The notes below the pieces were generated by a model, which saw only the letters and a list, made by a program, of their open reading frames with translations, searched no databases and was not told the origin of the DNA. A stretch of DNA of 64,000 bases. It comes from Bacillota bacterium (GTDB lineage: Bacteria > Bacillota > Sulfobacillia > JAJZYS01 > JAJZLH01). The translations under genes were made by a program, and so were the position numbers. Shown here one piece after another: positions 1-64,000 of the stretch; position 1 is the first letter of the stretch; each line of letters starts with the position of its first letter. The stretch is from positions 10,249-74,248 of the forward strand of contig JAKAUI010000058.1 in assembly GCA_021827745.1 (NCBI GenBank). Direction: 5' to 3'.

Positions 1-830
1 CGGCTGATCCTGCCGATGGCTCCCGAACAGCTGAACCACATGCCGCCCGGACCAGGGGTCAGAGGCCAGGGGCAGCTCTCGCCAGAGTTCGAAAACGACG
101 AGTTGCCCACGCCGGGCACGCCTGCCGAGAACAGAGAGAAGGTCCCAGTCGGGGTGATCCGGCCGATGCCCAGAGGTGCGTTGTTGCCGCCCGTGAGGCT
201 GGATGGCGGTAGGACCACAAACCACAAATTACCGGATGAATCAGGAGCATAGACGAACGCGTGTGGACCAGACACCAGGAACATCTGGTCGCCGTTCGGT
301 AGGCAGGTGAGGCGGACAGGCACCGTGCTGGCGGGTTGCCCGGGAGACGACAGGCTGGTGCGTGTGTTGCACCAGGATGGGAGGGTGACCGAGACGGTGG
401 TGGGGGTACTGCTGCTGGCAACTTTGGCGGCACTGACTGACACCACAACTGGGGCCGAGGTGGCCACCACCTGGCCCTTGCTGCTCGTGGCCAGCTCGGC
501 CGTGAATCGATAGGAGCCGGGAGCCAGGCTGAGCTTGATCGAGTTGGAGAACAGGATGTTCCACAGCTTGCCGTTCTCGTAGAGTCGGATCTCACCACTG
601 CCTGGCTGGGCCGTGGTGGCAGAATTGGCCAGGGTGAAATGGGAGACGGAGAAGCGGATCGTGAGATCAGTGGACGTCTGGGAGGAAGGGATCTTCAGGG
701 TGGACCCGGTGACGGGAGAGACGATCCTGATCGATGGCTTTACGGCCGGTGTCGCAGGCGCGCCACAGCCGGCGACTGCAAGCAGCAGGCACGGCAGCAC
801 GAGCAGGTGGACGAGCGATCTACTCGGCAT
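1..830 (-). CDS. Ig-like + Vgb-like beta-propeller lipoprotein, array copy A (3' end outside window)
   Basis: Not in the ORF track because it has no stop in the window. Manual translation from ATG 830 (GAAGGAGG RBS) gives MPSRSLVHLLVLPCLLLAVAGCGAPATPAVKPSIRIVSP...IRLYENGKLW...RLTCLP...APDSSGNLWFVV...GPGGMWFSC, open to base 1 and clearly paralogous to copies B-H. Confidence 0.85.
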   Translation of the reverse strand, partial: MPSRSLVHLLVLPCLLLAVAGCGAPATPAVKPSIRIVSPVTGSTLKIPSSQTSTDLTIRFSVSHFTLANSATTAQPGSGEIRLYENGKLWNILFSNSIKLSLAPGSYRFTAELATSSKGQVVATSAPVVVSVSAAKVASSSTPTTVSVTLPSWCNTRTSLSSPGQPASTVPVRLTCLPNGDQMFLVSGPHAFVYAPDSSGNLWFVVLPPSSLTGGNNAPLGIGRITPTGTFSLFSAGVPGVGNSSFSNSGESCPWPLTPGPGGMWFSCSGAIGRIS

Positions 831-876
831 CCGGATCCTCCTTCGCAGGTGAGCAGGGAGGCAGACACCGTGACTG

Positions 877-904
877 AGAGCCGCTCCCTCTAGCAAATGG
901 TTCC
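877..904 (-). promoter_or_regulatory. Putative ECF-sigma promoter of copy A (GGAACC-N16-GGCTCT)
   Basis: Same motif and 16-nt spacer about 45-50 nt upstream of the start in each array gene. Confidence 0.6.
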
Positions 905-1077
905 CGGCGGCGATGGGTCGTCCTGTGTAGATAACGATGCCAAAGTCGCGGTCCATGCCTAGAGCGAAGGTGGAAATCAAGAACCATCGTCTGGTCGGAG
1001 GTGTCCGATCCCGCTGAGATAAGGTGTCGTCTGGGATGTCCGTCCCATTCGGATCCTAGGAGATACCCCGACGGCCT

Positions 1078-2994
1078 CTAGGGAAGATTAGCGGTCGTGC
1101 TCGACGGGCTGATCTGGCCGAAGAATGTTGGCGCGTTGGACCCAGAGCGGGCCATCCCCCAGAAGCTCAGGTCGCCCGTCGGACCGAGGACGAGAGAGCC
1201 AAGGCCGTACCCTGCAGGCAGACCCGTAGAGAACACGCTGACCGTGCCGGATGGGCTGACCTTGCCGATGAACGGCCCCGAGTGAGAGTTCTGGTTCCCG
1301 ATGAACCAGATGTCGCCGCCCGGTTCTAATGTCAGGCCGGTCAAGAAACAGGACGTCGGAACCGAACAAGAAGCGAGTGGAGAGAAGCCCTTAGAGACGA
1401 CGCTGACCGTGCCGGACGGGCTGATCCTGCCGATGAAGTTGGTCTTGTTGGCTTCCGAGCCGAGGAACCACATATCACCTCTCACACCGGGGACAAAATT
1501 GCCAACAGAAGACGTCGAGGCAGGCAGGCCCTGGGTGACGCGGGTGACGGTTCCCGACGGGCTGATCCTATCGATGAAGCTCGCATGGTTGGGGCCTGCT
1601 CCGGCGAGCCAGATGTCGCCACTAGGGCCTATTCTCAAAATGCCCACTCCGCACCCAGCCGTCTGAGGCGAGCAAGGAGCCGATGGATACAGGTCATTGG
1701 TGAACCGGGTGACGCTGCCCGAGGGAGTGATCAGGCCGAAGCCTGTGGATCCGGGCTCTACACTGCTGCCAATGTAAAACAGCATGTCGCTGCCAGGGCC
1801 CGGGTGCAGGCACGACTGCGCCCAATCGGTACACATTTGTTGAAGACCCTGGGTAAACAGGGTGACTGCTCCAGACGGAGTGATTTTGCCGATGAAGCTC
1901 GGGTTGCTGGAGCCGTTCACGCTGGGGACGTTGGGGTTGTTGCCGGTGAACCACATGTTGCCGCCCGGACCCAAGGTCAAGGAACCAACTTGACAAGATG
2001 CCGGAGCCGAACCAGAGGCGGCCGGACACAGGCCCTTGGTGAACACGCTTGCCGTCCCCGACGGGCTGATCTTGCCGATGAAGTTGGTCTTGTTGGCTTC
2101 CGAGCCGACGAACCACATGTCACCGCCCAGACCGGGGACGAAATCACCGATAGAAGAGGTCGCGGCAGGCAGGCCCGTGGTGAACAGGCTGACCGTGCCG
2201 GACGGGCCGATCCTACCGATGGTTCCCGAGCAGCTGAACCACATGCCGCCGGGGCCAGGCGTCAGAGGCCAGGGGCAGGTGTCGCCAGAGTTCGAAAAGG
2301 GCGAGCTGCCCACGCCGGTCACGCCTGCCGAGAACAGGGAGAAGCTCCCGGCTGGGGTGATCCGACCGATGCCCAGAGGCGCGTTGCTGCCCCCCGTACC
2401 GAATGGCGGCGCGACCACAAACCACAGGTTGCCGGATGAGTCGGGAGCGTAGTAGAACTCATCAAAACCAGTCACCCTGAATATCTGGTCATCGCCGGGC
2501 AGGCAGGTCAGGCGGACGGACACCGTGCTGGCGCTCTGTCCGGTGGACGAGAGAGTGGCGCGGGTATTGCACCAGGCTGGGAGGGTGACCGAGGTGGAAG
2601 CACTAAGCGACATCGCAACTGGCGCCGAGGTGGCCACCACCTTGCCGTTCGTGACCAATTCGGCCTTGAACTGATAAGAGCCAGGACCAAGGCCGAGGCT
2701 GATCGAGTTGGAGGTCACCATGCCCCACAACTTGCCGTTCTCGTAGAGCCGGATCTGGCCGCTGCCCGATTGGGCGGCGCTGGCAAAATTGACCAGGGTG
2801 AAGTGAGAGACGGAGAAGCGGATCGTGACCGTGGTGGACGGTCGGAAGGAAGGAATCGTCAGGGTGGACCCGCTCGCAGGGGAGACGATTCGGATCGACG
2901 GTTTTGCGGCCGGTGTCGCAGGCGCGCCACAGCCGGCGGCAGCAAGCAGCAGCCACGGCAACACCAGGAGGCGGACGAGCGATCTACCAGGCAT
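1078..2994 (-). CDS. Ig-like + Vgb-like beta-propeller lipoprotein, copy B (9 repeats)
   Basis: Start moved to MPGRSLV (RBS GAAGGAGG); signal peptide with lipobox LAAAGC; repeats GPGGxxWF...IG[RK]I[TS]PSG...F..GLP. Confidence 0.88.
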   Translation of the reverse strand: MPGRSLVRLLVLPWLLLAAAGCGAPATPAAKPSIRIVSPASGSTLTIPSFRPSTTVTIRFSVSHFTLVNFASAAQSGSGQIRLYENGKLWGMVTSNSISLGLGPGSYQFKAELVTNGKVVATSAPVAMSLSASTSVTLPAWCNTRATLSSTGQSASTVSVRLTCLPGDDQIFRVTGFDEFYYAPDSSGNLWFVVAPPFGTGGSNAPLGIGRITPAGSFSLFSAGVTGVGSSPFSNSGDTCPWPLTPGPGGMWFSCSGTIGRIGPSGTVSLFTTGLPAATSSIGDFVPGLGGDMWFVGSEANKTNFIGKISPSGTASVFTKGLCPAASGSAPASCQVGSLTLGPGGNMWFTGNNPNVPSVNGSSNPSFIGKITPSGAVTLFTQGLQQMCTDWAQSCLHPGPGSDMLFYIGSSVEPGSTGFGLITPSGSVTRFTNDLYPSAPCSPQTAGCGVGILRIGPSGDIWLAGAGPNHASFIDRISPSGTVTRVTQGLPASTSSVGNFVPGVRGDMWFLGSEANKTNFIGRISPSGTVSVVSKGFSPLASCSVPTSCFLTGLTLEPGGDIWFIGNQNSHSGPFIGKVSPSGTVSVFSTGLPAGYGLGSLVLGPTGDLSFWGMARSGSNAPTFFGQISPSSTTANLP

Positions 2995-3040
2995 CCAGAC
3001 CCTCCTTCCCAGGTGAGCACAGAGGCAGACACCGAGACAG

Positions 3041-3068
3041 AGAGTCCCTCCCTCCAGCAAATGGTTCC
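3041..3068 (-). promoter_or_regulatory. Putative ECF-sigma promoter of copy B (GGAACC-N16-GACTCT)
   Basis: Conserved bipartite motif, exact 16-nt spacer. Confidence 0.65.
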
Positions 3069-3264
3069 CAGCGAAGGTGAGTCGTCCTCTCTGTATCGCG
3101 GCGCCAGCGCCCTAGGAAAGCGGCGAACGAAGATCTTGGGTTTATTCCCCTGCGAAGAAGAGGACCCAAGGCCCCTGACAGGCTGAGGGTGGCCGGTCCT
3201 GCGGAGAAGGGTGTCATGTGAGTCGTCCGTCCGATTCGGATCCTAGGAGACACCAGATGGGCCT

Positions 3265-5112
3265 CTAGGGAAGATTAGCGGTCGTGCCCGACGGGCTGAT
3301 CTGGCCGAAGAATGTTGGCGGGTTGGGGCCAGAGTCGACGCTCCCGAAGAAGCTCAGATCGCCTGTCGGCCCTTGGACGAGATCGCTTACGCTGGACGTC
3401 GACACAGGCAGGCCTTTGGTGAACAGCGTGACCGTCCCGGACGAGCTGATCTCGCCGATGAACGGTGGCCCCGAGTTGGCACTCGCGTTCCCCAGGAACC
3501 AGATTTCGCCGCCCGGGCCTAGTGTTAGGTTGCCTACAGAGCAAGACATAGGAGTCGAACAAGAAGCGGACGGATACAGGCCCTTAGAGAACACGCTGAT
3601 CACGCCTGACGGACTGATCTTGCCGATGAAGTCGGCGTTGTTGGAGCCTGAGCCGACAAACCACATATTGCCGCTCGGGCCAACGACGAGATTGCCACTA
3701 AAGGACGTCGACGCAGGCAGTCCCTTGGTGAAGTGGGTGATGGTCCCGGACGGACTGATCCTGTCGACGAAGCTCACATGGTTGGGGCCTGATCCGGCGA
3801 GCCAGATGTCGCCACTAGGGCCTATTGTCAAACTGCCCACTCCGCACCCAGCCGTCTGAGGCGAGCAAGGAGCCGATGGATACAGGTCATTGGTAAACCG
3901 GGTGACGCTGCCCGAGGGAGTGATCAGGCCGAAGCCGGTGGATCCGGGCTCTACACTGCTGCCAATGTAGAACAGCATGTCGCTGCCAGGGCCCGGGTGC
4001 AGGCACGACTGCGCCCAATCGGTACACATTTGTTGAAGACCCTGGGTAAACAGGGTGACTGCCCCAGACGGAGTGATCTTGCCGATGAGGCCGCGGCCGG
4101 TGAACCAGATGTCACCGCCGGGGCCCAATGTCAGATCGTTCCCATAGCAAGCTGAGCCGGTCGAACATGTAAACAGTGGATGCAGGGCCTTTGCCAACAC
4201 GGTGATCGTACCCGACGGCGTGATTTTGCCGATGAAGTTGGTGTGAGATGAGCCCGTACCGTCGAACCACAGATCCCCGCCCAGACCAGGGACGAAATTG
4301 CCAATAGAAGACGTCGACCCAGGCAGGCCCTTCGTGAACAGACTGACGGTTCCGGAGGGGCTGATCCTGCCGATGGATCCAGGACAGCCGAACCACATGC
4401 CGCCGGGCCCAAGTGTCAACGGATAGAGGCAGATCTCGGCAGGGCCCGGAGACAGCAAGCTGTTCCCGGGTGTCGCGAACAGGGAGAAGGTCCCGGTCGG
4501 GGTGATTCGGCCGATGCCCAGAGGTGCGTTGCTGCCCGTGAGGCTAAATGGCCTTCCGACGACAAACCAGAGGTTGCCCGATGAGTCAGGAGCATAGAAG
4601 AAGTTGCCTGGGGAGGTTTCATGGAAGATCTGCTCACCAGCAGGCAGGCAGGTGAGGCGGAGAGATACCGTACGGGCGGGCTGTCCGTTGGACGTGAGGC
4701 TGATGCGCGTATTGCACAAGGACGAGAGAGTGGCCGAGACGTGGGCGGCGCTGACCGTCACGACAACGGGTGCCGAGGCGGCCATCACCTTGCCGTTCGT
4801 GACCAGCTCGGCCGTGAATCGATACGAGCCGGCAGCAAGGATGAGACCGATCGAGTTGGAGGTCACCATGCCCCACAATTTGCCGTTTTCGTCCAGTCGG
4901 ATCTGGTTACTGCCGCCGGCGGTGAAGTGAGAGACGGCCCACCGGACGGTGACTGCTTCGGTAGGCCCGCTCGTCACGAAATTGGACCCAGTTGCTGGCG
5001 AGACGATCCGGATCGAAGGCTTTGCGGCTGGTGTGGCCGGAGCGCCACAGCCGACGGCAGCGAGCAGCAGCCCCGGCAACACGAGGAGGCGGACGAACGA
5101 TCTACCAGGCAT
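3265..5112 (-). CDS. Ig-like + Vgb-like beta-propeller lipoprotein, copy C (9 repeats)
   Basis: 615 aa ORF, GGAGGAGG RBS, lipobox AAVGC, nine W/F repeats. Confidence 0.88.
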   Translation of the reverse strand: MPGRSFVRLLVLPGLLLAAVGCGAPATPAAKPSIRIVSPATGSNFVTSGPTEAVTVRWAVSHFTAGGSNQIRLDENGKLWGMVTSNSIGLILAAGSYRFTAELVTNGKVMAASAPVVVTVSAAHVSATLSSLCNTRISLTSNGQPARTVSLRLTCLPAGEQIFHETSPGNFFYAPDSSGNLWFVVGRPFSLTGSNAPLGIGRITPTGTFSLFATPGNSLLSPGPAEICLYPLTLGPGGMWFGCPGSIGRISPSGTVSLFTKGLPGSTSSIGNFVPGLGGDLWFDGTGSSHTNFIGKITPSGTITVLAKALHPLFTCSTGSACYGNDLTLGPGGDIWFTGRGLIGKITPSGAVTLFTQGLQQMCTDWAQSCLHPGPGSDMLFYIGSSVEPGSTGFGLITPSGSVTRFTNDLYPSAPCSPQTAGCGVGSLTIGPSGDIWLAGSGPNHVSFVDRISPSGTITHFTKGLPASTSFSGNLVVGPSGNMWFVGSGSNNADFIGKISPSGVISVFSKGLYPSASCSTPMSCSVGNLTLGPGGEIWFLGNASANSGPPFIGEISSSGTVTLFTKGLPVSTSSVSDLVQGPTGDLSFFGSVDSGPNPPTFFGQISPSGTTANLP

Positions 5113-5157
5113 CCAGACCCTCCTCCCCAGGTGAGCACAGAGGCAGGCACGAGACTG

Positions 5158-5185
5158 AGAGTCTTTCCCCGTAGGAAATGGTTCC
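5158..5185 (-). promoter_or_regulatory. Putative ECF-sigma promoter of copy C (GGAACC-N16-GACTCT)
   Basis: Conserved bipartite motif, exact 16-nt spacer. Confidence 0.65.
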
Positions 5186-5334
5186 CGGCGGCGATGAGTC
5201 GTCCTGTTTAGATAGCAGTGCCAAAGTCACGGTCGATGCCTGGAGCGAAGGTGGAAATCGAAAACCTGAGCCCGACCGGCGGTGTCCGATCCTGCTGTGA
5301 AGCGTGTCGTCTGAGAGGTCCATGCGACTTGCCG

Positions 5335-7245
5335 CTAGGGAAAGGGTGTGGTCGTGGTGGACGGGGTGATCTGGCCGAAGAATGTTGGCGCGTCATGCCC
5401 AGGGTCGGCGAACCCCAGGAAACTCAGGGTCCCTGTCGGACCAAGGCTCAGTGAGCCCAGTTCGTACGCTGCAGGCAAGCCCTTAGAGAACACGCTGACC
5501 GTGCCGGAGGGACTGATCCTGCCGATGAACGGCGGTGCCGAGCCAGTGCTCGTGGATCCCAGGAACCAGATGGCGCCGTCCGGGCCTGCTGTCGGGTCGC
5601 TCACAAAGCAAGATGCCGCAGTAGAAGCAGCGCTGGCCGGACACAGAGCCTTTGTAAACAGCGTCACGGTCCCAGACGGACTGATCTTGCCAATGTAGCT
5701 GGCGTTGCTGGGCCCGTAGCCGCTGAACCAGACGGCACCGTCAGGACTCAATGTCAGGTGGCCCAGAGAGCAGGAAGACGAACAAGGACCGGACGGATAC
5801 AGGCCCTTGGTGAACAGCGTGACGGTCCCGGACGGGCTGATCTTGCCGATGAACGTTATCGCCGGGTTGGTGGACGCGTACCCGGTGAACCAGACGGTAC
5901 CGTCAGGACTCAATGTCAAGCCACTCGGAGAGCAGAAAGTCGAACAAAGAGCGGACGGAGCCAGGCCCTTCGTGAAGTGGGTGACGGTTCCTGACGGGCT
6001 GACCTTATCGATGAAGATGGGGTTGTTTGGGCCCGATCCGGCGAGCCAGATGTCGCCGCCAGGGCCCACTGTCAGGTCGCTCATAAAGCAAGACGGCTGA
6101 GCCGGACAAGAAGCGGACGGATACAGGGCGTTGGTGAACCGGCTGACGCTCCCAGACGGAGTGATCAAACCGAAGCCAATTGTTGCGTTGGCTGTAGTGC
6201 CGCCGACGGAGAACAACATGTCGCTGCCAGGCCCCGGTTGCAGGCACGTCTGCTCGGCCAAGCCGGGACACATCGCTTGAAGGCCCCGGGGAACAAGGGT
6301 GACGGCGCCAGACGGACTGATCATGCCAATGAAGCTGGTGTTGTTGGACCCGTATCCACGGAACAAGATGTCGCCGTTCCGGCCCCATGTCAGGTCGTTC
6401 AGAGCGCAGGACGTCGGAGTCGAACAATAGGCGGATGGAGCCAGTCCCTTGGTGAACAGACTGATCGTGCCGGACGGGACGATCTTGCCGATGACTCCCG
6501 GACAGCCGAACCACATGCCGCCGGGACCAGGTGTCAAGGGGTACAGGCCGCTCGACAGGCAGCCGGATGTAGAGAGTCCCTTCGAGTACACGGAAAAGGT
6601 CCCGGTCAGGGTGATCCGACCGATGCCCAGACGCGCGTAGGTGACTCCCGTGCCGGATGGCGGGGCGACCACAAACCACAGATTGCCGGATGAGTCAGGA
6701 GCGTAGAACTCGTGAAAACCGGTCATCCTGAAAATCTGATCGCCGCCCGGCAAGCAGGTCAGGCGAACGGACACCGTGCTGGCGGGCTGCCGATCGGACA
6801 TGAGACCGGTGCGCGTGTTGCACCAGGATGGGACGGTGACCGAAACGCCGGCGTTGCTGGCAACACCGCTGCTGCCATTGACCGACACCACAACTGGCGC
6901 CGAGGTGGCCACTACCTTCCCTTTCCCGACCAACTCGACCTTGAACTGATAAGAGCCTGGACCAAGGCTGAGGCTGATCGAGTTGGCGGAAACTGCGGCC
7001 CGCCACTTGCCGTTCTCGTACAGTCGGATCTGGTCGCTGCCGCCGGCGGTGAAGTGAGAGACGGCCCACCTGACGGTGACCGTGGTGTCCACCTGGGAGG
7101 ACGAGATCTTCAGGCTGGATCCATTGGCAGGCGAGACGATCCGGATCGAAGGCTTTGCCCCTGGTGTGGCCAGAGCGCCACAGCCGGCGGCAGCGAGCAG
7201 CAGGCAAGGCACAAGCAGGAGGCGGACTAGTGACTTATGAGACAT
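5335..7245 (-). CDS. Ig-like + Vgb-like beta-propeller lipoprotein, copy D (9 repeats)
   Basis: 636 aa ORF, RBS GAGGAGG, lipobox AAAGC, nine repeats, many Cys-pair loops. Confidence 0.88.
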   Translation of the reverse strand: MSHKSLVRLLLVPCLLLAAAGCGALATPGAKPSIRIVSPANGSSLKISSSQVDTTVTVRWAVSHFTAGGSDQIRLYENGKWRAAVSANSISLSLGPGSYQFKVELVGKGKVVATSAPVVVSVNGSSGVASNAGVSVTVPSWCNTRTGLMSDRQPASTVSVRLTCLPGGDQIFRMTGFHEFYAPDSSGNLWFVVAPPSGTGVTYARLGIGRITLTGTFSVYSKGLSTSGCLSSGLYPLTPGPGGMWFGCPGVIGKIVPSGTISLFTKGLAPSAYCSTPTSCALNDLTWGRNGDILFRGYGSNNTSFIGMISPSGAVTLVPRGLQAMCPGLAEQTCLQPGPGSDMLFSVGGTTANATIGFGLITPSGSVSRFTNALYPSASCPAQPSCFMSDLTVGPGGDIWLAGSGPNNPIFIDKVSPSGTVTHFTKGLAPSALCSTFCSPSGLTLSPDGTVWFTGYASTNPAITFIGKISPSGTVTLFTKGLYPSGPCSSSCSLGHLTLSPDGAVWFSGYGPSNASYIGKISPSGTVTLFTKALCPASAASTAASCFVSDPTAGPDGAIWFLGSTSTGSAPPFIGRISPSGTVSVFSKGLPAAYELGSLSLGPTGTLSFLGFADPGHDAPTFFGQITPSTTTTPFP

Positions 7246-7290
7246 TCCGACCCTCCTCTCCAGGCGAGCGCAGAGGCGACACCATGACTA

Positions 7291-7318
7291 AGCGTCTGCT
7301 CGAGTGGCAAGTGGATCT
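7291..7318 (-). promoter_or_regulatory. Degenerate version of the array promoter motif, copy D (AGATCC-N16-GACGCT)
   Basis: Same position and spacer as in the other copies, with mismatches in both boxes. Confidence 0.4.
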
Positions 7319-7506
7319 AGGAGGCGCGTGTCACCCTGCGACGGACGACTCAGGCGATGGCGACTGGGGACATCTGCCCTCCCGGCTGCAATTTGTCCAC
7401 CGACCTTCTTGTCGCTTGGGCCGGGGGCCGCAGTCGGTCAGCCGCACCAGCTGCCGGAAGCGGAACCCGCGATGGAGGCGCATTAGCCCTACCGTAGGTG
7501 GGCATT

Positions 7507-9339
7507 CTACGGCGAGGCGGCCGCCGCCGTGACCAGCCCCAGGCCCTCCGTGTTGGCGTTGACGGCCCAGAAAAACCACAGGCGTTTGCCTGGTCCCGAT
7601 GTCAAGTGGTTACCGCTAGGCAGGTGGCTTTTCGTGAACAGGCTGATCGTCCCGGACGAAGTGATCTCTCCGATCGAGAACTGGCCTCCGTTACCCGTGT
7701 AGACGGTGAACCAGAGGTTTCCGCCAGGGCCGAGGACCAAACGCCCCAGGTAGTCTCCGGCAGGCAGGCCCTTGGTGAACAGGTTGACGGTCCCAGACGG
7801 CCCGATCCTGCCGATGCTTGTCGTAGAAGCGTTGCATCCGGTGGATACGGTGAACCACATAGCGCCCGCCGAGCCTGGGGTCAGGCCGCTCAGATTCGGA
7901 CAAGAAGCGGCCGGCGGCAGGCCCTTGGTCAGCAGCGTGATCGTTCCAGACGGCGTGATCCTGCCAATGGACGCTTGGCCTCCGCTACTGCCGCATCCTG
8001 ATCCTGTGGACAAGGTGAACCACATGTCGCCGCCTGGGCCTGGGGTCAGGCCGATGCCGCCGTATTCCAACGACAAGCCACCCAGCGTCGGACAGGACGC
8101 AGCCGGTGGCAGGCCCGTGCTGAAGAGTGAGACCGTCCCGGACGAAGGGATCTTGCCGATGTCTGAGACCCACGGCCCGCGGCATGAACTCCCCGCTGCG
8201 AACCACAAGTTGCCGCCAAGGTCTGGCGTCAATCCGGCCAGTCCAGAGCAGGTTCCGGCCGGGAGGCCCGTGGGAAACACGGAGATGACTCCGGACGGGG
8301 TAATTCGGCCGATCGAGAGGACACCCCCCATCTTCCCGAAAACGGTGAACCACAGGTTGTCGCCAGGGCCGGGGACCAAAGGCCCCGGATAGCCTCCGGC
8401 AGGCAGGCCCTTGGTGAACAGCGTGATCGCGCCGGCCGGGGTGATCTTGCCGATCGAGAACGAGCTCCCGCTGCCGGTGTAGACCGTGAACCACTGGTCG
8501 CCGCTTGTGCCCAAAGTCAGGTCGCTCAGATAGCCGGCTTTGGGCAGACCCTTGGAGAAGAGCGTGATCGCCCCGGACCGGGTGATCCTGCCGATCGCTC
8601 CCTGACAGGGGAACCACAGGCCACCTGGCCCAGGTGTCAGTGGGTAGGGCCCGTCCGGCCCGCAATCGGATGCGGGCAGGCCCTTCGTGAATACGGACAT
8701 GGCCCCAGACGGGGTGATCCTGGCAATCCCTCGAGCGGAGTTGTCGTTCGTCGAGCCGAGCACAAACCACAGGTTGCCGGAGGAATCAGGCACAAAGAAG
8801 AAGTCATGTGGCGAAGTGATATGAAACACGGTGTCGGCACCAGGTAGGCAGAAGAGACGGATGGAGACTGCCTGGGCCCCCGCCGAGCCGGTGGTCACGC
8901 CCCGGGGCGAATCGGGGCAGGCGTGCCTTGCTGTCCCTAGCCATGGCAGCGAACTGACGGACAGCACGGAGGTCGCCGAGGTGGCAACCACGCTGCCGTT
9001 TGTCACCAGCACGGCCCTGAGCAGGTAGGAGCCGGGAGCCAGATCGAGGCGGATCGAGCTTGTGGAAGAAACCGCCACTGCCTTGCCGTTCTCGTACAGC
9101 CGGATCTGGCCGCTGCCTGGTTGGGTGTTGCCGCTTGCGTCGACCAGGGTGAAATGGGAGACGGACACGCGGACTGTGACTATGGCCACCGCCCGACTGG
9201 TCAGCGGGAGATTGGAGCCGGTGGTCGGCGCGAGGATGCGGACCGCCGGCTGGGTTGGTGCCACCGAACTGCCACACCCGGAAACGGCGAGTAGCAGACA
9301 GGCAGTCAGGAGAAGGCGGACCCGGGGTCTATCATGCAT
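7507..9339 (-). CDS. Ig-like + Vgb-like beta-propeller lipoprotein, copy E (9 repeats)
   Basis: 610 aa ORF, lipobox AVSGC, nine WF repeats. Confidence 0.88.
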   Translation of the reverse strand: MHDRPRVRLLLTACLLLAVSGCGSSVAPTQPAVRILAPTTGSNLPLTSRAVAIVTVRVSVSHFTLVDASGNTQPGSGQIRLYENGKAVAVSSTSSIRLDLAPGSYLLRAVLVTNGSVVATSATSVLSVSSLPWLGTARHACPDSPRGVTTGSAGAQAVSIRLFCLPGADTVFHITSPHDFFFVPDSSGNLWFVLGSTNDNSARGIARITPSGAMSVFTKGLPASDCGPDGPYPLTPGPGGLWFPCQGAIGRITRSGAITLFSKGLPKAGYLSDLTLGTSGDQWFTVYTGSGSSFSIGKITPAGAITLFTKGLPAGGYPGPLVPGPGDNLWFTVFGKMGGVLSIGRITPSGVISVFPTGLPAGTCSGLAGLTPDLGGNLWFAAGSSCRGPWVSDIGKIPSSGTVSLFSTGLPPAASCPTLGGLSLEYGGIGLTPGPGGDMWFTLSTGSGCGSSGGQASIGRITPSGTITLLTKGLPPAASCPNLSGLTPGSAGAMWFTVSTGCNASTTSIGRIGPSGTVNLFTKGLPAGDYLGRLVLGPGGNLWFTVYTGNGGQFSIGEITSSGTISLFTKSHLPSGNHLTSGPGKRLWFFWAVNANTEGLGLVTAAAASP

Positions 9340-9386
9340 GAGGACCGTCCTCTCCAGGCGAGAGCGAGAGCCGACACCATCACTGC

Positions 9387-9414
9387 AGAGTCTTTCTCTT
9401 TAGAAAACGGTTCC
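9387..9414 (-). promoter_or_regulatory. Putative ECF-sigma promoter of copy E (GGAACC-N16-GACTCT)
   Basis: Both boxes conserved although the spacer sequence differs. Confidence 0.65.
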
Positions 9415-9538
9415 CGCGAGCCGCGGGTCCTCCTCCGTCAAGCCGTCGGAATCCGGCCGGTAGGCAGAGAGACGACAGCGGTTGCCCGTCGGCCGGTGCG
9501 TCTTACAGTCGCAGTGCGCGCAGGGGCAATTCCCGAGG

Positions 9539-11440
9539 CTACGGGACGGAGACCGTGACTCGCCCGACGGCGAAGTACGGGCTGAAGGGGCCGCAGCCGC
9601 AGAAGTTCTCCGGAGGGGCCACCGAAGCGCCGTCGCCACCTACGAGGCTGCCGTAGCCAAACCACAGGGTGTTGTTGGCCCCGGAGACCAACCAGCTTGC
9701 CTTGGCGATCGAGTTGGCCGGCAATCCTCGATGGAAGAGGGTGACCGTCCCCGACGGGGTAATTTGACCGATGGCGAGCGAGGCACTTGTGCCGACAGAG
9801 GTCTCGAACCACAGAGTTCCATTTGGCCCAGGTAGCAGCGGGCTCAGACTGGCGCCAGTCGGTAGACCGCTCGAATAGAGGGTAATCATGCCGGATGGAG
9901 TGATCTTGCCGACCGAGGGCTGGCCGGTGGGACTCGTCGTTTCGACGACGAACCACATGTCACCGCCCGGGCCCGGCACCAGGCCGCCGCCATACGCATG
10001 TGCAGGCAGGCCTTTGGTGAACACGCTGATCGTGCCTGATGGACTGATCTGCCCGATGCCCATGGACCCGTTGCATGGCCCAACCCCGGCGAACCAGCCA
10101 ATGCAGGCGACAAACCACATGTCTCCCTGAGAGCCGAAGACCAGATTGCCAGCGGGGCCGCCGGATGGCTGGCCGGATGGGTTCGTAGCCATGGGTATGC
10201 CCTTCGAGAAGAGGGTGATGGCCCCAGACGGGGTGATGCGGCCGATGGCGGACTGACCACTGTTAGTGCCGGCGGTGAACCACAGATCGCCCCTCGGGCC
10301 CGACACGAGGCGGCCCAGAGAAGCCCACCCACTCAATCCCTTTGTGAAGAAGGTGACAGATCCAGAGGGGTTGACCCGACCGATGGCCGACAAAGTCCCG
10401 GTCGTCGATCTCGCCGGTTGAACAGTAAACCATAGGTCTCCACCAGCACCTGGCAGCAGGTCAGACGTTACCGCTGCCGCAGCCAGGCTGGATGGGAACA
10501 GGGAGATCGTCCCGGATGGTGTGATCCGGCCAATGGGCCTGGTTCCGCTGGTACCGACGCGAAAGACTGTGAACCACAGGTCGCCGCCGGGACCCATCAC
10601 GAGACCTCTCGGATAGTCCCCAGCAGCCAGGCCCTTGGAGAATACGGAGATGTTTCCGGATGGGGTGATCCGGCCGACGGCACCACCCGCGCCATAGCCA
10701 GAAAGATCGATCGTGAACCATAGGTCGCCGCCGGGTCCTACAACCAGATCCGACAGGGTGGCCGCTGCAGGCAGGCCCTTCGAGAAGACCGAGGTGGTCC
10801 CGGAGGGCGTAACCCGGCCCACGCCCGACGGGGAGCCGTTCGTAGATCCCGCCGGCTGGATCAGAAACCACATGTCGCCGTTCGAGAACTGCACCAGCGC
10901 AGGGTGCGACCCTGGGAGAGGCTCCCACATTCCATAGGCGGCCGGCAGGCAGGAGAGACTGATCGAAACGGTCTCCGCCGGGCTGACAGGTCGGGTTACA
11001 CCAGGCGTCAAGGAGTGGCAGCTGGGTGAGGCGGCGAGCGTCGGTGCGACCACCGTAACCAGGTCCGGTGCGGAGATGGCCACCACCTTGCCGTTCGTGA
11101 CCAGTTCGGCCCTGAACTGATAAGAACCAGGACCAAGGCCGAGGCGCACCGAGTTGGAGGTCGCCATGCCCCACAACTTCCCATTCTCGTACAGCCGGAT
11201 CTGACCGCTGCTCGGTTGGGCAGCGGTGGCAAAGTTGACCAGGGTGAAGTGGGAGATCGAGAAGTGGATGGTGACCGTCGCGGACACTTGAGCGGACGCA
11301 AGATTCAGGCTGGACCCGTTCGTCGGGGAGACGATCCTGATCGAAGGCTTGGCGGTTGGTGTCGCAGGCGCACCACAACCGGCGGCAGCCAGCAGAAGGC
11401 AGGGCACCAGGAGCAGGCGGAAGGGGGACCTGCCGTGCAT
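9539..11440 (-). CDS. Ig-like + Vgb-like beta-propeller lipoprotein, copy F (9 repeats)
   Basis: Start moved to MHGRSPF (RBS GGAGGAGG); lipobox AAAGC; nine WF repeats. Confidence 0.88.
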   Translation of the reverse strand: MHGRSPFRLLLVPCLLLAAAGCGAPATPTAKPSIRIVSPTNGSSLNLASAQVSATVTIHFSISHFTLVNFATAAQPSSGQIRLYENGKLWGMATSNSVRLGLGPGSYQFRAELVTNGKVVAISAPDLVTVVAPTLAASPSCHSLTPGVTRPVSPAETVSISLSCLPAAYGMWEPLPGSHPALVQFSNGDMWFLIQPAGSTNGSPSGVGRVTPSGTTSVFSKGLPAAATLSDLVVGPGGDLWFTIDLSGYGAGGAVGRITPSGNISVFSKGLAAGDYPRGLVMGPGGDLWFTVFRVGTSGTRPIGRITPSGTISLFPSSLAAAAVTSDLLPGAGGDLWFTVQPARSTTGTLSAIGRVNPSGSVTFFTKGLSGWASLGRLVSGPRGDLWFTAGTNSGQSAIGRITPSGAITLFSKGIPMATNPSGQPSGGPAGNLVFGSQGDMWFVACIGWFAGVGPCNGSMGIGQISPSGTISVFTKGLPAHAYGGGLVPGPGGDMWFVVETTSPTGQPSVGKITPSGMITLYSSGLPTGASLSPLLPGPNGTLWFETSVGTSASLAIGQITPSGTVTLFHRGLPANSIAKASWLVSGANNTLWFGYGSLVGGDGASVAPPENFCGCGPFSPYFAVGRVTVSVP

Positions 11441-11490
11441 TTTGGACTTTCCTCCTCCGAAATGAGGCCACAGGCGATTGCTATGACTGA

Positions 11491-11518
11491 AGAGTCCCCG
11501 GGTTCGGCAAAGGGTTCC
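11491..11518 (-). promoter_or_regulatory. Putative ECF-sigma promoter of copy F (GGAACC-N16-GACTCT)
   Basis: Conserved bipartite motif, exact 16-nt spacer. Confidence 0.65.
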
Positions 11519-11685
11519 TGCCGACGCTCTAGCGTGCCCCGCGTAGCCAGCCATCTCGGCAGGCTCGGTCGGCAGCATGCGGTCCCGAAATCGTTGGCCA
11601 GCCTTTGGGCGCCTGTGGGCTCGGACTGCTGCCTTAGCCGCGTTCCCAATGCTACCTCGCTACCTCCTGGACCCCAGGCAGACAT

Positions 11686-13089
11686 CTAGGGAACAGCGGT
11701 GGCGTTGAGCGTTAGGCTGAGCCGTCCGATGAAGCTGGCGCCATTGGAGCGACTGCCCACGAACCACACAGCGCCCCTGAAACCAAGGAGAGGGCGATCA
11801 CGAGAGCTCAAGGTATAGCCAGAGGGCAGACCCCAAGTGAGCACGCTGCTCGTGCCAGATGGGGTGATCTGGTCGATGGAGATCGTGTTGTTGGTGCCCA
11901 GACCATAGAGCCACATCTTGCCGTCTGGGCCCGGGCTGGGACCGCCCGGTAGAGTGGTTCCCCCTGGCATGCTGAACATGCGGATTGCGCCAGACGGAGC
12001 GATCTTGCCGACGAAAGAACCAGAGTTGGCGTTCCCGCTGAACCACATATCGCCGCTCGGACCGGGGGCAAGAGAGTTGGTCCACATATTGACGGGCAGG
12101 TCCTTCGTGAATACCTGGACGACTCCGGACGGACTGACCTTGCCGATGCCTCCCAGATAGCCGAACCACATATCACCGACCTTGCCGGGGACGAGGGGAT
12201 TGATCCACATATTGGCGGGCAGGCCCTTCGTGAATACCTGGACGACTCCGGACGGACTGACCTTGCCGACGTCTCCCTGAGAGTCGAACCACATGTTGCC
12301 CCCAGATCCCGCTGTCAGGGACAACACGTACCTGTTGAACATAGTGACGGTTCCCGACGGGGTGATCATGCCGAAGCCAGCGTACCCCGGCCCATAGCCC
12401 GCGTTGGGGATGGTGGTGAACCACATGTCGGCGCCAGAGCCTGATTTCAGGAACACAACGCCTGACTTGGGCAGTCCCTTGGTGAACACCGTGACGACTC
12501 CGGCTGGATTGACCGTGCCAACGAATGGTCGAGAGCTGGCAGATCCGGAAAACCACATATCGCCGCTACCGCTAAGGGCGAGACTGCCAATTCGGGTGCT
12601 CGGAGGCAGGCAGGTGAGGCGAATGGACGCCGTGTTCGGCGGTTGCGTGTTGGCCACTGCCGCAGAGGGTGTCCCGCATCCAACGGTCGACAAGATGGTG
12701 GTCGGGACCAAGGCGTTGACGACCGAGACGGCGGAGGGCGCCGAGGTAGCCACGACCTTGCCGCTCTTGACCAAGGTTGCCTTAAAGAGATAGGTGCCTG
12801 GCACCAGGCTGAGGCTGATCGAGTTGGATACCAGCACGTCCCACAGCTTCCCGTTCTCATACAGCTGGATCTGGTCGCTGCCTCCCAGGGTGAAGTGGGA
12901 GACAGCCAAGCGGACCGTGACATTGATCGGCCCCGCCACTCGGGGGTTCATCCGCAGGGTGGACTCGGTGGCGGGCGAGACGATGCGGACCTCAGGCTTC
13001 ACAGCTGGTGTCGCAGGCGCACCACAGCCCGACACAGCAAGCAGCAGGCAGGGCACCAGGAGGAGGCGGAGGAGAAATCTACGGTGCAT
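11686..13089 (-). CDS. Ig-like + Vgb-like beta-propeller lipoprotein, copy G (7 repeats)
   Basis: 467 aa ORF, RBS GGAGGAGG, lipobox AVSGC, close relative of copy H with fewer repeats. Confidence 0.88.
   Translation of the reverse strand: MHRRFLLRLLLVPCLLLAVSGCGAPATPAVKPEVRIVSPATESTLRMNPRVAGPINVTVRLAVSHFTLGGSDQIQLYENGKLWDVLVSNSISLSLVPGTYLFKATLVKSGKVVATSAPSAVSVVNALVPTTILSTVGCGTPSAAVANTQPPNTASIRLTCLPPSTRIGSLALSGSGDMWFSGSASSRPFVGTVNPAGVVTVFTKGLPKSGVVFLKSGSGADMWFTTIPNAGYGPGYAGFGMITPSGTVTMFNRYVLSLTAGSGGNMWFDSQGDVGKVSPSGVVQVFTKGLPANMWINPLVPGKVGDMWFGYLGGIGKVSPSGVVQVFTKDLPVNMWTNSLAPGPSGDMWFSGNANSGSFVGKIAPSGAIRMFSMPGGTTLPGGPSPGPDGKMWLYGLGTNNTISIDQITPSGTSSVLTWGLPSGYTLSSRDRPLLGFRGAVWFVGSRSNGASFIGRLSLTLNATAVP
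12081..12296. repeat. Tandem duplication of one propeller repeat (123-bp period) inside copy G
   Basis: 12081-12173 and 12204-12296 are near-identical (GKVSPSGVVQVFTK.LP.NMW twice). Confidence 0.8.
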
Positions 13090-13137
13090 TTTGAACCTTC
13101 CTCCTCCGAATCAGCCCACAGGCGACGCCCTCACTGA

Positions 13138-13165
13138 AGAGTCCCCAGGTTCGGCAAGAGGTTCC
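13138..13165 (-). promoter_or_regulatory. Putative ECF-sigma promoter of copy G (GGAACC-N16-GACTCT)
   Basis: Conserved bipartite motif, exact 16-nt spacer. Confidence 0.65.
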
Positions 13166-13316
13166 TGCCGACGCTCTATCGTGCCCTGCGGGGTCAGCCA
13201 TCCCGGCAGACTCGGTCGGCGGCAGGCGGTCCCGAAACAGCTGACCAGCCCTTGGTCGACTGTGGGCTCGGGCTGCTTGGGCTCTTGATGCTACCTCCTG
13301 GACCCCAGGCAGACAT

Positions 13317-15047
13317 CTAGGGAACAGCGGCGGCCTTCCCCGCCAGACTAAGCTGGCCGATGAACCTGGTGCCGTTGGAGCGACGGCCGGAGAACCACAA
13401 ATCGCCTCTCAAACCGCTTACGAGCGGATCGGATGAGCTAAAGGTGTCGCCTGCGGGCAGGCCCCAGGTGAGCACCGTGCTCGTGCCAGCCGGTGTGATC
13501 TGGTCGATGAAGAGGGTGTCGTTCTGGCCGAGGCCATAGAGCCACATGCTACCGTCTGGGCCCGGGATGGGACCGCCCGGTAGAGTACCTCCCCCAGACA
13601 GCCCCTTGGCCAGAACGCTGACCGTACCAGATGGGGCGATCTTGCCGACGAAAGAGCCAGAGTTGGCGTTCCCGGTGAACCACATATCACCGCGCGGACC
13701 GGGGACCAGAGGATTGGTCCACATATTGGCGGTCAGGTCCTTCGTGAATACCTGGACGACTCCGGACGGACTGACCTTGCCGATGCCTCCCAGAGAGCCG
13801 AACCACATAGCGCCGCCAGATCCCGCTGTCAGGGACAACACGTACCTCGTGACCGTGGTGACCGTTCCCGACGGGGTGATCATGCCAAAGCCGGAAAACC
13901 CCGGGCCGTATCCGTCGTTGGGGCTGGTGGTGAACCACATGTCGGCGCCAGAGCCTGATTTCAGGATCACAGCGCCCGACTTGGGCAGTCCCCTGGTGAA
14001 CACCGTGACGACTCCGGCTGGACTGACCGTGCCGACGAATGGGCGAGAGCTGACGGATCCGGAAAACCACATATCGCCACCCGGACCAGGGATGGGACTG
14101 CTCGACAGATAGCTCCCGGTCGACACATAGCTCCCGGCCGGCAGGTCCGTGGTGAACAGGGTGATCGTGCCGGAAGGGGTGATCTTGCCGATGAAGCCTG
14201 AGCCGGAGAACCACATGTCGCCGCCAGCGCCAAGGACGAGACTGTTAATTGTGGCGCTCGGAGGCAGGCCTTTGGTGAACACGCTGATCGTACCGGATGG
14301 ACTGACCTTGCCGATGGCTCCTGGACAAGCGAACCACATGCCTCCCGGGCCAGGGGTCAGAGAGTTCAAGCAGCTGGATCTATTCCCGCTCGGCCGGAGA
14401 GCGGCTTCCGGGAGACCCTGAGAGAACAGGGAGAAGGCCCCAGACGGGGTGATCCGACCGACTCCCAGCGGTGAGCCGGCTGCCGATCCGACCACAAACC
14501 ACAGGTTTCCGGATGAATCAGACTCAGCGGCGAAGCCCCCTTGATACATCGAGTCAGTGTTTGGCAGACAGGTGAGGCGGATAGACGCCGAGTTTCGCGG
14601 TTGCGTGTTGGCCGCTGCCGCAGCGGCTGCCCCGCATCCAACGGTCGACAAGATGGTGGTCGGGACCAAGGCGTTGACGACAGAGACCGCGGATGGCACC
14701 GAGGTGGCCACGACCTTGCCGCTCTTGACCAAGGTTGCCGTGAACAGATAGGTGCCCGGCACCAGGCTGAGGCTGATAGAGTTGGAGAAGAGTGTGTCCC
14801 AGAGCTTGCCGTTCTCGTACAGCCGGAGCTGGTCGCTGCCTCCCAGGGTGAAGTGGGAGACAGTCAGGCGGATCGTGACATTGATCGGCCCCGCCACTCG
14901 GGGGTTCATCCGCAGGTTGGACCCGGTGGCGGGCGCGACGATACGGACCGAAGGCTTTACAGCTGGTGTCGCAGGCGCACCACAGCCCGACACAGCAAGC
15001 AGCAGGCAGGGCACCAGGAGGAGGCGGAAGAGGGACCTACCGTGCAT
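13317..15047 (-). CDS. Ig-like + Vgb-like beta-propeller lipoprotein, copy H (9 repeats)
   Basis: Start moved to MHGRSLF (RBS GGAGGAGG); lipobox AVSGC; nine repeats. Confidence 0.88.
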   Translation of the reverse strand: MHGRSLFRLLLVPCLLLAVSGCGAPATPAVKPSVRIVAPATGSNLRMNPRVAGPINVTIRLTVSHFTLGGSDQLRLYENGKLWDTLFSNSISLSLVPGTYLFTATLVKSGKVVATSVPSAVSVVNALVPTTILSTVGCGAAAAAAANTQPRNSASIRLTCLPNTDSMYQGGFAAESDSSGNLWFVVGSAAGSPLGVGRITPSGAFSLFSQGLPEAALRPSGNRSSCLNSLTPGPGGMWFACPGAIGKVSPSGTISVFTKGLPPSATINSLVLGAGGDMWFSGSGFIGKITPSGTITLFTTDLPAGSYVSTGSYLSSSPIPGPGGDMWFSGSVSSRPFVGTVSPAGVVTVFTRGLPKSGAVILKSGSGADMWFTTSPNDGYGPGFSGFGMITPSGTVTTVTRYVLSLTAGSGGAMWFGSLGGIGKVSPSGVVQVFTKDLTANMWTNPLVPGPRGDMWFTGNANSGSFVGKIAPSGTVSVLAKGLSGGGTLPGGPIPGPDGSMWLYGLGQNDTLFIDQITPAGTSTVLTWGLPAGDTFSSSDPLVSGLRGDLWFSGRRSNGTRFIGQLSLAGKAAAVP

Positions 15048-15095
15048 CCGGACCCTCCTCCCCCGAACGAGCGCAGATGCCGCAACCAAGAGTTA

Positions 15096-15123
15096 GGAGT
15101 CTTCGCCCCAGGGAAATGGTTCC
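15096..15123 (-). promoter_or_regulatory. Putative ECF-sigma promoter of copy H (GGAACC-N16-GACTCC)
   Basis: Conserved bipartite motif, exact 16-nt spacer. Confidence 0.62.
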
Positions 15124-15292
15124 CGGAGGCGTCGTGATGTCCTTGCCGAGCTCAATCGGATAGGGCTGCCGGCAACATCCAGACTCCAGCGATTGCGAAG
15201 CGCCCGTCTGCTGCCGAGACTCCGAGGCCTAAGGCGCCGGGCGCGCCGAAGATGACCGGCAGGATGTCGGCCGACTTGATGCGGGGTGTGGT

Positions 15293-16438
15293 CTAAAGTC
15301 CGAAGCGGATCGTCGACAAGATGGGCGGCGGCGGGGCGTCCTGGCGTATGATCGCCTCCACCAGGTCACCGATCACCGGTGCGAACTTGAAGCCGTGACC
15401 GGAGAAGCCAGCTGCCAGAACCACCTGGGGCAAGGCCTTCAGCCGGCCGATCAGGAAGTTGCGGTCCGGGGTGTTGGTGTAGCAGCTCACGCTGCTCGCA
15501 GCGATCGAGGAGCCGAGAGCTGGTAGGAAGGTGGATGTGGCGCCGACGACCACCTGCCGGTCTTGGTCCGAGACCGCGCGGTCGAGTTCGTTCATGGTGG
15601 TGGTGACGCCGTGGTGGTGGCGGGCCGCCTTCGCCCATTTCCCATCGACGGCCGGGATGCCGTAAAATATCTGGTCGTCGTCGCTCTCGTGCATCCAGAT
15701 CGGCAGCCGCTCAGGCTGAAACAATGAGGGGTCTGGCGGTGCGAACCAGTGCTGCACTTGGCGCTCGACGGCGAGGGGAAGTCCAAGGTCTGGCAGGAGC
15801 TCGCTGGCCCAGCCGCCGGCGGCCACCACCACCTGCTCAAAGTCGCGAGATCCCTGGGCCGTGTGCACCCGGACGTGGTCGCTTGCCGCCTCCAGGCGCA
15901 GCACCTGGTCGTGGACGAGCGTCAGCGGGTGTGAGGTGTGGCGCGCTGCCTGGACCAAGGTTGTGACAGAGGTCTCGCAGGCGAGGACTCCGGCCTGGTG
16001 TTCGTAGATGCCGACCACATCGGTCGGGAGCCGAAACTGCGGGAAACGCTCTTCGATCTCTTGCGCCGACAGCTCCTGATGGCGCAACTCGTGGCGCTGC
16101 ACGCTGGTGAGCGTGCCAGCGATCAGTTCACCATCTGGGCGGCCGATCATCAGCCCGCCGGTCTGGGTCAGAAGAGAGCGGCCGGAGACCCGCTCCAGCT
16201 CCTGCCATCTGCCCCAGCTGCGCCGGATCAGAGGCACGTAGTCCGGGTGTTCGTAGTAGGCCTGACGGATGATGCGGGTCACACCCTGCGAGGAGCCGAA
16301 CTGATGCCCGGGCATCAGGCGCTCATAGCCCACTACGGCCTGCCCGCCCGCACCAAGCCGCCAGCAGATGGCGGCTCCCATCACACCGAGACCGACCACG
16401 CCGACCTCGTCCACGGACCATCCGACTCCTTGGGCCAC
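15293..16438 (-). CDS. solA: N-methyl-L-tryptophan oxidase / monomeric sarcosine oxidase family FAD oxidoreductase
   Basis: VVGLGVMG FAD motif, GSSQGVTRIIRQAY, CYTNTPD (flavinylated Cys), GFSGHGFKFAP; alternative start GTG 16414. Confidence 0.85.
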   Translation of the reverse strand: MAQGVGWSVDEVGVVGLGVMGAAICWRLGAGGQAVVGYERLMPGHQFGSSQGVTRIIRQAYYEHPDYVPLIRRSWGRWQELERVSGRSLLTQTGGLMIGRPDGELIAGTLTSVQRHELRHQELSAQEIEERFPQFRLPTDVVGIYEHQAGVLACETSVTTLVQAARHTSHPLTLVHDQVLRLEAASDHVRVHTAQGSRDFEQVVVAAGGWASELLPDLGLPLAVERQVQHWFAPPDPSLFQPERLPIWMHESDDDQIFYGIPAVDGKWAKAARHHHGVTTTMNELDRAVSDQDRQVVVGATSTFLPALGSSIAASSVSCYTNTPDRNFLIGRLKALPQVVLAAGFSGHGFKFAPVIGDLVEAIIRQDAPPPPILSTIRFGL

Positions 16439-16476
16439 CTACCGTTAACGCTAGCACAAATACTGGCCCAAGTCGC

Positions 16477-17928
16477 CTAAGGTGCAGAGGCTGCAGCCGT
16501 TGGCGCCTGGCGGATGGTTGCGGCGACGGTCCGAAACTGCGAAAGTGCTGCCTTCACGACCGGCTGGTCGAGGGGCAGCGCAGGTCCGAAGGCGCCGCTC
16601 CGGTAGCCGCGAAAGAGGCCGAGCTTTGCCGCTGCGTTCACGTAGCCGAGCGCCCAGGCCGGGATCTGCCTGCTGTCCGTGAACTTGGAGCGATTCAGGT
16701 AGAGGGCGTCGGCCAATGCCGTCTGGCCAAGGGCCATCACCTCCATCTTGGCGGCCTCCGCGCGGGTGATCAGGTTGTTTGGGTCCATCAGGCCAGGTGC
16801 CACACCCTTCAGCCAGCCTGCCTGGTAGGCGGCCTCCACATAGCCGTAGTCGGGGCTGGTTGGCGGCAGGTCCGAGAAGGTGGGCGTAGCCGGCGAGATC
16901 GGTGCCAGGTTCAGGGCCTGGGCCAGCGAGGAGACGAAGGCCGCCCGGGTGGCGAGCGGATAAACCTGGCCCGCCGCCGTGAAGCCGGCATTGATCAGGG
17001 CTTCGGCGTTTTGGTAGAGGGCGGCGTAGGAAGACGCCCGATCGAGCGTCCCGACCACCGTCACCGGCTGGCCGCCGATTTGCTCTTCGCCGGCGAAGAC
17101 CATGGTGTGGCCGGCGGCAGTCGTCCAGCCGGTCTTGATGCCGATCGCCGCCGGATCGAGCATGAGCAGCCGGTCGATGTTCGGAACAGTCCCCACGTAG
17201 GGGAGCGTGATCGAGGCCTGGGCCACGATCTGCCGGAAGGTGGGGATGTTGAGCGCCCGGGTGGCGAGCAGGGTCATGTTCTCAGGGCTGACCCGATCCT
17301 GCGCGCTCAGACCGGAGGGGTCTACAAAGTTCGTCTCGGTCAGGCCAAGGTTGCGGGCCGTCTCGTTCATCAGCCGGACGAAGCCGGCAATACCGCCTGG
17401 AGCCTGGGCCGCCAACATGGTCGCCGTGTTGTCGTAGCTGCGGACCAAGAGCGCGTTCAATAGCTGCAGGTTGGTGAAGCGCTCTCCGACCCGCACCGGC
17501 ATCATCCAGTCGTCGGCCCGCAGCCCGGCCCGGTACTGGGCGACGTCTTGGGGCGTGATCACGATCGAGCGGCTGAGTGAGATGACGTGGCTGGACAAGA
17601 TCACGTAGGCGGTCATGATCTTGGCGGTGGAGGCGGTGGCCACAGGCGTGAAGGCGCGCTGGCCGCCGACCACGGTGCCGTTGACCGCGACCGACCAGTT
17701 GGGAACGCTAACCGCTGGCGGAGTGAAGGCGGATGCGGGAAAGACGAAGCCGCCGGATGCTCCGGCGGCGGCGGGGCCGGTCAGGCAGAAGCCGACCAGG
17801 GCCAGGAGCGAAGCCGAAGAGACGATGAGACGACGCCCGATCGAGTTCGCCCGCGCCAAACCGGCGGAAGGTCCACTCCCCGAAGGCGTCCGATGCCTGC
17901 CACCCCAAGCCAAAGGACTGCGGATCAC
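16477..17928 (-). CDS. D-alanyl-D-alanine carboxypeptidase (peptidase S11) with C-terminal SLH domains
   Basis: ASTAK (SxxK), TNFVDPSGL, IKTG; SLH motifs FSDLP...ITRAEAA and FTD...IPAWA; signal-like hydrophobic stretch; start uncertain. Confidence 0.82.
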   Translation of the reverse strand: MIRSPLAWGGRHRTPSGSGPSAGLARANSIGRRLIVSSASLLALVGFCLTGPAAAGASGGFVFPASAFTPPAVSVPNWSVAVNGTVVGGQRAFTPVATASTAKIMTAYVILSSHVISLSRSIVITPQDVAQYRAGLRADDWMMPVRVGERFTNLQLLNALLVRSYDNTATMLAAQAPGGIAGFVRLMNETARNLGLTETNFVDPSGLSAQDRVSPENMTLLATRALNIPTFRQIVAQASITLPYVGTVPNIDRLLMLDPAAIGIKTGWTTAAGHTMVFAGEEQIGGQPVTVVGTLDRASSYAALYQNAEALINAGFTAAGQVYPLATRAAFVSSLAQALNLAPISPATPTFSDLPPTSPDYGYVEAAYQAGWLKGVAPGLMDPNNLITRAEAAKMEVMALGQTALADALYLNRSKFTDSRQIPAWALGYVNAAAKLGLFRGYRSGAFGPALPLDQPVVKAALSQFRTVAATIRQAPTAAASAP

Positions 17929-18166
17929 CGACGCTACACCATCCTTCTGCGTAACAGCAGAGTAGACGATGAAATGAGTGTGCGCAAGACCTAAGAGCGG
18001 TTGACTTTTTCCCAATAACGGTAAACTCAAGCCAGACGCAGGCGGGAGGAAATCATCGAGAGATAGCGGCCCAGCGCCGCCTCGTTTCAGCACGATGGTG
18101 GCCTGCGGGAATGGGGCAGGGCCTGTCGCACGACCGGCGCCCGAGGGTGTTTCGCCAAGTCTTCAA

Positions 18167-18175
18167 TGCTATACT
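18167..18175 (+). promoter_or_regulatory. Extended -10 promoter of trpS (TGcTATACT)
   Basis: TGnTATACT 36 nt upstream of the GTG start. Confidence 0.5.
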
Positions 18176-18211
18176 GAGGGCCACGTCTGGGGGATTGTGG
18201 GAGGGCGGCAG

Positions 18212-19198
18212 GTGGGGCGGGTCTTCAGCGGTCTGCAGCCGACCGGTGAGCTACACATCGGCAACTACATCGGCGCCTTGAAGCAGTTCACCGATCAGAG
18301 CGGTCACTACTACTGCGTGGTCGACCTGCACAGTCTGACCGCAGAGCCCGACCCGGCGACCCTGCACGACCGGACGCTCGATCTGGCTGCCCTCTTGGTG
18401 GCGCTCGGGCTGGGACGGAAGTCCTGCGTCTTCATCCAGAGCCAGGTTTCGGCTCATGCCGAAATGACCTGGCTGCTGGCCTGCGAGGCCCGCACCGGAG
18501 AACTGAACCGCATGACCCAGTTCAAGTCCAAGGGCCGCAACCGGCCGCAGAGCTCGGTCGGGCTGTTCCTCTATCCGGTCCTGATGGCGGCCGACATCCT
18601 GCTCTACGACATCGAAGAGGTGCCGGTCGGAGACGACCAGCGCCAGCACCTCGAGCTGATCCGAGACGTCGCCATGCGGCTGAACAGCCGATACGGCGAC
18701 GTCGTATCGGTGCCGAAGGCGGTCATCCCCAAGCTGGGCGGTCGAGTCTTTTCTCTGACCGACCCCACCCAGAAGATGTCGAAGTCGGACCCCGATCCGA
18801 TGAGCAAGGTGCTGCTCACCGACTCGGACCAGCTGATCGTGAAGAAGATCAAGGCGGCGGTCACCGACTCCGGGCGTGAGGTCAGCCACGATCCGAAGGC
18901 CAAGCCCGGCATCAGCAACCTCCTGGAGATGGCGGCGGTATTGTCCGGCGAGAGTGTTGCCAGCTGGGTGGAGCGCTATCGGGCGAGCGGCTATGGCGCC
19001 TTCAAGCAGGCGGTGGCCGACCAGGTGGTGGCCGTGGTCGGGCCCTTGCGCGACGAAGCGCTTCGCATCCGCCGGGATGAGGCCGAGCTGGAGCGGATCC
19101 TGGCCAGCGGACGCGAGCGGGCCACTGAACAGGCCGAGCGGCGGCTTGTGGCGGTCAAGCGGGCGATCGGGCTGCACCTCCCTGGCGGCCATCCCTAA
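18212..19198 (+). CDS. trpS: Tryptophan--tRNA ligase
   Basis: FSGLQPTGELHIGNY, YPVLMAADILLY, VPVGDDQRQHLE, KMSKS; GTG start after GGAGGG. Confidence 0.95.
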   Translation: MGRVFSGLQPTGELHIGNYIGALKQFTDQSGHYYCVVDLHSLTAEPDPATLHDRTLDLAALLVALGLGRKSCVFIQSQVSAHAEMTWLLACEARTGELNRMTQFKSKGRNRPQSSVGLFLYPVLMAADILLYDIEEVPVGDDQRQHLELIRDVAMRLNSRYGDVVSVPKAVIPKLGGRVFSLTDPTQKMSKSDPDPMSKVLLTDSDQLIVKKIKAAVTDSGREVSHDPKAKPGISNLLEMAAVLSGESVASWVERYRASGYGAFKQAVADQVVAVVGPLRDEALRIRRDEAELERILASGRERATEQAERRLVAVKRAIGLHLPGGHP

Positions 19199-19249
19199 CA
19201 GGGCGCCCTTAGGTGCCAGAGGACAGGGGTGGCGTGGGGTGAAGCCCTG

Positions 19250-19543
19250 TTACTTACGGCGCCTGGCACGGGCGTAGGCAGCATCGTGCGGCCCGAAGGC
19301 GATGAAGGTCACCATGCGACGGCTGTCGTCGATGGTGTAGACCAGCCGATAGGCCACACCCTGATCTGTGAAGGCGTGGGCGAAGACATCCACCAGGTCT
19401 CCCTGTTTGGGCCGACCGGCGTGGCGCGGGTGTGACAAGATGGTCGGAATGATCTCGCTGAGCATCCGGGCGAGGAGGCGAGCCTGTCGCCGAAAGGCGT
19501 ACAGGTCTTTAGCCGCCGACTTCGTAAAGGCGTACCCATACAC
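19250..19543 (-). CDS. RelE/ParE-family type II toxin
   Basis: 97 aa basic protein: FTKSAAKDL...YRLVYTIDD...IAFGPH; directly downstream of an HTH gene. Confidence 0.75.
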   Translation of the reverse strand: MYGYAFTKSAAKDLYAFRRQARLLARMLSEIIPTILSHPRHAGRPKQGDLVDVFAHAFTDQGVAYRLVYTIDDSRRMVTFIAFGPHDAAYARARRRK

Positions 19544-19546
19544 GGC

Positions 19547-19891
19547 TCAGGAGCGCCGGTCGACGAGCGCTTGGAGGAATGAGGGACCGTCGATCAGGTC
19601 ATCATCGGTTTCCCCCAGCCTCTGACGGAGGATGGCGGCCTCGTCGTCGCCTCCGAAGATGGGGATGCGATGGCTCACGTCCACCAACTCGAACAGGTCT
19701 CCGGGCGAGCAGGTCAGGACCTCGCACAGGCGGGCGATGGTGTCAAAGCGAATGCCCTGGGCCTCTCCCCGTTCCAACGCAGACACCGTGTTCGGTCCCA
19801 AACCGGCGAACGAGGCCAGCTGACGCTGCGACATGCGGCGCTGTGCGCGCAAGATGGGAAGCCGGACCCTGATTTCAGTCCTGGGAATCAC
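19547..19891 (-). CDS. XRE/Cro-C1 HTH protein, probable antitoxin
   Basis: RRMSQRQLA...TVSALERG...IRFDTIARLCEVLTCSPGDLF; GTG start after GGAGGT; acidic C-terminal tail. Confidence 0.78.
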   Translation of the reverse strand: MIPRTEIRVRLPILRAQRRMSQRQLASFAGLGPNTVSALERGEAQGIRFDTIARLCEVLTCSPGDLFELVDVSHRIPIFGGDDEAAILRQRLGETDDDLIDGPSFLQALVDRRS

Positions 19892-20145
19892 GTGGCACAC
19901 CTCCATCGATCTATACAATGACATTATATCGTTATAGCGCTACATACGCGTACCCAACGGATCGCCCTGGCCCTGTCCCAGGTTCGTGCGGACGCCCCGC
20001 CGGCGGCTGGCACAGAGCTCGCCGGCCGCGGCGGCACCACGTGTTTCGGGAGATGCGCTTGGCGCTGGGGCGGCGTCTGTCGGGGCAGGGCACAGGCCTC
20101 TTCCTGGGCGCGATGCGGCCCATCGGCCGCCAAGGAGTGTCGGAC

Positions 20146-21750
20146 CTAGAAGACTGGCCGCTCTCGGTAGGTGCCGAAGACCTCTTTCAGGGCTGCGCAG
20201 ATCTCGCCGAGCGTCGCCTCGGCCCTGGCGGCGGCCACGATGTCCGGCATCAAGGGGGCGCCTTTTGTGCTAGCGGCCTTCTTGAGCGACGCGAGGGCGG
20301 CGCTCACGGCGCCCTGATCGCGTCCGGCCTTGTAGGCGTTGACCCGATCGGTCTGCCGGCGCTCGATCGCCGGGTCGATGCGCAGGAGATCGATCGGCTG
20401 GGCCTCGCCGTCTTCGGTGAAGCCGTTCACTCCGACCACGATCCTTTCGCCTCTGTCCATCTCCTGCTGGTAGCGGTAGGCGGCGTCCGCGATCTCGCGC
20501 TGGAAGTAGCCGCTCTCGATGCAGGCGAGCACACCGCCCAGGTGGTCGATCTCGTCCAGATAGACCTCGACCTGGCGCTCCATCTCGTCTGTGAGCGCCT
20601 CTACGAAGTAGCTGCCGCCCAAGGGGTCCACGGTCCGGCCGACGCCGGCCTCATGGGCGATGATCTGCTGGGTGCGAAGGGCGATCGTGACCGCCTTTTC
20701 CGTGGGCAGGGCCAAGACCTCGTCCATCGAGTTGGTGTGCAGAGACTGGGTGCCGCCCAAGACAGCGGACAGGGCCTCGAGAGCGGTGCGCACGATGTTG
20801 TTCTCCGGCTGCTGGGCGGTCAGGGAAGATCCGGCCGTCTGGGTGTGAAAGCGCAGCTTCAGGCTCTTCTCTGCGCGGGCGTGGTAGATCTCTTTCATCC
20901 GCCTGGCCCAGACCCTCCTAGCAGCCCGGTACTTGGCGATCTCTTCGAAGAAGTCGATGTGGGCGTTGAAGAAAAACGAGATGCGGGGGGCGAAGGCGTC
21001 AACGTCGAGACCGGCCTCAATGGCGGCCGCCACATAGGCGAAGCCGTCGGCCAGCGTGAAGGCCAATTCCTGGACGGCGGTCGAGCCTGCCTCCCGGATG
21101 TGATAGCCGGACACCGAGATCGGATTGAACTGCGGCACCTTGGGTCCGAAGGCGAACATGTCGGTGATCAGGCGCATCGACGGGGCGGGCGGGAAGAGCC
21201 ACTCCTTCTGGGCGATGTACTCCTTTAAGATGTCGGTCTGCAATGTGCCGCGCAGCTTCGACCAGGGCACGCCCTTCATTTCCGCCACCACCAGGTAGAA
21301 GGCCCACAAGACCGGCGCCGGCCCGTTGATCGTCATCGAGGTCGACACCTGGTCGAGCGGGATGCCCTCGAACAAGGTGGCCATGTCGGAAACCGTCGAG
21401 ATGGCGACGCCCTCGCGGCCCACCTCGCCCTGGGCCAGGGGGTGGTCGGCGTCGAGCCCCATCAGGGTCGGCATGTCAAAGGCCACAGACAGGCCGGTCT
21501 GGCCGCCAGACAGCAGATAGTGGAAGCGGGCGTTCGTGTCCTCGGCGCTGCCGAAGCCGGCGAACTGGCGCATCGTCCACAGGCGGCCACGGTACATGGT
21601 GTCGTGGATGCCGCGGGTGTAGGGGTAGACGGCCGGCTCTTCAAGCGGCGGCCTCTGCTCTTCCCCGCTGTAGAGAAGGTGGATGGGCAGTCCAGACAAG
21701 GAGGGCTCGGTCGGGCCCTTGCCGCTGTGCCGGGTCGTCTTGGTGGCCAC
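20146..21750 (-). CDS. icmA: B12-dependent acyl-CoA mutase large subunit, isobutyryl-CoA mutase type
   Basis: [50 protein letters not shown]; no B12-binding domain. Confidence 0.8.
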
Positions 21751-21926
21751 GACGTGGTCCCCCTCGTGGGAAGCCTTGAACGCGGCTCTATTGTCGCGCC
21801 CTTGGGCGCTTCGTGCGACCTAATCCCGAGCTACCACCCCAGAGCCTGCGCTTCCTGCTCCCGGTGCGATGGTGCGGGTTTCCTTGCGGTAGTATGATGG
21901 GCCGGAAGGGAGCTGACTCCTCTAGC

Positions 21927-22913
21927 GTGGCAGCCCGTACGCCTGCCGAAGCCGACCGGTTCGTCGTCCCGGACAACCGCCAGGCCCGTGCGCTGTTTGG
22001 TCCATTCGACGAGAATCTGCGGCTGATTGAGGGCGAGATCCCAGTCAGCGTGGTGTCGCGGGGCAACGAGGTGGCCGTGACCGGCGAAGCCGCCCACCGC
22101 CAGACCGTGGTGCGCGTGCTGGAGCTCCTCTTGGACGATGTGCGGCGCGGCCACAGCCCGGGACGGCTGGAGGTTCGCCAGGCCATCCGGGACAGCGCCC
22201 ACGACTTTGCACCGTTGCCGGCCGACACCGTGGTCACGACCGCCCGCGGCAAGCCGATCCGGCCGAAGAGCGACGGCCAGCGGGCGTATGTGGATGCGAT
22301 CAAGGGCAACGACATCGCCTTCGGGATCGGTCCGGCCGGCACCGGCAAGACCTACCTGGCGATGGCGATGGCCGTGACCGCCTTCAAGGCCCACGAGGTG
22401 AGCCGCATCATCCTGACCCGGCCGGCGGTCGAGGCTGGCGAGAAGCTGGGGTTCTTGCCCGGGGACCTGCAGGAGAAGGTCGACCCCTACCTTCGGCCGC
22501 TCTACGACGCCCTCTTCGACATCCTCGGCATCGACGTCTTCGACCGCTACCGCGAGCGCGGCGTGCTCGAGATCGCCCCCTTGGCCTACATGCGTGGCCG
22601 CACGCTCGACGACTCGTTCGTGATCCTGGACGAGGCTCAGAACACCAGCCCCGAGCAGATGAAGATGTTTTTGACCCGCCTTGGCTTTGACTCGAAGACC
22701 GTGATCACCGGCGATGTCACCCAGATCGACCTGCCCAAGGGGTCCGTCTCCGGGCTGATCCATGCGAAAGAGGTGCTGAAAGACATTCCGGGCATCTCCT
22801 TTGTCACCCTGACCGAACGCGACGTGGTCCGCCATCCTCTGGTCCAGGCGGTGATCAAGGCCTACGACCGGGCCCAGGCCCTGATCGACCAGGCCGAAAA
22901 GGACCGACCGTGA
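21927..22913 (+). CDS. phoH: PhoH family ATPase
   Basis: GPAGTGKT, RPAVEAGEKLGFLPGD, LAYMRGRT, LDEAQN; start uncertain. Confidence 0.93.
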   Translation: MAARTPAEADRFVVPDNRQARALFGPFDENLRLIEGEIPVSVVSRGNEVAVTGEAAHRQTVVRVLELLLDDVRRGHSPGRLEVRQAIRDSAHDFAPLPADTVVTTARGKPIRPKSDGQRAYVDAIKGNDIAFGIGPAGTGKTYLAMAMAVTAFKAHEVSRIILTRPAVEAGEKLGFLPGDLQEKVDPYLRPLYDALFDILGIDVFDRYRERGVLEIAPLAYMRGRTLDDSFVILDEAQNTSPEQMKMFLTRLGFDSKTVITGDVTQIDLPKGSVSGLIHAKEVLKDIPGISFVTLTERDVVRHPLVQAVIKAYDRAQALIDQAEKDRP

Positions 22914-25036
22914 GCACCGCCGCCACCGCCTGGCAGCGGCTGGAGAGCCTGTGGCTGAGCCACCGGCCCGGTCGGGAGAGCCGGTGGGCGATCGCCTTCG
23001 CCCTGATCTTCGCCCTGACGCTCGGCATCGCCCAGGCCACGACCATCGTCAGCCTGAAGGCCGGCGAGGTGGCGCCGGTCGACATCATCGCCACCCAAAA
23101 GGCGGTGGACCTCCCCCTCTATCAGACCGAGAAGGCGAAGGCGGCCCGGGGCGTGGCCCCGGTCTACGTCTCGTCCACATCGGCCGTCAGCGTCGGCGAC
23201 AGCGCCATCGCGAAGCTGATCGGCGAGGTGCTCGACGTGCAGGCGTCTCTGGCCAAGGGGTCGACCAGCGCCGCCCAGCTGGCGGCCTGGCAGTCCCAGG
23301 TCGGCCTGGTCCTGCCCGCCTACGCCGTGAGCCAGTTCCTGGCCCTGCCCGCAGCCACCGTCAGCGATCTCGGCAAGACGGCCGACAACATCTACCAGGC
23401 GGTGCTGGCCCAGGCCTCCTACAAGCAGAACCAATTGACCGCCGAGCAGGCGGCGCTCGACCAGCGGGTGGCGGCCTACGCCCTGCCCCGAGCCGAGTCC
23501 CTCTTCTTGGACGCCGCCTTGAACCAGTCCGCCCAGCCCAACTTGATCTATTCCGCCAGCGAGACCCAAAAGGCGATCTCGCGGGCCCAAGATGCGCTGA
23601 TCGCACCCATGATCCAGCCCGGCCAGCTACTCGTGGCCAAGGGCGAGGTGCTGTCAGCGAGTACGGTCCAACTGCTCCAGCAGCTGGGTCTGGTCGACCG
23701 CGGCAGTCTGTGGTCGGCGCTGTGGGATGCGGCGCTCTTCGCCGCCGCCTTCGCCCTGATGGGTGCGGTGGCGATCAGCCGCTTTCGGCCAGCCTTGTGG
23801 CAGGACCGGCCCCGCCTCTTGGCCGTGGCTGCCACCAGCCTGCTCACGGTGGTGGTCGGCCGTCTGCTCTTGCCGCTTTCGCCCCTGCTGCTGCCGCTTC
23901 CCTTTGCCGCCGTGGTGGTGGCTGTCTTGGTCGACGCCTGGACCGCCCTGCTCCTGACCCTTGGCTTGGCCGCCATCTTGGCCGGGGCCTTCGCCGTGGG
24001 TGCGGCGCCGGTGGCCGTCCTGATCGGCGAGGCGGTGGCCGGCGTGCTGGTCACGAGCCGGCTCGGCGACCAGCGCGATCTCCTGCGCACGCCGCTCTGG
24101 CTGGGCGGTGTGGCCGCCTTCTTGGTGCTGGCCGCCGAGGTCTTTGCCCTGCAGGCGGCGCCCAGCGCCATCGTCTGGTCAGACGTGCTGTGGGCGCTGG
24201 CCGGGGCTTTGGTCTCAAGCCTGCTCACGCTCGGGCTCCTGCCCTTTTTTGAGTCCTATTTCGGGATCCTCTCGCCCTTTCGGCTGCTCGAGTTCTCGAA
24301 CCCGAACCAGCCGCTTCTGCGCCGGCTGATGCTGGAGGCGCCCGGCACCTACCACCACTCCCTGATCGTCTCCAACCTGGCGGTGGCGGCGGCCGAGGCG
24401 ATCGGCGCCGACAGCCTGCTCTGCCGTGTCGGCGCCTACTACCACGACATCGGCAAGGTCAGGCGGCCGGCCTTCTTCGTGGACAACCAGATGGACCAGC
24501 GCAACCCGCACGACGAGATCTCGCCCCGGGCCTCTGCCGCCATCGTCATCCGCCATGTTCAGGACGGATTGGAACTGGCCAGCCACGCCCGGCTGCCGAG
24601 CGAGATCAGCTCCTTCATCGCCGAGCACCACGGCACCAGCCTGGTCAGCTACTTCTTCCACAAGGCGACGGTGGCCGGAGGAGAGGAGGCGGCGGACGAG
24701 GCGGAGTTCCGCTATCCTGGCCCCCGCCCGCAGAGCCGCGAGACCGCCATCTTGATGCTGGCCGACTCGACCGAGGCGGCGGTGCGGGCGATGCCGAGCC
24801 ACCAGGCCGACGAGATCGAGCAGATGGTGGACAAGATCCTGCGCGACAAGCTGGAAGACGGCCAGCTGAACGAATCTCCGATCACGCTGCGCGACATCGG
24901 GGTGATCGGGCGCACCTTTTCGCGGATGCTGGCCGGCGTCTACCACACCCGGATCGAGTACCCGGACTTAGATGAGTTGCGGGGGGAGCGGCGGGCGGCT
25001 CGTGGTCAAGACAGCAGTTCTGCTCGACAGCGCTGA
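22910..25036 (+). CDS. 7TM-HD (HDIG) phosphohydrolase, PgpH-like c-di-AMP phosphodiesterase
   Basis: Extracellular domain, TM helices, EAPGTYHHS, YYHDIGK, EHHGT, MLADS; sits between phoH and ybeY. Confidence 0.88.
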   Translation: MSTAATAWQRLESLWLSHRPGRESRWAIAFALIFALTLGIAQATTIVSLKAGEVAPVDIIATQKAVDLPLYQTEKAKAARGVAPVYVSSTSAVSVGDSAIAKLIGEVLDVQASLAKGSTSAAQLAAWQSQVGLVLPAYAVSQFLALPAATVSDLGKTADNIYQAVLAQASYKQNQLTAEQAALDQRVAAYALPRAESLFLDAALNQSAQPNLIYSASETQKAISRAQDALIAPMIQPGQLLVAKGEVLSASTVQLLQQLGLVDRGSLWSALWDAALFAAAFALMGAVAISRFRPALWQDRPRLLAVAATSLLTVVVGRLLLPLSPLLLPLPFAAVVVAVLVDAWTALLLTLGLAAILAGAFAVGAAPVAVLIGEAVAGVLVTSRLGDQRDLLRTPLWLGGVAAFLVLAAEVFALQAAPSAIVWSDVLWALAGALVSSLLTLGLLPFFESYFGILSPFRLLEFSNPNQPLLRRLMLEAPGTYHHSLIVSNLAVAAAEAIGADSLLCRVGAYYHDIGKVRRPAFFVDNQMDQRNPHDEISPRASAAIVIRHVQDGLELASHARLPSEISSFIAEHHGTSLVSYFFHKATVAGGEEAADEAEFRYPGPRPQSRETAILMLADSTEAAVRAMPSHQADEIEQMVDKILRDKLEDGQLNESPITLRDIGVIGRTFSRMLAGVYHTRIEYPDLDELRGERRAARGQDSSSARQR

Positions 25037-25436
25037 GCTGACGCCCGGCCTGATCTTGCTCACCGAGCGGGCGATCGAGGCCTGCCTTGCGGTGAGCGGG
25101 CAGACTGGTCGGGAGGTGTCCTTGGCAGTGGTGGACGATCAGAAGATGCAAGAGATGAACCGCACCTTTCGTCAGGTGGACAAGAGCACGGACGTGCTCT
25201 CCTTTTCGCTCGCCGACAGCCCCGAAGACCCGCTCTTGGGCGAGGTGGTGATCAGCCTGCCTAGGGCGATCGAGCAGGCGGCCGACCTTGGCCACAGCCT
25301 TCTGCGCGAGATGGCGTTTTTGGCGGTGCACGGCACCTTGCACCTGTGCGGCCACGATCACGAGACGCCCGATGGAGAGCGGGAGATGACAAGACGGCAA
25401 GAGGCTGTGCTCCAGGGATTGGGGATCGGCCGATGA
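25002..25436 (+). CDS. ybeY: rRNA maturation endoribonuclease YbeY
   Basis: TDVLSF, LGEVVIS, HGTLHLCGHDH. Confidence 0.92.
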   Translation: MVKTAVLLDSAELTPGLILLTERAIEACLAVSGQTGREVSLAVVDDQKMQEMNRTFRQVDKSTDVLSFSLADSPEDPLLGEVVISLPRAIEQAADLGHSLLREMAFLAVHGTLHLCGHDHETPDGEREMTRRQEAVLQGLGIGR

Positions 25437-25867
25437 ACTTCGCCGGGTCGTTTCGGGCCGCCTGGTCTGGTCTCGTGCGGTTGTTTTTCGAGGAGCCAAA
25501 CGCCCGTTTGGAGCTCGCCATCTTCGAGGTGGTGGTGCTCTCGCTCGGCCTGCTCGGCTTCCCGCTCGTCCTGACCCTGGCCGCCGGCGCCATGGCGGCG
25601 GTGGTGCTCGGACTCGAAGCCCAGAACGCGGCGGTGGAGCGCACGCTCGACCGCTTCGGCGAGCGCAGCCCGGCCATCGGCCAGGCCAAGGATCTGGCCG
25701 CCGGCGGCGTGCTGATCGCCGCCATCATGGCCGCCCTGATGGCGATTCTGGCGCTTTCTACCGTGGCCGAGGTCTTGGCGAGGCATCTGATCGCCGACTG
25801 GTGGGCGCTCGCCTTGACCGTGGTCGTGGTCTGGGCCACCTTGTTCCGGCTCGGACATCGGCGGTGA
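25433..25867 (+). CDS. dgkA: Diacylglycerol/undecaprenol kinase family membrane protein
   Basis: SF..AWSGL...EPNAR, E..N.AVE..D, AKDLAAGGVL; overlaps the ybeY stop. Confidence 0.8.
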   Translation: MNFAGSFRAAWSGLVRLFFEEPNARLELAIFEVVVLSLGLLGFPLVLTLAAGAMAAVVLGLEAQNAAVERTLDRFGERSPAIGQAKDLAAGGVLIAAIMAALMAILALSTVAEVLARHLIADWWALALTVVVVWATLFRLGHRR

Positions 25868-26574
25868 GAGACGATCGCCAGCAGACGCTGACCGCCCTGG
25901 TGCTGGCCCTTCGCCCCTATGGCGAGGCCGACTGCCGGGTCGAGACCGTGACTGCGGAGCAGGGTCGGGTCGGAGCCTGGGCCAGGGGGCTTCGCCGGCC
26001 CAGGGCCAAACTGGGCGGCATCTTGCAGCCCTTCACCCTGGTCGCCCTGACCGTGCACAGCGGCCGAGGGCGCGTGATCACGGGCGCCGAGATGGTGCGT
26101 GGCTTTCGTATCCTAAAGCAAGACTACGGCCGCCTGACCGCCGCCGCCCTGCTCGGCGAGCTGTTGCTTTCGGTCGTGCCGCAGGACGAAGCGGCCCAAG
26201 ACGTGCTGGCGCTCAGCGTGGCTGGCCTGGACGCCATGGAGCAAGAAGAGGAGCCGCTCGGTCCCCTTCTGGCCGTCTTGCGGGACCTGATGCAACTCTT
26301 GGGCTGGGGCGTGAACGCCGAGATCTGTTCTGTCTGCGGTCGGCCGCTCTTTGGCGACTGCTTTTTGCAGCTGGAGGAGGGGACGATCACGCACGGGGCC
26401 TGCCGTCGGCTGGGCATGGTTCTTTCTCCGCCTACCCTCGACACCCTGGCCGGACGAGACGGCGCGCCGTCCCTCCTGGCGCTTGAGGCCCTGGCCCAGC
26501 TGTGGCAAACGCACCTCGAGCGCCCCTTGAAGAGCCTGCCGGCCGTGCGGTCGGCCTTTCGCCACCTGGCCTGA
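25864..26574 (+). CDS. recO: DNA repair protein RecO
   Basis: PYGEAD..V..T...G...ARG.RR, LQPF, CSVCG zinc motif; conserved context. Confidence 0.88.
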   Translation: MRDDRQQTLTALVLALRPYGEADCRVETVTAEQGRVGAWARGLRRPRAKLGGILQPFTLVALTVHSGRGRVITGAEMVRGFRILKQDYGRLTAAALLGELLLSVVPQDEAAQDVLALSVAGLDAMEQEEEPLGPLLAVLRDLMQLLGWGVNAEICSVCGRPLFGDCFLQLEEGTITHGACRRLGMVLSPPTLDTLAGRDGAPSLLALEALAQLWQTHLERPLKSLPAVRSAFRHLA

Positions 26575-26656
26575 GCCTCCGGTGAGAAGACATCGGGCCG
26601 CCGGACCCCTGGGAGGCCTGATCTCCTTGTGCTATGCTTCTTTTGACAACCGAAGA

Positions 26657-26840
26657 CGGCGATGAGGGCGAAGAGTAGCGGAGTCTTCCTGCCGCAAGCG
26701 ATCCGGGGCTGGTGCGAGCCCGGACGGCAGCATCCGCGAAGGGGCGCCGAAGCCGGGTGTGTTCAAGTGGGCCGCATGGCCAATCAGGGTGGAACCGCGG
26801 GAGCAATCCCGTCCCTGGCTGGGATGCGGCATTTTCTTAT
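26657..26840 (+). ncRNA. Glycine T-box riboswitch leader of glyQS
   Basis: AGAGTAG and GGTGnnA stem I motifs, GAA..GGC specifier (Gly), T-box AATCAGGGTGGAACCGCG at 26782-26799, overlapping terminator hairpin with T-rich tail before the RBS. Confidence 0.88.
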
Positions 26841-26854
26841 GAGGAGGCCAGTCC

Positions 26855-27736
26855 ATGGATCTCGTCGGCATCATCCGCCAGCTGGACGACTACTGGCGCC
26901 AGCAGGGCTGCCTGATCGGCATCGGATACGACCGGGAGAAGGGTGCCGGCACCATGAACCCGCTCACCTTCTTTCGCACCCTTGGCCCCGAGCCGTGGGC
27001 GACGGCCTACGTCGAGCCCTGTCGTCGGCCGGCGGACGGCAGATACGGCGAGAGCCCGAACCGGCTCTCGCGCTATCTGCAGTACCAGGTGCTGATCAAG
27101 CCAGTGCCTAAAGACATCGTCGATCGCTACCGCGGCTCTCTTTCTGCCATCGGCCTGCCCCTTGACCGACACGACTTTCGGCTGGTCGAGGACAACTGGG
27201 AGCACCCGTCTCTCGGGGCCTGGGGACTGGGCTGGGAGGTGTGGGTGGACGGCATGGAGGTGACCCAGTTCACCTACTTCCAGCAGGTGGCCGGCATCGA
27301 ACTGAAGCCCATTTCGGTCGAGATCACCTACGGGCTGGAGCGGCTGGCCGCCTACATCCAGGAGGTGGACTCCGTCTACGATCTGGCCTACGACCAGGGT
27401 GTCTCCTACGGCGAGATGGCGCTTTCCACCGAGCGTCAGAACTGCCGTTATGCCTTTGAAGCGGCCTCGGTGCCGTTTTTGCGCCAGTCGTTTGAGGCGG
27501 CCGAGGCGGAGGGACAGCGCGCCCTCGCGGCCGGGCTGTGGGCCGCCGCCTACGACCAGGCTCTCGACTGTTCGCGGCTGTTCAATCTCTTGGAGGCGCG
27601 CCGGGCGCTCGCCTGGACCGAGCGGGCGGCCCTGGTCGGCCGGATCCGCACCATCGCCCAAAAATCCGCCGGGCTGTGGCTTGCCGAGCGCGAGCAGCTG
27701 GGCTTTCCCCTGCGCACAGAGGCGGTGGCCAAATGA
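26855..27736 (+). CDS. glyQ: Glycine--tRNA ligase alpha subunit
   Basis: GAGTMNP, RRPADGRYGE.PNRL, GAWGLGWEVW.DGMEVTQFTYFQQ, EITYGLER. Confidence 0.96.
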   Translation: MDLVGIIRQLDDYWRQQGCLIGIGYDREKGAGTMNPLTFFRTLGPEPWATAYVEPCRRPADGRYGESPNRLSRYLQYQVLIKPVPKDIVDRYRGSLSAIGLPLDRHDFRLVEDNWEHPSLGAWGLGWEVWVDGMEVTQFTYFQQVAGIELKPISVEITYGLERLAAYIQEVDSVYDLAYDQGVSYGEMALSTERQNCRYAFEAASVPFLRQSFEAAEAEGQRALAAGLWAAAYDQALDCSRLFNLLEARRALAWTERAALVGRIRTIAQKSAGLWLAEREQLGFPLRTEAVAK

Positions 27737-29778
27737 CGACCCTGCTGATCGAGCTCGGCTGCGAGGAGCTGCCGGCGGCCGAACTGCGCGGCCTGGCCGA
27801 AAAGCTGGGTGCTGACCTCTTCCAGCTTCTGGCCGACAACGGGCTGACCAGTGCCAAGAGCGGGCGGAAGGTCTGGTCGACACCCAGGCGGCTTGGTGCA
27901 GAGATCAGCGCCCTAGAGCGCACAGCCGGCTCGACCAGCGAGTGGCGACGGGGACCGGCCGTGGCCCAGGCCAAGGGGCCGGACGGAGATTGGTCGGCGG
28001 CGGCCCGCGGCTTTGCGAAGAGCCTACAGACCACGCCGGAACAGCTCGAGCAGCGGGAGGCAGACGGCGGACGCTATCTGTTCGGCGAGCTGAGGAAGCC
28101 CGGGGCGGACCTGACCGAGCTTTTGGCCAAGGAGCTGGAGGGGCTGGTCAGCCGCCTGCCCAGGGGCCGGACCATGGTCTGGCAAGAAGACGGCATCCGC
28201 TTTGTGCGGCCGATCCGCTCGCTTCTGGTGCTCTTGGACGACGAACTGGTGCCGGTCCAGGTGGCGGGGGTGTCGTCTGGACGAACCAGCCCTGGCCGGC
28301 GCGGCGAGCCGGCGGTGGAGATCGAGGGGGCGCAGTCGTACCAGGCGGCCCTGGCCAAGGCCGGCGTGGTGATCGACCCCAGCTCGAGAAAAGACCAGCT
28401 GGTGGCGAAATGGCAGCGGCTGCTTATGCCAGGGGAGCGCTTCGATCAGGAGGATCCCTTGATCGATCTGGTGGTGGACCTGGTCGAAGGGGTCTCTGTG
28501 CTGCGCGGCCAGGCCGGCACTGTCTTTTCGGAGCTCCCGGAGCCGATCCTGCGGGCCGTGTTGGTCGATCAGCTCTACGTGGTGCCGATCGCCCAGGGGG
28601 AGGGCCTGGTGCCGGCCTTCTTGCTCGCCTACCAGAGCGGCGAGGAGGCCATCGTCCGCCAGGGCTTCGAGCGGGTCTTGGCCGCCCGGCTGGCCGACGC
28701 CCGCTTTTTCACCGCCGCAGACCTGGCTAAGCCACTCCTCGAGCATGCGAAGGGGCTTTCCAGCATCACCTTTCTTGGCCAGCTGGGCAGCCTTGAGGAC
28801 CGGCTGGAGCGGATCCAGGCCATGGCAGGGCGCATCGCCCGGGAGGCCGGGCTGCACCTTTCAGACGACGCCTTGGCTCAGGCGGTCCGCCTGGCCCTGG
28901 CCGATCGCGCCACCCAGGTGGTGGCCGAATGGCCGCAGTTGGCCGGCGTGATCGGCGCCACCTACGCCGCCGCCCAGGGGGTGGCCGAGCCGGTGGTCAC
29001 CGCCATCAGAGAAAGCGTGCTGCCGAGCGCGCCGGGCGGCGTCTTGCCGGCAAGCGATCTCGGCTGGACTTTGGCCGTCTGCCTGCGTGCCGACGAGCTC
29101 ATCGGAGGGTTCGTGGCCGGCCTTGAGCCGACCGGCAGTTCGGATCCGTTCGGGCTGCGGCGGACGGGGATCGCCCTGCTCAGCCTGCTCGCAGAACGGC
29201 GGCTTGGTTGGAAGGAGCTTCTGGCCGAGGCCGAGGCCGGGTACATGTTGCCGCCGGACCGGCGGGACGAGATTGCACAGAAGGTCGACCGCTTTCTGCG
29301 CGGCCGGCTGGAGGCCAGCTGGCGAGAGGCCGGCCATCGCCCGGAGGCGGTGGTCGCCACCCTCGGCACGCCGCTCTGTCACCCAACACTCTTGGCGAAG
29401 CGGCTTGCGGCCGTGGAGCAGATGTGGCAGGAGGCCTCCTTTGCGTCTTTGATCACGGTCTACCGCCGGGCCTCGCGCCTGGCGGAGGAGGGAGCGATCG
29501 ATCCGGCTCAGGGCGAAGAGGCCGTGCTCAAGAAGGCGATCGTGGACGCCGAGGTGGGGGTCGACCGCCAGTTGCGGGCCGGACAGGACCTGGCCGCGCT
29601 CGAGATCCTGGCCGGCCTGGAGGCGCCGCTTGAGCGCTTCTTCGACCAGGTGATGGTGATGGACCCCGACCCGGTGCGCCGCCGGGTGCGCCAGGCACTG
29701 CTGCACCGGGTGAAGGCGCTCTCGGACAGGCTGGTGGCGCTTTCGGCCCAGGCCGGCGGCCGCGAGGGCACGTCGTGA
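27733..29778 (+). CDS. glyS: Glycine--tRNA ligase beta subunit
   Basis: LLIELGCEELP, TPRRL, FVRPIR, ARLADARFF, PTGSSDPFGLRR; ATG overlaps the glyQ stop. Confidence 0.93.
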   Translation: MTTLLIELGCEELPAAELRGLAEKLGADLFQLLADNGLTSAKSGRKVWSTPRRLGAEISALERTAGSTSEWRRGPAVAQAKGPDGDWSAAARGFAKSLQTTPEQLEQREADGGRYLFGELRKPGADLTELLAKELEGLVSRLPRGRTMVWQEDGIRFVRPIRSLLVLLDDELVPVQVAGVSSGRTSPGRRGEPAVEIEGAQSYQAALAKAGVVIDPSSRKDQLVAKWQRLLMPGERFDQEDPLIDLVVDLVEGVSVLRGQAGTVFSELPEPILRAVLVDQLYVVPIAQGEGLVPAFLLAYQSGEEAIVRQGFERVLAARLADARFFTAADLAKPLLEHAKGLSSITFLGQLGSLEDRLERIQAMAGRIAREAGLHLSDDALAQAVRLALADRATQVVAEWPQLAGVIGATYAAAQGVAEPVVTAIRESVLPSAPGGVLPASDLGWTLAVCLRADELIGGFVAGLEPTGSSDPFGLRRTGIALLSLLAERRLGWKELLAEAEAGYMLPPDRRDEIAQKVDRFLRGRLEASWREAGHRPEAVVATLGTPLCHPTLLAKRLAAVEQMWQEASFASLITVYRRASRLAEEGAIDPAQGEEAVLKKAIVDAEVGVDRQLRAGQDLAALEILAGLEAPLERFFDQVMVMDPDPVRRRVRQALLHRVKALSDRLVALSAQAGGREGTS

Positions 29779-30583
29779 GCCGCGAGGTGGTGGTGGTCTC
29801 CGACTCGCTCGGCGAGACGGCCGAGGCGGTGGCCAAGGCCGCCCTCAGCCAGTTCGAGGAGGACGGGCTGAACATCAGAAAGTTCGCCCATGTCGACTCC
29901 GATCTCTCTCTGGCCCAGGTGCGGGAGTTTCTGACCGAAACCAGCCAGGCGATCGTGATCTACACCGTGGTGCTGCCAGCCGTGCGCGACCAGCTGAAGA
30001 CGCTTCTGCACGAACTGGGGATCTTGGGTGTGGACGTGCTCGGTCCGGCCCTGCAGGCGGTGGCCACCATCGCGCCGGGACCGCCGCGCCTGCAGGCCGG
30101 GTTGGTGCACATGCTGGACGAAGGGTACTTTCGGCGGGTGGCGGCCGTCGAGTTCGCCGTCCGCTATGACGACGGCAAGGAGCCGGCCGGATGTCTTTTG
30201 GCCGACGTCGTGATCCTGGGCGTGTCCCGGTCTTCGAAGACGCCGCTTTCCATGTACCTGGCCCACCGCCAGGTGCGGGTGGCCAACATCCCGCTGGTGC
30301 CGGAGGTGGCGCTGCCCCAGGAACTGTACGAGGTGTCGCCGGAGAAGATCGTCGGGCTGATGGTCCAGCCGGACGACCTGCTCTTGATCAGAAGCGCCCG
30401 CCTGCGGGCGATGGGGGTGGCCGGACCGAGCCGCTACGCCGATCTGGAGCGGATCTTGGAGGAGATCGAATACGCCGAGAAGATCTATCGCAAGCTGGGC
30501 TGCCACGTCTTGGACGTCACCCACCGGGCGGTGGAGGAGACGGCGGGGCTGATCATCGAACTGGTGCAAAGGGGTGGTCAGCG

Positions 30584-30587
<4 letters not shown>
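29775..30587 (+). CDS. Pyruvate,phosphate dikinase regulatory protein (PSRP / DUF299 kinase-pyrophosphorylase)
   Basis: SDSLGETAE, YFRRVAAVEFAVRYDDG, GVSRSSKTPLSMYLA. Confidence 0.92.
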
Positions 30588-33232
<2,645 letters not shown>

Positions 33233-34229
33233 GACGGGCGGCGCCTGCCTCAGGGCGGACTGGGAGGCCTGGGAGAACGCCGCCCTGTCCCCGCACGCTG
33301 CCCGGGCCAGCGAGAGCCGCGGCCGGGAGCGCCCGGAGGAGGAGGATGCGATCCGCACCGCCTTTCAGCGCGACCGCGACCGCATCATCCACTCCAAGGC
33401 CTTTCGGCGGCTGAAGGACAAGACCCAGGTCTTTCTGGCCGCTGAGGGCGACCACTACCGCACCCGCCTCACCCACACGCTCGAGGTCGCCCAAATCGCC
33501 CGCACCATTGCCCGGGCGCTTCGGCTGAACGAAGACCTGACCGAGGCCGTGGCCCTCGGCCACGACCTCGGTCACACGCCCTTTGGCCATGCCGGAGAAG
33601 ACGTGCTGACAACGCTCTATCCCGGCGGCTTTCGCCACAACGAGCAGAGCCTGCGCGTGGTGGAGGTCTTGGAGCGGCCGGGCGGGTTGAATCTGACCTT
33701 CGAGGTCAGAGACGGGATCTTGAACCACATCGCGGCCGGCACGCCGGCCACCTTGGAGGCGCGGGTGGTCCACTTCTCAGACCGCATCGCTTATGTAAAC
33801 CACGACATCGACGACGCTCTGCGCGGCCAGGTGCTGGCCGAAGAGGAGATTCCAAGCGCCATCTTGGACGTCTTGGGCCGCACCCACGCCCAGCGCATCT
33901 CCACCCTGGTCCAAGACCTCGTGGCCAGCTCTTACGGACAAGAGAGGATCATGCTCTCGCCGGCCCGCCAGGATGCGCTCTCTGGCCTGCGCACGTTCTT
34001 GTTCGAGCGGGTGTATGTCGGATCGGACGCCAAGCGCGAAGAGGAGAAGGCCAAGGGGGTGGTCTCGGCCCTCTACCAGGCCTATCTGGCCGATGTGGAC
34101 CGGGCTCCGGGCAAAGACGGCAAAGAGGCCGTGCGCGACTACGTGGCCGGCATGACCGACCGCTTTGCGATCGCCGCCTTTCGCCGCATGTTCGTGCCCA
34201 AAGAGTTTCGCCCAGACGACTGACGGAGG

Positions 34230-35943
34230 TTGAACGTGCCCTCATCGCAGGACCTGGTGGCTGAGATCAGGAGCCGGGCCCCGATCGCAGAGGTGGTCGG
34301 GGAGACGGTGGCGCTGCGCCGCCAGGGGCGGCGCCTGGCCGGGCTGTGCCCCTTTCACTCCGAAAGGACGCCGTCCTTCAGCGTCGACCCAGAGCGCGGG
34401 CTGTTCTACTGCTTTGGCTGTCAGGCCGGCGGCGACGTCTTCGCCTTTGTGATGCGCCGAGACGGGATCGGTTTTCGCGACGCCCTCGTCCAGCTGGCCG
34501 AGCGGACCGGGGTGACGCTGCCGGAAGAGACGTCCGAGCGCCATCGGGAGCTGGACGCCGTGCGCCGGGTGCTGGAGGCGGCGGCTGCCGCCTATGAGCA
34601 GGCGCTTTCGGCAGCGGTCGGGAAGGCAGCCCGGGACTATCTGGACAGCCGCCAGATCGGCCAAGCGGCGCGCACCACCTTTCGTCTCGGCTACGCCCCT
34701 GAGGGACCGGACTGGCTGCTCGCCACCTTGCGAAAGGGTGGCTTCGACCCGGGGCTGATCATGCGGGCCGGCCTCGCCCAAGACGGCCGCCAGGGCCAGG
34801 CCATCGACCGGCTGCGCCACCGCCTCGTCTACCCGATTCGGGACCGGCGGGGCCAGGTGGTGGGCTTTGGCGGGCGGGCGCTAGAGAGCGCCCAGCAGCC
34901 AAAGTACCTGAACTCGCCGGAGACAGAGCTCTTTCACAAAGGCCGCACGCTCTACGACCTGACCGTGGCGACCGGCGAGTGGCGAGAGGGGCGCCAGGCG
35001 GTCTTGGTCGAGGGCTACATGGACGTGATCGCCCTCCATCAGGCCGGGGTCAAGGGGGCGGTGGCGTCGCTCGGCACTGCCCTCACAGAAGAGCAGGTGC
35101 GGATTCTCGCCCAGGCGGTGGACCAGGTGGTGGTCGCCTACGACGCCGATGCCGCCGGCGAGCACGCCACAAGCCGCGGGCTCTGGCTTCTGGCCGGATC
35201 CGGGGTGGCGGCACGGGTGGTGCGCCTTCCAGCCGGAGAAGACCCGGACTCCGTGATCCAAAAGGGCGGCGAAGACGCCTGGACCTCGGCGGTGGACGCT
35301 GCCCGCCGCCTGATCGACGCCCTGACCGACCAGGCGCTTGAAGACGCCGACCTGACCACACCCCGCGGCAAGAGGCAGGCGGCGCAGGCGGTGTTGCCCG
35401 GCATCTTGCAGCTGAGAAGCCCGCTCGAGCAGAACGAGGAGATCCAGCGCCTCTCCCAGCGCCTGGGGGTGGAAGAGCGGGGGCTGTGGCAGGAGGCGAG
35501 GAAACTCGGCGCGCCCCAGGTCCGGCTTGCCTCCCGAACAGCGGGCCCGGCGGCCGGGGCGGGCAAGGTCGACCGCCAGCGTTTGATCGAAGAGGAAATT
35601 TTGCGCATCTTGGTGCAGGAACCGGAGCGCGCCTCGCAAATGACTGATCTTCGGTTTGAAACACCAGGCGCCGACCTGGTGGTTCGCGATTGTCTCCTGG
35701 GTGCCGATCCCGCTCGCAACGAGAGCGCCGAGGCGGCGCAGCTTTGGGCGCGCATCTCGGTCGGCGATGGGCCGGTCGGGACCTGGGAGGCGCTCTATCG
35801 GGAATGGCTCGGTGAAGGAAGGAAACGGAGACTTAGGGAACTTCAAGAGCAGGTGCGGCAGAAGGAAGCCGGAGGCGAACCTGTGCCGGCCAGCCTGCTC
35901 AAGGAGCTTTCGGAACTGAAGCAGGAGGACGAGCGCAGTCGCC

Positions 35944-35951
<8 letters not shown>
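34230..35951 (+). CDS. dnaG: DNA primase
   Basis: [11 protein letters not shown]...CFGC zinc finger, [28 protein letters not shown]. Confidence 0.96.
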
Positions 35952-37041
<1,090 letters not shown>

Positions 37042-37467
37042 ACTAGCCTCACTCATCGCATAGGCGGGATCGGGCGGCGGCCCTTGCGCCGCTCGTGAGG
37101 AGTCTGGCCGCAGTGACCACACCCACGGCAACGGGCGGCGAGTAATTTGAAGTGACAGACTGCAGTCGAGGTGGAGAGACCGCCGCGACGCATCTGTCTT
37201 GAGATATGCGCAGGCCAGGCTGTCGATCCTGTGCTGCGCCAGCCATCTCTGGGGCCAAGAGAGCCAAGGCGGCCGTTGATCGTCGCGACCAAGAGCGGAT
37301 TGCGGTTGCTCTGAGTCAATCGGCGCGGTGATACGTCGTTGCGTCGACAGAGGTGCCCAGACACGAAAGCCGCGAACTATCTTGTCCTGGACCACGCAAC
37401 GGGCGAACCTCAGATGCGACTGCACGGGCGTGGCACGTGAAGGCGGCAGGTGATCCCAGTCAAGAAC

Positions 37468-37512
37468 GACTTTACGAGAAAACACAGACTTACCGAGAAA
37501 ACAGCGTATAAT
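37468..37512 (+). promoter_or_regulatory. Direct-repeat operator and -10 box upstream of the AbrB/PIN operon
   Basis: gactttacgagaaaac (37468) and gacttaccgagaaaac (37487), followed by TATAAT at 37507. Confidence 0.5.
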
Positions 37513-37531
37513 TGTAGAAGGAGGGGAGAGC

Positions 37532-37792
37532 ATGGATATGCCCAGAATCGGAGAGAAGGGTCAGATTGTTCTTCCTAAGTCAGTGCGGGAAGCACTGCAC
37601 GTGGTACCGGGTGACCGCATCGCCTTTAGCGTGGACGGGATGAGAGCCATCCTGGCTCCGGTGCATGCCAAGACCGCAGCTGAACTGCGGGGAATCCTGG
37701 CCACGGACCACCCGGTTGACCTGAAGTCAGGACGCCGAGAGTACCAGTCAGACCTGGTGGACAAGCTGAGTCGAGTTAAGTCCAAGGCATGA
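37532..37792 (+). CDS. AbrB/MazE/SpoVT-family antitoxin (VapB-like)
   Basis: RIGEKGQIVLPKSVREAL...PGDRIAF; strong RBS; overlaps the PIN gene. Confidence 0.88.
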   Translation: MDMPRIGEKGQIVLPKSVREALHVVPGDRIAFSVDGMRAILAPVHAKTAAELRGILATDHPVDLKSGRREYQSDLVDKLSRVKSKA

Positions 37793-38202
37793 TCTTCTAC
37801 CTGGATGCCAACATCGTTTTGCGCCTGCTCCTGGGCACTCCGGAAGACCAGTCTCGTCAGGCTGCAGAACTCTTCGCACAAGCGTCCCAGGGCCGATACA
37901 AACTTGTTGTCCATCCGGCCGTCTTGGCCGAGGTCATCTACGTCTTGCTTTCCCCGCGTCAGGCAGGGAAAGAGAGAGCCGACATTGCCTCCGCCTTGCG
38001 ACAACTGGCGGCACTTCCAGGCGTCGAAATCGGAGACTTGAAGCAGACGTTGGCCGGACTGAGCCTGTTTGAGTCCACGGATCTGGACTGGGTGGACTGT
38101 CTGCTTCTCGGCTGTGGCCAGGCAGGGCAGGTGGTCAGCTTCGACACGGAAATGGTGGGGCTAGGCGCCCGCAACCCGGCCGAGATTACGGCCGAAGACT
38201 GA
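37789..38202 (+). CDS. vapC: PIN-domain toxin (VapC-like)
   Basis: LDANIVLR, LAEV, DWVDC, SFD acidic PIN residues; ATGA overlap. Confidence 0.85.
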   Translation: MIFYLDANIVLRLLLGTPEDQSRQAAELFAQASQGRYKLVVHPAVLAEVIYVLLSPRQAGKERADIASALRQLAALPGVEIGDLKQTLAGLSLFESTDLDWVDCLLLGCGQAGQVVSFDTEMVGLGARNPAEITAED

Positions 38203-38285
38203 CTCGGTGACACGGCCTAGGGCGACCACCGTCTTGGGGGATCGGTTCACCCCCTAGGCGCATCGGCTCATGGTATCCTGGCGAC

Positions 38286-39239
38286 ATGTCAACATCTGCT
38301 CTGGCCGCCCGCCTGCGCCAGCACGGACGCCCGCTCCTGGTTGAAGCGGTCTCGCTCCGCGAGCCAGGTACAGACGAGGTGCTGGTAGAGCTCGCCTATG
38401 CGGCGATCAACCCGGTGGACCGCTACGTGGCAGCTGGCCGGGTGGCTTCTGATGCCTCATTGCCGCGCATCCTCGGTTCGGAGGCATCCGGAAGTCTGGA
38501 TGGCGCCCCGGTCCTCGTCTGCGGACACGACCTGGGAAGAGCGAAAGACGGGCTGTGGGCGACGGCGGCGGTGGTGCCCCGAGCAGCCGTGACTCCCCTG
38601 CCGGCTGGCGTCGACTTAAAGCAGGCGGCGGCGATGGGTGTGGCCGGGGTCACGGCCTGGACGGTCGTCAGCCAGCTGGCCAAGGTCGCGCCAGACGACC
38701 GGGTGCTGGTGCTGGGAGCGAGCGGCGGGGTCGGGTCCATCGCCGTCTCCCTGATCCGCTCGATCGGCGCCAAGGTGTGGGGCCAGACCGAGGATGCGAA
38801 GAAACGGGCCTGGATCTCGGCTCGCGGCGCCGACCAGGTGGTGGTGACAGGGAGCGCTGGACTGGTGGAGGCCCTGGCGGGGCTCAACCCGACCGTGGTG
38901 CTGGACCCATTGGGCGGAGCCTATACCGGTCCTGCGATCACGGCCCTGGAGCCCTTTGGGCGGCTCGTCATCTTTGGCACCTCGGCCGGGCTGCGCGGCG
39001 AGATCGGCATCCAGGAGCTCTACCGCAAGGCGATCACCGTGCGAACCTATTCCGGGCTGATCGAACCGTCGGACAGATTGGCCCTGGGTGTGGCGGGTGC
39101 ACTCTCTGCCCTGGCCGCAGGACAACTGCGAGTCAGCGTGGACAGCGTGATGGCCCTGGCCGAGGTGAATGAGGCCCTGGCCCGCCAGGCGGGGCGCGAG
39201 GTGCTGGGCAAGCTGGTGCTCGACTTGCGCCAGGTCTGA
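38286..39239 (+). CDS. NADPH:quinone oxidoreductase / MDR (zinc-binding ADH) family
   Basis: AAINPVD, LPRILGSEASG, VLVLGASGGVG. Confidence 0.87.
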   Translation: MSTSALAARLRQHGRPLLVEAVSLREPGTDEVLVELAYAAINPVDRYVAAGRVASDASLPRILGSEASGSLDGAPVLVCGHDLGRAKDGLWATAAVVPRAAVTPLPAGVDLKQAAAMGVAGVTAWTVVSQLAKVAPDDRVLVLGASGGVGSIAVSLIRSIGAKVWGQTEDAKKRAWISARGADQVVVTGSAGLVEALAGLNPTVVLDPLGGAYTGPAITALEPFGRLVIFGTSAGLRGEIGIQELYRKAITVRTYSGLIEPSDRLALGVAGALSALAAGQLRVSVDSVMALAEVNEALARQAGREVLGKLVLDLRQV

Positions 39240-39327
39240 ATCTGGGGCACTCGGATCCGCCGATCAGTAGTTTGGGGACGCAGCGCCACGGGCGGGCACC
39301 ACAGTTGTGAGCCCCATCGTGCGCGGC

Positions 39328-39357
39328 TTGACGCTCCCACTCGCCATCTCGTAGGAT
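39328..39357 (+). promoter_or_regulatory. SigA-type promoter of the tRNA cluster
   Basis: TTGACG-N18-TAGGAT, ending 22 nt before tRNA-Asn. Confidence 0.55.
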
Positions 39358-39379
39358 CAAATCGTTGGGACGGCAAGAT

Positions 39380-39454
39380 TCCTCGATAGCTCAATGGTAG
39401 AGCATCCGGCTGTTAACCGGAGGGTTGTAGGTTCGAGTCCTACTCGAGGAGCCA
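39380..39454 (+). tRNA. tRNA-Asn(GTT)
   Basis: Cloverleaf TCCTCGA/TCGAGGA, anticodon loop CT-GTT-AA, GGTTCGAGTCC, encoded CCA. Confidence 0.95.
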
Positions 39455-39467
39455 GTTTAGGCTTGGT

Positions 39468-39542
39468 GGGCCCATAGCTCAGTGGTAGAGCCGCCGGCTC
39501 ATAACCGGTAGGTCGCATGTTCGAATCATGCTGGGCCCACCA
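39468..39542 (+). tRNA. tRNA with CAT anticodon, most likely tRNA-Ile2 (lysidine-modified)
   Basis: GGGCCCA/TGGGCCC acceptor, CT-CAT-AA loop, encoded CCA; lacks the initiator C1:A72 mismatch and GGG/CCC anticodon stem; Ile2 versus elongator Met is inference. Confidence 0.9.
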
Positions 39543-39553
39543 CAATCGCATAG

Positions 39554-39628
39554 GGGCGCGTAGCTCAGGGGTAGAGCGCTTGACTCACATTCAAGAGGTC
39601 GCAGGTTCGAAACCTGCCGTGCCCACCA
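39554..39628 (+). tRNA. tRNA-Val(CAC)
   Basis: GGGCGCG/CGTGCCC acceptor, CTTGA-CT-CAC-AT-TCAAG, GGTTCGAAACC, encoded CCA. Confidence 0.94.
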
Positions 39629-39678
39629 GATCGAAACTCACTACCTGTTAAAAAGGTGGTGAGTTTTGTATATGTCGG

Positions 39679-39712
39679 TTGTCCCATGCAGCGCATGGAC
39701 GTACAATGTACG
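39679..39712 (+). promoter_or_regulatory. Promoter/operator of the TacAT-like operon
   Basis: TTGTCC-N17-TACAAT, with palindrome CGTACAATGTACG (39700-39712) over the -10 box. Confidence 0.6.
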
Positions 39713-39728
39713 GCAGGGGGTCGAGACC

Positions 39729-40010
39729 ATGTCCCAACAATTGCGGCGACGTAGTCGCCGGATCGAACTCCGTGCCACACCCGAGGAGAGGTCTCTGCTC
39801 GATCACGCTGTTGCCGTTACGGGCATGGCTCTGACAGAATTCGTCGTCGACAACGCCTGCGAGGCCGCGCGGCGCGTTCTTGCTGATCGGCAGCAATTTG
39901 AAATGGATGACAGGGCCCTGATCGCCTGGGAGGCACTGAATCAGCGACCGGCGAGGGATCTACCGGGACTCCGGAAACTGATGCAGCGACCGACGCCGTT
40001 TGTGCGGTGA
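39729..40010 (+). CDS. DUF1778 ribbon-helix-helix antitoxin (TacA/AtaR-like)
   Basis: RIELRATPEERSLL..A..G..LTEFV...A.RVL; overlaps the GNAT gene. Confidence 0.87.
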   Translation: MSQQLRRRSRRIELRATPEERSLLDHAVAVTGMALTEFVVDNACEAARRVLADRQQFEMDDRALIAWEALNQRPARDLPGLRKLMQRPTPFVR

Positions 40011-40522
40011 GCGGCGGCTATCTTGCGCCGAGCCTCTTGACGGCCGCTCACGACGTCACCGCGTTTGAGTGCCGTTCCACGGAGCAGACGCAGTGGCTGC
40101 GAAGATTCGCCAAGCATTCCACGGACCAAGGGACGACCAGGGTTCTGGTCGTGACGGAGGACGGCAGCACGGAGGTAGTTGCGTACTACGCCTGGTGCAT
40201 GGCACAGATCCGACTTGCTGCTTCGACCGAGCGCCTGAGAAAGGGCGCCGGCCAGTATCCGCAACCTGTAGCCCTGTTGGCACGGCTCGGGGTCGACATG
40301 CGACACGAGCATCAGGGGCTCGGAGCTGCGCTCCTGCAAGATGTCTTTGCTCGCCTCCTTGAGTTATCCGAAGACATCGGCTGCCGAGGACTGCTTGTTC
40401 ATGCCGAATCTGAAGAGGCGCGCCGCTTCTACCTACACCTCGTCCCCGACTTCGAATCCAGCCCGCTCGACCAGCTCGACCTCATGCTCCTCATGAAAGA
40501 CATCCGGCGTTCCCTGCGTTGA
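40007..40522 (+). CDS. GNAT acetyltransferase toxin (TacT/AtaT-like)
   Basis: HDVTAFEC, VVAYYA, PVALLARLGVD...QGLGAALL, LLVHAESEEARRFY. Confidence 0.87.
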   Translation: MSGGYLAPSLLTAAHDVTAFECRSTEQTQWLRRFAKHSTDQGTTRVLVVTEDGSTEVVAYYAWCMAQIRLAASTERLRKGAGQYPQPVALLARLGVDMRHEHQGLGAALLQDVFARLLELSEDIGCRGLLVHAESEEARRFYLHLVPDFESSPLDQLDLMLLMKDIRRSLR

Positions 40523-40865
40523 TCCTGTACGGGCGAATGCGCGGCCGACGGCTGCGTCGTAATCCTTCAAGCGATTTTGGCGACGCGGCTACAACCGAGC
40601 CTAGCCCTTGAGAACTCAGGACCCAGGGCCCGCGCGAAGCGCTCCCAGGGAGCCGCCACCTACCCCGATCACAGACTCCGGAGAGGGGTGCCGAGCAGAT
40701 GCTAAAGCGACAGTTCCGTCCGGTCGCGGCCGGTCACCAACCGATGCTGAACGGACTCTGACCTGCCGAAAACGGCGCATGTTTGTGAACGGAAACACTT
40801 ACTCTGCCGTCGGTCATCCAGGGAGGAGTTGCGGGAGTCGGGCCGAAATGACCCCACGTTTACAA

Positions 40866-40885
40866 GGATGCAATCGATTTCATAG
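40866..40885. promoter_or_regulatory. LacI-family operator 1 (GGATGCAATCGATTTCATAG)
   Basis: TGnAAnCGnTTnCA palindrome between TTTACA and CATAGT promoter-like boxes; near-identical copy at 48367. Confidence 0.7.
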
Positions 40886-40988
40886 TGGGAGGTGAGGACG
40901 CTCAAGGCTGGGATCCAGGGCGGGGAATTCCTCGCAGTCGACCGGTGAAGACGCAGGCTACTGGCCTGCAGCTAAGGGAGGGACCCGT

Positions 40989-42590
40989 GTGGCGAGCAAG
41001 GCTGAGACGTCGTCTGTCTTTGTCCGCAATTCCACTGGTCTGGTCCGGGAACTGAGCGGGTGGGACGTGTTCGTGATGAACACCATCGGCACCAACCCGA
41101 TGGGCAACTACGCCGTGTTGTTCACGCTCGGACTGGCGGTTTTCGTGGGAGCCAACCTGTGGCTTTCCACGCTGACCGGCATCTTTATCGGCATCTCGAT
41201 CGTCGTGCTGTACGGACTGTTCGCCGCCGCCATGCCAAGAAGCGGCGGCGACTACGTGTATGTCAGCCGCGTGCTGCATCCGTCGGTCGGTTTCATCATC
41301 AGCTGGCTGATGCTGTTCACCGTCGCCTTCTATGTGGGGTACAACGGCTGGGCGTTCGCCGCCTGGATCATCCCCGACATCGTCGGCGTCTTCGGCCAGT
41401 GGATCGGCGCCCCGTTCCTGGTCTCGATCGCCACCGCCCTGCCTCAGACCCTCTGGGTGGTGATCGTCGGCATCGTCGGGCTGGGGCTGTACTACCTGAT
41501 CTGCTCCAAGGGCCTGCGCGCAGTGATGCGCTGGCAGCAGGTGGCCTTCGGCTTGGCCGTGCTCTCGTTTTTGGTCGCCATCCCGATGATGCTGGCCGCC
41601 CCGGCCGGCAGCTTCGTCTCAAACTTCAACACCTTCGCCGCCCACTACGGAACGAGCGCCAGCCAAGTGCTGGCGATCGCCCACAAGAACGGCTACACAG
41701 GCGTCGGCACCTTCTCTTGGGGCTCAACCTTCGGCTTCTGGCCGTTTGTGATGGAGATGACCGGATATGCCATCATCTCCATCCCGATGGGCGGTGAGGT
41801 GCGCAACGCCAAGCGCACCCAGATCCGCGGCATCTTCTGGGCCAACGCCATCGGCGGCTTGATCGTCGCCATCTTCTTCCTGGTCACCGCCCTGAAGGAG
41901 AACGCCAATCTGGCCGGTGCCATCGGGTACTTCAACTACATCAACGGGGCGCACAGCCCGTTCCCCTTCCCGATCTACAGCCAGGTGCTGGCTGGGATCA
42001 TCACCAACAGCCCGTGGGTCGCTCTCCTGGTGGGATTGGGCGTCTTCTTCGGCATCTTTGCCGCCGGCCTGACGCTCGCCCTGTGGGCGACCCGCTACCT
42101 CTTCGCCTGGTCCTTCGACCGTCTTGCTCCCTCCTACCTCGCCGACATCCACGAGAAGAGCCACAGCCCGAGAAATGCGCTGATCGTGACCATGATCGTG
42201 TCCTGGATCTTCACCCTGCTGCTCACCTTCGACGTCAACTTCACGTTCGTGTCGGTCGGACTGCTTGAGATCGTGCTGTTCATCATCGTCTCGATCGCAG
42301 GCATCGTCCTGCCCTACAAGATGAAGGATCTGTACAACGCCACCATCAAGGGCGAGGTGCTCGGCATCCCGAACATCGTGCTGGCGGCCGTCATCTCCTT
42401 GATCTTCAACCTCGTCATGGCCTACTACTACCTAACAAACGGCGCCTACGGTGCCACCTCCAGCATCTCCTGGGAGTTCGTCTCGGTGCTGCTGGGAACT
42501 GGCATCCTGTTCTACCTTGGCCGGCTCTGGCAGCTGAAGAAGCAGGGCATCGACGTCAACCTCGCTTTTAGGGAGATTCCGCCCGAGTAG
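40989..42590 (+). CDS. APC-family amino acid/polyamine permease
   Basis: FVRNSTGLVRE, AMPRSGGDYVYVSR, RYLFAWSFDR, FREIPPE C-terminus, about 12 TM segments. Confidence 0.9.
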   Translation: MASKAETSSVFVRNSTGLVRELSGWDVFVMNTIGTNPMGNYAVLFTLGLAVFVGANLWLSTLTGIFIGISIVVLYGLFAAAMPRSGGDYVYVSRVLHPSVGFIISWLMLFTVAFYVGYNGWAFAAWIIPDIVGVFGQWIGAPFLVSIATALPQTLWVVIVGIVGLGLYYLICSKGLRAVMRWQQVAFGLAVLSFLVAIPMMLAAPAGSFVSNFNTFAAHYGTSASQVLAIAHKNGYTGVGTFSWGSTFGFWPFVMEMTGYAIISIPMGGEVRNAKRTQIRGIFWANAIGGLIVAIFFLVTALKENANLAGAIGYFNYINGAHSPFPFPIYSQVLAGIITNSPWVALLVGLGVFFGIFAAGLTLALWATRYLFAWSFDRLAPSYLADIHEKSHSPRNALIVTMIVSWIFTLLLTFDVNFTFVSVGLLEIVLFIIVSIAGIVLPYKMKDLYNATIKGEVLGIPNIVLAAVISLIFNLVMAYYYLTNGAYGATSSISWEFVSVLLGTGILFYLGRLWQLKKQGIDVNLAFREIPPE

Positions 42591-42704
42591 CCTGGAGGCG
42601 CTGACCCAAGTAGTTTCCGCCGCTGGCCTGCCGGGGGCCCCGTGCCCCTGGCAGGCGGCGGCGTTGCCACGGTCCAGAGCCGGGCGGGCGATGGGGGGAG
42701 CGAG

Positions 42705-43814
42705 ATGAAGACACTGTCAGGACGGCTGAGGACGAGGCAGGGCAGGAAGATGCTGCAGCCGTTGATCGGCAGCCGCTCCCAGCTCGCCGGCGTCACCGCC
42801 GTCACCCATAGCGGCGGCTCGTGCCACCAGGTGCGCGCCCTCGAGGTGCGGACAGGCGGCGGCCTGCGGTTTTCGATCCGCCCGGAGCGGGGCATGGAGG
42901 TCGCAGACGTGGAGTACGACGGCATCCCCTTTGGCTTTGACACAGGTGTCGGGCCCGTCCACCCGGACCAGGTTCCGCCCGGAGAGGATCGGTGGCTGTC
43001 TCTCTACTCAGGAGGGCTTTTGACCACCGCCGGCCTGGACCAGATCGGCGAGCCGTGCGAGCTGGACGGCGTGCGCTACGGCCTGCACGGCGAGATCGCC
43101 CTGCAGAGCGCCGAGGACCTGGGCTACGAGGTCGACTGGCAGGAAGGGACGATCCGAGTCTGGGGGACGCTTCGCCAGGTGCTGCCCACAAAGCGGCACC
43201 TCGAGCTGGTGCGGACCCTGACCATGCCGATCGGCGGGACGGACATCAGGCTCCACGACCGGGTGACCAACCTCTCCGACCGGACGGAGGTGCACCTGAT
43301 CCTCTACCATCTGAACCTCGGCTACCCGCTCTTGGATAGGGGTAGCCGCTTTGTTGCCCCCATCGTCTCCACCCAGGGCTGGGACGAGCGCTCAGAGGCG
43401 CATCGAGAGGTCTCCTCTTTGGTGCCTGGGCTGACCGGCGAGGAGTATCTCTTTGGCCACCAGGTGGCAGAGCGCGGCGGCTGGGTGACGGCTGGGCTTC
43501 TCAACCCGCGCCTCGTCCCGGGCGGCACCTTCTGCGCCATCTCATACCGGGTGCGCACCCTGCCACGGCTCTGGCAGTGGGTCAGCCTGAGGCCCGGCAC
43601 CTTCGTGATGGGGATCGAGCCAGCGAACGGCGAGATCCTGGGCCGGGCGGCCAGCGAGGCGTCTCGATCGCTCAGCCGGCTTGAAGCCGGAGCGTCGGTC
43701 GACCACCTGGTGCAGGTCTCGTTCGGCCGCGGGGAAGAATCCTGCGCCAAGCTCATGGCGGCGACCGGCCGCATACTGGCCCGAAGGCGAGCGTCTAGGG
43801 CCGATGGGAGGTGA
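42705..43814 (+). CDS. DUF4432 / aldose 1-epimerase-like protein
   Basis: TGGGLRFSIRPERGME, GGLLTTAGL...G.P, LHG, LYHLNLGYPL, MGIEP. Confidence 0.75.
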   Translation: MKTLSGRLRTRQGRKMLQPLIGSRSQLAGVTAVTHSGGSCHQVRALEVRTGGGLRFSIRPERGMEVADVEYDGIPFGFDTGVGPVHPDQVPPGEDRWLSLYSGGLLTTAGLDQIGEPCELDGVRYGLHGEIALQSAEDLGYEVDWQEGTIRVWGTLRQVLPTKRHLELVRTLTMPIGGTDIRLHDRVTNLSDRTEVHLILYHLNLGYPLLDRGSRFVAPIVSTQGWDERSEAHREVSSLVPGLTGEEYLFGHQVAERGGWVTAGLLNPRLVPGGTFCAISYRVRTLPRLWQWVSLRPGTFVMGIEPANGEILGRAASEASRSLSRLEAGASVDHLVQVSFGRGEESCAKLMAATGRILARRRASRADGR

Positions 43815-43821
43815 TCAGACG

Positions 43822-44652
43822 ATGGCGGAAACTTTGGGCGAGCGTCTGAACCATCCGGAGGGCGTGGCCTGGGATCCTCTGACTGGCACCCTGGTGGCAG
43901 GCGGCTGGGCAGGGGAGATCTATCGTCTTGATCCCAAAGACGGCGCACAGCGGCAGATCGGCCAGAGCGAAGGCAGCCTGCTCGGCGTGGCCGTGGACGG
44001 AGCAGGCCGCGTCTTCGCCTGTGACTGCCTGCGCCGGCTGGTGCTCTGCCTTGCGCCAGACGGCTCGGTCAGCACCTACAGCTCGGGCCCGATCGACGCA
44101 CCATTCGTGCTGCCGAACTTTGCCGCCTTCGGACCAGACGGCGTCCTCTATGTCTCGGACTCGGGGACGTGGGGACAGGCGGACGGCCGCCTGATCCGGA
44201 TCCTCCCGGACGGCCGTGCCGAGGTCTGGTCGACCGCCTGCCCCGGCTTTCCGAACGGAATTTGCCTGTCGGCCGACGGACGCTGGCTGTATGTGGCCGA
44301 GTCGACCGATCCCAAGGTCAGCCTGATCCGGATCGCAGAAGACGGCAAAGCCGGACAGCTCGAGACGGTGTGCGAGCTTTCGGGTACGGTCCCCGACGGC
44401 ATCGCCCTGGCAAAAGACGGGAGCCTTTTTGTCACCTGCTATCGGCCGGACCGGATCGTGCGAATTCGGACCAGCGGCGAGATCGAGACGGTGGTCGACG
44501 ACTGGCAGGCGGCGGTGTTTGCCGCCCCCACCAACCTCGCCTTCTTTGGGCCGACGCTGGCCGAGGCGGCGGTGGCGTGCTTGGGCGGGGAGTGGATCGC
44601 CTGCTTCGACGCCGGATGCCGGGGCAGCCCGCTGCACTATCCGTTGCTCTGA
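43822..44652 (+). CDS. SMP-30/gluconolactonase family protein
   Basis: HPEGVAWD, PNFAAF, FPNGICLS, PDGIAL, PTNLAF. Confidence 0.85.
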   Translation: MAETLGERLNHPEGVAWDPLTGTLVAGGWAGEIYRLDPKDGAQRQIGQSEGSLLGVAVDGAGRVFACDCLRRLVLCLAPDGSVSTYSSGPIDAPFVLPNFAAFGPDGVLYVSDSGTWGQADGRLIRILPDGRAEVWSTACPGFPNGICLSADGRWLYVAESTDPKVSLIRIAEDGKAGQLETVCELSGTVPDGIALAKDGSLFVTCYRPDRIVRIRTSGEIETVVDDWQAAVFAAPTNLAFFGPTLAEAAVACLGGEWIACFDAGCRGSPLHYPLL

Positions 44653-44683
44653 GACTGGAGACGTGAGGCGAGGAGGGTCAGAG

Positions 44684-45457
44684 ATGGAACGGCTTGGCAA
44701 TCAGGTGGCGATCGTCACCGGGGGCGCCACCGGGATCGGACGAGCGGTGGTGGAGCTCTTCGCCAAGGAAGGGGCGGCCGTGGTGCTGGCCGATGTCAAC
44801 GAGACGGAGGGCCAGCGGGTGGCTGATGCCGTCTTGGCGGAAGGAGGCAGGTGTCGGTTCGTGTGCTGTGACGTGTCTCAGGCGAAAGACGTGGAAGCAG
44901 CGGTCGATGAGGCGGTAAGGCACTTTGGCAAGCTGACCGTCGCGGTCCTGAACGCCGGCATCGACGTCGTCGGGACCGTGGTGGAGAGTTCGGAGGAAGA
45001 CTGGTGGCGGTGCCTCAGGGTCAATTTGGGCGGGGTCTTCCTCGGCATGAAATATGCCATCCCACAGATGCGAACGGCCGGATCTGGCAGCATCGTAGCC
45101 ACCGCTTCGATCCAGGCCCTGCTCGGCTTTCGGGCCTATGCCGCCTATGCTGCCGCCAAGGGCGGGATCATCGGCTTGGTCCATCAGGTGGCAGTGGACT
45201 ATGGCGGAGACCAGATCCGCGTCAACGCCATCTGTCCGAGCACGGTGCTGACCCCGATGTGCGACCCAGAGCTTACGGCCGCGACCGACCCGAAGGCCCT
45301 GATCCAAAGCTGGGCCGCCCCCCATCCACTCGGCCGGATCGGGACACCCGAAGACATCGCCCAGGCCGCACTCTACCTCGCCAGTTCGGAGTCCAGCTGG
45401 GTGACCGGCCAGGCGTTTGCCATCGACGGCGGTGTCACCATCCGCGGCTTTCACTGA
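44684..45457 (+). CDS. Short-chain dehydrogenase/reductase
   Basis: TGGATGIG, LNAG, YAAAK, IDGG. Confidence 0.92.
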   Translation: MERLGNQVAIVTGGATGIGRAVVELFAKEGAAVVLADVNETEGQRVADAVLAEGGRCRFVCCDVSQAKDVEAAVDEAVRHFGKLTVAVLNAGIDVVGTVVESSEEDWWRCLRVNLGGVFLGMKYAIPQMRTAGSGSIVATASIQALLGFRAYAAYAAAKGGIIGLVHQVAVDYGGDQIRVNAICPSTVLTPMCDPELTAATDPKALIQSWAAPHPLGRIGTPEDIAQAALYLASSESSWVTGQAFAIDGGVTIRGFH

Positions 45458-45506
45458 CCGACCGGCCCCATCCACCCCAATGCTGCCCTAAAGAGGAGTC
45501 TGATCG

Positions 45507-46472
45507 GTGTTCTCGTCAAAGCCCCAGCTGTTCAAGCTGCTCTATGCCAGCGACCTGCACGGCGCCGAGCGCTGTTTTCTGAAGTTCGTGAACGCCGCCA
45601 AGTTCTACGGTGCCCAGGCGCTGGTCCTCGGCGGCGATCTCACCGGCAAGGCGGTGGTGCCGATCGTCCGGGCGGGCGCGACCTGGCGGGCGAGCTTTTT
45701 GAACCGCTCCTATGAGCTGCAAAGCGAGACTGAGGTCGCCGAACTTGAGAAGTCGATCCGCTTCGGCGGCTCGTATCCGTATCGCACCGATCCGGAAGAG
45801 GTGCAGCGGCTCGATGGCGACCCCGCCTATCTGAAACAGATCTTCGATCAGCTGATGCGGGCGGCGGTCGAGCGCTGGATGGACATCGCCAAGGAGCGGC
45901 TCGATGGCACGGGAGTCCAGATGTATGTGATCGCCGGCAACGACGACGAGTTCTACGTCGACCAGGCTCTTCGCCAGAACGGCTTTGCCGTCTTCAACGA
46001 CGAGCAGGTGGTGGAGGTGGGGCCGTGTCTGATGGTCGGCAGCAGCTATGCGAACCCCACGCCCTGGAACAGCCCGCGCGAGCTGGCCGAGGACAGCCTC
46101 TACCTGAAGCTGCGGGCCCTGGCCGATCTGGCGACCCAGGGGCGTCCCGTGATCTTGAACTTTCATGTGCCGCCCTACGACTCCGGTCTCGACAATGCGC
46201 CCGAGGTGAAGCCCGATCTCAGTTACAATCTGATCGGCGGCCAGCCGCATGTGATCCCGGTCGGCAGCACGGCCGTGCGCCGGGTGATCGAGGAGACCCA
46301 GCCGGTGCTCGGGCTGCATGGCCATATCCACGAGTCGCGGGCCGCCGGAAAGATCGGCCGGTCGGTGCTGCTCAATCCGGGCAGCCGCTACAGCGAAGGC
46401 GTTCTAGATGGGGCGCTGGTCAGCTTCACAGCGGATGGAACGCTCAAATCGTACCAACTGGTGGCGGGGTGA
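45507..46472 (+). CDS. Calcineurin-like metallophosphoesterase (Icc-related)
   Basis: SDLHG, GGDLTGK, GNDD, HVPP, HGHIHE, NPGS. Confidence 0.85.
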   Translation: MFSSKPQLFKLLYASDLHGAERCFLKFVNAAKFYGAQALVLGGDLTGKAVVPIVRAGATWRASFLNRSYELQSETEVAELEKSIRFGGSYPYRTDPEEVQRLDGDPAYLKQIFDQLMRAAVERWMDIAKERLDGTGVQMYVIAGNDDEFYVDQALRQNGFAVFNDEQVVEVGPCLMVGSSYANPTPWNSPRELAEDSLYLKLRALADLATQGRPVILNFHVPPYDSGLDNAPEVKPDLSYNLIGGQPHVIPVGSTAVRRVIEETQPVLGLHGHIHESRAAGKIGRSVLLNPGSRYSEGVLDGALVSFTADGTLKSYQLVAG

Positions 46473-46474
46473 CG

Positions 46475-47221
46475 ATGGCGACCAGCACAGGCGACCCGAT
46501 GGCTCTGGCCGAGGAACTCTCCGCAAGAATCCGCTCCGGCGAGCTTCGCGCCAGGCTGCTCGGGGGGATCGCCATCTACATGCGCTGTCCCAGCCTCGGC
46601 CAGCCGCCGCTCGCCCGTTCGTACAACGACGTCGATCTGGCCGTCACCCGTCAGGAGGCCGCCCAGCTGGAGAAGGCGCTCTCGGCCCAGGGCTGGGAGG
46701 CGGACCGCCGCTTCAATGCCCTCTACGGCGCAAAGCGCCAGCTGTTCTTTCGAGACGGCGTCGAGCTCGACGTGTTCGTCGGCACCTTCGAGCAATGCCA
46801 CAGGCTTGAGCTGGACGACCGCTTGGCCGCCCATCCCCTGACCCTCAGCCTGAGCGATCTGCTGCTGACCAAGCTGCAGGTGGTGGAGCTGAACCACAAG
46901 GACATCACCGACGCCTTGGGACTGCTCTCCGATCATGCCCCGGAACAGGGGTCGGGCGGCGAGGGCCTCGATTTGGATTCGCTCTGTGCCGTGACCGGCC
47001 GCGACTGGGGCTGGCACACCACCGTTTCGGACAATCTCCATCGCCTCTCCGACCAGGCCGCCGACTATCTGGCAGAGGACTTGGCGGCTGAGATCAGGAA
47101 GCGGTGTGCCACCATCGAGGCGGCGATGGAGGCGTGTCCCAAGAGTCTCGCCTGGAAGATGCGGGCCAGAGTCGGTCGGCGACTTCCCTGGTACGTCCTG
47201 CCGGAGGAGAAGCAGACCTGA
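46475..47221 (+). CDS. Hypothetical protein with nucleotidyltransferase-fold motif
   Basis: LLGGIAI...RSYNDVDL (hGG + DxD), third acidic residue in LDVF, DLLLTKLQ. Confidence 0.65.
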   Translation: MATSTGDPMALAEELSARIRSGELRARLLGGIAIYMRCPSLGQPPLARSYNDVDLAVTRQEAAQLEKALSAQGWEADRRFNALYGAKRQLFFRDGVELDVFVGTFEQCHRLELDDRLAAHPLTLSLSDLLLTKLQVVELNHKDITDALGLLSDHAPEQGSGGEGLDLDSLCAVTGRDWGWHTTVSDNLHRLSDQAADYLAEDLAAEIRKRCATIEAAMEACPKSLAWKMRARVGRRLPWYVLPEEKQT

Positions 47222-47302
47222 TGTCCACCTAAGCTCCGCCTGCGCAGGACTGGGGCTCACGCGGCCGAAGGCTGCAGCCGGAGGAAAGGGGAGGGAGCGA
47301 AC

Positions 47303-48310
47303 ACGCCGACCACGCTCAAAGACGTGGCCCAGCTCGCCCAGGTGCACCCGTCGATCGCCTCCCGAGTCCTGAACGGCGACAAGTCGGCCTCGGTCAAAGA
47401 GGAAACCAAACAACGGGTGCTTGAGGCGGCCGAGCAGCTGGCGTATCGGCCAAACGGGCTGGCCCGCGGTCTCAGGACCAAGCTTTCGCACTGCATCACC
47501 CTGGTCATCCCGGACCTCTCGAACCCTGCCTTTGCCGAGATTCTGCGCGGCGCAGAGCTGGAGGCTAGGCGGTCCCAGTATTACGTGCTGCTGGCCTCGC
47601 AGGACTCAGGCCCCCAGGAGAAGCGATTTCTGCGCGCCACGCTCGAGAGCCGGGTCGACGGCGTGCTGCTGGCCAACGCCAAGGTCGAGGACCGGGTGAT
47701 CGAGGAACTGGAGGCAGACGCCTTTCCCTATGTGCTGGTCAACCGACGCAGCCACAAGGCCAGTCGCTACGTCGTCGGCGACGACCACGGCGCCGCCCGG
47801 ATCGCCACAGAACACCTGATCGCCAACGGCCACCGCCGGATCGGTCATCTGGCCGGCCCGGAGACGGCGGACACGGCGACGGCCCGCCGGCAGGGCTATG
47901 AGGACGCCCTGCGGGCGGCAGGGATCAAGGTCGACCCCGCACTCGTGGTGTGCGGCGACTATGCTGTCTCCAGCGGCCGGGTCGGTCTTCGCCGGCTGTG
48001 GACTGGAGTGCCCCGCCCGACTGCCGTCTTCGCAGCCAGCTTCCAGCTTGCGGTCGGGGCCCTGGAGGCGGCCCGGGAGCTGGCGCTCGAGGTTCCGGAC
48101 CACCTGTCTATCGTCAGCATCGACGAGTTCGAGCTGGCGGCGGCGATCCCGCCTGGGCTGACCACCGTGCGGATGCCGCTCGAGGAGATGGGGCGGGAAG
48201 CGGTGCGCATGCTGCTGGGCGTGGTCCGCGGCGAGCAGGCTGGCGGTCAGCTGATTCTGCCGCAGCTCGAGCTCGTCTCGCGCAACAGCGTGGGTGCACC
48301 AAACGACTGA
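47303..48310 (+). CDS. LacI-family transcriptional regulator (apparent ACG start)
   Basis: PTTLKDVAQLAQVHPSIASRVLN HTH, YRPNGLARGL, LTTVRMP; GGAGG 8 nt before ACG 47303; the ORF-track GTG 47324 would cut helix 1. Confidence 0.9.
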   Translation, partial: TPTTLKDVAQLAQVHPSIASRVLNGDKSASVKEETKQRVLEAAEQLAYRPNGLARGLRTKLSHCITLVIPDLSNPAFAEILRGAELEARRSQYYVLLASQDSGPQEKRFLRATLESRVDGVLLANAKVEDRVIEELEADAFPYVLVNRRSHKASRYVVGDDHGAARIATEHLIANGHRRIGHLAGPETADTATARRQGYEDALRAAGIKVDPALVVCGDYAVSSGRVGLRRLWTGVPRPTAVFAASFQLAVGALEAARELALEVPDHLSIVSIDEFELAAAIPPGLTTVRMPLEEMGREAVRMLLGVVRGEQAGGQLILPQLELVSRNSVGAPND

Positions 48311-48366
48311 CCGGCCCGGCCCGAGGAGACAGGAGAGCGCGTATGGAGAGAGAAACCCTGGTCATG

Positions 48367-48386
48367 GGATGCAAACGATTTCATAG
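48367..48386. promoter_or_regulatory. LacI-family operator 2 (GGATGCAAACGATTTCATAG)
   Basis: 19 of 20 bases identical to operator 1, just upstream of the cupin RBS. Confidence 0.7.
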
Positions 48387-48405
48387 CGAAGGAGACGAGA
48401 CTTCG

Positions 48406-49038
48406 ATGCATCGGTGGGAGCGCTGGTTCCAGCAGGGAACGGTCAAGACGGAGCAGTTGCGCGCCGGGGCCCACATGTGGCTTGAGGGCGACACAGGCCT
48501 GCGTGGCGACCGCCTGGGACCTCTGATGCACCTGCACGACGGGGCGTCTGAGCTGTTTTTCTTTCTCGATGGCTGCTGTCGGGTGGAGCTCGGGGACAGC
48601 TTCGTTCTTGCCAACGGCGGAGACTTTCTGTTTGTGCCGCCGGAGGTGCCGCACAACCTCTGGAAGGAAGGGCCGGAAGACATGCGGCTCGTCTTTGTGG
48701 TGGCGCCCAATGTCTTCGAGAACAAGTGGCGGACAGACGGCTTTAGGCTGAGCGGCTGGGAAGGTTCGGCCCCGCTCGCCCGGGTGGAGCAGGCTGGAGA
48801 GCTGCCTGGGGACGAGCACCTGCAGAGCCGGGCCATGCGGGTGCGGGGACGCCAGCTGGCCGAGCCGGATGAGCGAGAGCGTCTCTATCTGGTCGCAGAC
48901 GGCGAGGTCCGCTACGAGGACCCGCTGCTCTCTGGAGTGCTTGGCAGGGGTGACTTTGTGCACGTAGTGGCAGGTCGCCCCCACAGCCTGGAGGCCTCTG
49001 ACGCCCTCGTCCTCGAGATCACCCCGCATGTGCGCTGA
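48406..49038 (+). CDS. Cupin-domain protein (bicupin-like)
   Basis: MHLHDGASELFFFLDG...GDFLFVPPEVPHN; second degenerate cupin motif GDFVHVVAGRPH. Confidence 0.78.
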   Translation: MHRWERWFQQGTVKTEQLRAGAHMWLEGDTGLRGDRLGPLMHLHDGASELFFFLDGCCRVELGDSFVLANGGDFLFVPPEVPHNLWKEGPEDMRLVFVVAPNVFENKWRTDGFRLSGWEGSAPLARVEQAGELPGDEHLQSRAMRVRGRQLAEPDERERLYLVADGEVRYEDPLLSGVLGRGDFVHVVAGRPHSLEASDALVLEITPHVR

Positions 49039-49065
49039 AGCGAAGGCAGGCGAGGGACGGTTAGC

Positions 49066-49845
49066 GTGAACAGGCGGTTTGAGGGACAGGTGGCAGTCGT
49101 CACCGGGGCCGCACGAGGCATCGGCCTGACCATCGCCGAGCGTCTGCGCTCCGAAGGTGCGGCGGTGGTAGTCGCCGACCTCGACCGGACCCAGGCCGAG
49201 GCCGCGGCCGAAGAGCTAGGGCCAAAAGCCATCGGGTTGGCGCTCGATGTGCGAAGCGAAGAGTCCGTTGACAGCTGCGTGCGTAAGGTTCAGGCCACCT
49301 TTGGTCGGCTGGACGTCTGGGTGAACAACGCTGGCCTCTTCGTCTTGGGCGCGGCCGTGTCGCAGCCGCTGGCCGACTGGACGCTCCAGATCGACGTGAT
49401 GCTGACCGGCGTGTTCCTCGGCGCCCGAGCGGCGGCCCGGGTCATGATTCCCGAGCACCAGGGCGCCATCGTCAATATCAGCTCGATCGGAGGCCTCGGC
49501 GGCTGGCCAGAGCGCGGACCTTACAACGCCGCCAAGGCCGGAGTGCGCAATCTGACCGAGACCCTGTCCGGGGAGTGGGCAGCCCACAACGTTCGGGTCA
49601 ACGCCGTGGCGCCCGGCGTGATCCGGACCAAGATGACAGATGCCCTGGTCACATCGGGCGTGGCGAACATGGACCAGTACTCGTTGCGCCACCCGATGGG
49701 CCGGATGGGCCGACCAGAGGAGGTGGCGGCGGCGGTCGCCTATCTGGCATCATCGGACGCCTCTTTCGTCACCGGTGTCACGCTGCGCGTCGATGGCGGA
49801 TGGGCGGCCTGGGATGGCGTGCCGGAGGCCGAAGGCAATGTCTGA
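49066..49845 (+). CDS. Short-chain dehydrogenase/reductase
   Basis: TGAARGIG, VNNAG, NISS, YNAAK, VDGG. Confidence 0.92.
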   Translation: MNRRFEGQVAVVTGAARGIGLTIAERLRSEGAAVVVADLDRTQAEAAAEELGPKAIGLALDVRSEESVDSCVRKVQATFGRLDVWVNNAGLFVLGAAVSQPLADWTLQIDVMLTGVFLGARAAARVMIPEHQGAIVNISSIGGLGGWPERGPYNAAKAGVRNLTETLSGEWAAHNVRVNAVAPGVIRTKMTDALVTSGVANMDQYSLRHPMGRMGRPEEVAAAVAYLASSDASFVTGVTLRVDGGWAAWDGVPEAEGNV

Positions 49846-50572
49846 CTACTGGGCGGGCAAGGCGGTGGGCGTGTCCGGAGTCGTCACTCCGGTCCGACTG
49901 GCGCTCGAGGCAGCGCTGGCCGAGGCAGGAGTTCATCTGACGTCTTTGTCCCCTGACGCCACAGCAGGGCTGCTGCACCAGACGCTGGCCAGGCTATCGG
50001 CACTGGACGGCTGGGTCCACTTCCCTGAGCTAATGTCCTGGCCCCTTTTGGCGGCCGACGGCGCCTTCAGCCACAGGGTCGGGCGGTGCCTGCAAGAGGC
50101 GCATCAGACGCTTTCGGCCGTCGGCCAGAAGATGCGGAGCCAACAGCGCGGGGCGGTCGTGGTGATGACCGATCTCGGCGGCCTCAGTGTCCGGCACGGA
50201 GATGTGGCAGGGGCGACGGCGAGTGCGGCGCTCTTGCAGCTGAGCCGGGCGCTGGGGGTGACCTGGGCCAAGGACGGGGTGCGGGTCAACGCTGTGGCCA
50301 TGGGCCATCTCGACGGCGCCACCTCCGGAGGAGAGCGGGAGATCGATCAGGCCCGCACCCCGCTCGGGCGGCTGGCGAAAGACAGCGAAGTGGCCAAGGC
50401 CGCCCTGTTCCTGCTCAGCGACGACGCCAGCTTCATCACGGCCGAGTGTCTGCCGGTGGATGGCGGATGGCTGGCCTACCAATATTTCTACCCAGCCGCT
50501 CACCCAGCGGGCGGTGTGCCGAAAGGACCGACAGCAGAGGAAAACGGGTCAGGAGGTGTCGTCGATGGGTGA
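49838..50572 (+). CDS. Degenerate SDR-fold protein
   Basis: C-terminal SDR signature GVRVNAVAMG...TPLGR...FLLSDDASFIT...VDGG, but no GxxxGxG or YxxxK. Confidence 0.75.
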   Translation: MSDYWAGKAVGVSGVVTPVRLALEAALAEAGVHLTSLSPDATAGLLHQTLARLSALDGWVHFPELMSWPLLAADGAFSHRVGRCLQEAHQTLSAVGQKMRSQQRGAVVVMTDLGGLSVRHGDVAGATASAALLQLSRALGVTWAKDGVRVNAVAMGHLDGATSGGEREIDQARTPLGRLAKDSEVAKAALFLLSDDASFITAECLPVDGGWLAYQYFYPAAHPAGGVPKGPTAEENGSGGVVDG

Positions 50573-51518
50573 GCAGGATTGGCGAGTGGGAGCGCTTTCG
50601 GAGATGTACCGGATCCGCGCCTTCGAGGAGCAGTCGGCTGACTTCTACCGCCAGGGCCTGCTCGGCGGATCGCTGCACCTTGGCATCGGCCAGGAGGCGG
50701 TGGCGGTGGGGGCCGTGGGGGCGCTGCGTTCAGCCGACCAGGTGACGATGACCTATCGCGGACGGGGCCAGGCCCTGGCCAAGGGCGTCTCGGCCGCCGC
50801 CATGTTCGCCGAGATGCTGGGCCGGTCTACGGGCACCAGTCACGGCAAGGGCGGGCCGATGCACATCTACAGCCCGGAGGCCGGGGCGATGGGAACGAAT
50901 GCGATCGTGGCGGCCGGGATCCCGATCGCAGCGGGTTTGGCGCTGGCCGCCCAGCTGGACGAGAGCGACCGGGTGGTGATGACCTTCTTCGGAGACGGCG
51001 CCGTCAACCAGGGGGCCTTTCACGAGGCGATGAACCTGGCGGCCATCTGGAAGCTGCCGCTGGTTCTGATCTGCGAGAACAATCTGTATTCGGAGATGAC
51101 ACCGATCAGGGAGATGGTCGTCCAAGACGACCTGGCCGACCGGGCCAAGGCCTACGCCATCCCCGCCGCCGTCGTGGACGGAAACGATGTGGTGGTGGTG
51201 CGCCAGGCGGCAGAAGAGGCGGTGCAGCGGGCCAGATCGGGCCAGGGGCCGACCTTCTTGGAGTGCAAGACCTATCGGCTGGTCGGACACATGCTGGGCG
51301 ACCCCGAGGTCTACCGAACCCGTGATGAGGTGGAGCGCTGGGCGGCGAACGGCCCCTTGGTCAGGCTCGAGGCGAGCTTGGTTAGAGATGGGCGGTTGAC
51401 AGCAAAGGCGTGCGAGGAGATGCAGGCGGCTGCCCGTGAGGAGATCCAGGCCGCCGCCGCCCAGGCCTTGGCTGAACCGGAGCCGGATGTGGCCCAAGCC
51501 CTGACCCACGTCTTCTGA
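50565..51518 (+). CDS. TPP-dependent 2-oxoacid/acetoin dehydrogenase E1 alpha subunit
   Basis: HLGIGQEA, GKGGPMH, FGDGAVNQGAFHE, CENN, TYRLVGH. Confidence 0.92.
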   Translation: MGEQDWRVGALSEMYRIRAFEEQSADFYRQGLLGGSLHLGIGQEAVAVGAVGALRSADQVTMTYRGRGQALAKGVSAAAMFAEMLGRSTGTSHGKGGPMHIYSPEAGAMGTNAIVAAGIPIAAGLALAAQLDESDRVVMTFFGDGAVNQGAFHEAMNLAAIWKLPLVLICENNLYSEMTPIREMVVQDDLADRAKAYAIPAAVVDGNDVVVVRQAAEEAVQRARSGQGPTFLECKTYRLVGHMLGDPEVYRTRDEVERWAANGPLVRLEASLVRDGRLTAKACEEMQAAAREEIQAAAAQALAEPEPDVAQALTHVF

Positions 51519-51534
51519 GGAAGGTTGATCGCCT

Positions 51535-52515
51535 GTGCCTGAGATGAGTTACGCCCAGGCTCTCAACGATGCGCTGGGACAAGCGTTGGCCAATGATCCC
51601 AAGGTGCTGGTCATGGGCGAGGACATCGGCCATCACGGCGGCGTCTTCGCCGTGACCAAGGGTCTGCTTGAGCGCTTTGGGCCAAAGCGGGTGATCGACA
51701 CACCGATCTCGGAATCGGGCTTCTTGGGCGCTGCCATCGGAGCGGCAACGGTCGGATATCGGCCGGTGGTGGAATTGATGTGGGTCGACTTCGCCATGGT
51801 GGCGATGGACCCGATCGTCAATCAGGCCGCCAAGACGTCCTATATGTCAGATGGTCGGGTCAAGGTGCCGCTGGTGATCCGTACCCAGCAGGGAGCGGGC
51901 CGCGGCAACGGCGCCCAGCATTCGCAGAGCCTCGAGACCATGTTTGCCCAGGTGCCGGGGTTGAAGGTGGCGGCGCCGTTTGAGCCGGCGGACGCCAAGG
52001 GGATGCTGATGGCCGCCGTGGAGGACGACGGGCCGGTGATCTTCCTCGAGCACAAACTGCTCTACACCCGCAAGGGAGACGTGCCTGGCGGGCGCCATGT
52101 GGTGCCGCTGGGGAAGGCGAAGGTCAGCCGCTTGGGCCAAGATGTCACCCTGGTCGGCCTATCGCGCATGGTCGAGCTTGCCGAGACGGCGGCGAAGGAG
52201 CTGTCCCGACAGGGGGTCGAGGCCGAGGTGATCGATCTGCGCTGCCTGGTTCCGCTGGACATCGAGACCATTCGCGTCTCGTTGCAGAAGACCGGCCGGG
52301 TGGTGCTGGTCCAGGAGGCGCACCGCTCCTTTGGCTGGGCGGCCGAGGTCAGCGCCCGGCTGATGGAGGATTCGTTCGACGACCTGAAGGCGCCGGTGCG
52401 CCGAATCACCAGCGAGGATGTGCCATTTCCGTACAACCAGCGGCTCGAGGCATCCGTCATGCCGTCCGTCCCGAAGGTTGTGGCGGCGGCGCTCAGCCTC
52501 TGCCAGGACTACTGA
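51535..52515 (+). CDS. 2-oxoacid/acetoin dehydrogenase E1 beta subunit
   Basis: GEDIG..GGVF, DTPISE, AQHSQS, IDLR.L.PLD. Confidence 0.92.
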   Translation: MPEMSYAQALNDALGQALANDPKVLVMGEDIGHHGGVFAVTKGLLERFGPKRVIDTPISESGFLGAAIGAATVGYRPVVELMWVDFAMVAMDPIVNQAAKTSYMSDGRVKVPLVIRTQQGAGRGNGAQHSQSLETMFAQVPGLKVAAPFEPADAKGMLMAAVEDDGPVIFLEHKLLYTRKGDVPGGRHVVPLGKAKVSRLGQDVTLVGLSRMVELAETAAKELSRQGVEAEVIDLRCLVPLDIETIRVSLQKTGRVVLVQEAHRSFGWAAEVSARLMEDSFDDLKAPVRRITSEDVPFPYNQRLEASVMPSVPKVVAAALSLCQDY

Positions 52516-52531
52516 GGAGAGGAGCCGATCG

Positions 52532-53770
52532 ATGACCACGACCATCCGCCTGCCGAAGCTGGGATTGACGATGGATGAAGCCACCGTGGTCAGGTGGCTG
52601 GTGGCGGAGGGGGCGCCTGTCGCTGCCGGGCAGACCTTGCTCGAGGTTGAGACGGACAAGGCGACCCTGGAGGTGGAGAGCCAAGCGGGCGGATACTTGA
52701 GACGTCAGCTGGCGGCGGCCGGCGCCAAGGTCGTCCTCGGAAGCCCGCTTGGCATCGTAAGCACAACACTCGATGAGCCGGTGGCCGAGGTCGAAGCGGG
52801 CGCTGAGAACGGTGGACACGACCGCACCGCAGCCGCCCCGCGCGAGGACAGCGTGGCGCCGGATGGGAAGCCGGGCAACGAGCGGGCAACTGCGCATGGC
52901 GGCGGCCCGGCATCTCCGGCTGTCCGGCGGCGGGCCAGCGAACTTGGCATCGATCTCACAACCGTCAGGGGGTCGGGACCGGGCGGCCGGATCCGCGAAA
53001 GCGACCTTGAGGCGCTCGCCGAACCCGTGGACAGAAAGACAACCGCCACGCCCGGGCCAGCCAACTGGACCGTGTCGGAGATGTCTCGGAGCCGTGTGGC
53101 CACAGCCAGGCGGATGGTGGAGTCGGCAACCGGCATCCCTCAGTTCTCTGTGCGCCGTGAGGTGGCCATGGCGGCGGTCGTAGAGGCCAGAGCGCACCTC
53201 TTGGCCGACGCCGGAGCGGGTGCGAAGGTGTCCCTCACCGACCTCCTCTTGGCAGCCGTGGCCCAAGCCATGATGGCGCATCCAGCGCTTCGCACCCGTC
53301 TGATCGGCGACCTCGCAGAAGCCCGGATGGCAGCGTGTCCGACCGCCAACATCGGGCTCGCCGTGGACACGCCAGGCGGGCTGCTCGTGCCGGTGCTCAG
53401 CGATCTTGGCGGAAAGAGCGTGCTGGACATCGCACGTCTGAGGTCTCAGGCGGTGGAGGTCGCCCGTACGGGCCGGATCGGCGCCGGCTTTGCCAAAGAT
53501 GGGACCTTCACCGTCTCCAATCTCGGTCCGTTCGACGTCGATGACTTCACCGCCCTGGTCAGCCCAGGGGAAGCAGGCGTGGTGGCCGTGGGAGCCCTCC
53601 GCCAGCGGCCTCGCGCCGAAGGGCAGGAGGTGCGCATCGAGCCTTCCCTTACCCTGACCTTCAGTTTCGATCACCGCCTGATCGACGGCGCCGAAGGAGC
53701 CCGCTTTGCCGCCCGGGTGGTGACGGAGCTTGGAGCCGTGGCCAAAGGCGCTCTCCCAGCCGGCTCCTGA
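52532..53770 (+). CDS. Dihydrolipoamide acyltransferase (E2)
   Basis: Lipoyl ETDKA, E3-binding ASPAVRR...GSGPGGRI, catalytic FDHRLIDG. Confidence 0.92.
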   Translation: MTTTIRLPKLGLTMDEATVVRWLVAEGAPVAAGQTLLEVETDKATLEVESQAGGYLRRQLAAAGAKVVLGSPLGIVSTTLDEPVAEVEAGAENGGHDRTAAAPREDSVAPDGKPGNERATAHGGGPASPAVRRRASELGIDLTTVRGSGPGGRIRESDLEALAEPVDRKTTATPGPANWTVSEMSRSRVATARRMVESATGIPQFSVRREVAMAAVVEARAHLLADAGAGAKVSLTDLLLAAVAQAMMAHPALRTRLIGDLAEARMAACPTANIGLAVDTPGGLLVPVLSDLGGKSVLDIARLRSQAVEVARTGRIGAGFAKDGTFTVSNLGPFDVDDFTALVSPGEAGVVAVGALRQRPRAEGQEVRIEPSLTLTFSFDHRLIDGAEGARFAARVVTELGAVAKGALPAGS

Positions 53771-53773
53771 TCG

Positions 53774-54136
53774 ATGCGCTATCTGTGTGAGGTCACCACG
53801 AGACGACCCGCCGATCTTGACGACGACGCCTGGCAGGAGCTGCTCTCCCGAGAGTGGACCGTTGGGCGGCGCCTCTTGGCCGAGGGAACGATCGTCGACA
53901 TCTGGAGGGTGGCTCAAGGCCAGATGGCAAGCGTGTCGCTGTGGGAGGCGGCCTCTCAGCCGGAGGTGCAAGGGATGCTGCAGACCCTGCCCCTGGCGCC
54001 TTGGCAGACAGTGAGAATCCTTGCCCTCATGCCCCATCCGGTGACGGTGGGCGACTATGCCGAGGATGGGGACAGGGCAGGAGGCGACTCGAGCGCCGAT
54101 GGCGAGACTGTTGATCCGGGGAGGGGTGTCCGATGA
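53774..54136 (+). CDS. Muconolactone delta-isomerase-like protein
   Basis: E....L...G....IWRV..G....S.W....L..LPL.PW.....L..HP pattern of the CatC family. Confidence 0.75.
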   Translation: MRYLCEVTTRRPADLDDDAWQELLSREWTVGRRLLAEGTIVDIWRVAQGQMASVSLWEAASQPEVQGMLQTLPLAPWQTVRILALMPHPVTVGDYAEDGDRAGGDSSADGETVDPGRGVR

Positions 54137-54885
54137 AGGAAGAGCAAAGCCGCCAAGTGGTCGGCGTCACAGGAGGCGGGCAGGGCATCGGCCGGGCGGT
54201 CGCGCAGTCGTTCGCAGAGCGCGGCGCCGACGTGGTCGTGTTCGACCTTGAGGCCCAGCGCCAAAAGGCCGAGGAGACGGTCCGGCTGGTCTGCGCGGCC
54301 GGTGGCCAGGGTGCATTCATCCCGCTCGACGTGACTGCGACCGACCAGATCGGGGCTGCCGTGGAAGCCGGTGCCCGGGCGTTCGGGCCGTTTTCTGTGT
54401 GGATCAACAATGCCGGCGTGATCAGCCGGAAGGCAGCGCTGGAGGTGCAGGAGAGCGACTGGGACCCGGTGGTCGACGTCTGTCTGAAGGGCACCTTCTT
54501 CTGTGCCCAGGCGGCCGCCCGCCAGATGCGCACATCGGGCGGAGGTTCGATCATCAACATGGCATCGGTCTTCGGTCTCACCGGCGGCGCCAACCGCGCC
54601 GCCTATGCGGCGAGCAAGGGCGGCATCGTCAATCTGACCAGGGCCCTGGCGGTGGAATGGTTCGCCTATGGCATCCGGGTCAACGCCGTGGCGCCCACCT
54701 TCGTCCGAACGCCTCTGACCGACCAGCTGCTGACCAAGGGGCTCGATGTGCCGAACATGAGCTTCGGCGAGCGGTTTGCCACGTTGGATCAGGTGTGCGC
54801 TGCGATTCATTTTCTGGCCTCGGACGGCGCTGACGCCGTGACCGGCCATACCCTGCCCGTGGACTTGGGATGGACGGCGCACTGA
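54133..54885 (+). CDS. Short-chain dehydrogenase/reductase
   Basis: TGGGQGIG, INNAG, YAASK, VNAVAP. Confidence 0.92.
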   Translation: MKEEQSRQVVGVTGGGQGIGRAVAQSFAERGADVVVFDLEAQRQKAEETVRLVCAAGGQGAFIPLDVTATDQIGAAVEAGARAFGPFSVWINNAGVISRKAALEVQESDWDPVVDVCLKGTFFCAQAAARQMRTSGGGSIINMASVFGLTGGANRAAYAASKGGIVNLTRALAVEWFAYGIRVNAVAPTFVRTPLTDQLLTKGLDVPNMSFGERFATLDQVCAAIHFLASDGADAVTGHTLPVDLGWTAH

Positions 54886-54909
54886 GAGTGGACCTAGGGA
54901 GGAAGAGCC

Positions 54910-56028
54910 ATGCGCAAGATTGAGAAAATTGACGTGTGGGCGCTCGGGCCGGATCTGCCGCGCACGACCTGGGCCAGCATGCCGCCCCAGTTCATGACCA
55001 TGATCGCGGTCCGGGTCACGGACAGCGATGGCACAGAGGGAATCGGCGGAACCGAGAGCTATGCCGCCGGCCAGTTTGACCTCTCCGTCTTCGAGGCGAC
55101 CCGCACGCTGGCGGCTAGGATCGTCGGGAGCGAGGCGGGGCGGCTCGAGCAGACCTGGCAGCAGCTGCAGACGTACGTCCTGCCGGCTGCTCCGGGAGCA
55201 GTTGCCGTGCTCGACGTGGCGCTGTGGGACCTGGAGGCAAGACGGGCCGGCATGCCGCTGTACAGATTCCTCGGTGGAGCCCGCAGCCGGGCCCTGGCCT
55301 ATGCATCGACGCCGGAACTGGCCGATGTTCCTTCCTATCTCGATCATGTATCCGACCTGCAGGCGCAGGGGTTTCGGGCGATCAAGTTCCACGCCTGGAA
55401 TGTGCCTGAGCGTGACCTCGAAATGCTGGCGGCGGTTTCGGCCAAGTTCGCCGGCAGCGGGCTTCAGTTCATGCACGACGCCGAAAACCGCTACGACCGG
55501 AGAAGCGCTCTGCGGGTCGCTCAGGCGTTGGAAGAGATGAACTTTCGCTGGTTCGAGGCGCCGTTCATCGACTACGACGTGGAGGGCTACGCCGAGCTCA
55601 GGCGGCGGGTCAAGGTGCCGATCATCCCGCACGGATTGTGGATGACCGACCTGATGGAGCTGCGCCACGCCTTGATGCAGAATCCCTGGGATGCCGTCCG
55701 CTTTGACGTCACAAGCGCCGGCGGCTTCACGCTGGGGCGCAAGATCTGTGCCCTGGCGGAGGCGTTCGGGCTGCCGGTGGAACTCCAGAGCTGGGGCTAC
55801 AGCCTGATTCAGGCCGCCAATCTGCACCTGGAGCTGGCGATGGACCGGCAGAGCTTCTTCGAGCTGCCCGTCCCATACGACGCCTATGAATTCGGGGTGA
55901 AGGGATCGTTTCGACCGGATGTGGACGGTTGTGTGAGCGTGACGGAGGCACCGGGTCTCGGACTGAGCCTGGACTGGGAGGCGATGGCTCGAGCCGAGCT
56001 GGCGCACAGCGAGGTTCTAAGCGCCTAG
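54910..56028 (+). CDS. Mandelate racemase/muconate lactonizing enzyme family (enolase superfamily)
   Basis: DVALWDL.AR.AGMPLYRFLGG, GFRAIKFH, MHDAE, WFEAP, APGLG. Confidence 0.88.
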   Translation: MRKIEKIDVWALGPDLPRTTWASMPPQFMTMIAVRVTDSDGTEGIGGTESYAAGQFDLSVFEATRTLAARIVGSEAGRLEQTWQQLQTYVLPAAPGAVAVLDVALWDLEARRAGMPLYRFLGGARSRALAYASTPELADVPSYLDHVSDLQAQGFRAIKFHAWNVPERDLEMLAAVSAKFAGSGLQFMHDAENRYDRRSALRVAQALEEMNFRWFEAPFIDYDVEGYAELRRRVKVPIIPHGLWMTDLMELRHALMQNPWDAVRFDVTSAGGFTLGRKICALAEAFGLPVELQSWGYSLIQAANLHLELAMDRQSFFELPVPYDAYEFGVKGSFRPDVDGCVSVTEAPGLGLSLDWEAMARAELAHSEVLSA

Positions 56029-56156
56029 GACGCGGCGCCACACCGGTCTGACCAATGCGATCTCAGTCTGACCGGACCTCGCCGGCACGATCGCGGCGGC
56101 TGGTGGCCTATGCCATCAGCAAGACGCACGGCGCGCCCACGCCGCCCCAGGGCCGG

Positions 56157-57110
56157 CTAGGCGCTCGGCGCCCGAGCCGGCGCGTAGTGATCTGAGAGCC
56201 AGCGCACGCGCTCTTCCATCCAGTCGAGAAGCGGCTTAGGCCCGTTCGCCACGGCGTGCGGCGCAAGCGAGAGCAGCATCCGCCCAAAGAGCGGGACATC
56301 GCCTTCCTCGATCGGCATGGCGAGGTGTCCGCTGCCATCGGCCGCCAAGATCACCCAGTCGTCGTGGCCGAAGCGGCGGACGCCCTCGGGCGTCAGGTCG
56401 GCCTCTAGGACGAGGGCCTTTGGCCTGGCCAGAATCGACCCGAGGTCGGCCAGTGTGCGGGCGGCCACATCTGGTCGCGGCACAACGGCGGCGTCCGGGC
56501 GGGCCCGACTCATGCGGTCGACCCGAAACAGGCGGTAGTCCTGGCGGTCAAAGCACCAGGCCGGACAGTACCAGAGACCGTTTTGGCCGTATACGCCGAT
56601 CGGCTGGATCCGGCGGAGCTCATCTCCCCGAGCCGAGCGATAGAGCAGCTGCACCACCGTGCCGTCAAGCGCAGCCTGCAGCACCGCACCCAGTGCCGGT
56701 GCCGGGGGCGAGACCGCCCCAGTCGTGAAGTCGAGGCGGCCGGTCAGGGCGTCGACCCGGAGCCGCACCCGCTCCGGAAGCTCCTGGCGAAGTTTGTCCA
56801 CGGCCGCCTCCGCATCCATGGCGAAGGGCAGGACCTTGTAGCTTCTGAGGGCATGGAAGGCAAAGAAGAGCGCCACCGCCTCCTCGATCGTGAACGAGAT
56901 GCCAGGGAGCACCCGGTCCCTGACCAGGGCATAGCCGCCGCCAGGCCCCGGTCGGGCAGCGAGCGGGACGCCCAGCTCGCTCAGCTCGTGGAGATAGCGC
57001 AGGGCCGTTCGCTGCGAGACGCCGAGGTCGGCGGCCAGCGCCTCAACGGTGAAGGCGCCCCGCCGCGGCAGCGACATCAGGACGTCGATCAGACGGCGGG
57101 ATTTTGACAT
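56157..57110 (-). CDS. HTH-WYL domain transcriptional regulator (YafY/YobV-like)
   Basis: LAADLGVSQRTALRYL...GPGGGY, WYCPAWC..RQDYRLFRVDRM; start MSKSRRL. Confidence 0.9.
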   Translation of the reverse strand: MSKSRRLIDVLMSLPRRGAFTVEALAADLGVSQRTALRYLHELSELGVPLAARPGPGGGYALVRDRVLPGISFTIEEAVALFFAFHALRSYKVLPFAMDAEAAVDKLRQELPERVRLRVDALTGRLDFTTGAVSPPAPALGAVLQAALDGTVVQLLYRSARGDELRRIQPIGVYGQNGLWYCPAWCFDRQDYRLFRVDRMSRARPDAAVVPRPDVAARTLADLGSILARPKALVLEADLTPEGVRRFGHDDWVILAADGSGHLAMPIEEGDVPLFGRMLLSLAPHAVANGPKPLLDWMEERVRWLSDHYAPARAPSA

Positions 57111-57195
57111 TCTGCACACCGCCAGACATTCATGACAGATTTCGACATCATCTTCTGCTAGCGTGAACATCGGGTCAAGGAGGGGAGGCACAAAC

Positions 57196-58926
57196 GTGAC
57201 CGCGTCTCAGGCTGGCGCCTTCTCCTGGCGCTATCTCCGTCCAAGTCGGCGGGCCTTTTTCGGGATGGCCGTCTGCGTCTTGGTTGCATCGGTTCTGATC
57301 GTCCTTGGTCCTGCCGTTCTCGGGTCGTTCGTGAACGGGGTCGAGGCCAAGGCGGCGTCTTCGGTGCTCGTCGGCACGGCCGTCCTCTTTCTGGCGATCA
57401 CCGCCGCCGCCCAGGCAACCCTCGCCTTTGGCGCCACGCTCGCCGCCCGGGTGGCCTGGGATGCCACGAACGCCCTGCGCCGCGACCTCGCCCGCCATGT
57501 TCTTGGTCTCGATGCGGCCTTCCATCGCTCCCACCAGTCTGGGGAGCTGATCCAGCGCATCGATGCCGACGTGGGGGCCCTGGCCGGACTCTTCTCCCGG
57601 ATGACGGTGGAGGTGGGCGGCAACGGCCTGCTCATCGTCGGCGTGGTCGTGGCCATGACGCTTCTGCAGCCGGCGCTGGGCGTCGTCTTCGCCGTTCTGA
57701 TCGCACTCACGCTGGCCACTCTGGCTGTGATGGGGCAACGCTCCACGGTGCTGTTCGAAGAGGAGCGCGAGACAGAGGCTCGCTACTTCGGCGATCTTGG
57801 AGAGTCGCTCTCTGGCGCCGAGGGCCTCTGGGCGATGGGCGCCCAGGGCTTCATCGCCCAGCGCCTTGCCAGCCGGCTTGACTCCTGGAAGCGGGCCTAC
57901 GTCAGGGCCGGGGTCAGGGGCTATGTGATCTGGGCGGTGGCGCTCGGCGCCTTCGTCGTGGGAGACGTCATCGCCTATGGTCTGACCGGCGGGCAGTACC
58001 TGATCGGCCGGGTCCCTCTTGGTACCGTCTATGCGGCGGTGGCATATGCCGCCCTGCTGTCTGGGCCGCTTGACACCGTGCGCCGCCACTTCGACGACTT
58101 CCAGAGTGCCGCAGCCTCCCTGCGCCGGGTGTCCGCCCTGTTCAGCGAGCGGGGGCATCGCGGCGAGGAGGCGGTCGCACTGCCGCCGGGACCGCTCCCG
58201 GTCGAGCTTCAGCATGTGTCGTTCGCCTATCCGGACGATCCAAGCGCAGTCGTGCTTCACGACGTGAGCATCACGCTCCAGGCGGGCTCGCACCTCGCCT
58301 TGCTCGGGCGCACCGGGGCCGGAAAGACGTCTGTCGGACGGATCGTGCTCCGCCTCGAGACGCCGACTGCAGGGACGGTTCAGGTGGGCGGAGTGGACCT
58401 TTCTCTGGTCGGGGAGGCGAGCCTGCGTCAGCGCTGCGCCTATGTCGGACAAGACGTGCGGATCTTTGCCGGCACGCTGAAGGACAATCTCGCCCTCTTC
58501 GACCATCGGGTCGAAGACGCACGGCTGAACCAAGCCCTTGAAGATCTCGGCATGGCGAATTGGGCGCTTAAACGGGGAGGGCTCTTGGCAGCCGTTTCGG
58601 CGCACTCGCTCTCTGCCGGAGAGGCGCAGCTGATCGCCGTGGCCCGGGCGTTTGTCAGAGACCCCGGCCTCGTTGTCCTCGACGAACCGTTCGCCCGGGT
58701 GGAGGCGCGGACCCGTGCCGTGCTGGAGCGGGCCCTGACCCGACTGGTCGAGGGCCGCACCGCCATCATCATCGTCCATCGCCTCGCGACGCGCGCGCTG
58801 GCCGACCAGGTGATGGTGCTGGAAGCTGGCCAGGTCGTCGAGCAGGGGTCAATGTCGGAACTCTTGCGGCGGGGTGGCGGACATCTTTCGCGCGTGCTTG
58901 GAAAGGGGCTGGCAAAGACACCATGA
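57196..58926 (+). CDS. ABC exporter, fused TMD + NBD (half transporter 1)
   Basis: TM domain, GRTGAGKT, LSAGEAQ, VVLDE, VHRL; GTG start after GGAGG. Confidence 0.9.
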   Translation: MTASQAGAFSWRYLRPSRRAFFGMAVCVLVASVLIVLGPAVLGSFVNGVEAKAASSVLVGTAVLFLAITAAAQATLAFGATLAARVAWDATNALRRDLARHVLGLDAAFHRSHQSGELIQRIDADVGALAGLFSRMTVEVGGNGLLIVGVVVAMTLLQPALGVVFAVLIALTLATLAVMGQRSTVLFEEERETEARYFGDLGESLSGAEGLWAMGAQGFIAQRLASRLDSWKRAYVRAGVRGYVIWAVALGAFVVGDVIAYGLTGGQYLIGRVPLGTVYAAVAYAALLSGPLDTVRRHFDDFQSAAASLRRVSALFSERGHRGEEAVALPPGPLPVELQHVSFAYPDDPSAVVLHDVSITLQAGSHLALLGRTGAGKTSVGRIVLRLETPTAGTVQVGGVDLSLVGEASLRQRCAYVGQDVRIFAGTLKDNLALFDHRVEDARLNQALEDLGMANWALKRGGLLAAVSAHSLSAGEAQLIAVARAFVRDPGLVVLDEPFARVEARTRAVLERALTRLVEGRTAIIIVHRLATRALADQVMVLEAGQVVEQGSMSELLRRGGGHLSRVLGKGLAKTP

Positions 58927-60569
58927 GTGCGAGCATCAGACACCTCGGGGTGGTCGTGAGGGAATTGATCTCAGGAGAGCGCCTTGCCTACGGGCTGACC
59001 TCGACGGCGTGGATTCTCTGGCATGCCTCGCCCCTGCTCTTTGGGCTTCTTGCCAAGCTGTTCTTTGACGAGCTGACCGGAAGCGCTTCCTTCCACCTCG
59101 GGATCCTGGCCATCTTAGCGCTCTTTTTGGCTGTCGGGCTTGGGCGGGCGGCGACCCTGATCCTCGCCGCAGCCGCCGGCACGCCGATGTCGTTTCGGAT
59201 GGTGACCCGGGTGCGTACGGCAATGGTCGAGCGCCTCTATGCTCGTCCAGGCGGCCAGGTGCTAGACCGGCCGGTCGGGGAGGCGCTCTCGACCTTTCGC
59301 CGGGATGCCGAGCGCGTGGCCCAGACGGCGCACTGGCCGTTTGATGCCGTGGCCGGCGCCGTCTTGGCCGGCGGCGGCCTGGCCGTGCTGTTGAGCGTGA
59401 ACTGGCAGATCACGCTCGTCACGTTCATTCCGGTCGTGGCCGTCATCCTGCTGGCCCAGCACCTGCGCCTTGCCCTGTCGGCGGCCCGGGAGCGGTCCCG
59501 GCACGCGGCGGCGGCCTTCGAAGGTGCCCTGGGAGAAGTCCTGGAGGCGGCCGATGTGGTGCGCGCCTTCGGAGCAGAGGAGGATGCCGCCTCCCATCTC
59601 GCTGCGATCGGCCGTGAACGGCGAGACGCCGAGGTGCGCGACGCTGCGCTGAACGCCTGGTCAGACGCCATGTTCTCGGAAACGGCCTCGCTCGGTGCCG
59701 GCGTCGTGCTTCTGATCGCAGCCGGGGCGATGCGCCAGGGCAGCTTCACGATTGGAGACTTCGCCCTGTTCGCTACCTATCTGACGATGGTGACCGACTT
59801 CACCGGATTCCTCGGCCACCTCCTCTCCTCGCTCCGGGAGGCGGTGGTGAGTCTGCGCCGCGTCGCCCAGTTGACGTTGACCCCACCGGCCGCGCTGCTG
59901 GCAGCGGTGGGAGCCGGCGCTGCAGGAGGCTCCCTGATGCCCTTTCAAACCCTTGAGGTGAAGGGACTGAAGCCGCTGGGCGACCAAGGGCCGGTCGTGA
60001 CCTTCACGCTGCAGAAGGGCACCCTGACTGTGCTGCGGGGGCCGGTTGGCAGCGGCAAGTCGACGCTCCTGCGGATGGTGCTCGGACTGGTCGGCGACGG
60101 AGAGGGAGAGGTCAGATGGAACGGCCAGCGTCTCGTCGAGCGCCACAGGCATCTCGTCCCGCCCCGCTGCGCCTATGTCCCACAGCGCCCGGCGGTGCTG
60201 TCAGACACCTGGAGGGCCAACTTGGAGCTTGGGCGGGCCGAACGTGGCGAAAGCCTCGCACGGGCTCTTGACCTGGCCGCCCTGACCCAGGAGGTGTCTG
60301 AGAGCACAGAGGGCCTTAACACCGTGCTCGGTCGCGACGGCGCCCGGCTGTCCGGAGGCCAGGAGCAGCGCACCGCTCTGGCTCGAGCCGTAGCTGCCGG
60401 ACCGGAGCTTCTCGTCTTGGACGATGCCACGAGCGCCGTCGATGTCGAGACCGAGTCGAGAATCGTCGGCGCCCTGCGTCAAGGCGGCTACACCCTGTTG
60501 GTGGCGACCGGCAGCGACCGCCTGCTCGATGAGGCGGACCAGGTTGTCGACCTGACGCTTCCGACGTGA
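58923..60569 (+). CDS. ABC exporter, fused TMD + NBD (half transporter 2, degenerate site)
   Basis: GPVGSGKST, LSGGQ, LVLDD, no switch His; ATGA overlap. Confidence 0.88.
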   Translation: MSASIRHLGVVVRELISGERLAYGLTSTAWILWHASPLLFGLLAKLFFDELTGSASFHLGILAILALFLAVGLGRAATLILAAAAGTPMSFRMVTRVRTAMVERLYARPGGQVLDRPVGEALSTFRRDAERVAQTAHWPFDAVAGAVLAGGGLAVLLSVNWQITLVTFIPVVAVILLAQHLRLALSAARERSRHAAAAFEGALGEVLEAADVVRAFGAEEDAASHLAAIGRERRDAEVRDAALNAWSDAMFSETASLGAGVVLLIAAGAMRQGSFTIGDFALFATYLTMVTDFTGFLGHLLSSLREAVVSLRRVAQLTLTPPAALLAAVGAGAAGGSLMPFQTLEVKGLKPLGDQGPVVTFTLQKGTLTVLRGPVGSGKSTLLRMVLGLVGDGEGEVRWNGQRLVERHRHLVPPRCAYVPQRPAVLSDTWRANLELGRAERGESLARALDLAALTQEVSESTEGLNTVLGRDGARLSGGQEQRTALARAVAAGPELLVLDDATSAVDVETESRIVGALRQGGYTLLVATGSDRLLDEADQVVDLTLPT

Positions 60570-60786
60570 CGGCGGGTGACCGTGCGGGGGCTGGCACTAG
60601 GGAAGACGACCACCGGAGCGAAGCATGGAGAGATTGCTGATCCGGGGAGGGATGTCCCCTGAGGGGGGGAGCGACCGTCCCAGGTGGTCGGCGCCGCAGT
60701 AGGCGGGCAGGGGATCGCCCGGTCGTCCTGGGTGTGGGCGGACTGGGTCATCGATCGAGTGGTCCTTGATGTGCACGGCACTGCGA

Positions 60787-60945
60787 CCGGAGGTCCCTGA
60801 GGACGCGGGCCGGTCCGGCGGAGGGTCTCTCGGCGGTCTCTGATCGATCCTTTCGCGTTCGGCAGTCGTGGGCCCCGCGACTCGATCGATCAGGTCCGCT
60901 CGCCGAGAGCGCAGTCGGTCAGACGGATGCTCAAGGGACCTCTGG
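60787..60945. other. Long imperfect intergenic inverted repeat (rod-like hairpin)
   Basis: Nested stems 60787-97/60935-45, 60798-801/60930-33, 60827-35/60901-09, 60840-49/60884-93, 60853-57/60876-80. Confidence 0.6.
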
Positions 60946-61039
60946 CACGGCCGGTGGCAAGGCCAACGGCACCCGCACGGGGCACGCAGCGGTGTGTGCG
61001 AGCAAGACCTGACGAATGGGGCGATGAGGAGGACGCGGC

Positions 61040-61462
61040 ATGAAGCCCCGTATTACGGTCGTGACACTCGGTGTGGATGATCTGGAGCGCTCGCTCGCAT
61101 TCTATCGGGATGGGCTGGGCTTTTCCACGCCCGGTGTCGTCGGCACCGAGTTCGAGCACGGTGCGGTGGCGTTCTTCGAACTTGAAGGCGGCCTGCAGCT
61201 CGCCATCTTCAAACGGCAGGACATCGCTCACGATGCTCAGATTGCGCATGCAGGACCGAGCGCCGTCGAGTTCACCCTGGGGCACAACGTGAGGTCCAAG
61301 GCCGAGGTGGACGCGGTCATGGCGCAAGCCCAGCGGGCGGAAGCGACGATCACGGTGCCGGCGCACGATACATTCTGGGGCGGATACGCCGGCTACTTCC
61401 AGGATCCAGACGGCCACCTGTGGGAGGTGGCCTGGAATCCGCACTGGGACCTCCCGGACTGA
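61040..61462 (+). CDS. VOC/glyoxalase family protein
   Basis: TLGVDDLERSLAFYRDGLG...FWGGYAGYFQDPDGHLWEVA. Confidence 0.9.
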   Translation: MKPRITVVTLGVDDLERSLAFYRDGLGFSTPGVVGTEFEHGAVAFFELEGGLQLAIFKRQDIAHDAQIAHAGPSAVEFTLGHNVRSKAEVDAVMAQAQRAEATITVPAHDTFWGGYAGYFQDPDGHLWEVAWNPHWDLPD

Positions 61463-61601
61463 AGCTGCACCTGCAAAGCAGAGGGTCCGGCGGCGGTCTC
61501 GCTGGCGAGCGCCAGTCCTGCCGCTCGGACCGAGCGGCAACGAGCCCCTGGGGTAGGAGGGCAGACGGGATCACGAACCGCCCGAGATCGAAGAGGGAGG
61601 C

Positions 61602-62141
61602 ATGAGCGTGGAAGACGGCAAGGCGTTCCTAGCGGAGTCCGAGGTCTCGTGGCGGCAGATCACGTCGCCGACGGGCTACTGTGAGAACTGGGTCCGAAAC
61701 CTGTCGAGTGCCTTCAGCGCCCAGGTCAAGAAGCAGTTCTCCATCGAGTGGAGCGAGCTTCCGGGGGCCGCGCTGAGAGAGCGGCCCTTTGAGGTGGACA
61801 TGCTCCGGGTGCCTCCAGGCAAGCGGGCCTGGCCCCGGCACTACCACAGCGTGCAGTGGGAGTACTACATCGTGCTCTCCGGCGAGGGCGAGATGCTACA
61901 GGCCGACGGAGAGCCGCCGATTCCGATGGCACCTGGCATGCACATCCTCCAGCCGCCCGGCTGGATCCACACCATGGTCAACACCGGCGACGAAGACCTC
62001 GTCTACTACGTGATCGCCGACAACCACGACGACGAGCACTGCTACTACCCGGACTCCAACAAGTGGGGAGCCGGCAACATGGTGTTTCGGCCGCACGAGG
62101 TCGACTATTGGGATGGCGAGGACGGCCCTGGGCCGGCCTAG
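61602..62141 (+). CDS. Cupin-domain protein
   Basis: PRHYHSVQWEYYIVLSGEG...PPGWIHTMVNTG...YYPDSNK. Confidence 0.82.
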   Translation: MSVEDGKAFLAESEVSWRQITSPTGYCENWVRNLSSAFSAQVKKQFSIEWSELPGAALRERPFEVDMLRVPPGKRAWPRHYHSVQWEYYIVLSGEGEMLQADGEPPIPMAPGMHILQPPGWIHTMVNTGDEDLVYYVIADNHDDEHCYYPDSNKWGAGNMVFRPHEVDYWDGEDGPGPA

Positions 62142-62180
62142 GCCAGGTGCGGACCCAATCGGGTGAGAGGGGCTGAGCGC

Positions 62181-62774
62181 ATGCCGTCCACAGTTGCGCC
62201 GTACAGGGTGGCGCCGCTTGACGTCGAGACCTGGCCGGCCTTCAGCCGCCTCGTGGAGAAGCATCATGGGGTATGGAACGGCTGCTGGTGCACCTGGTTT
62301 CACCGCACCGTGGGGGCCGCGGACAAAGATCGCACCTACGAGACAAACCGCGCCCACAAGGAACGGCTGGTGGAGGCTGGGAAGGCCCATGCCGCCCTCG
62401 TCTTCGACGGCGACAATGCCGTGGCGTGGTGTCAGTACGGAGCCCCTGAGGAGCTCCCGAACATCTACCACCGAAAGCAGTACCTGGCCGAACAGACGAC
62501 AGCGCCCGACTGGCGCATCACCTGCTTCTTCGTCGACCGCGACTACCGGAGAAAAGGCGTCGCCGCCGCCGCCTTAAGAGGCGCCCTGGAACTGATCGCA
62601 CGCTCCGGCGGCGGCGTGGTGGAGGCATACCCGCACGATCTAGAGGGCAAGAAGATCTCGGGATCCTTCCTCTACAGCGGCACCCGCACGTTCTTCGAGA
62701 AGGCCGGCTTCACCTACGACCGGCCGAAGGGACAGGGCAACTGCGTCATGCGCAGGGAGGTCGCTCCCAGCTAG
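62181..62774 (+). CDS. GNAT-family acetyltransferase
   Basis: GCWCTWF, AWCQYG, ITCFFVDRDYRRKGVA, VEAYP, FEKAGF. Confidence 0.85.
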   Translation: MPSTVAPYRVAPLDVETWPAFSRLVEKHHGVWNGCWCTWFHRTVGAADKDRTYETNRAHKERLVEAGKAHAALVFDGDNAVAWCQYGAPEELPNIYHRKQYLAEQTTAPDWRITCFFVDRDYRRKGVAAAALRGALELIARSGGGVVEAYPHDLEGKKISGSFLYSGTRTFFEKAGFTYDRPKGQGNCVMRREVAPS

Positions 62775-62858
62775 GAGAGAAGCGAGCGGTTCCTACGGTC
62801 AGGTAAGCCGGGACGGGGCCGCCTCCGAGCGGCCGAGGCGCCTGATGCTGGGACGGCC

Positions 62859-63245
62859 TCAGGCCTTGGAGGCATTCAGGGACGACGCACTGCGAATCAG
62901 GGCACAAAATGCCTGCGCATCGATCGGGTCGCTCTCGTGGAAGTCAATCGCCCGCCTGGTGCTGCCCGTAAGACTAGAGTTGAAGAGGCCAGCGGGGTCC
63001 TGCAACGCCGCCCCCTTGAAGAAGGTGAGTTTGACCACCTTCTGATAGGTTTCGCCGGTGCAGAGGATGCCGTGGTGCGACCAGACCGGAACGCCGCGCC
63101 ACTTCCACTCCTCCACAACTTCGGGATCGGCCTCCTGGATCAAGGCGCGCACCCGTGCGAGCAGGGCGCCGCGCCAGTCGCCCAGGTCCTTGATCCGTTG
63201 GTCGATCAGTTGCGAAGGGCTCTGATCGGAGTCAGACACACCCAT
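62859..63245 (-). CDS. DUF1801 (YdhG-like) protein
   Basis: EEWKWRGVPVW..HG, VKLTFFKGA.L.DP.GLFN. Confidence 0.82.
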   Translation of the reverse strand: MGVSDSDQSPSQLIDQRIKDLGDWRGALLARVRALIQEADPEVVEEWKWRGVPVWSHHGILCTGETYQKVVKLTFFKGAALQDPAGLFNSSLTGSTRRAIDFHESDPIDAQAFCALIRSASSLNASKA

Positions 63246-63466
63246 GCCTCCCTACGTTCCCGCTCTTGATCCGTGTCACGGTCCACCCTGTCGATTCGCA
63301 CCACCCTCGCCGGAACCTCTCAGCCTCGAGCTGACCTGGGGCAACACGGTAGGCAACGGCGGCCAAGGGTTCGCAGGCGGCTCATCGAATCGAAAGATGA
63401 CCCACCGTTCGTTGCCAAGGCAAGGAGCGGTGACACCACGCCGGACGGGCGAGGAGGGCAGATTCG

Positions 63467-64000
63467 GTGCGCGGCCCAGACCGCCCCCTTGTGATCAGCC
63501 GCCAGGCCGCGCAGAGACTTGCGATTGCATCTCAGCGCCTCAGTTCGCCGCGTCCCAGAGCCGATGCGGCGACCGTAATGTCTTTGTTGCGGGCGCTGCG
63601 CTACGTGCAGCTGGATCCGGTCAGCGTGGTGGCGCCGAGCCATGAGATCGTACTGTGGAGCCGACTCGGGATGGGGGCCAATGCCGTGATCGACGACCTG
63701 CTGAGCCGTCAGCGGCAGCTGTTCGAATATTCGCTCGCCGCCGCAGCCATCGTCCTGACCGAGGACTGGCCGATGTACCGAGCCTTCATGGATGCCTATC
63801 CCACCTATCCGGAGATGTCGACCTGGGTTGGCGCCAACCATGCGCTGCACCAGCACATTCTGGATCGCCTGGCTGCTCGTGGTCCGCTGCCCACCAGCGG
63901 CTTTCAGGACGTCGCGGTCGTGCCCTGGAAGTCGAGCGGATGGACGGCTGGCCGAAACGTCGAGCGCATGCTCCAGTTCCTGTGGCTGCGCGGCACCGTG
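63467..64000 (+). CDS. YcaQ/AlkZ-like (HTH_42) crosslink-repair DNA glycosylase, 3' end outside window
   Basis: Not in the ORF track. Manual translation from GTG after GAGGAGG: ...LRYVQLDPVSVVAPSHEIVLWSRLG...RQLFEY...GPL (QxD motif); open to the window end. Confidence 0.82.
   Translation, partial: MRGPDRPLVISRQAAQRLAIASQRLSSPRPRADAATVMSLLRALRYVQLDPVSVVAPSHEIVLWSRLGMGANAVIDDLLSRQRQLFEYSLAAAAIVLTEDWPMYRAFMDAYPTYPEMSTWVGANHALHQHILDRLAARGPLPTSGFQDVAVVPWKSSGWTAGRNVERMLQFLWLRGTV

What the first reader, a model, noticed from the sequence alone, without database searches (positions are those of the whole stretch)
1..15123. Tandem array of at least 8 surface lipoproteins (Ig-like stalk + beta-propeller) resembling a diversified binding repertoire
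Seen: eight head-to-tail paralogs (A runs off the window, so there may be more). Each has a signal peptide ending in A/V-x-G-C, a ~110 aa domain (SIRIVSP...SHFT...IRLYENGK...PGSY.F.AELV), a Cys-pair linker and ~45-aa repeats GPGGxxWF...IGxIxPSG...FxxGLP, with a conserved framework and variable loops. Established: this repeat is the virginiamycin B lyase (Vgb)-like propeller blade, and Vgb itself is a cytoplasmic enzyme with no lipid anchor. Inference: these are membrane-anchored, probably non-catalytic binding proteins (adhesion, capture or decoy) forming an expanded, shuffled and co-regulated family. I do not recognise it as a described system.
Basis: partly seen in the sequence, partly recalled or inferred. 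Interest (0 to 1): 0.88.

Follow-up and report, generated by a model that had tools for sequence, protein, structure and literature searches.

The report
Tandem array of propeller lipoproteins
A small-genome bacterium from mine drainage carries thirteen related genes, nine of them in a row, for membrane-anchored proteins built from a stalk and a nine-bladed ring related to an antibiotic-cleaving enzyme, and most likely uses them to bind things outside the cell.

Summary
Window 1-15123 holds 8 head-to-tail paralogs on the minus strand. A ninth lies left of the window and 4 more on another contig, so the 1.62 Mb genome has 13. Each has a lipobox signal peptide (Cys22), an Ig-like domain of about 105 aa, a conserved Cys pair, and a Vgb_lyase-family (PF24684) propeller.

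AlphaFold2 and blade counts give one nine-bladed ring, seven-bladed in one copy, against seven blades in Vgb. The genome has Lgt and LspA, and no Omp85 was found. The proteins should therefore sit on the outer face of the cytoplasmic membrane.

They score far below the NCBIfam Vgb cut-offs. The His pair at Vgb's catalytic positions is missing in 6 of the 8 window copies. Two adjacent copies keep a D-x-H motif.

The array lies between two genes that are neighbours in a congener. It forms its own clade and shows mosaic patches. Every copy has a conserved promoter-like motif of the ECF sigma type.

dN/dS is 0.22-0.59 with no excess in loops, so diversifying selection is not shown. My best reading is a co-regulated, genus-restricted repertoire of binding proteins. 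An enzymatic role is not excluded. I rate it a new variant of a known, uncharacterised kind, of moderate interest.

The parts
1..830 (-). Copy A, N-terminal 276 codons. The gene is C38:9147-11078 and its 3' part lies left of the window. Lipoprotein with an Ig-like domain and a propeller.
877..904 (-). Promoter-like motif GGAACC-N..-CTCT before copy A
1078..2994 (-). Copy B, 638 aa lipoprotein; PF24684 E 1e-22
3041..3068 (-). Promoter-like motif before copy B
3265..5112 (-). Copy C, 615 aa lipoprotein; PF24684 E 9.7e-27
5158..5185 (-). Promoter-like motif before copy C
5335..7245 (-). Copy D, 636 aa lipoprotein with 16 non-lipid Cys; PF24684 E 1.4e-21
7291..7318 (-). Degenerate promoter-like motif before copy D (TAGATCC...GACGCT). 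It is found by the weight matrix only. Coordinates are converted from C38:17567 and are approximate.
7507..9339 (-). Copy E, 610 aa lipoprotein, the copy that was modelled. It has an Ig-like domain and a nine-bladed propeller; PF24684 E 7e-37.
9387..9414 (-). Promoter-like motif before copy E
9539..11440 (-). Copy F, 633 aa lipoprotein. The listed ORF runs to 11578, but the start that fits the signal peptide is at 11440.
11491..11518 (-). Promoter-like motif before copy F
11686..13089 (-). Copy G, 467 aa short copy with about seven blades
13138..13165 (-). Promoter-like motif before copy G
13317..15047 (-). Copy H, 576 aa lipoprotein and first gene of the array in the direction of transcription
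15096..15123 (-). Promoter-like motif before copy H
15293..16438 (-). FAD-dependent oxidoreductase (DAO), the right-hand border gene. In a congener it lies directly next to the EamA gene that borders the array on the left.

Best explanation
SHOWN. The region is most of an 18 kb head-to-tail array of nine paralogous genes, with 13 paralogs in the genome. Each encodes the same parts in the same order:
- a 21-residue signal peptide with a lipobox and Cys22;
- a short Ala/Pro tether;
- an Ig-like beta-sandwich of about 105 aa;
- a linker with a conserved Cys pair;
- a Vgb_lyase-family beta-propeller, predicted as one ring of nine blades (seven in copy G). The ring is closed by a blade made from an N-terminal strand and the C-terminal strands.

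INFERRED. In this monoderm, acid-mine-drainage Bacillota lineage the proteins are lipidated by Lgt and LspA. They sit on the outer face of the cytoplasmic membrane, with the Ig-like domain acting as a pedestal. The same lipobox-plus-pedestal module carries other ectodomains in this lineage.

Most copies lack the residues of Vgb's active site. I therefore think they act mainly as ligand-binding modules rather than streptogramin lyases. From strand topology, both variable loops of each blade (after WF and after GLP) lie on one face, the face that carries Vgb's catalytic His. That face differs between copies in loop length and in paired Cys.

The repertoire grew by tandem duplication at one site, blade loss, loop insertions and deletions, and probably gene conversion. 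Each gene keeps its own promoter-like motif with ECF-sigma geometry, so the set is probably switched on together. The ligand is unknown.
For: Architecture:
- ORFs and alignment.
- PF24684 in 7 of 7 complete window copies.
- Lipobox rules met in 13 of 13 copies.
- Lgt and LspA present.
- Omp85 not found in a genome 96.8% complete.
- An SLH-bearing carboxypeptidase is the second gene beyond the array's right end, after the DAO gene.

Fold:
- AF2 model of copy E: pLDDT 82.3, pTM 0.74.
- Blade profile: 8 full blades plus one split blade in most copies.
- Among the best structural matches are nine-bladed propellers: eIF2A 8dys Z 16.2 over 347 aligned residues, and eIF3b 4nox Z 15.4 over 360. Vgb 2z2n gives Z 14.5 at 28% identity.
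- Foldseek top hit is Vgb 2qc5, E 6.6e-13.
- The N-domain alone models at pLDDT 85.7 and matches Ig/Fn3-like modules, TMt 0.74-0.79.

Extracytoplasmic make-up:
- D+E is 2.1-4.8% against 10.3% in long ORFs of the genome.
- S+T+G+P is 43-48% against 26.5%.
- 11 of 13 copies have an even number of non-lipid Cys at short spacings.

Not Vgb:
- NCBIfam Vgb(A)/(B) scores are 31-100 bits against a cut-off of 600.
- An acid after WF is found in 0-1 blades per window copy, against mostly 5-8 of about 8 in distant homologs.
- His at the H270-equivalent place is missing in most blades.

Modular pedestal: a profile of the N-domain finds the same lipobox plus module fused to BNR/Ycf48-like propellers, DUF4850 and Lipoprotein_15.

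Expansion:
- TrpRS, carboxypeptidase, DAO and EamA are contiguous in congener G001 with no array between them.
- The nine C38 copies form one clade, SH-aLRT 100, with only three database proteins.
- The N-module occurs in 3 of 210 class genomes.

Exchange between copies:
- Segment identity matrices disagree between regions.
- P0005 alternates between segments 95-100% like copy A and segments like the leftmost copy.
- Variant patches in copy H in two other runs equal copy G's letters at 19 of 19 and 7 of 7 places.

Regulation:
- The motif gives 7 of 7 window matches upstream of copies, against 0.00 expected in 100 shuffles.
- Of 12 exact matches in the genome, 10 lie before family genes.
- The motif keeps the same register before genes only about 40% identical in protein, including at least 7 genes of G001.
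Against: - No ligand, partner or transporter gene is linked to the array. Its borders are ordinary housekeeping genes.
- dN/dS is 0.22-0.59 in all six pairs and all categories, with no consistent loop excess. This shows relaxed constraint, not demonstrated diversifying selection.
- The only characterised relatives, Vgb and the CylK propeller, are enzymes (passages read).
- Copy A and the copy left of the window keep His in their last two blades with D-P-H / D-L-H, resembling Vgb's E-P-H. One C64 copy has His aligned to both H228 and H270.
- The loss of acidic residues could be adaptation to acid rather than loss of a metal site (my inference).
- The assignment of loops to one face comes from strand topology, not from inspected coordinates.
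- The motif pattern was derived from the copies themselves, which share ancestry. Neither ECF-sized sigma gene carries it.
- The paralog-like patches and joints in other runs could come from contigs built with 31-letter words switching between paralogs. One joint shares exactly 32 letters.
- No RNA run holds the region, so expression is untested.
Confidence: 0.55

Rival explanations
1. The copies are extracytoplasmic enzymes (lyase, lactonase or hydrolase type) with diverged active sites. Each paralog would act on a different small molecule or polymer that reaches the membrane-wall space, for example cyclic esters or depsipeptides, or extracellular polymers.
For: - The characterised members of the fold family are enzymes: Vgb and CylK (passages read).
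- There are weak overlaps with lactonase, SGL and NHL families.
- Two adjacent copies keep His in two adjacent blades plus a D-x-H motif. They also have an acid in the C-terminal strand (PLEFF / PLDFF) where the other three copies of that subgroup have Thr.
- One C64 copy has three consecutive His.
Against: - The candidate catalytic residues are not conserved among paralogs. 6 of the 8 window copies lack the His pair.
- The acid after WF is lost.
- NCBIfam Vgb scores are 6 to 19 times below the cut-off.
- A nine-bladed ring cannot reproduce the geometry of a seven-bladed active site (inference).
- Most of the broad family also lacks these His, so enzyme chemistry of the Vgb kind is not the family norm.
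Confidence: 0.27
2. The array is a variable surface-protein system. It would alter what the cell shows to phages, predators or partner cells, as in variable lipoprotein families of small-genome bacteria (an analogy I recall). Variation would come from gene conversion among copies.
For: - Mosaic relatives and paralog-derived patches.
- Copy number and position differ between congeners.
- The family takes about 1.6% of a 1.62 Mb genome (my arithmetic).
- dN/dS is well above what I recall as usual for housekeeping genes (I ran no comparison on this genome's own housekeeping genes).
Against: - Every copy has its own intact start and the same promoter-like motif. That argues for joint rather than one-at-a-time expression.
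- No reverse transcriptase was found in the genome.
- No recombinase lies next to the C38 array. Only a transposase lies beside the C64 cluster.
- In a monoderm cell a short-stalked lipoprotein lies under the wall and S-layer and is poorly exposed (inference).
- PADLOC gave 0 families for the 3 copies tested.
Confidence: 0.12
3. The genes are true streptogramin B lyase resistance genes.
For: A Pfam PF24684 match, and best sequence matches to Vgb structures.
Against: - NCBIfam Vgb(A)/(B) scores are 31-100 bits against a cut-off of 600.
- The proteins have an export signal and lipobox.
- They have nine blades instead of seven.
- The catalytic His pair is missing in most copies.
- Thirteen copies in one genome would be odd for a resistance gene.
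Confidence: 0.02

Closest known systems
Virginiamycin B lyase Vgb (Staphylococcus; PDB 2z2n, 2z2o, 2z2p, 2qc5)
   Same: The blade repeat is the same (IGRIT..G.I..F / ..GP.G.LWF). Best sequence match is E 2.3e-27. Best Foldseek hit is E 6.6e-13. VIA gives Z 14.5 at 28% identity. Both belong to Pfam PF24684.
   Different: Vgb is 299 aa, has seven blades and no signal peptide. Here there are nine blades, a lipobox signal, an Ig-like pedestal and disulfide-type Cys pairs. NCBIfam Vgb cut-offs are missed by far. The H270-equivalent His is missing in most blades.
Secreted or wall-bound proteins labelled 'streptogramin lyase' or 'Vgb family protein' in metagenomes
   Same: Same propeller family. 724 proteins match at E <= 1e-5 among 8000 scored candidates, many with extra Ig-like, FN3 or SLH domains. 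A congener has an SLH-anchored one, PF24684 at 307 bits. All are uncharacterised as far as my searches reach.
   Different: 87 of the 88 listed homologs from P0033 on lack the N-terminal Ig module, and 74 of them lack a lipobox by my regex. Most keep an acid after WF in most blades and have about 8 WF blades. Lipobox plus module together is confined to 31 of the best 120 hits, all among the first 35, and to one genus among 109.
CylK C-terminal propeller (cylindrocyclophane alkylating enzyme)
   Same: A Vgb-like propeller that lost Vgb's polar active-site residues and took on another role (passages read).
   Different: CylK is a seven-bladed biosynthetic enzyme with a Ca-binding N-domain. It is not a lipoprotein and does not occur in arrays.
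BtuG (Bacteroides surface lipoprotein that captures vitamin B12)
   Same: A lipid-anchored propeller used for ligand capture. Fold match 8ptf, Z 13.6. The paper was seen only as a search listing and abstract.
   Different: BtuG has seven blades, is surface-exposed on an outer membrane and is encoded beside its transporter. There is no sequence kinship, and no transporter is linked here. The Z score is in the range of many unrelated propellers in the same list.
Nine-bladed propellers of eIF2A and eIF3b (PDB 8dys, 3wj9, 4nox)
   Same: Ring size and geometry: Z 15.4-16.2 over 347-360 aligned residues.
   Different: These are eukaryotic translation factors at 8-9% identity. They share geometry only.

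Membership tests
Pfam PF24684 Vgb_lyase family (domain level) | Profile score above the curated cut-off of 50 bits | tested here: met
   77-128 bits in 7 of 7 complete window copies. Matches over the cut-off occur across both clusters in the genome.
Streptogramin B lyase Vgb(A)/Vgb(B) (NCBIfam NF000022, NF000096) | Score at or above the curated cut-off of 600 bits | tested here: not met
   31-100 bits in the 4 copies scanned.
Streptogramin B lyase Vgb | Seven-bladed propeller of about 300 aa without an export signal | tested here: not met
   Nine blades by profile count and model. Lipobox signal peptide in 13 of 13 copies.
Streptogramin B lyase Vgb | Catalytic His on two adjacent blades with acidic partners. 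H270 is confirmed by the H270A entry 2z2p. H228, E268 and E284 are recalled from Korczynska 2007, which is not held in the library. | tested here: inconclusive
   Absent in copies B to H. Copy A and the copy left of the window have His in the last two blades with D-x-H. One C64 copy has His aligned to H228 and H270 but Val at E268. Repeat registers are ambiguous.
Bacterial lipoprotein (Sec/SPII) | N-terminal basic residues, a hydrophobic core and a lipobox ending in Cys | tested here: met
   13 of 13 copies fit the G+LPPv2-type and PS51257-type patterns. Cys is at position 22 in 12 copies and 23 in one. The patterns are recalled. SignalP is not available.
Bacterial lipoprotein (Sec/SPII) | Lgt and signal peptidase II present in the genome | tested here: met
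   PF01790 at 139.6 bits. PF01252 at 125.6 and 59 bits.
Bacterial lipoprotein (Sec/SPII) | Actual lipidation and cleavage | not testable with these tools
   Needs labelling or mass spectrometry.
Ig-like domain families Big_7 / BiPBP_C / DUF4399 | Pfam score above the gathering cut-off | tested here: not met
   Big_7 E 0.015-0.043 and BiPBP_C E 0.0098, all below cut-off. DUF4399 has no direct hit. A profile of the domain does reach tandem-repeat proteins that carry DUF4399 at 67-143 bits.
Ig-like / Fn3-like beta-sandwich fold | Fold match of the isolated domain | tested here: met
   Model pLDDT 85.7. 9kvu E 1.3e-5 with TMt 0.74, and 3pdg TMt 0.79 at rmsd 2.2.
ECF-sigma-dependent promoter | A -35 GGAAC and a -10 (C)GTC-like element about 16-17 nt apart (consensus recalled) | tested here: inconclusive
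   GGAACC, then 17 nt, then G(T/A/G)CTCT in fixed register before 15 genes of two species. There is no transcript start, and no sigma factor is assigned. Two ECF-sized sigma genes exist.
Diversity-generating retroelement target | Reverse transcriptase and a template repeat | tested here: not met
   PF00078 was not found in the genome, which is 96.8% complete. No near-identical template-like repeat appears among the repeats found.
Known anti-phage defence proteins (PADLOC) | A match to any PADLOC model | tested here: not met
   0 families for the 3 copies scanned at E <= 0.01.

The most novel reading that the evidence does not exclude
A genus of small-genome acidophilic Bacillota has built a private, fast-turning-over repertoire of nine-bladed receptor lipoproteins. 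It did so from a generic lipobox-plus-Ig pedestal and an enzyme-derived propeller. A dedicated ECF-type regulon switches the set on together, and gene conversion reshuffles it between strains. It would be a bacterial analogue of a multigene receptor family, used to capture or sense diverse molecules, or partners, in an extreme habitat.
Probability: 0.25. Interest if true: 0.7.

Novelty: new variant of a known kind. Interest (0 to 1): 0.45.

Why it matters
Proteins labelled 'streptogramin lyase' are very common in soil and metagenome annotation and are counted as resistance genes. Here, and in most of the 120 relatives I looked at, the catalytic histidines are missing. Such counts may therefore overstate resistance.

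The array is a clear case of a lineage-specific, modular family of envelope proteins, built from a pedestal plus interchangeable ectodomains. It takes about 1.6% of a streamlined acidophile genome. That suggests a function the cell cannot give up, although genome reduction would be expected to purge spare paralogs.

It also offers a natural series of seven- and nine-bladed propellers of one family for studying how blade number changes. And it offers a compact promoter motif that could define a small envelope regulon.

Tried and rejected
- Sigma-70 promoter and intrinsic terminator scans of 1-15400 gave 0 promoters (1.5 expected) and 7 terminator-like sites (9.1 expected). This is uninformative.
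- Rfam at gathering score found only three tRNAs in the window and nothing in the array.
- A megablast-style search for long identical tracts between paralogs found only overlaps of my own flanks. The longest exact runs between copies are 92, 70 and 65 nt, so no very recent conversion is seen inside this genome.
- The weight-matrix scan found no copy of the motif before any of the five sigma-70-family genes. A loose resemblance before the C43 sigma gene scored under 8 bits, and I dropped it.
- Genes next to the two ECF-sized sigma genes gave no link to the family.
- ESM Atlas, named clusters with PF24684 left out: best score 0.80, below the level that counts. Only generic propeller and Ig families appeared.
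- The look-up of sequencing runs: no RNA holder listed, so nothing can be said on expression.
- Read laying: contigs only, and several bins lack cover in two runs. Joints have 20-32 shared or flanking letters that I cannot tell from assembly switching.
- The search for related loci in genome contigs used only blade motifs. It returned 80 loci of the broad family, mostly Actinomycetota MAGs. Only one locus (L023, titled a Bacillota MAG) matched across the N-domain.
- My regex measurement of loop spans has some mis-anchored values: 4, 6, 14, 15 and 19 in the span that runs from the PSG turn to the next WF. The spans run 14-31 and roughly 21-46.
- The family tree is the quick one because the careful search did not finish. 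It contains one non-family row that I put in by mistake (G002c8_1632, on a very long branch). The three rows meant as outgroup fell inside the tree, so it is unrooted in practice.
- The PF24684 match at window 43957-44490 is a cytoplasmic SGL/gluconolactonase-like protein, not a family member.
- Supplements of papers were not opened.

Full report
WHAT IS THERE. The window is C38:10249-74248 of a 1.62 Mb assembly of 64 contigs, 96.8% complete. Its first 15.1 kb carries eight large minus-strand ORFs. I trimmed each to the Met 21 residues before the lipobox Cys. The genes are then A (1-830, cut by the window edge), B (1078-2994), C (3265-5112), D (5335-7245), E (7507-9339), F (9539-11440), G (11686-13089) and H (13317-15047). 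Spacers between them are 168-270 nt. I extended the contig to the left. That shows the rest of A and one more complete copy (C38:7083-8978), followed by an EamA transporter gene and then ddl, dnaJ, grpE and hrcA-like genes. EamA was confirmed by Pfam. The others I read from the translations only. A second cluster of four copies lies on the 9 kb contig C64, one of them cut by the contig end. It lies beside a transposase with HTH_38 and rve domains and a rhodanese-domain protein. The genome therefore holds 13 paralogs, 35-72% identical. By my arithmetic that is about 25 kb, or 1.6% of the genome.

DOMAIN ARCHITECTURE. All 13 copies begin M-x-x-R/K, then a hydrophobic core, then A/V/S/I-A/S/V-G-C. 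Cys is at position 22 in twelve copies and 23 in one. All 13 fit two lipoprotein patterns that I recalled and coded. The genome encodes Lgt and two signal-peptidase-II-like genes. After a short Ala/Pro tether comes a domain of about 105 aa. It is weakly Big_7/BiPBP_C-like in Pfam, E 0.01-0.04 and below cut-off. Modelled alone (pLDDT 85.7) it is an Ig/Fn3-like sandwich. Its nearest solved folds are spacer modules of secreted glycoside-active enzymes (9kvu, 3pdg, chitinase A N-domain). A linker follows with two Cys conserved in 13 of 13 copies. The second of these sits in a strand (RLTCLP) that resembles the repeat's own fourth strand. The rest is the repeat IGRIxPSG-xITxF-xxGLP-loop-LxxGPxGxLWF-loop.

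PROPELLER FOLD. A blade profile finds 8 full units plus a split unit, N-terminal strand with C-terminal strands, in most copies. Copy G has 6 plus 1. The AlphaFold2 model of mature copy E used 38 aligned sequences and gave pLDDT 82.3 and pTM 0.74. It has nine sets of blade strands. In a search of 48,161 chains that does not rely on Foldseek, nine-bladed propellers are among the best matches. eIF2A 8dys gives Z 16.2 over 347 aligned residues, and eIF3b 4nox gives Z 15.4 over 360. The best match, 9qzc_i, has Z 19.5 and I do not know its blade number. Vgb itself scores Z 14.5 with the highest identity, 28%. Foldseek ranks Vgb first at E 6.6e-13, but with TM only 0.53 on the Vgb side, as expected if ring size differs. 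I could not inspect coordinates.

IS IT A VGB LYASE? All 7 complete window copies pass the Pfam PF24684 cut-off. NCBIfam's Vgb(A)/(B) models give 31-100 bits against a cut-off of 600. In Vgb the substrate and Mg bind near polar residues of blades 6 and 7 (passage in PMC8916777). H270 is fixed by the H270A entry 2z2p. H228, E268 and E284 I recall from Korczynska 2007, which the library does not hold.
- H270 lies two residues before the first hydrophobic residue of the strand that leads into GPxGxLWF. At that place copies B to H have no His pair.
- Copy A and the copy left of the window have His in their last two blades. The second carries D-P-H or D-L-H, reminiscent of Vgb's E-P-H. They also have Asp/Glu in the C-terminal strand where their three nearest paralogs have Thr.
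- The first C64 copy has His in three consecutive blades. HMMER aligns two of them to H228 and H270, with Val at E268.
- The acid that follows WF(T) is present in mostly 5-8 of about 8 blades in distant relatives. It is present in 0-1 blades of the window copies.
- Among the 88 listed relatives outside the lipoprotein clade, the His positions are almost always empty too. The Vgb-type site is therefore not the norm of this large family.
My conclusion is that these are not streptogramin lyases. Most copies lack any recognisable Vgb-type site, and two or three copies may keep a remnant or a working variant.

WHERE IN THE CELL. No Omp85 gene was found. The second gene beyond the array's right end, after the DAO gene, is a D-Ala-D-Ala carboxypeptidase with SLH domains. 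The cell is therefore probably monoderm with a wall-bound layer. A lipoprotein with a 10-residue tether and one Ig domain would hold its propeller a few nanometres above the cytoplasmic membrane, under the wall. The composition fits an acid-exposed, oxidising compartment. D+E is 2.1-4.8% against 10.3% in the genome's long ORFs. K+R is 4-6.5% against 10.4%. S+T+G+P is 43-48% against 26.5%. Non-lipid Cys come in pairs in 11 of 13 copies. That acidophile exoproteins are charge-poor is something I recall. Runs labelled mine drainage, mine tailings or sediment metagenome hold the stretch. The four runs I laid, from three studies, cover 24-30 of 30 bins at 95% identity or more.

A MODULAR PEDESTAL. 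A profile of the N-domain searched against 1.84 billion representatives gave 371 hits at E <= 0.001. Many are long proteins with 4-41 tandem copies. Of those I scanned, five carry DUF4399. More telling is that the same lipobox plus domain, nearly word for word, precedes other ectodomains. These are BNR/Ycf48/sortilin-like propellers (P0130, P0136, P0199), DUF4850 (P0125) and Lipoprotein_15 (P0217, and a gene on C18 of this genome). The Ig-like domain is thus a general display module of this lineage. It is not a specific partner of the Vgb-like ring.

DISTRIBUTION AND HISTORY.
- With copy E as query at E <= 1e-20, 3 of 41 related genomes match, all in the window's genus.
- With the N-domain profile at E <= 1e-15, 3 of 210 genomes of the class match, 1 of 109 genera. 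That is 13 matches in this genome, 4 in G001 and 1 in G002.
- In the protein database the lipobox plus module architecture covers 31 of the best 120 hits, all among the first 35. One is named 'MAG: Vgb family protein [Sulfobacillus sp.]' by its source.
- In G001 the genes TrpRS, SLH-carboxypeptidase, DAO and EamA are contiguous. In the window's genome the nine-gene array lies exactly between DAO and EamA.
- G001 has its own five-gene array elsewhere, beside an MFS transporter and running into a contig end, plus scattered copies. Some matches there span stop codons.
- G001 also has a classical SLH-anchored Vgb-like protein.
- A quick maximum-likelihood tree puts the nine C38 copies in one clade (SH-aLRT 100) with only three database proteins. 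The first C64 copy pairs with a G001 gene (caveats are in Tried and rejected).
I read this as birth-and-death evolution with a species-level tandem expansion at a new site.

EXCHANGE BETWEEN COPIES. Identity matrices by segment disagree. For example, F is 75% identical to B in the N-domain but 31% in the next segment. B and C share a stretch that I read by eye as about 85 identical residues within 71% overall identity. At the DNA level the longest exact runs there are 92 and 61 nt.
- A protein from another assembly (P0005) alternates between stretches 95-100% like copy A and stretches 95-100% like the leftmost copy.
- P0002 starts with pieces matching D (100%), C (90%) and A (100% at its best), then goes its own way.
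- In two other sequencing runs, contigs that lie on copy H carry dense patches of differences. At 19 of 19 and 7 of 7 listed places the other letter is the one copy G has at the paralogous place.
This is what gene conversion would give. These contigs were built from 31-letter words, however, and one joint shares exactly 32 letters, so assembler switching between paralogs is a live alternative.

SELECTION. Nei-Gojobori estimates were made for six paralog pairs. They were split by the model's strands and loops and by domain. dN/dS is 0.22-0.59 in every class. pN in loops is somewhat higher than in strands in five of the six pairs (all but G/H), but so is pS. Constraint is loose, but positive selection is not shown, and the contrast of 'conserved framework, variable loops' is modest at the substitution level. 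The clearer variation is in length. The two loop-bearing spans range from 14 to 31 and from about 21 to 46 residues, while the two tight turns (GPxGx, PSG) stay fixed. By the up-down topology of a four-stranded blade, both variable loops lie on one face and both tight turns on the other. The Vgb catalytic His sits at the end of the GLP loop, so the variable face is the one homologous to Vgb's substrate face. This is inference, not read from coordinates. In the five most similar copies these loops carry Cys pairs 4-11 residues apart.

REGULATION. None lies next to the array. Aligning the upstream regions shows a block in fixed register: GGGAACC-AyTT-N12-G(T/A/G)CTCT...CACGGTG.
- It ends about 46 nt before each start codon.
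- The pattern GGAACCNYTT-N12-GNCKCY has 7 matches in the 64 kb window, all before array genes, against 0.00 expected in 100 shuffles. Copy D has a degenerate version.
- In the whole genome there are 12 exact matches. Ten lie before family genes. One lies before a SIMPL-domain envelope protein on C49. One is conserved in both congeners and probably lies in coding sequence.
- The block is kept before at least 7 family genes of G001. Their products are only about 40% identical to the window's, and the surrounding spacer has diverged. That argues for function rather than mere shared descent.
- GGAAC, then 17 nt, then GTC is the geometry I recall for ECF sigma promoters.
- The genome has five sigma-70-family genes, two of ECF size with small membrane proteins downstream. 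Neither carries the block.
- Two of the C64 copies lack it.
Separate, like promoters point to joint induction, not one-at-a-time expression. No reverse transcriptase was found, and PADLOC gave nothing.

VERDICT. The structural reading is well supported, at about 0.9 in my judgement: lipid-anchored Ig-like pedestal plus Vgb-family propeller, expanded, exchanging and co-regulated. The functional reading is the best-supported guess at about 0.55: binders rather than enzymes, with a diversified ligand face. An enzymatic role for some or all copies stands at about 0.27, and a variable-surface system at about 0.12. The propeller family is known and named but functionally unexplored outside Vgb and CylK. 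Four literature searches found no account of lipoprotein, nine-bladed or arrayed forms.

Noticed in passing
L001 7083-8978 (copy left of the window), window 1-830 with L001 9147-10248 (copy A), and L002 1638-3413: Two adjacent copies keep His in their last two blades with D-L-H / D-P-H, like Vgb's E-P-H. They also have an acid in the C-terminal strand where sister copies have Thr. The first C64 copy has His in three consecutive blades. These may be the only catalytically competent members.
   Followed up: partly
G000:C49:2930-2957 (minus), before L102 2168-2899: The only exact copy of the promoter-like motif outside the family that lies before a gene. That gene encodes a SIMPL (DUF541) envelope protein, which hints at a small envelope regulon.
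   Followed up: partly
L103 134-1081 (G000:C18): A lipoprotein with Ser/Gly-rich linkers, a diverged copy of the same Ig-like module (E 3.3e-11) and a Lipoprotein_15 domain. The pedestal module is reused with another ectodomain in this genome.
   Followed up: partly
window 19250-19924, minus strand: A ParE-like toxin gene and a Cro/C1-type HTH gene side by side, a likely type II toxin-antitoxin pair, about 4 kb right of the array.
   Followed up: no
window 43822-44649, plus strand: A cytoplasmic SMP-30/gluconolactonase-like propeller (SGL E 1.8e-25). It gives a weak PF24684 match but is not a member of the lipoprotein family.
   Followed up: yes
window 39380-39628: A cluster of three tRNA genes: Asn-GTT, Met-CAT and Val-CAC.
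   Followed up: no
L002 185-1360: A transposase with HTH_38 and rve integrase-core domains (an IS30-type architecture, as I recall it) lies directly before the second cluster. That cluster sits on a short contig of its own.
   Followed up: partly
L015 (G001:C32) and L014 (G001:C19): In the congener some family matches span stop codons (one TAA each). Two promoter-like motifs also lie 1.7-2.1 kb before the nearest open frame. Some copies may be decaying.
   Followed up: no
all complete copies, last codon: Every complete paralog and most close homologs end in Pro (...LP, ...VP, ...IP, ...SP) right after the last IGRI-type strand. I have no explanation beyond a possible role in closing the ring.
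   Followed up: no
window 1-15400 against 16000-64000: The array is lower in G+C (0.62-0.65) than most of the rest of the window (0.62-0.70, mostly 0.65 or higher), and in third-position G+C (0.74-0.78 against mostly 0.80-0.91).
   Followed up: no

Follow-up and report, generated by a model that had tools for sequence, protein, structure and literature searches.

We found that the tandem lipoprotein genes in the window (the whole stretch of 64,000 nucleotides of Bacillota DNA analysed here) are preceded by a two-box motif that exceeds chance, is conserved in both of its parts and also stands before unrelated genes. As judged from sequence, these properties strongly support a promoter-like element under selection, and this element is probably the core promoter of an ECF (group 4)-type alternative sigma factor. 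The original prediction, which proposed an ECF-driven regulon of single-gene units, is partly supported overall.

Occurrence of the motif in the window and the genome

The array products are lipoproteins of about 600 aa with beta-propeller repeats of the Vgb-lyase type. The genes and their motif copies, in window coordinates, are as follows.

15096..15123, minus strand: motif GGAACC-N16-GACTCC, 32.2 bits, 48 nt before the ATG of array gene 1 (-35 box 15118-15123, -10 box 15096-15101)
13317..15047, minus strand: array gene 1, the first of the array, 576-aa lipoprotein with lipobox LLAVSGC and Vgb_lyase-type propeller repeats
13138..13165, minus strand: motif GGAACC-N16-GACTCT, 28.9 bits
11686..13089, minus strand: array gene 2, 467-aa lipoprotein
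11491..11518, minus strand: motif GGAACC-N16-GACTCT, 32.0 bits
9539..11440, minus strand: array gene 3, 633-aa lipoprotein
9387..9414, minus strand: motif GGAACC-N16-GACTCT, 25.2 bits
7507..9339, minus strand: array gene 4, 610-aa lipoprotein
7291..7318, minus strand: degenerate motif AGATCC-N16-GACGCT, 14.7 bits
5335..7245, minus strand: array gene 5, 636-aa lipoprotein, reading frame intact, preceded by the degenerate motif
5158..5185, minus strand: motif GGAACC-N16-GACTCT, 33.5 bits
3265..5112, minus strand: array gene 6, 615-aa lipoprotein
3041..3068, minus strand: motif GGAACC-N16-GACTCT, 32.0 bits
1078..2994, minus strand: array gene 7, 638-aa lipoprotein
877..904, minus strand: motif GGAACC-N16-GGCTCT, 30.4 bits
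1..830, minus strand: array gene 8, continuing past the window edge (643 aa in the contig)

Past the window edge, at C38:9051, there is one more paralog, which has a motif of its own. Among solved structures, only virginiamycin B lyase matched the sequence of array gene 6 (residues 422-566, E 5e-15).

With at most one mismatch, GGAACC-N16-GACTCT matched the window seven times. Every match is on the minus strand and lies exactly where the original prediction had placed it, including 877-904 (GGCTCT) and 15096-15123 (GACTCC); the spacer sequences that it quoted are also correct. The expectation for the window was 0.36 (sd 0.54), and seven matches were reached in none of 100 dinucleotide shuffles. 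The exact motif occurs five times in the 1.62-Mb assembly, always within the lipoprotein array. In addition, a matrix scan of the whole genome gave 11 sites of at least 25 bits, followed by one of 14.7 bits; well-kept array copies score at least 25.2 bits, and the genomic background does not exceed 13.2 bits. The degenerate copy, also found at its predicted position, falls between the array sites and the background, and it is probably a weak or dead promoter. Furthermore, the gene coordinates place the end of the -10 box 48, 48, 50, 47, 45, 45, 46 and 46 nt before the ATG of the eight array genes, in agreement with the predicted distance of about 45-50 nt. The consensus is GGGAACCnTTT-N12-GWCTCT, or in longer form cGGGAACC-n-TTT-(12 nt)-G-W-C-T-C-T.

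The genome that holds the window (G000) has at least 10 tandem paralogs with an individual motif, plus a SIMPL gene and other lipoprotein genes. That every array gene carries the motif, as had been claimed, is true of the window apart from the degenerate copy and does not extend to contig C64, where two of the four paralogs are without it.

Conservation of the boxes and unrelated target genes

Eighteen array sites from three genomes were aligned (eight on contig C38 and two on contig C64 of G000, seven in G001 and one in G002), and these sites belong to paralogs and are hence non-independent. Comparing the C38 sites with all the others gave an identity of 0.97 for the -35 box, 0.79 for the -10 box (1.0 for CTC and 0.9 for G), 0.65 for spacer nucleotides 1-6, 0.30 for nucleotides 7-16 and 0.30-0.36 for the flanks; the random expectation is 0.262. 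The paralogous proteins behind the compared sites are 35-50% identical. The G001 spacers are almost the same as one another.

The -35 box reads GGAACC in 16 of the 18 sites and GGAGCC or GGAACT in one each, and the -10 box reads GTC (seven sites), GAC (seven), GGC (two), GCC (one) or CTC (one) and in no site CGT. The spacer is exactly 16 nt long in all 18 array sites, in all three sites before the SIMPL/DUF541 gene and in both motif-bearing orthologs of a 492-aa lipoprotein. A T-tract adjoins the -35 box: of the 18 array sites, 17 have TT at positions 3-4 of the spacer and 13 have TTT at positions 2-4. The sites of the 492-aa lipoprotein, the SIMPL site of G002 and the upstream region of the ECF sigma gene on contig C10 (see below) have no such tract.

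Outside the array, the SIMPL/DUF541 gene has the motif in all three orthologs (GGAACC-N16-GCCTCT, GGAACT-N16-GATTCT and GGAACC-N16-GACTCT) with unrelated spacers, and its site scores 31.2 bits, although it was left out of matrix building. The 492-aa lipoprotein, which has no Pfam match, carries the motif in two of three orthologs, the G002 ortholog being the one without it, and in G001 the motif also stands upstream of a 681-aa BNR/Ycf48-type propeller lipoprotein. All motif targets have a lipobox or a signal anchor. Selection beyond recent duplication, as originally proposed, is strongly supported by two results, namely the boxes conserved at 0.79-0.97 against nearly random distal spacers and flanks, and the motif before unrelated genes in three genomes.

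The 40 relatives outside the genus had 0-4 motif matches per genome, similar to a reversed-pattern control. A search for the lipoprotein family (E <= 1e-10) found it only in two genomes of the same genus. At the loci of distant propeller-domain homologs from other phyla (80 loci, 485 kb), there were no strict and two relaxed motif matches. Thus, the motif is a feature of the genus, not of the protein family.

Promoter function and the candidate sigma factor

From these patterns, we infer promoter function and, with it, a reading sigma factor, a transcription start and an inducer. The motif fits an ECF promoter in that it combines an AAC-containing -35 box with an adjoining T-tract and a spacer fixed at 16 nt. 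On this reading, sigma domain 4 would contact GGAACC as the -35 element, domain 2 would contact a -10 element within GWCTCT, and the neighbouring TTT would correspond to the -35-proximal T-tract known from some ECF groups. RNA synthesis would begin a few nucleotides downstream, and a GGAGG ribosome-binding site would close the resulting leader of about 40 nt. Since each paralog would have kept its promoter after duplication, most array genes could be started singly, and the gene behind the degenerate copy is probably served by read-through or poorly expressed. The motif before other exported proteins also suggests a small genus-specific envelope regulon. However, the array does not bear out the proposed single-gene units: a simple scan of the intergenic regions found no terminators between array genes, the folding energies of the seven intergenic regions are no different from those of shuffles, and one gene has only the degenerate copy.

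The sigma factors of G000 are RpoD, a SigH-like factor, SigI and two ECFs (on contigs C10 and C43); further sigma-like genes from a region-4 search encode other proteins, namely a NarL-type response regulator, a LuxR-type protein, a YlxM-like protein and an 84-aa HTH protein. The prediction had placed the responsible, autoregulated ECF outside the window. Indeed, the window contains no ECF gene, and of the two ECFs, the C10 one (G000:C10:18685-19227) alone has an ortholog in each sister genome. Its gene is followed by a conserved gene for a single-pass membrane protein, a putative anti-sigma factor. In NCBIfam, the C10 ECF is below the family cut-offs for all models but the ECF superfamily. 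In all three genomes, its upstream region contains GGGAACC-N16/17-GATCGGTA at positions -47 to -49 relative to the start, with a varying spacer, and the two strands of the 1.62 Mb together contain GGGAACC only 133 times. Of the motif predicted for an autoregulated ECF gene, only half is seen here: the -35 box and the spacing agree with the array, but the -10 box is GATCGG instead of GWCTCT and is without the CTC/TCT that never varies in the array; on the array matrix, this promoter stays under 12 bits. We tentatively name the C10 ECF as the most likely cognate sigma factor, a judgement that is evenly balanced, and its co-occurrence with the motif has no statistical weight because the genus is represented by only three genomes in the collection. 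For ECF homologs from other genera, which reach no more than about 40% identity, the upstream regions were uninformative.

It is conceivable, though rather doubtful, that a genus-specific ECF uses two -10 dialects, GATCGG for its own gene and GWCTCT for its targets, with a regulon consisting almost wholly of a growing set of exported beta-propeller lipoproteins. If so, autoregulation and output would be tunable separately, and every new duplicate would enter the regulon automatically. A separate regulon with the -10 of the C10 ECF was also sought (GGAAC-N16-19-GATCG and variants), and the matches look like background; the best of them, at C1:38278, overlaps the end of the preceding reading frame.

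Alternatively, the motif could be a real alternative-sigma promoter that is read by the SigH-like factor, SigI, the C43 ECF or a sigma factor missing from the assemblies, which are about 97% complete. The deviating GATCGG box of the C10 ECF is in line with this explanation, as are ACCATTTG upstream of the C43 ECF at a promoter-like distance from its start and the SigH-like and SigI genes in all three genomes. Nevertheless, we consider it unlikely. The C43 ECF is found in G000 only, and G001 and G002 carry the motif without an ortholog of it; the second ECF of G001 has no GGAACC upstream, and the motif is absent upstream of SigI in all three genomes. The consensus of SigH is AGGAWWT...GAAT and that of SigI is ACCCC...CGWA, and neither fits the motif. 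Moreover, a GGAAC-type -35 with an adjoining T-tract is an ECF trait according to PMC5758882.

Two other promoter classes were rejected. For the housekeeping sigma-70 (TTGACA-N16-18-TATAAT-like), positions 1-16500 gave one match, on the plus strand at 15639-15668 and before no array gene, versus a mean of 2.3 in shuffles. For sigma-54 (GG-N10-GC), rpoN was not found in G000 (no match to PF04552; genome 96.8% complete).

The boxes might also be the site of a transcription factor or another DNA-binding protein and not a sigma element, which we regard as very improbable. Sequence blocks beyond both boxes are partly kept within groups, namely GGCAGGCCGAC / ACAGGACGAC at 12-24 nt upstream of the -35 box and, some 15 nt downstream of the -10 box, GGTGCCTG, so a further factor may bind outside the boxes. 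The scan of the intergenic regions also gave no other promoter, so something there must recruit RNA polymerase. However, dimeric regulators usually require a palindrome or a direct repeat, and the two boxes together make neither. In addition, their asymmetry, the fixed 16-nt gap and the 45-50 nt to the start codon have the look of -35 and -10 elements, and the two boxes are all that the unrelated SIMPL gene has in common with the array sites.

Least probable of all, and disfavoured here, is an inherited duplication remnant or a structured 5' leader RNA with no promoter function: neighbouring copies have long upstream stretches in common (877 with 5158, and 11491 with 13138) and small hairpins are possible in 3 of the 18 spacers, but between diverged groups the boxes stand out from flanks and distal spacers at random level, and the motif recurs before unrelated genes in orthologous positions. 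RNAalifold gave no pairs and no consensus structure for 14 aligned regions, and Rfam had no match in the intergenic regions at E <= 1. A spacer hairpin with compensatory changes (TTTCC/GGAAA, TTTCT/AGAAA, TGC/GCA) was rejected, since only those three spacers beat 95% of shuffles and the remaining 15 folded no better than their own shuffles. For window positions 800-9500, no RNA run containing this DNA was listed, and three metatranscriptome runs of the same study contained next to none of the words sampled from it.

Significance and comparison with known ECF systems

On the sequence evidence, tandem lipoprotein genes with individual two-box promoters of ECF type would be a well-supported yet unremarkable example of a known mode of control, and the general understanding of ECF regulation is unchanged. 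The consensus provides a promoter model tested across genomes for an uncultured mine-drainage bacterium with a small genome (1.6 Mb), in which regulation was previously a blank. In addition, a compact envelope regulon is defined and one candidate sigma/anti-sigma pair is named. That the tandem duplicates appear to have kept individual promoters under selection argues that the paralogs are expressed and are not decaying copies.

The -10 box of the G001 and C64 sites (GTCTC) presumably resembles that of E. coli sigma-E. PMC3326320 gives the sigma-E (RpoE, ECF02) -35 as GGAACTT with a downstream T-tract, and the array motif is similar in its GGAAC-containing -35, T-tract, spacer of about 16 nt and regulon of envelope proteins; this likeness is one of promoters, and the NCBIfam matches of the C10 ECF do not group it with ECF02 at sequence level. 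Unlike sigma-E, with GGAACTT and a GTC-type -10, the motif has GGAACC and, in the window, GACTCT. Its targets also differ, being tandem beta-propeller lipoproteins of a high-GC uncultured Bacillota bacterium and not proteins of outer-membrane biogenesis.

For ECF promoters in general, PMC5758882 describes a common AAC in the -35 and a functional adjoining T-tract (tGAAACnTTTt). The motif shares with Bacillus subtilis sigma-V, sigma-W, sigma-X as well as sigma-M the AAC and the T-tract one base on (tGAAACnTTTt versus GGAACCnTTT; PMC5758882). However, its -10 is without the CGT of the Firmicutes ECF type, and its -35 starts with GG and not TG. The same paper reports that an autoregulatory -10 in B. 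subtilis can differ from that of the regulon, with CGAC for sigX versus CGTC for its regulon (PMC5758882).

ECF sigma factors need a rigid spacer and are strict on the -10, and the Mycobacterium tuberculosis sigma-H promoter is GGAACA/GTT, as stated in doi 10.1101/534826. The array motif is similar to the latter in its GGAAC-type -35 (GGAAYA in sigma-H), short G-initial -10 (GTT) and strict spacer. It differs in the spacer length, which is 16 bp here and optimally 17 bp for sigma-H in that source, and in the -10, where GTT is replaced by GWC followed by the invariant TCT.

Motif copies and the genes of the array

We found 7 copies of the motif GGAACC-N16-GACTCT when the window was scanned with at most one mismatch, all of them on the minus strand. 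The expected count was 0.36, and 7 copies were reached in 0 of 100 shuffles. The seven copies lay at the positions and on the strand given in the original prediction, its quoted spacers were correct, and the motif frequency is above background. An eighth, degenerate copy (7291-7318) has the sequence AGATCC-N16-GACGCT. A stretch of 45-50 nt separates the end of each motif from the downstream ATG, and GGAGG precedes each ATG. The window covers positions 10249-74248 of contig C38 in the source genome (G000; 1.62 Mb, 66.6% GC, 64 contigs, 96.8% complete), which has five exact copies of the pattern, all inside the array.

The array consists of eight tandem minus-strand genes that fill window positions 1-15047, code for proteins of 467-643 aa and are separated by 199-270 nt. 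All eight proteins start with a lipoprotein signal (e.g., LLLAAAGCG) and carry Pfam Vgb_lyase (PF24684) beta-propeller repeats; virginiamycin B lyase was the sole sequence match among solved structures for an array protein. A further paralog with the motif lies past the window edge (C38:9051), and contig C64 holds a second array, in which the motif precedes 2 of 4 paralogs. The single-gene units of the original prediction are putative: no intrinsic terminators were detected in the array intergenic regions and one gene has only the degenerate motif, so some read-through between the genes is likely.

Homologs of the propeller part of the array proteins (residues ~140-591), 33-49% identical to it, occur in many phyla, among them Solirubrobacterales, Acidimicrobiia, and Nitrospirae (loci L128-L207 of other genomes); very few of these also matched the N-terminal ~130 residues. 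The second gene upstream of the array (16477-18093, minus strand) codes for a Peptidase_S11 D-Ala-D-Ala carboxypeptidase fused to SLH domains.

Conservation of the two boxes

The consensus of 18 ungapped aligned sites was cGGGAACC-a-TTT-gc-N10-G-W-C-T-C-T. We compared the array of the window (contig C38) with the sites of C64 and of G001 and G002, the other two genomes of the genus. The proteins of the two groups are only 35-50% identical, and thus neutral DNA between the groups should be randomised.

Cross-group identity by segment of the aligned sites
27 nt upstream: 0.30
-35 box: 0.97
Spacer nt 1-6: 0.65
Spacer nt 7-16: 0.30
-10 box: 0.79 (G 0.9, W 0, CTC 1.0, T 0.7)
Downstream: 0.33-0.36
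Random expectation: 0.262

The conservation is bipartite, which is what a -35/-10 pair predicts. Selection rather than mere duplication, as first proposed, agrees with boxes at 0.97 and 0.79 beside a distal spacer at 0.30 and a random level of 0.262, with the caveat that the 18 sites belong to paralogs and that the spacers of G001 hardly differ among themselves.

Other readings of the motif fared less well. A site for a dimeric regulator is argued against by direct reading of the boxes, which form no palindrome and do not repeat one another. Spacer hairpins were rejected as a general feature (significant in only 3 of 18 spacers), RNAalifold gave no consensus RNA structure for 14 aligned regions, and no intergenic region matched Rfam. 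Furthermore, the array intergenic regions contain no sigma-70-like promoters, and the source genome has no sigma-54 gene.

Sequence on both sides of the motif is conserved in part. A third, weaker conserved block lies ~12-24 nt upstream of each -35 (e.g., 3080-3092 and 5197-5209; also in L066, L067, and C64). The C38 array has ACAGGACGAC here, and C64, G001, and G002 have GGCAGGCCGAC, with a single G invariant across groups; an UP-like element and an activator site are both possible readings of this block. The presumed leader start, ~8-25 nt downstream of each -10 (e.g., 3018-3035), is also partly conserved: C38 has CAGTCACGGTGTCTGCC, and G001 and C64 share TGATCACGGTGCCTG. When reverse-complemented, the upstream block looks similar to this leader start (GGCAGGC/GCCTGCC); neither covariation nor predicted structure supported an RNA stem between the two.

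The motif before other genes and in related genomes

With a weight matrix trained on the array sites alone, 11 sites of the source genome reached 25 bits or more, and 10 of them were array sites. The eleventh (31.2 bits) precedes a SIMPL/DUF541 gene (contig C49, about 2893). Below these eleven come the degenerate copy, at 14.7, and a background of at most 13.2. The SIMPL orthologs of the three genomes have GGAACC-N16-GCCTCT, GGAACT-N16-GATTCT, and GGAACC-N16-GACTCT, with spacers and flanks unrelated to one another. Similarly, a 492-aa lipoprotein without a Pfam match is preceded by GGAACT-N16-AACTCT in the source genome (C43:106) and by GGAACC-N16-CGCTCT in G001, whereas the motif is missing upstream of the G002 ortholog. 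With 2 of the 4 C64 paralogs lacking it as well, the regulon is not uniform.

With the relaxed pattern GGAAC[CT]-N18-[CT]TCT, the source genome gave 19 matches, one site being counted twice in the overlap of contigs C26 and C43, against 8 for the reversed control; 12 of the 19 are sites already described. The last ~100 nt of C26 are the first ~100 nt of C43, so these contigs probably join, and the 492-aa lipoprotein promoter is inside the overlap. GGAACC was also seen upstream of two more BNR-type propeller lipoprotein genes, at C7 ~4500-4600 (minus strand) and C39 ~11330-11380 (plus strand). Their second boxes are off consensus (GGAACC-N16-GTGTCA and GGGAACC-N17-GGTCTGA), and the two genes may belong weakly to the regulon or have matched by chance.

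Among 40 relatives searched, the lipoprotein family was present only in G001 and G002, and motif counts in the genomes outside the genus resembled the reversed-pattern control. The element also stands before the G001 and G002 paralogs, where its -10 box deviates slightly, e.g., GGGAACCATTTACTCCAGTCTTG-GTCTCA. Two more G001 genes have the motif upstream, one for a 681-aa BNR/Ycf48-type propeller lipoprotein and one for a 500-aa lipoprotein (L067:4730-6232, on G001:C32). In the latter, the N-terminal ~130-aa domain of the array family is joined to BNR/Asp-box repeats where the array proteins have Vgb-lyase-type blades, which suggests domain shuffling within the regulon. The strict motif was absent (0 sites) from 80 loci (485 kb) of other phyla encoding distant propeller-domain homologs. 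One look-alike, GGGAACCATTTTCCGCTGAGCGGGACTCC, occurs in another genus of the same order (L018, G003:C34:4785-4811); the gene of a BMP-family (PnrA-like) lipoprotein follows ~170 nt downstream.

Known ECF promoters and the candidate sigma factor

The -10 box GWCTCT, which we take to resemble that of sigma-E, differs from the CGT-type -10 of Firmicutes ECFs. According to three papers (PMC5758882, PMC3326320, doi 10.1101/534826), ECF promoters have AAC in the -35, a T-tract, and a rigid spacer. The motif shares these features: its -35 contains AAC, a T-tract follows after one base, and its spacer is rigid. The same papers give tGAAACnTTTt for B. subtilis, with the T-tract one base past the -35, and GGAACTT plus a T-tract for E. 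coli sigma-E. On these common features, the motif would belong with the already known kind of ECF promoter.

Besides RpoD, whose gene lies in the window, the source genome encodes SigI, a SigH-like factor, and two ECFs, one on C10 and one on C43; extra matches in a sigma region 4 search of this genome were all non-sigma HTH proteins. The SigH and SigI genes, like an SLH-domain protein, fit a member of the Bacillota. The C10 ECF (C10:18685-19227) is kept in the genus at 78-86% identity, and its next best relative elsewhere has ~40%. Its gene overlaps a downstream gene for a conserved single-pass membrane protein of 197 aa, plausibly a putative anti-sigma. In all three genomes, the ECF gene is preceded, 47-49 nt from its start, by GGGAACC, a variable 16 nt (G000 and G002) or 17 nt (G001), and then GATCGGTA. 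The two strands of G000 together contain 133 copies of GGGAACC, a chance of ~0.25% per 60-nt stretch.

The original prediction expected an autoregulated ECF gene with the same motif. For the C10 ECF, the -35 and the spacing agree with this, whereas the -10 differs (GATCGG, without the invariant CTC). If TC is the essential -10 dinucleotide, its distance from the upstream GGAACC would be 18-19 nt at the C10 ECF and 19 nt in the array, a difference presumably within the usual one-nt tolerance. According to PMC5758882, B. subtilis sigX has CGAC at its own promoter and CGTC across its regulon, a precedent for an autoregulatory promoter with its own -10, as the C10 ECF would need. However, the strict -10 requirement reported for ECF sigmas in doi 10.1101/534826 counts against such a private -10. 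The chance that the C10 ECF is the sigma reading the array motif seems to us about even.

SigI lacks the upstream motif in 3 of 3 genomes, and GGAACC was not found upstream of the second ECF of G001. The C43 ECF (C43:12234-12767) has no ortholog in G001 or G002. Its start is preceded at ~65 nt by ACCATTTG, an 8-nt string shared with the array motif, but the putative -35 there is poor (CAGACC).
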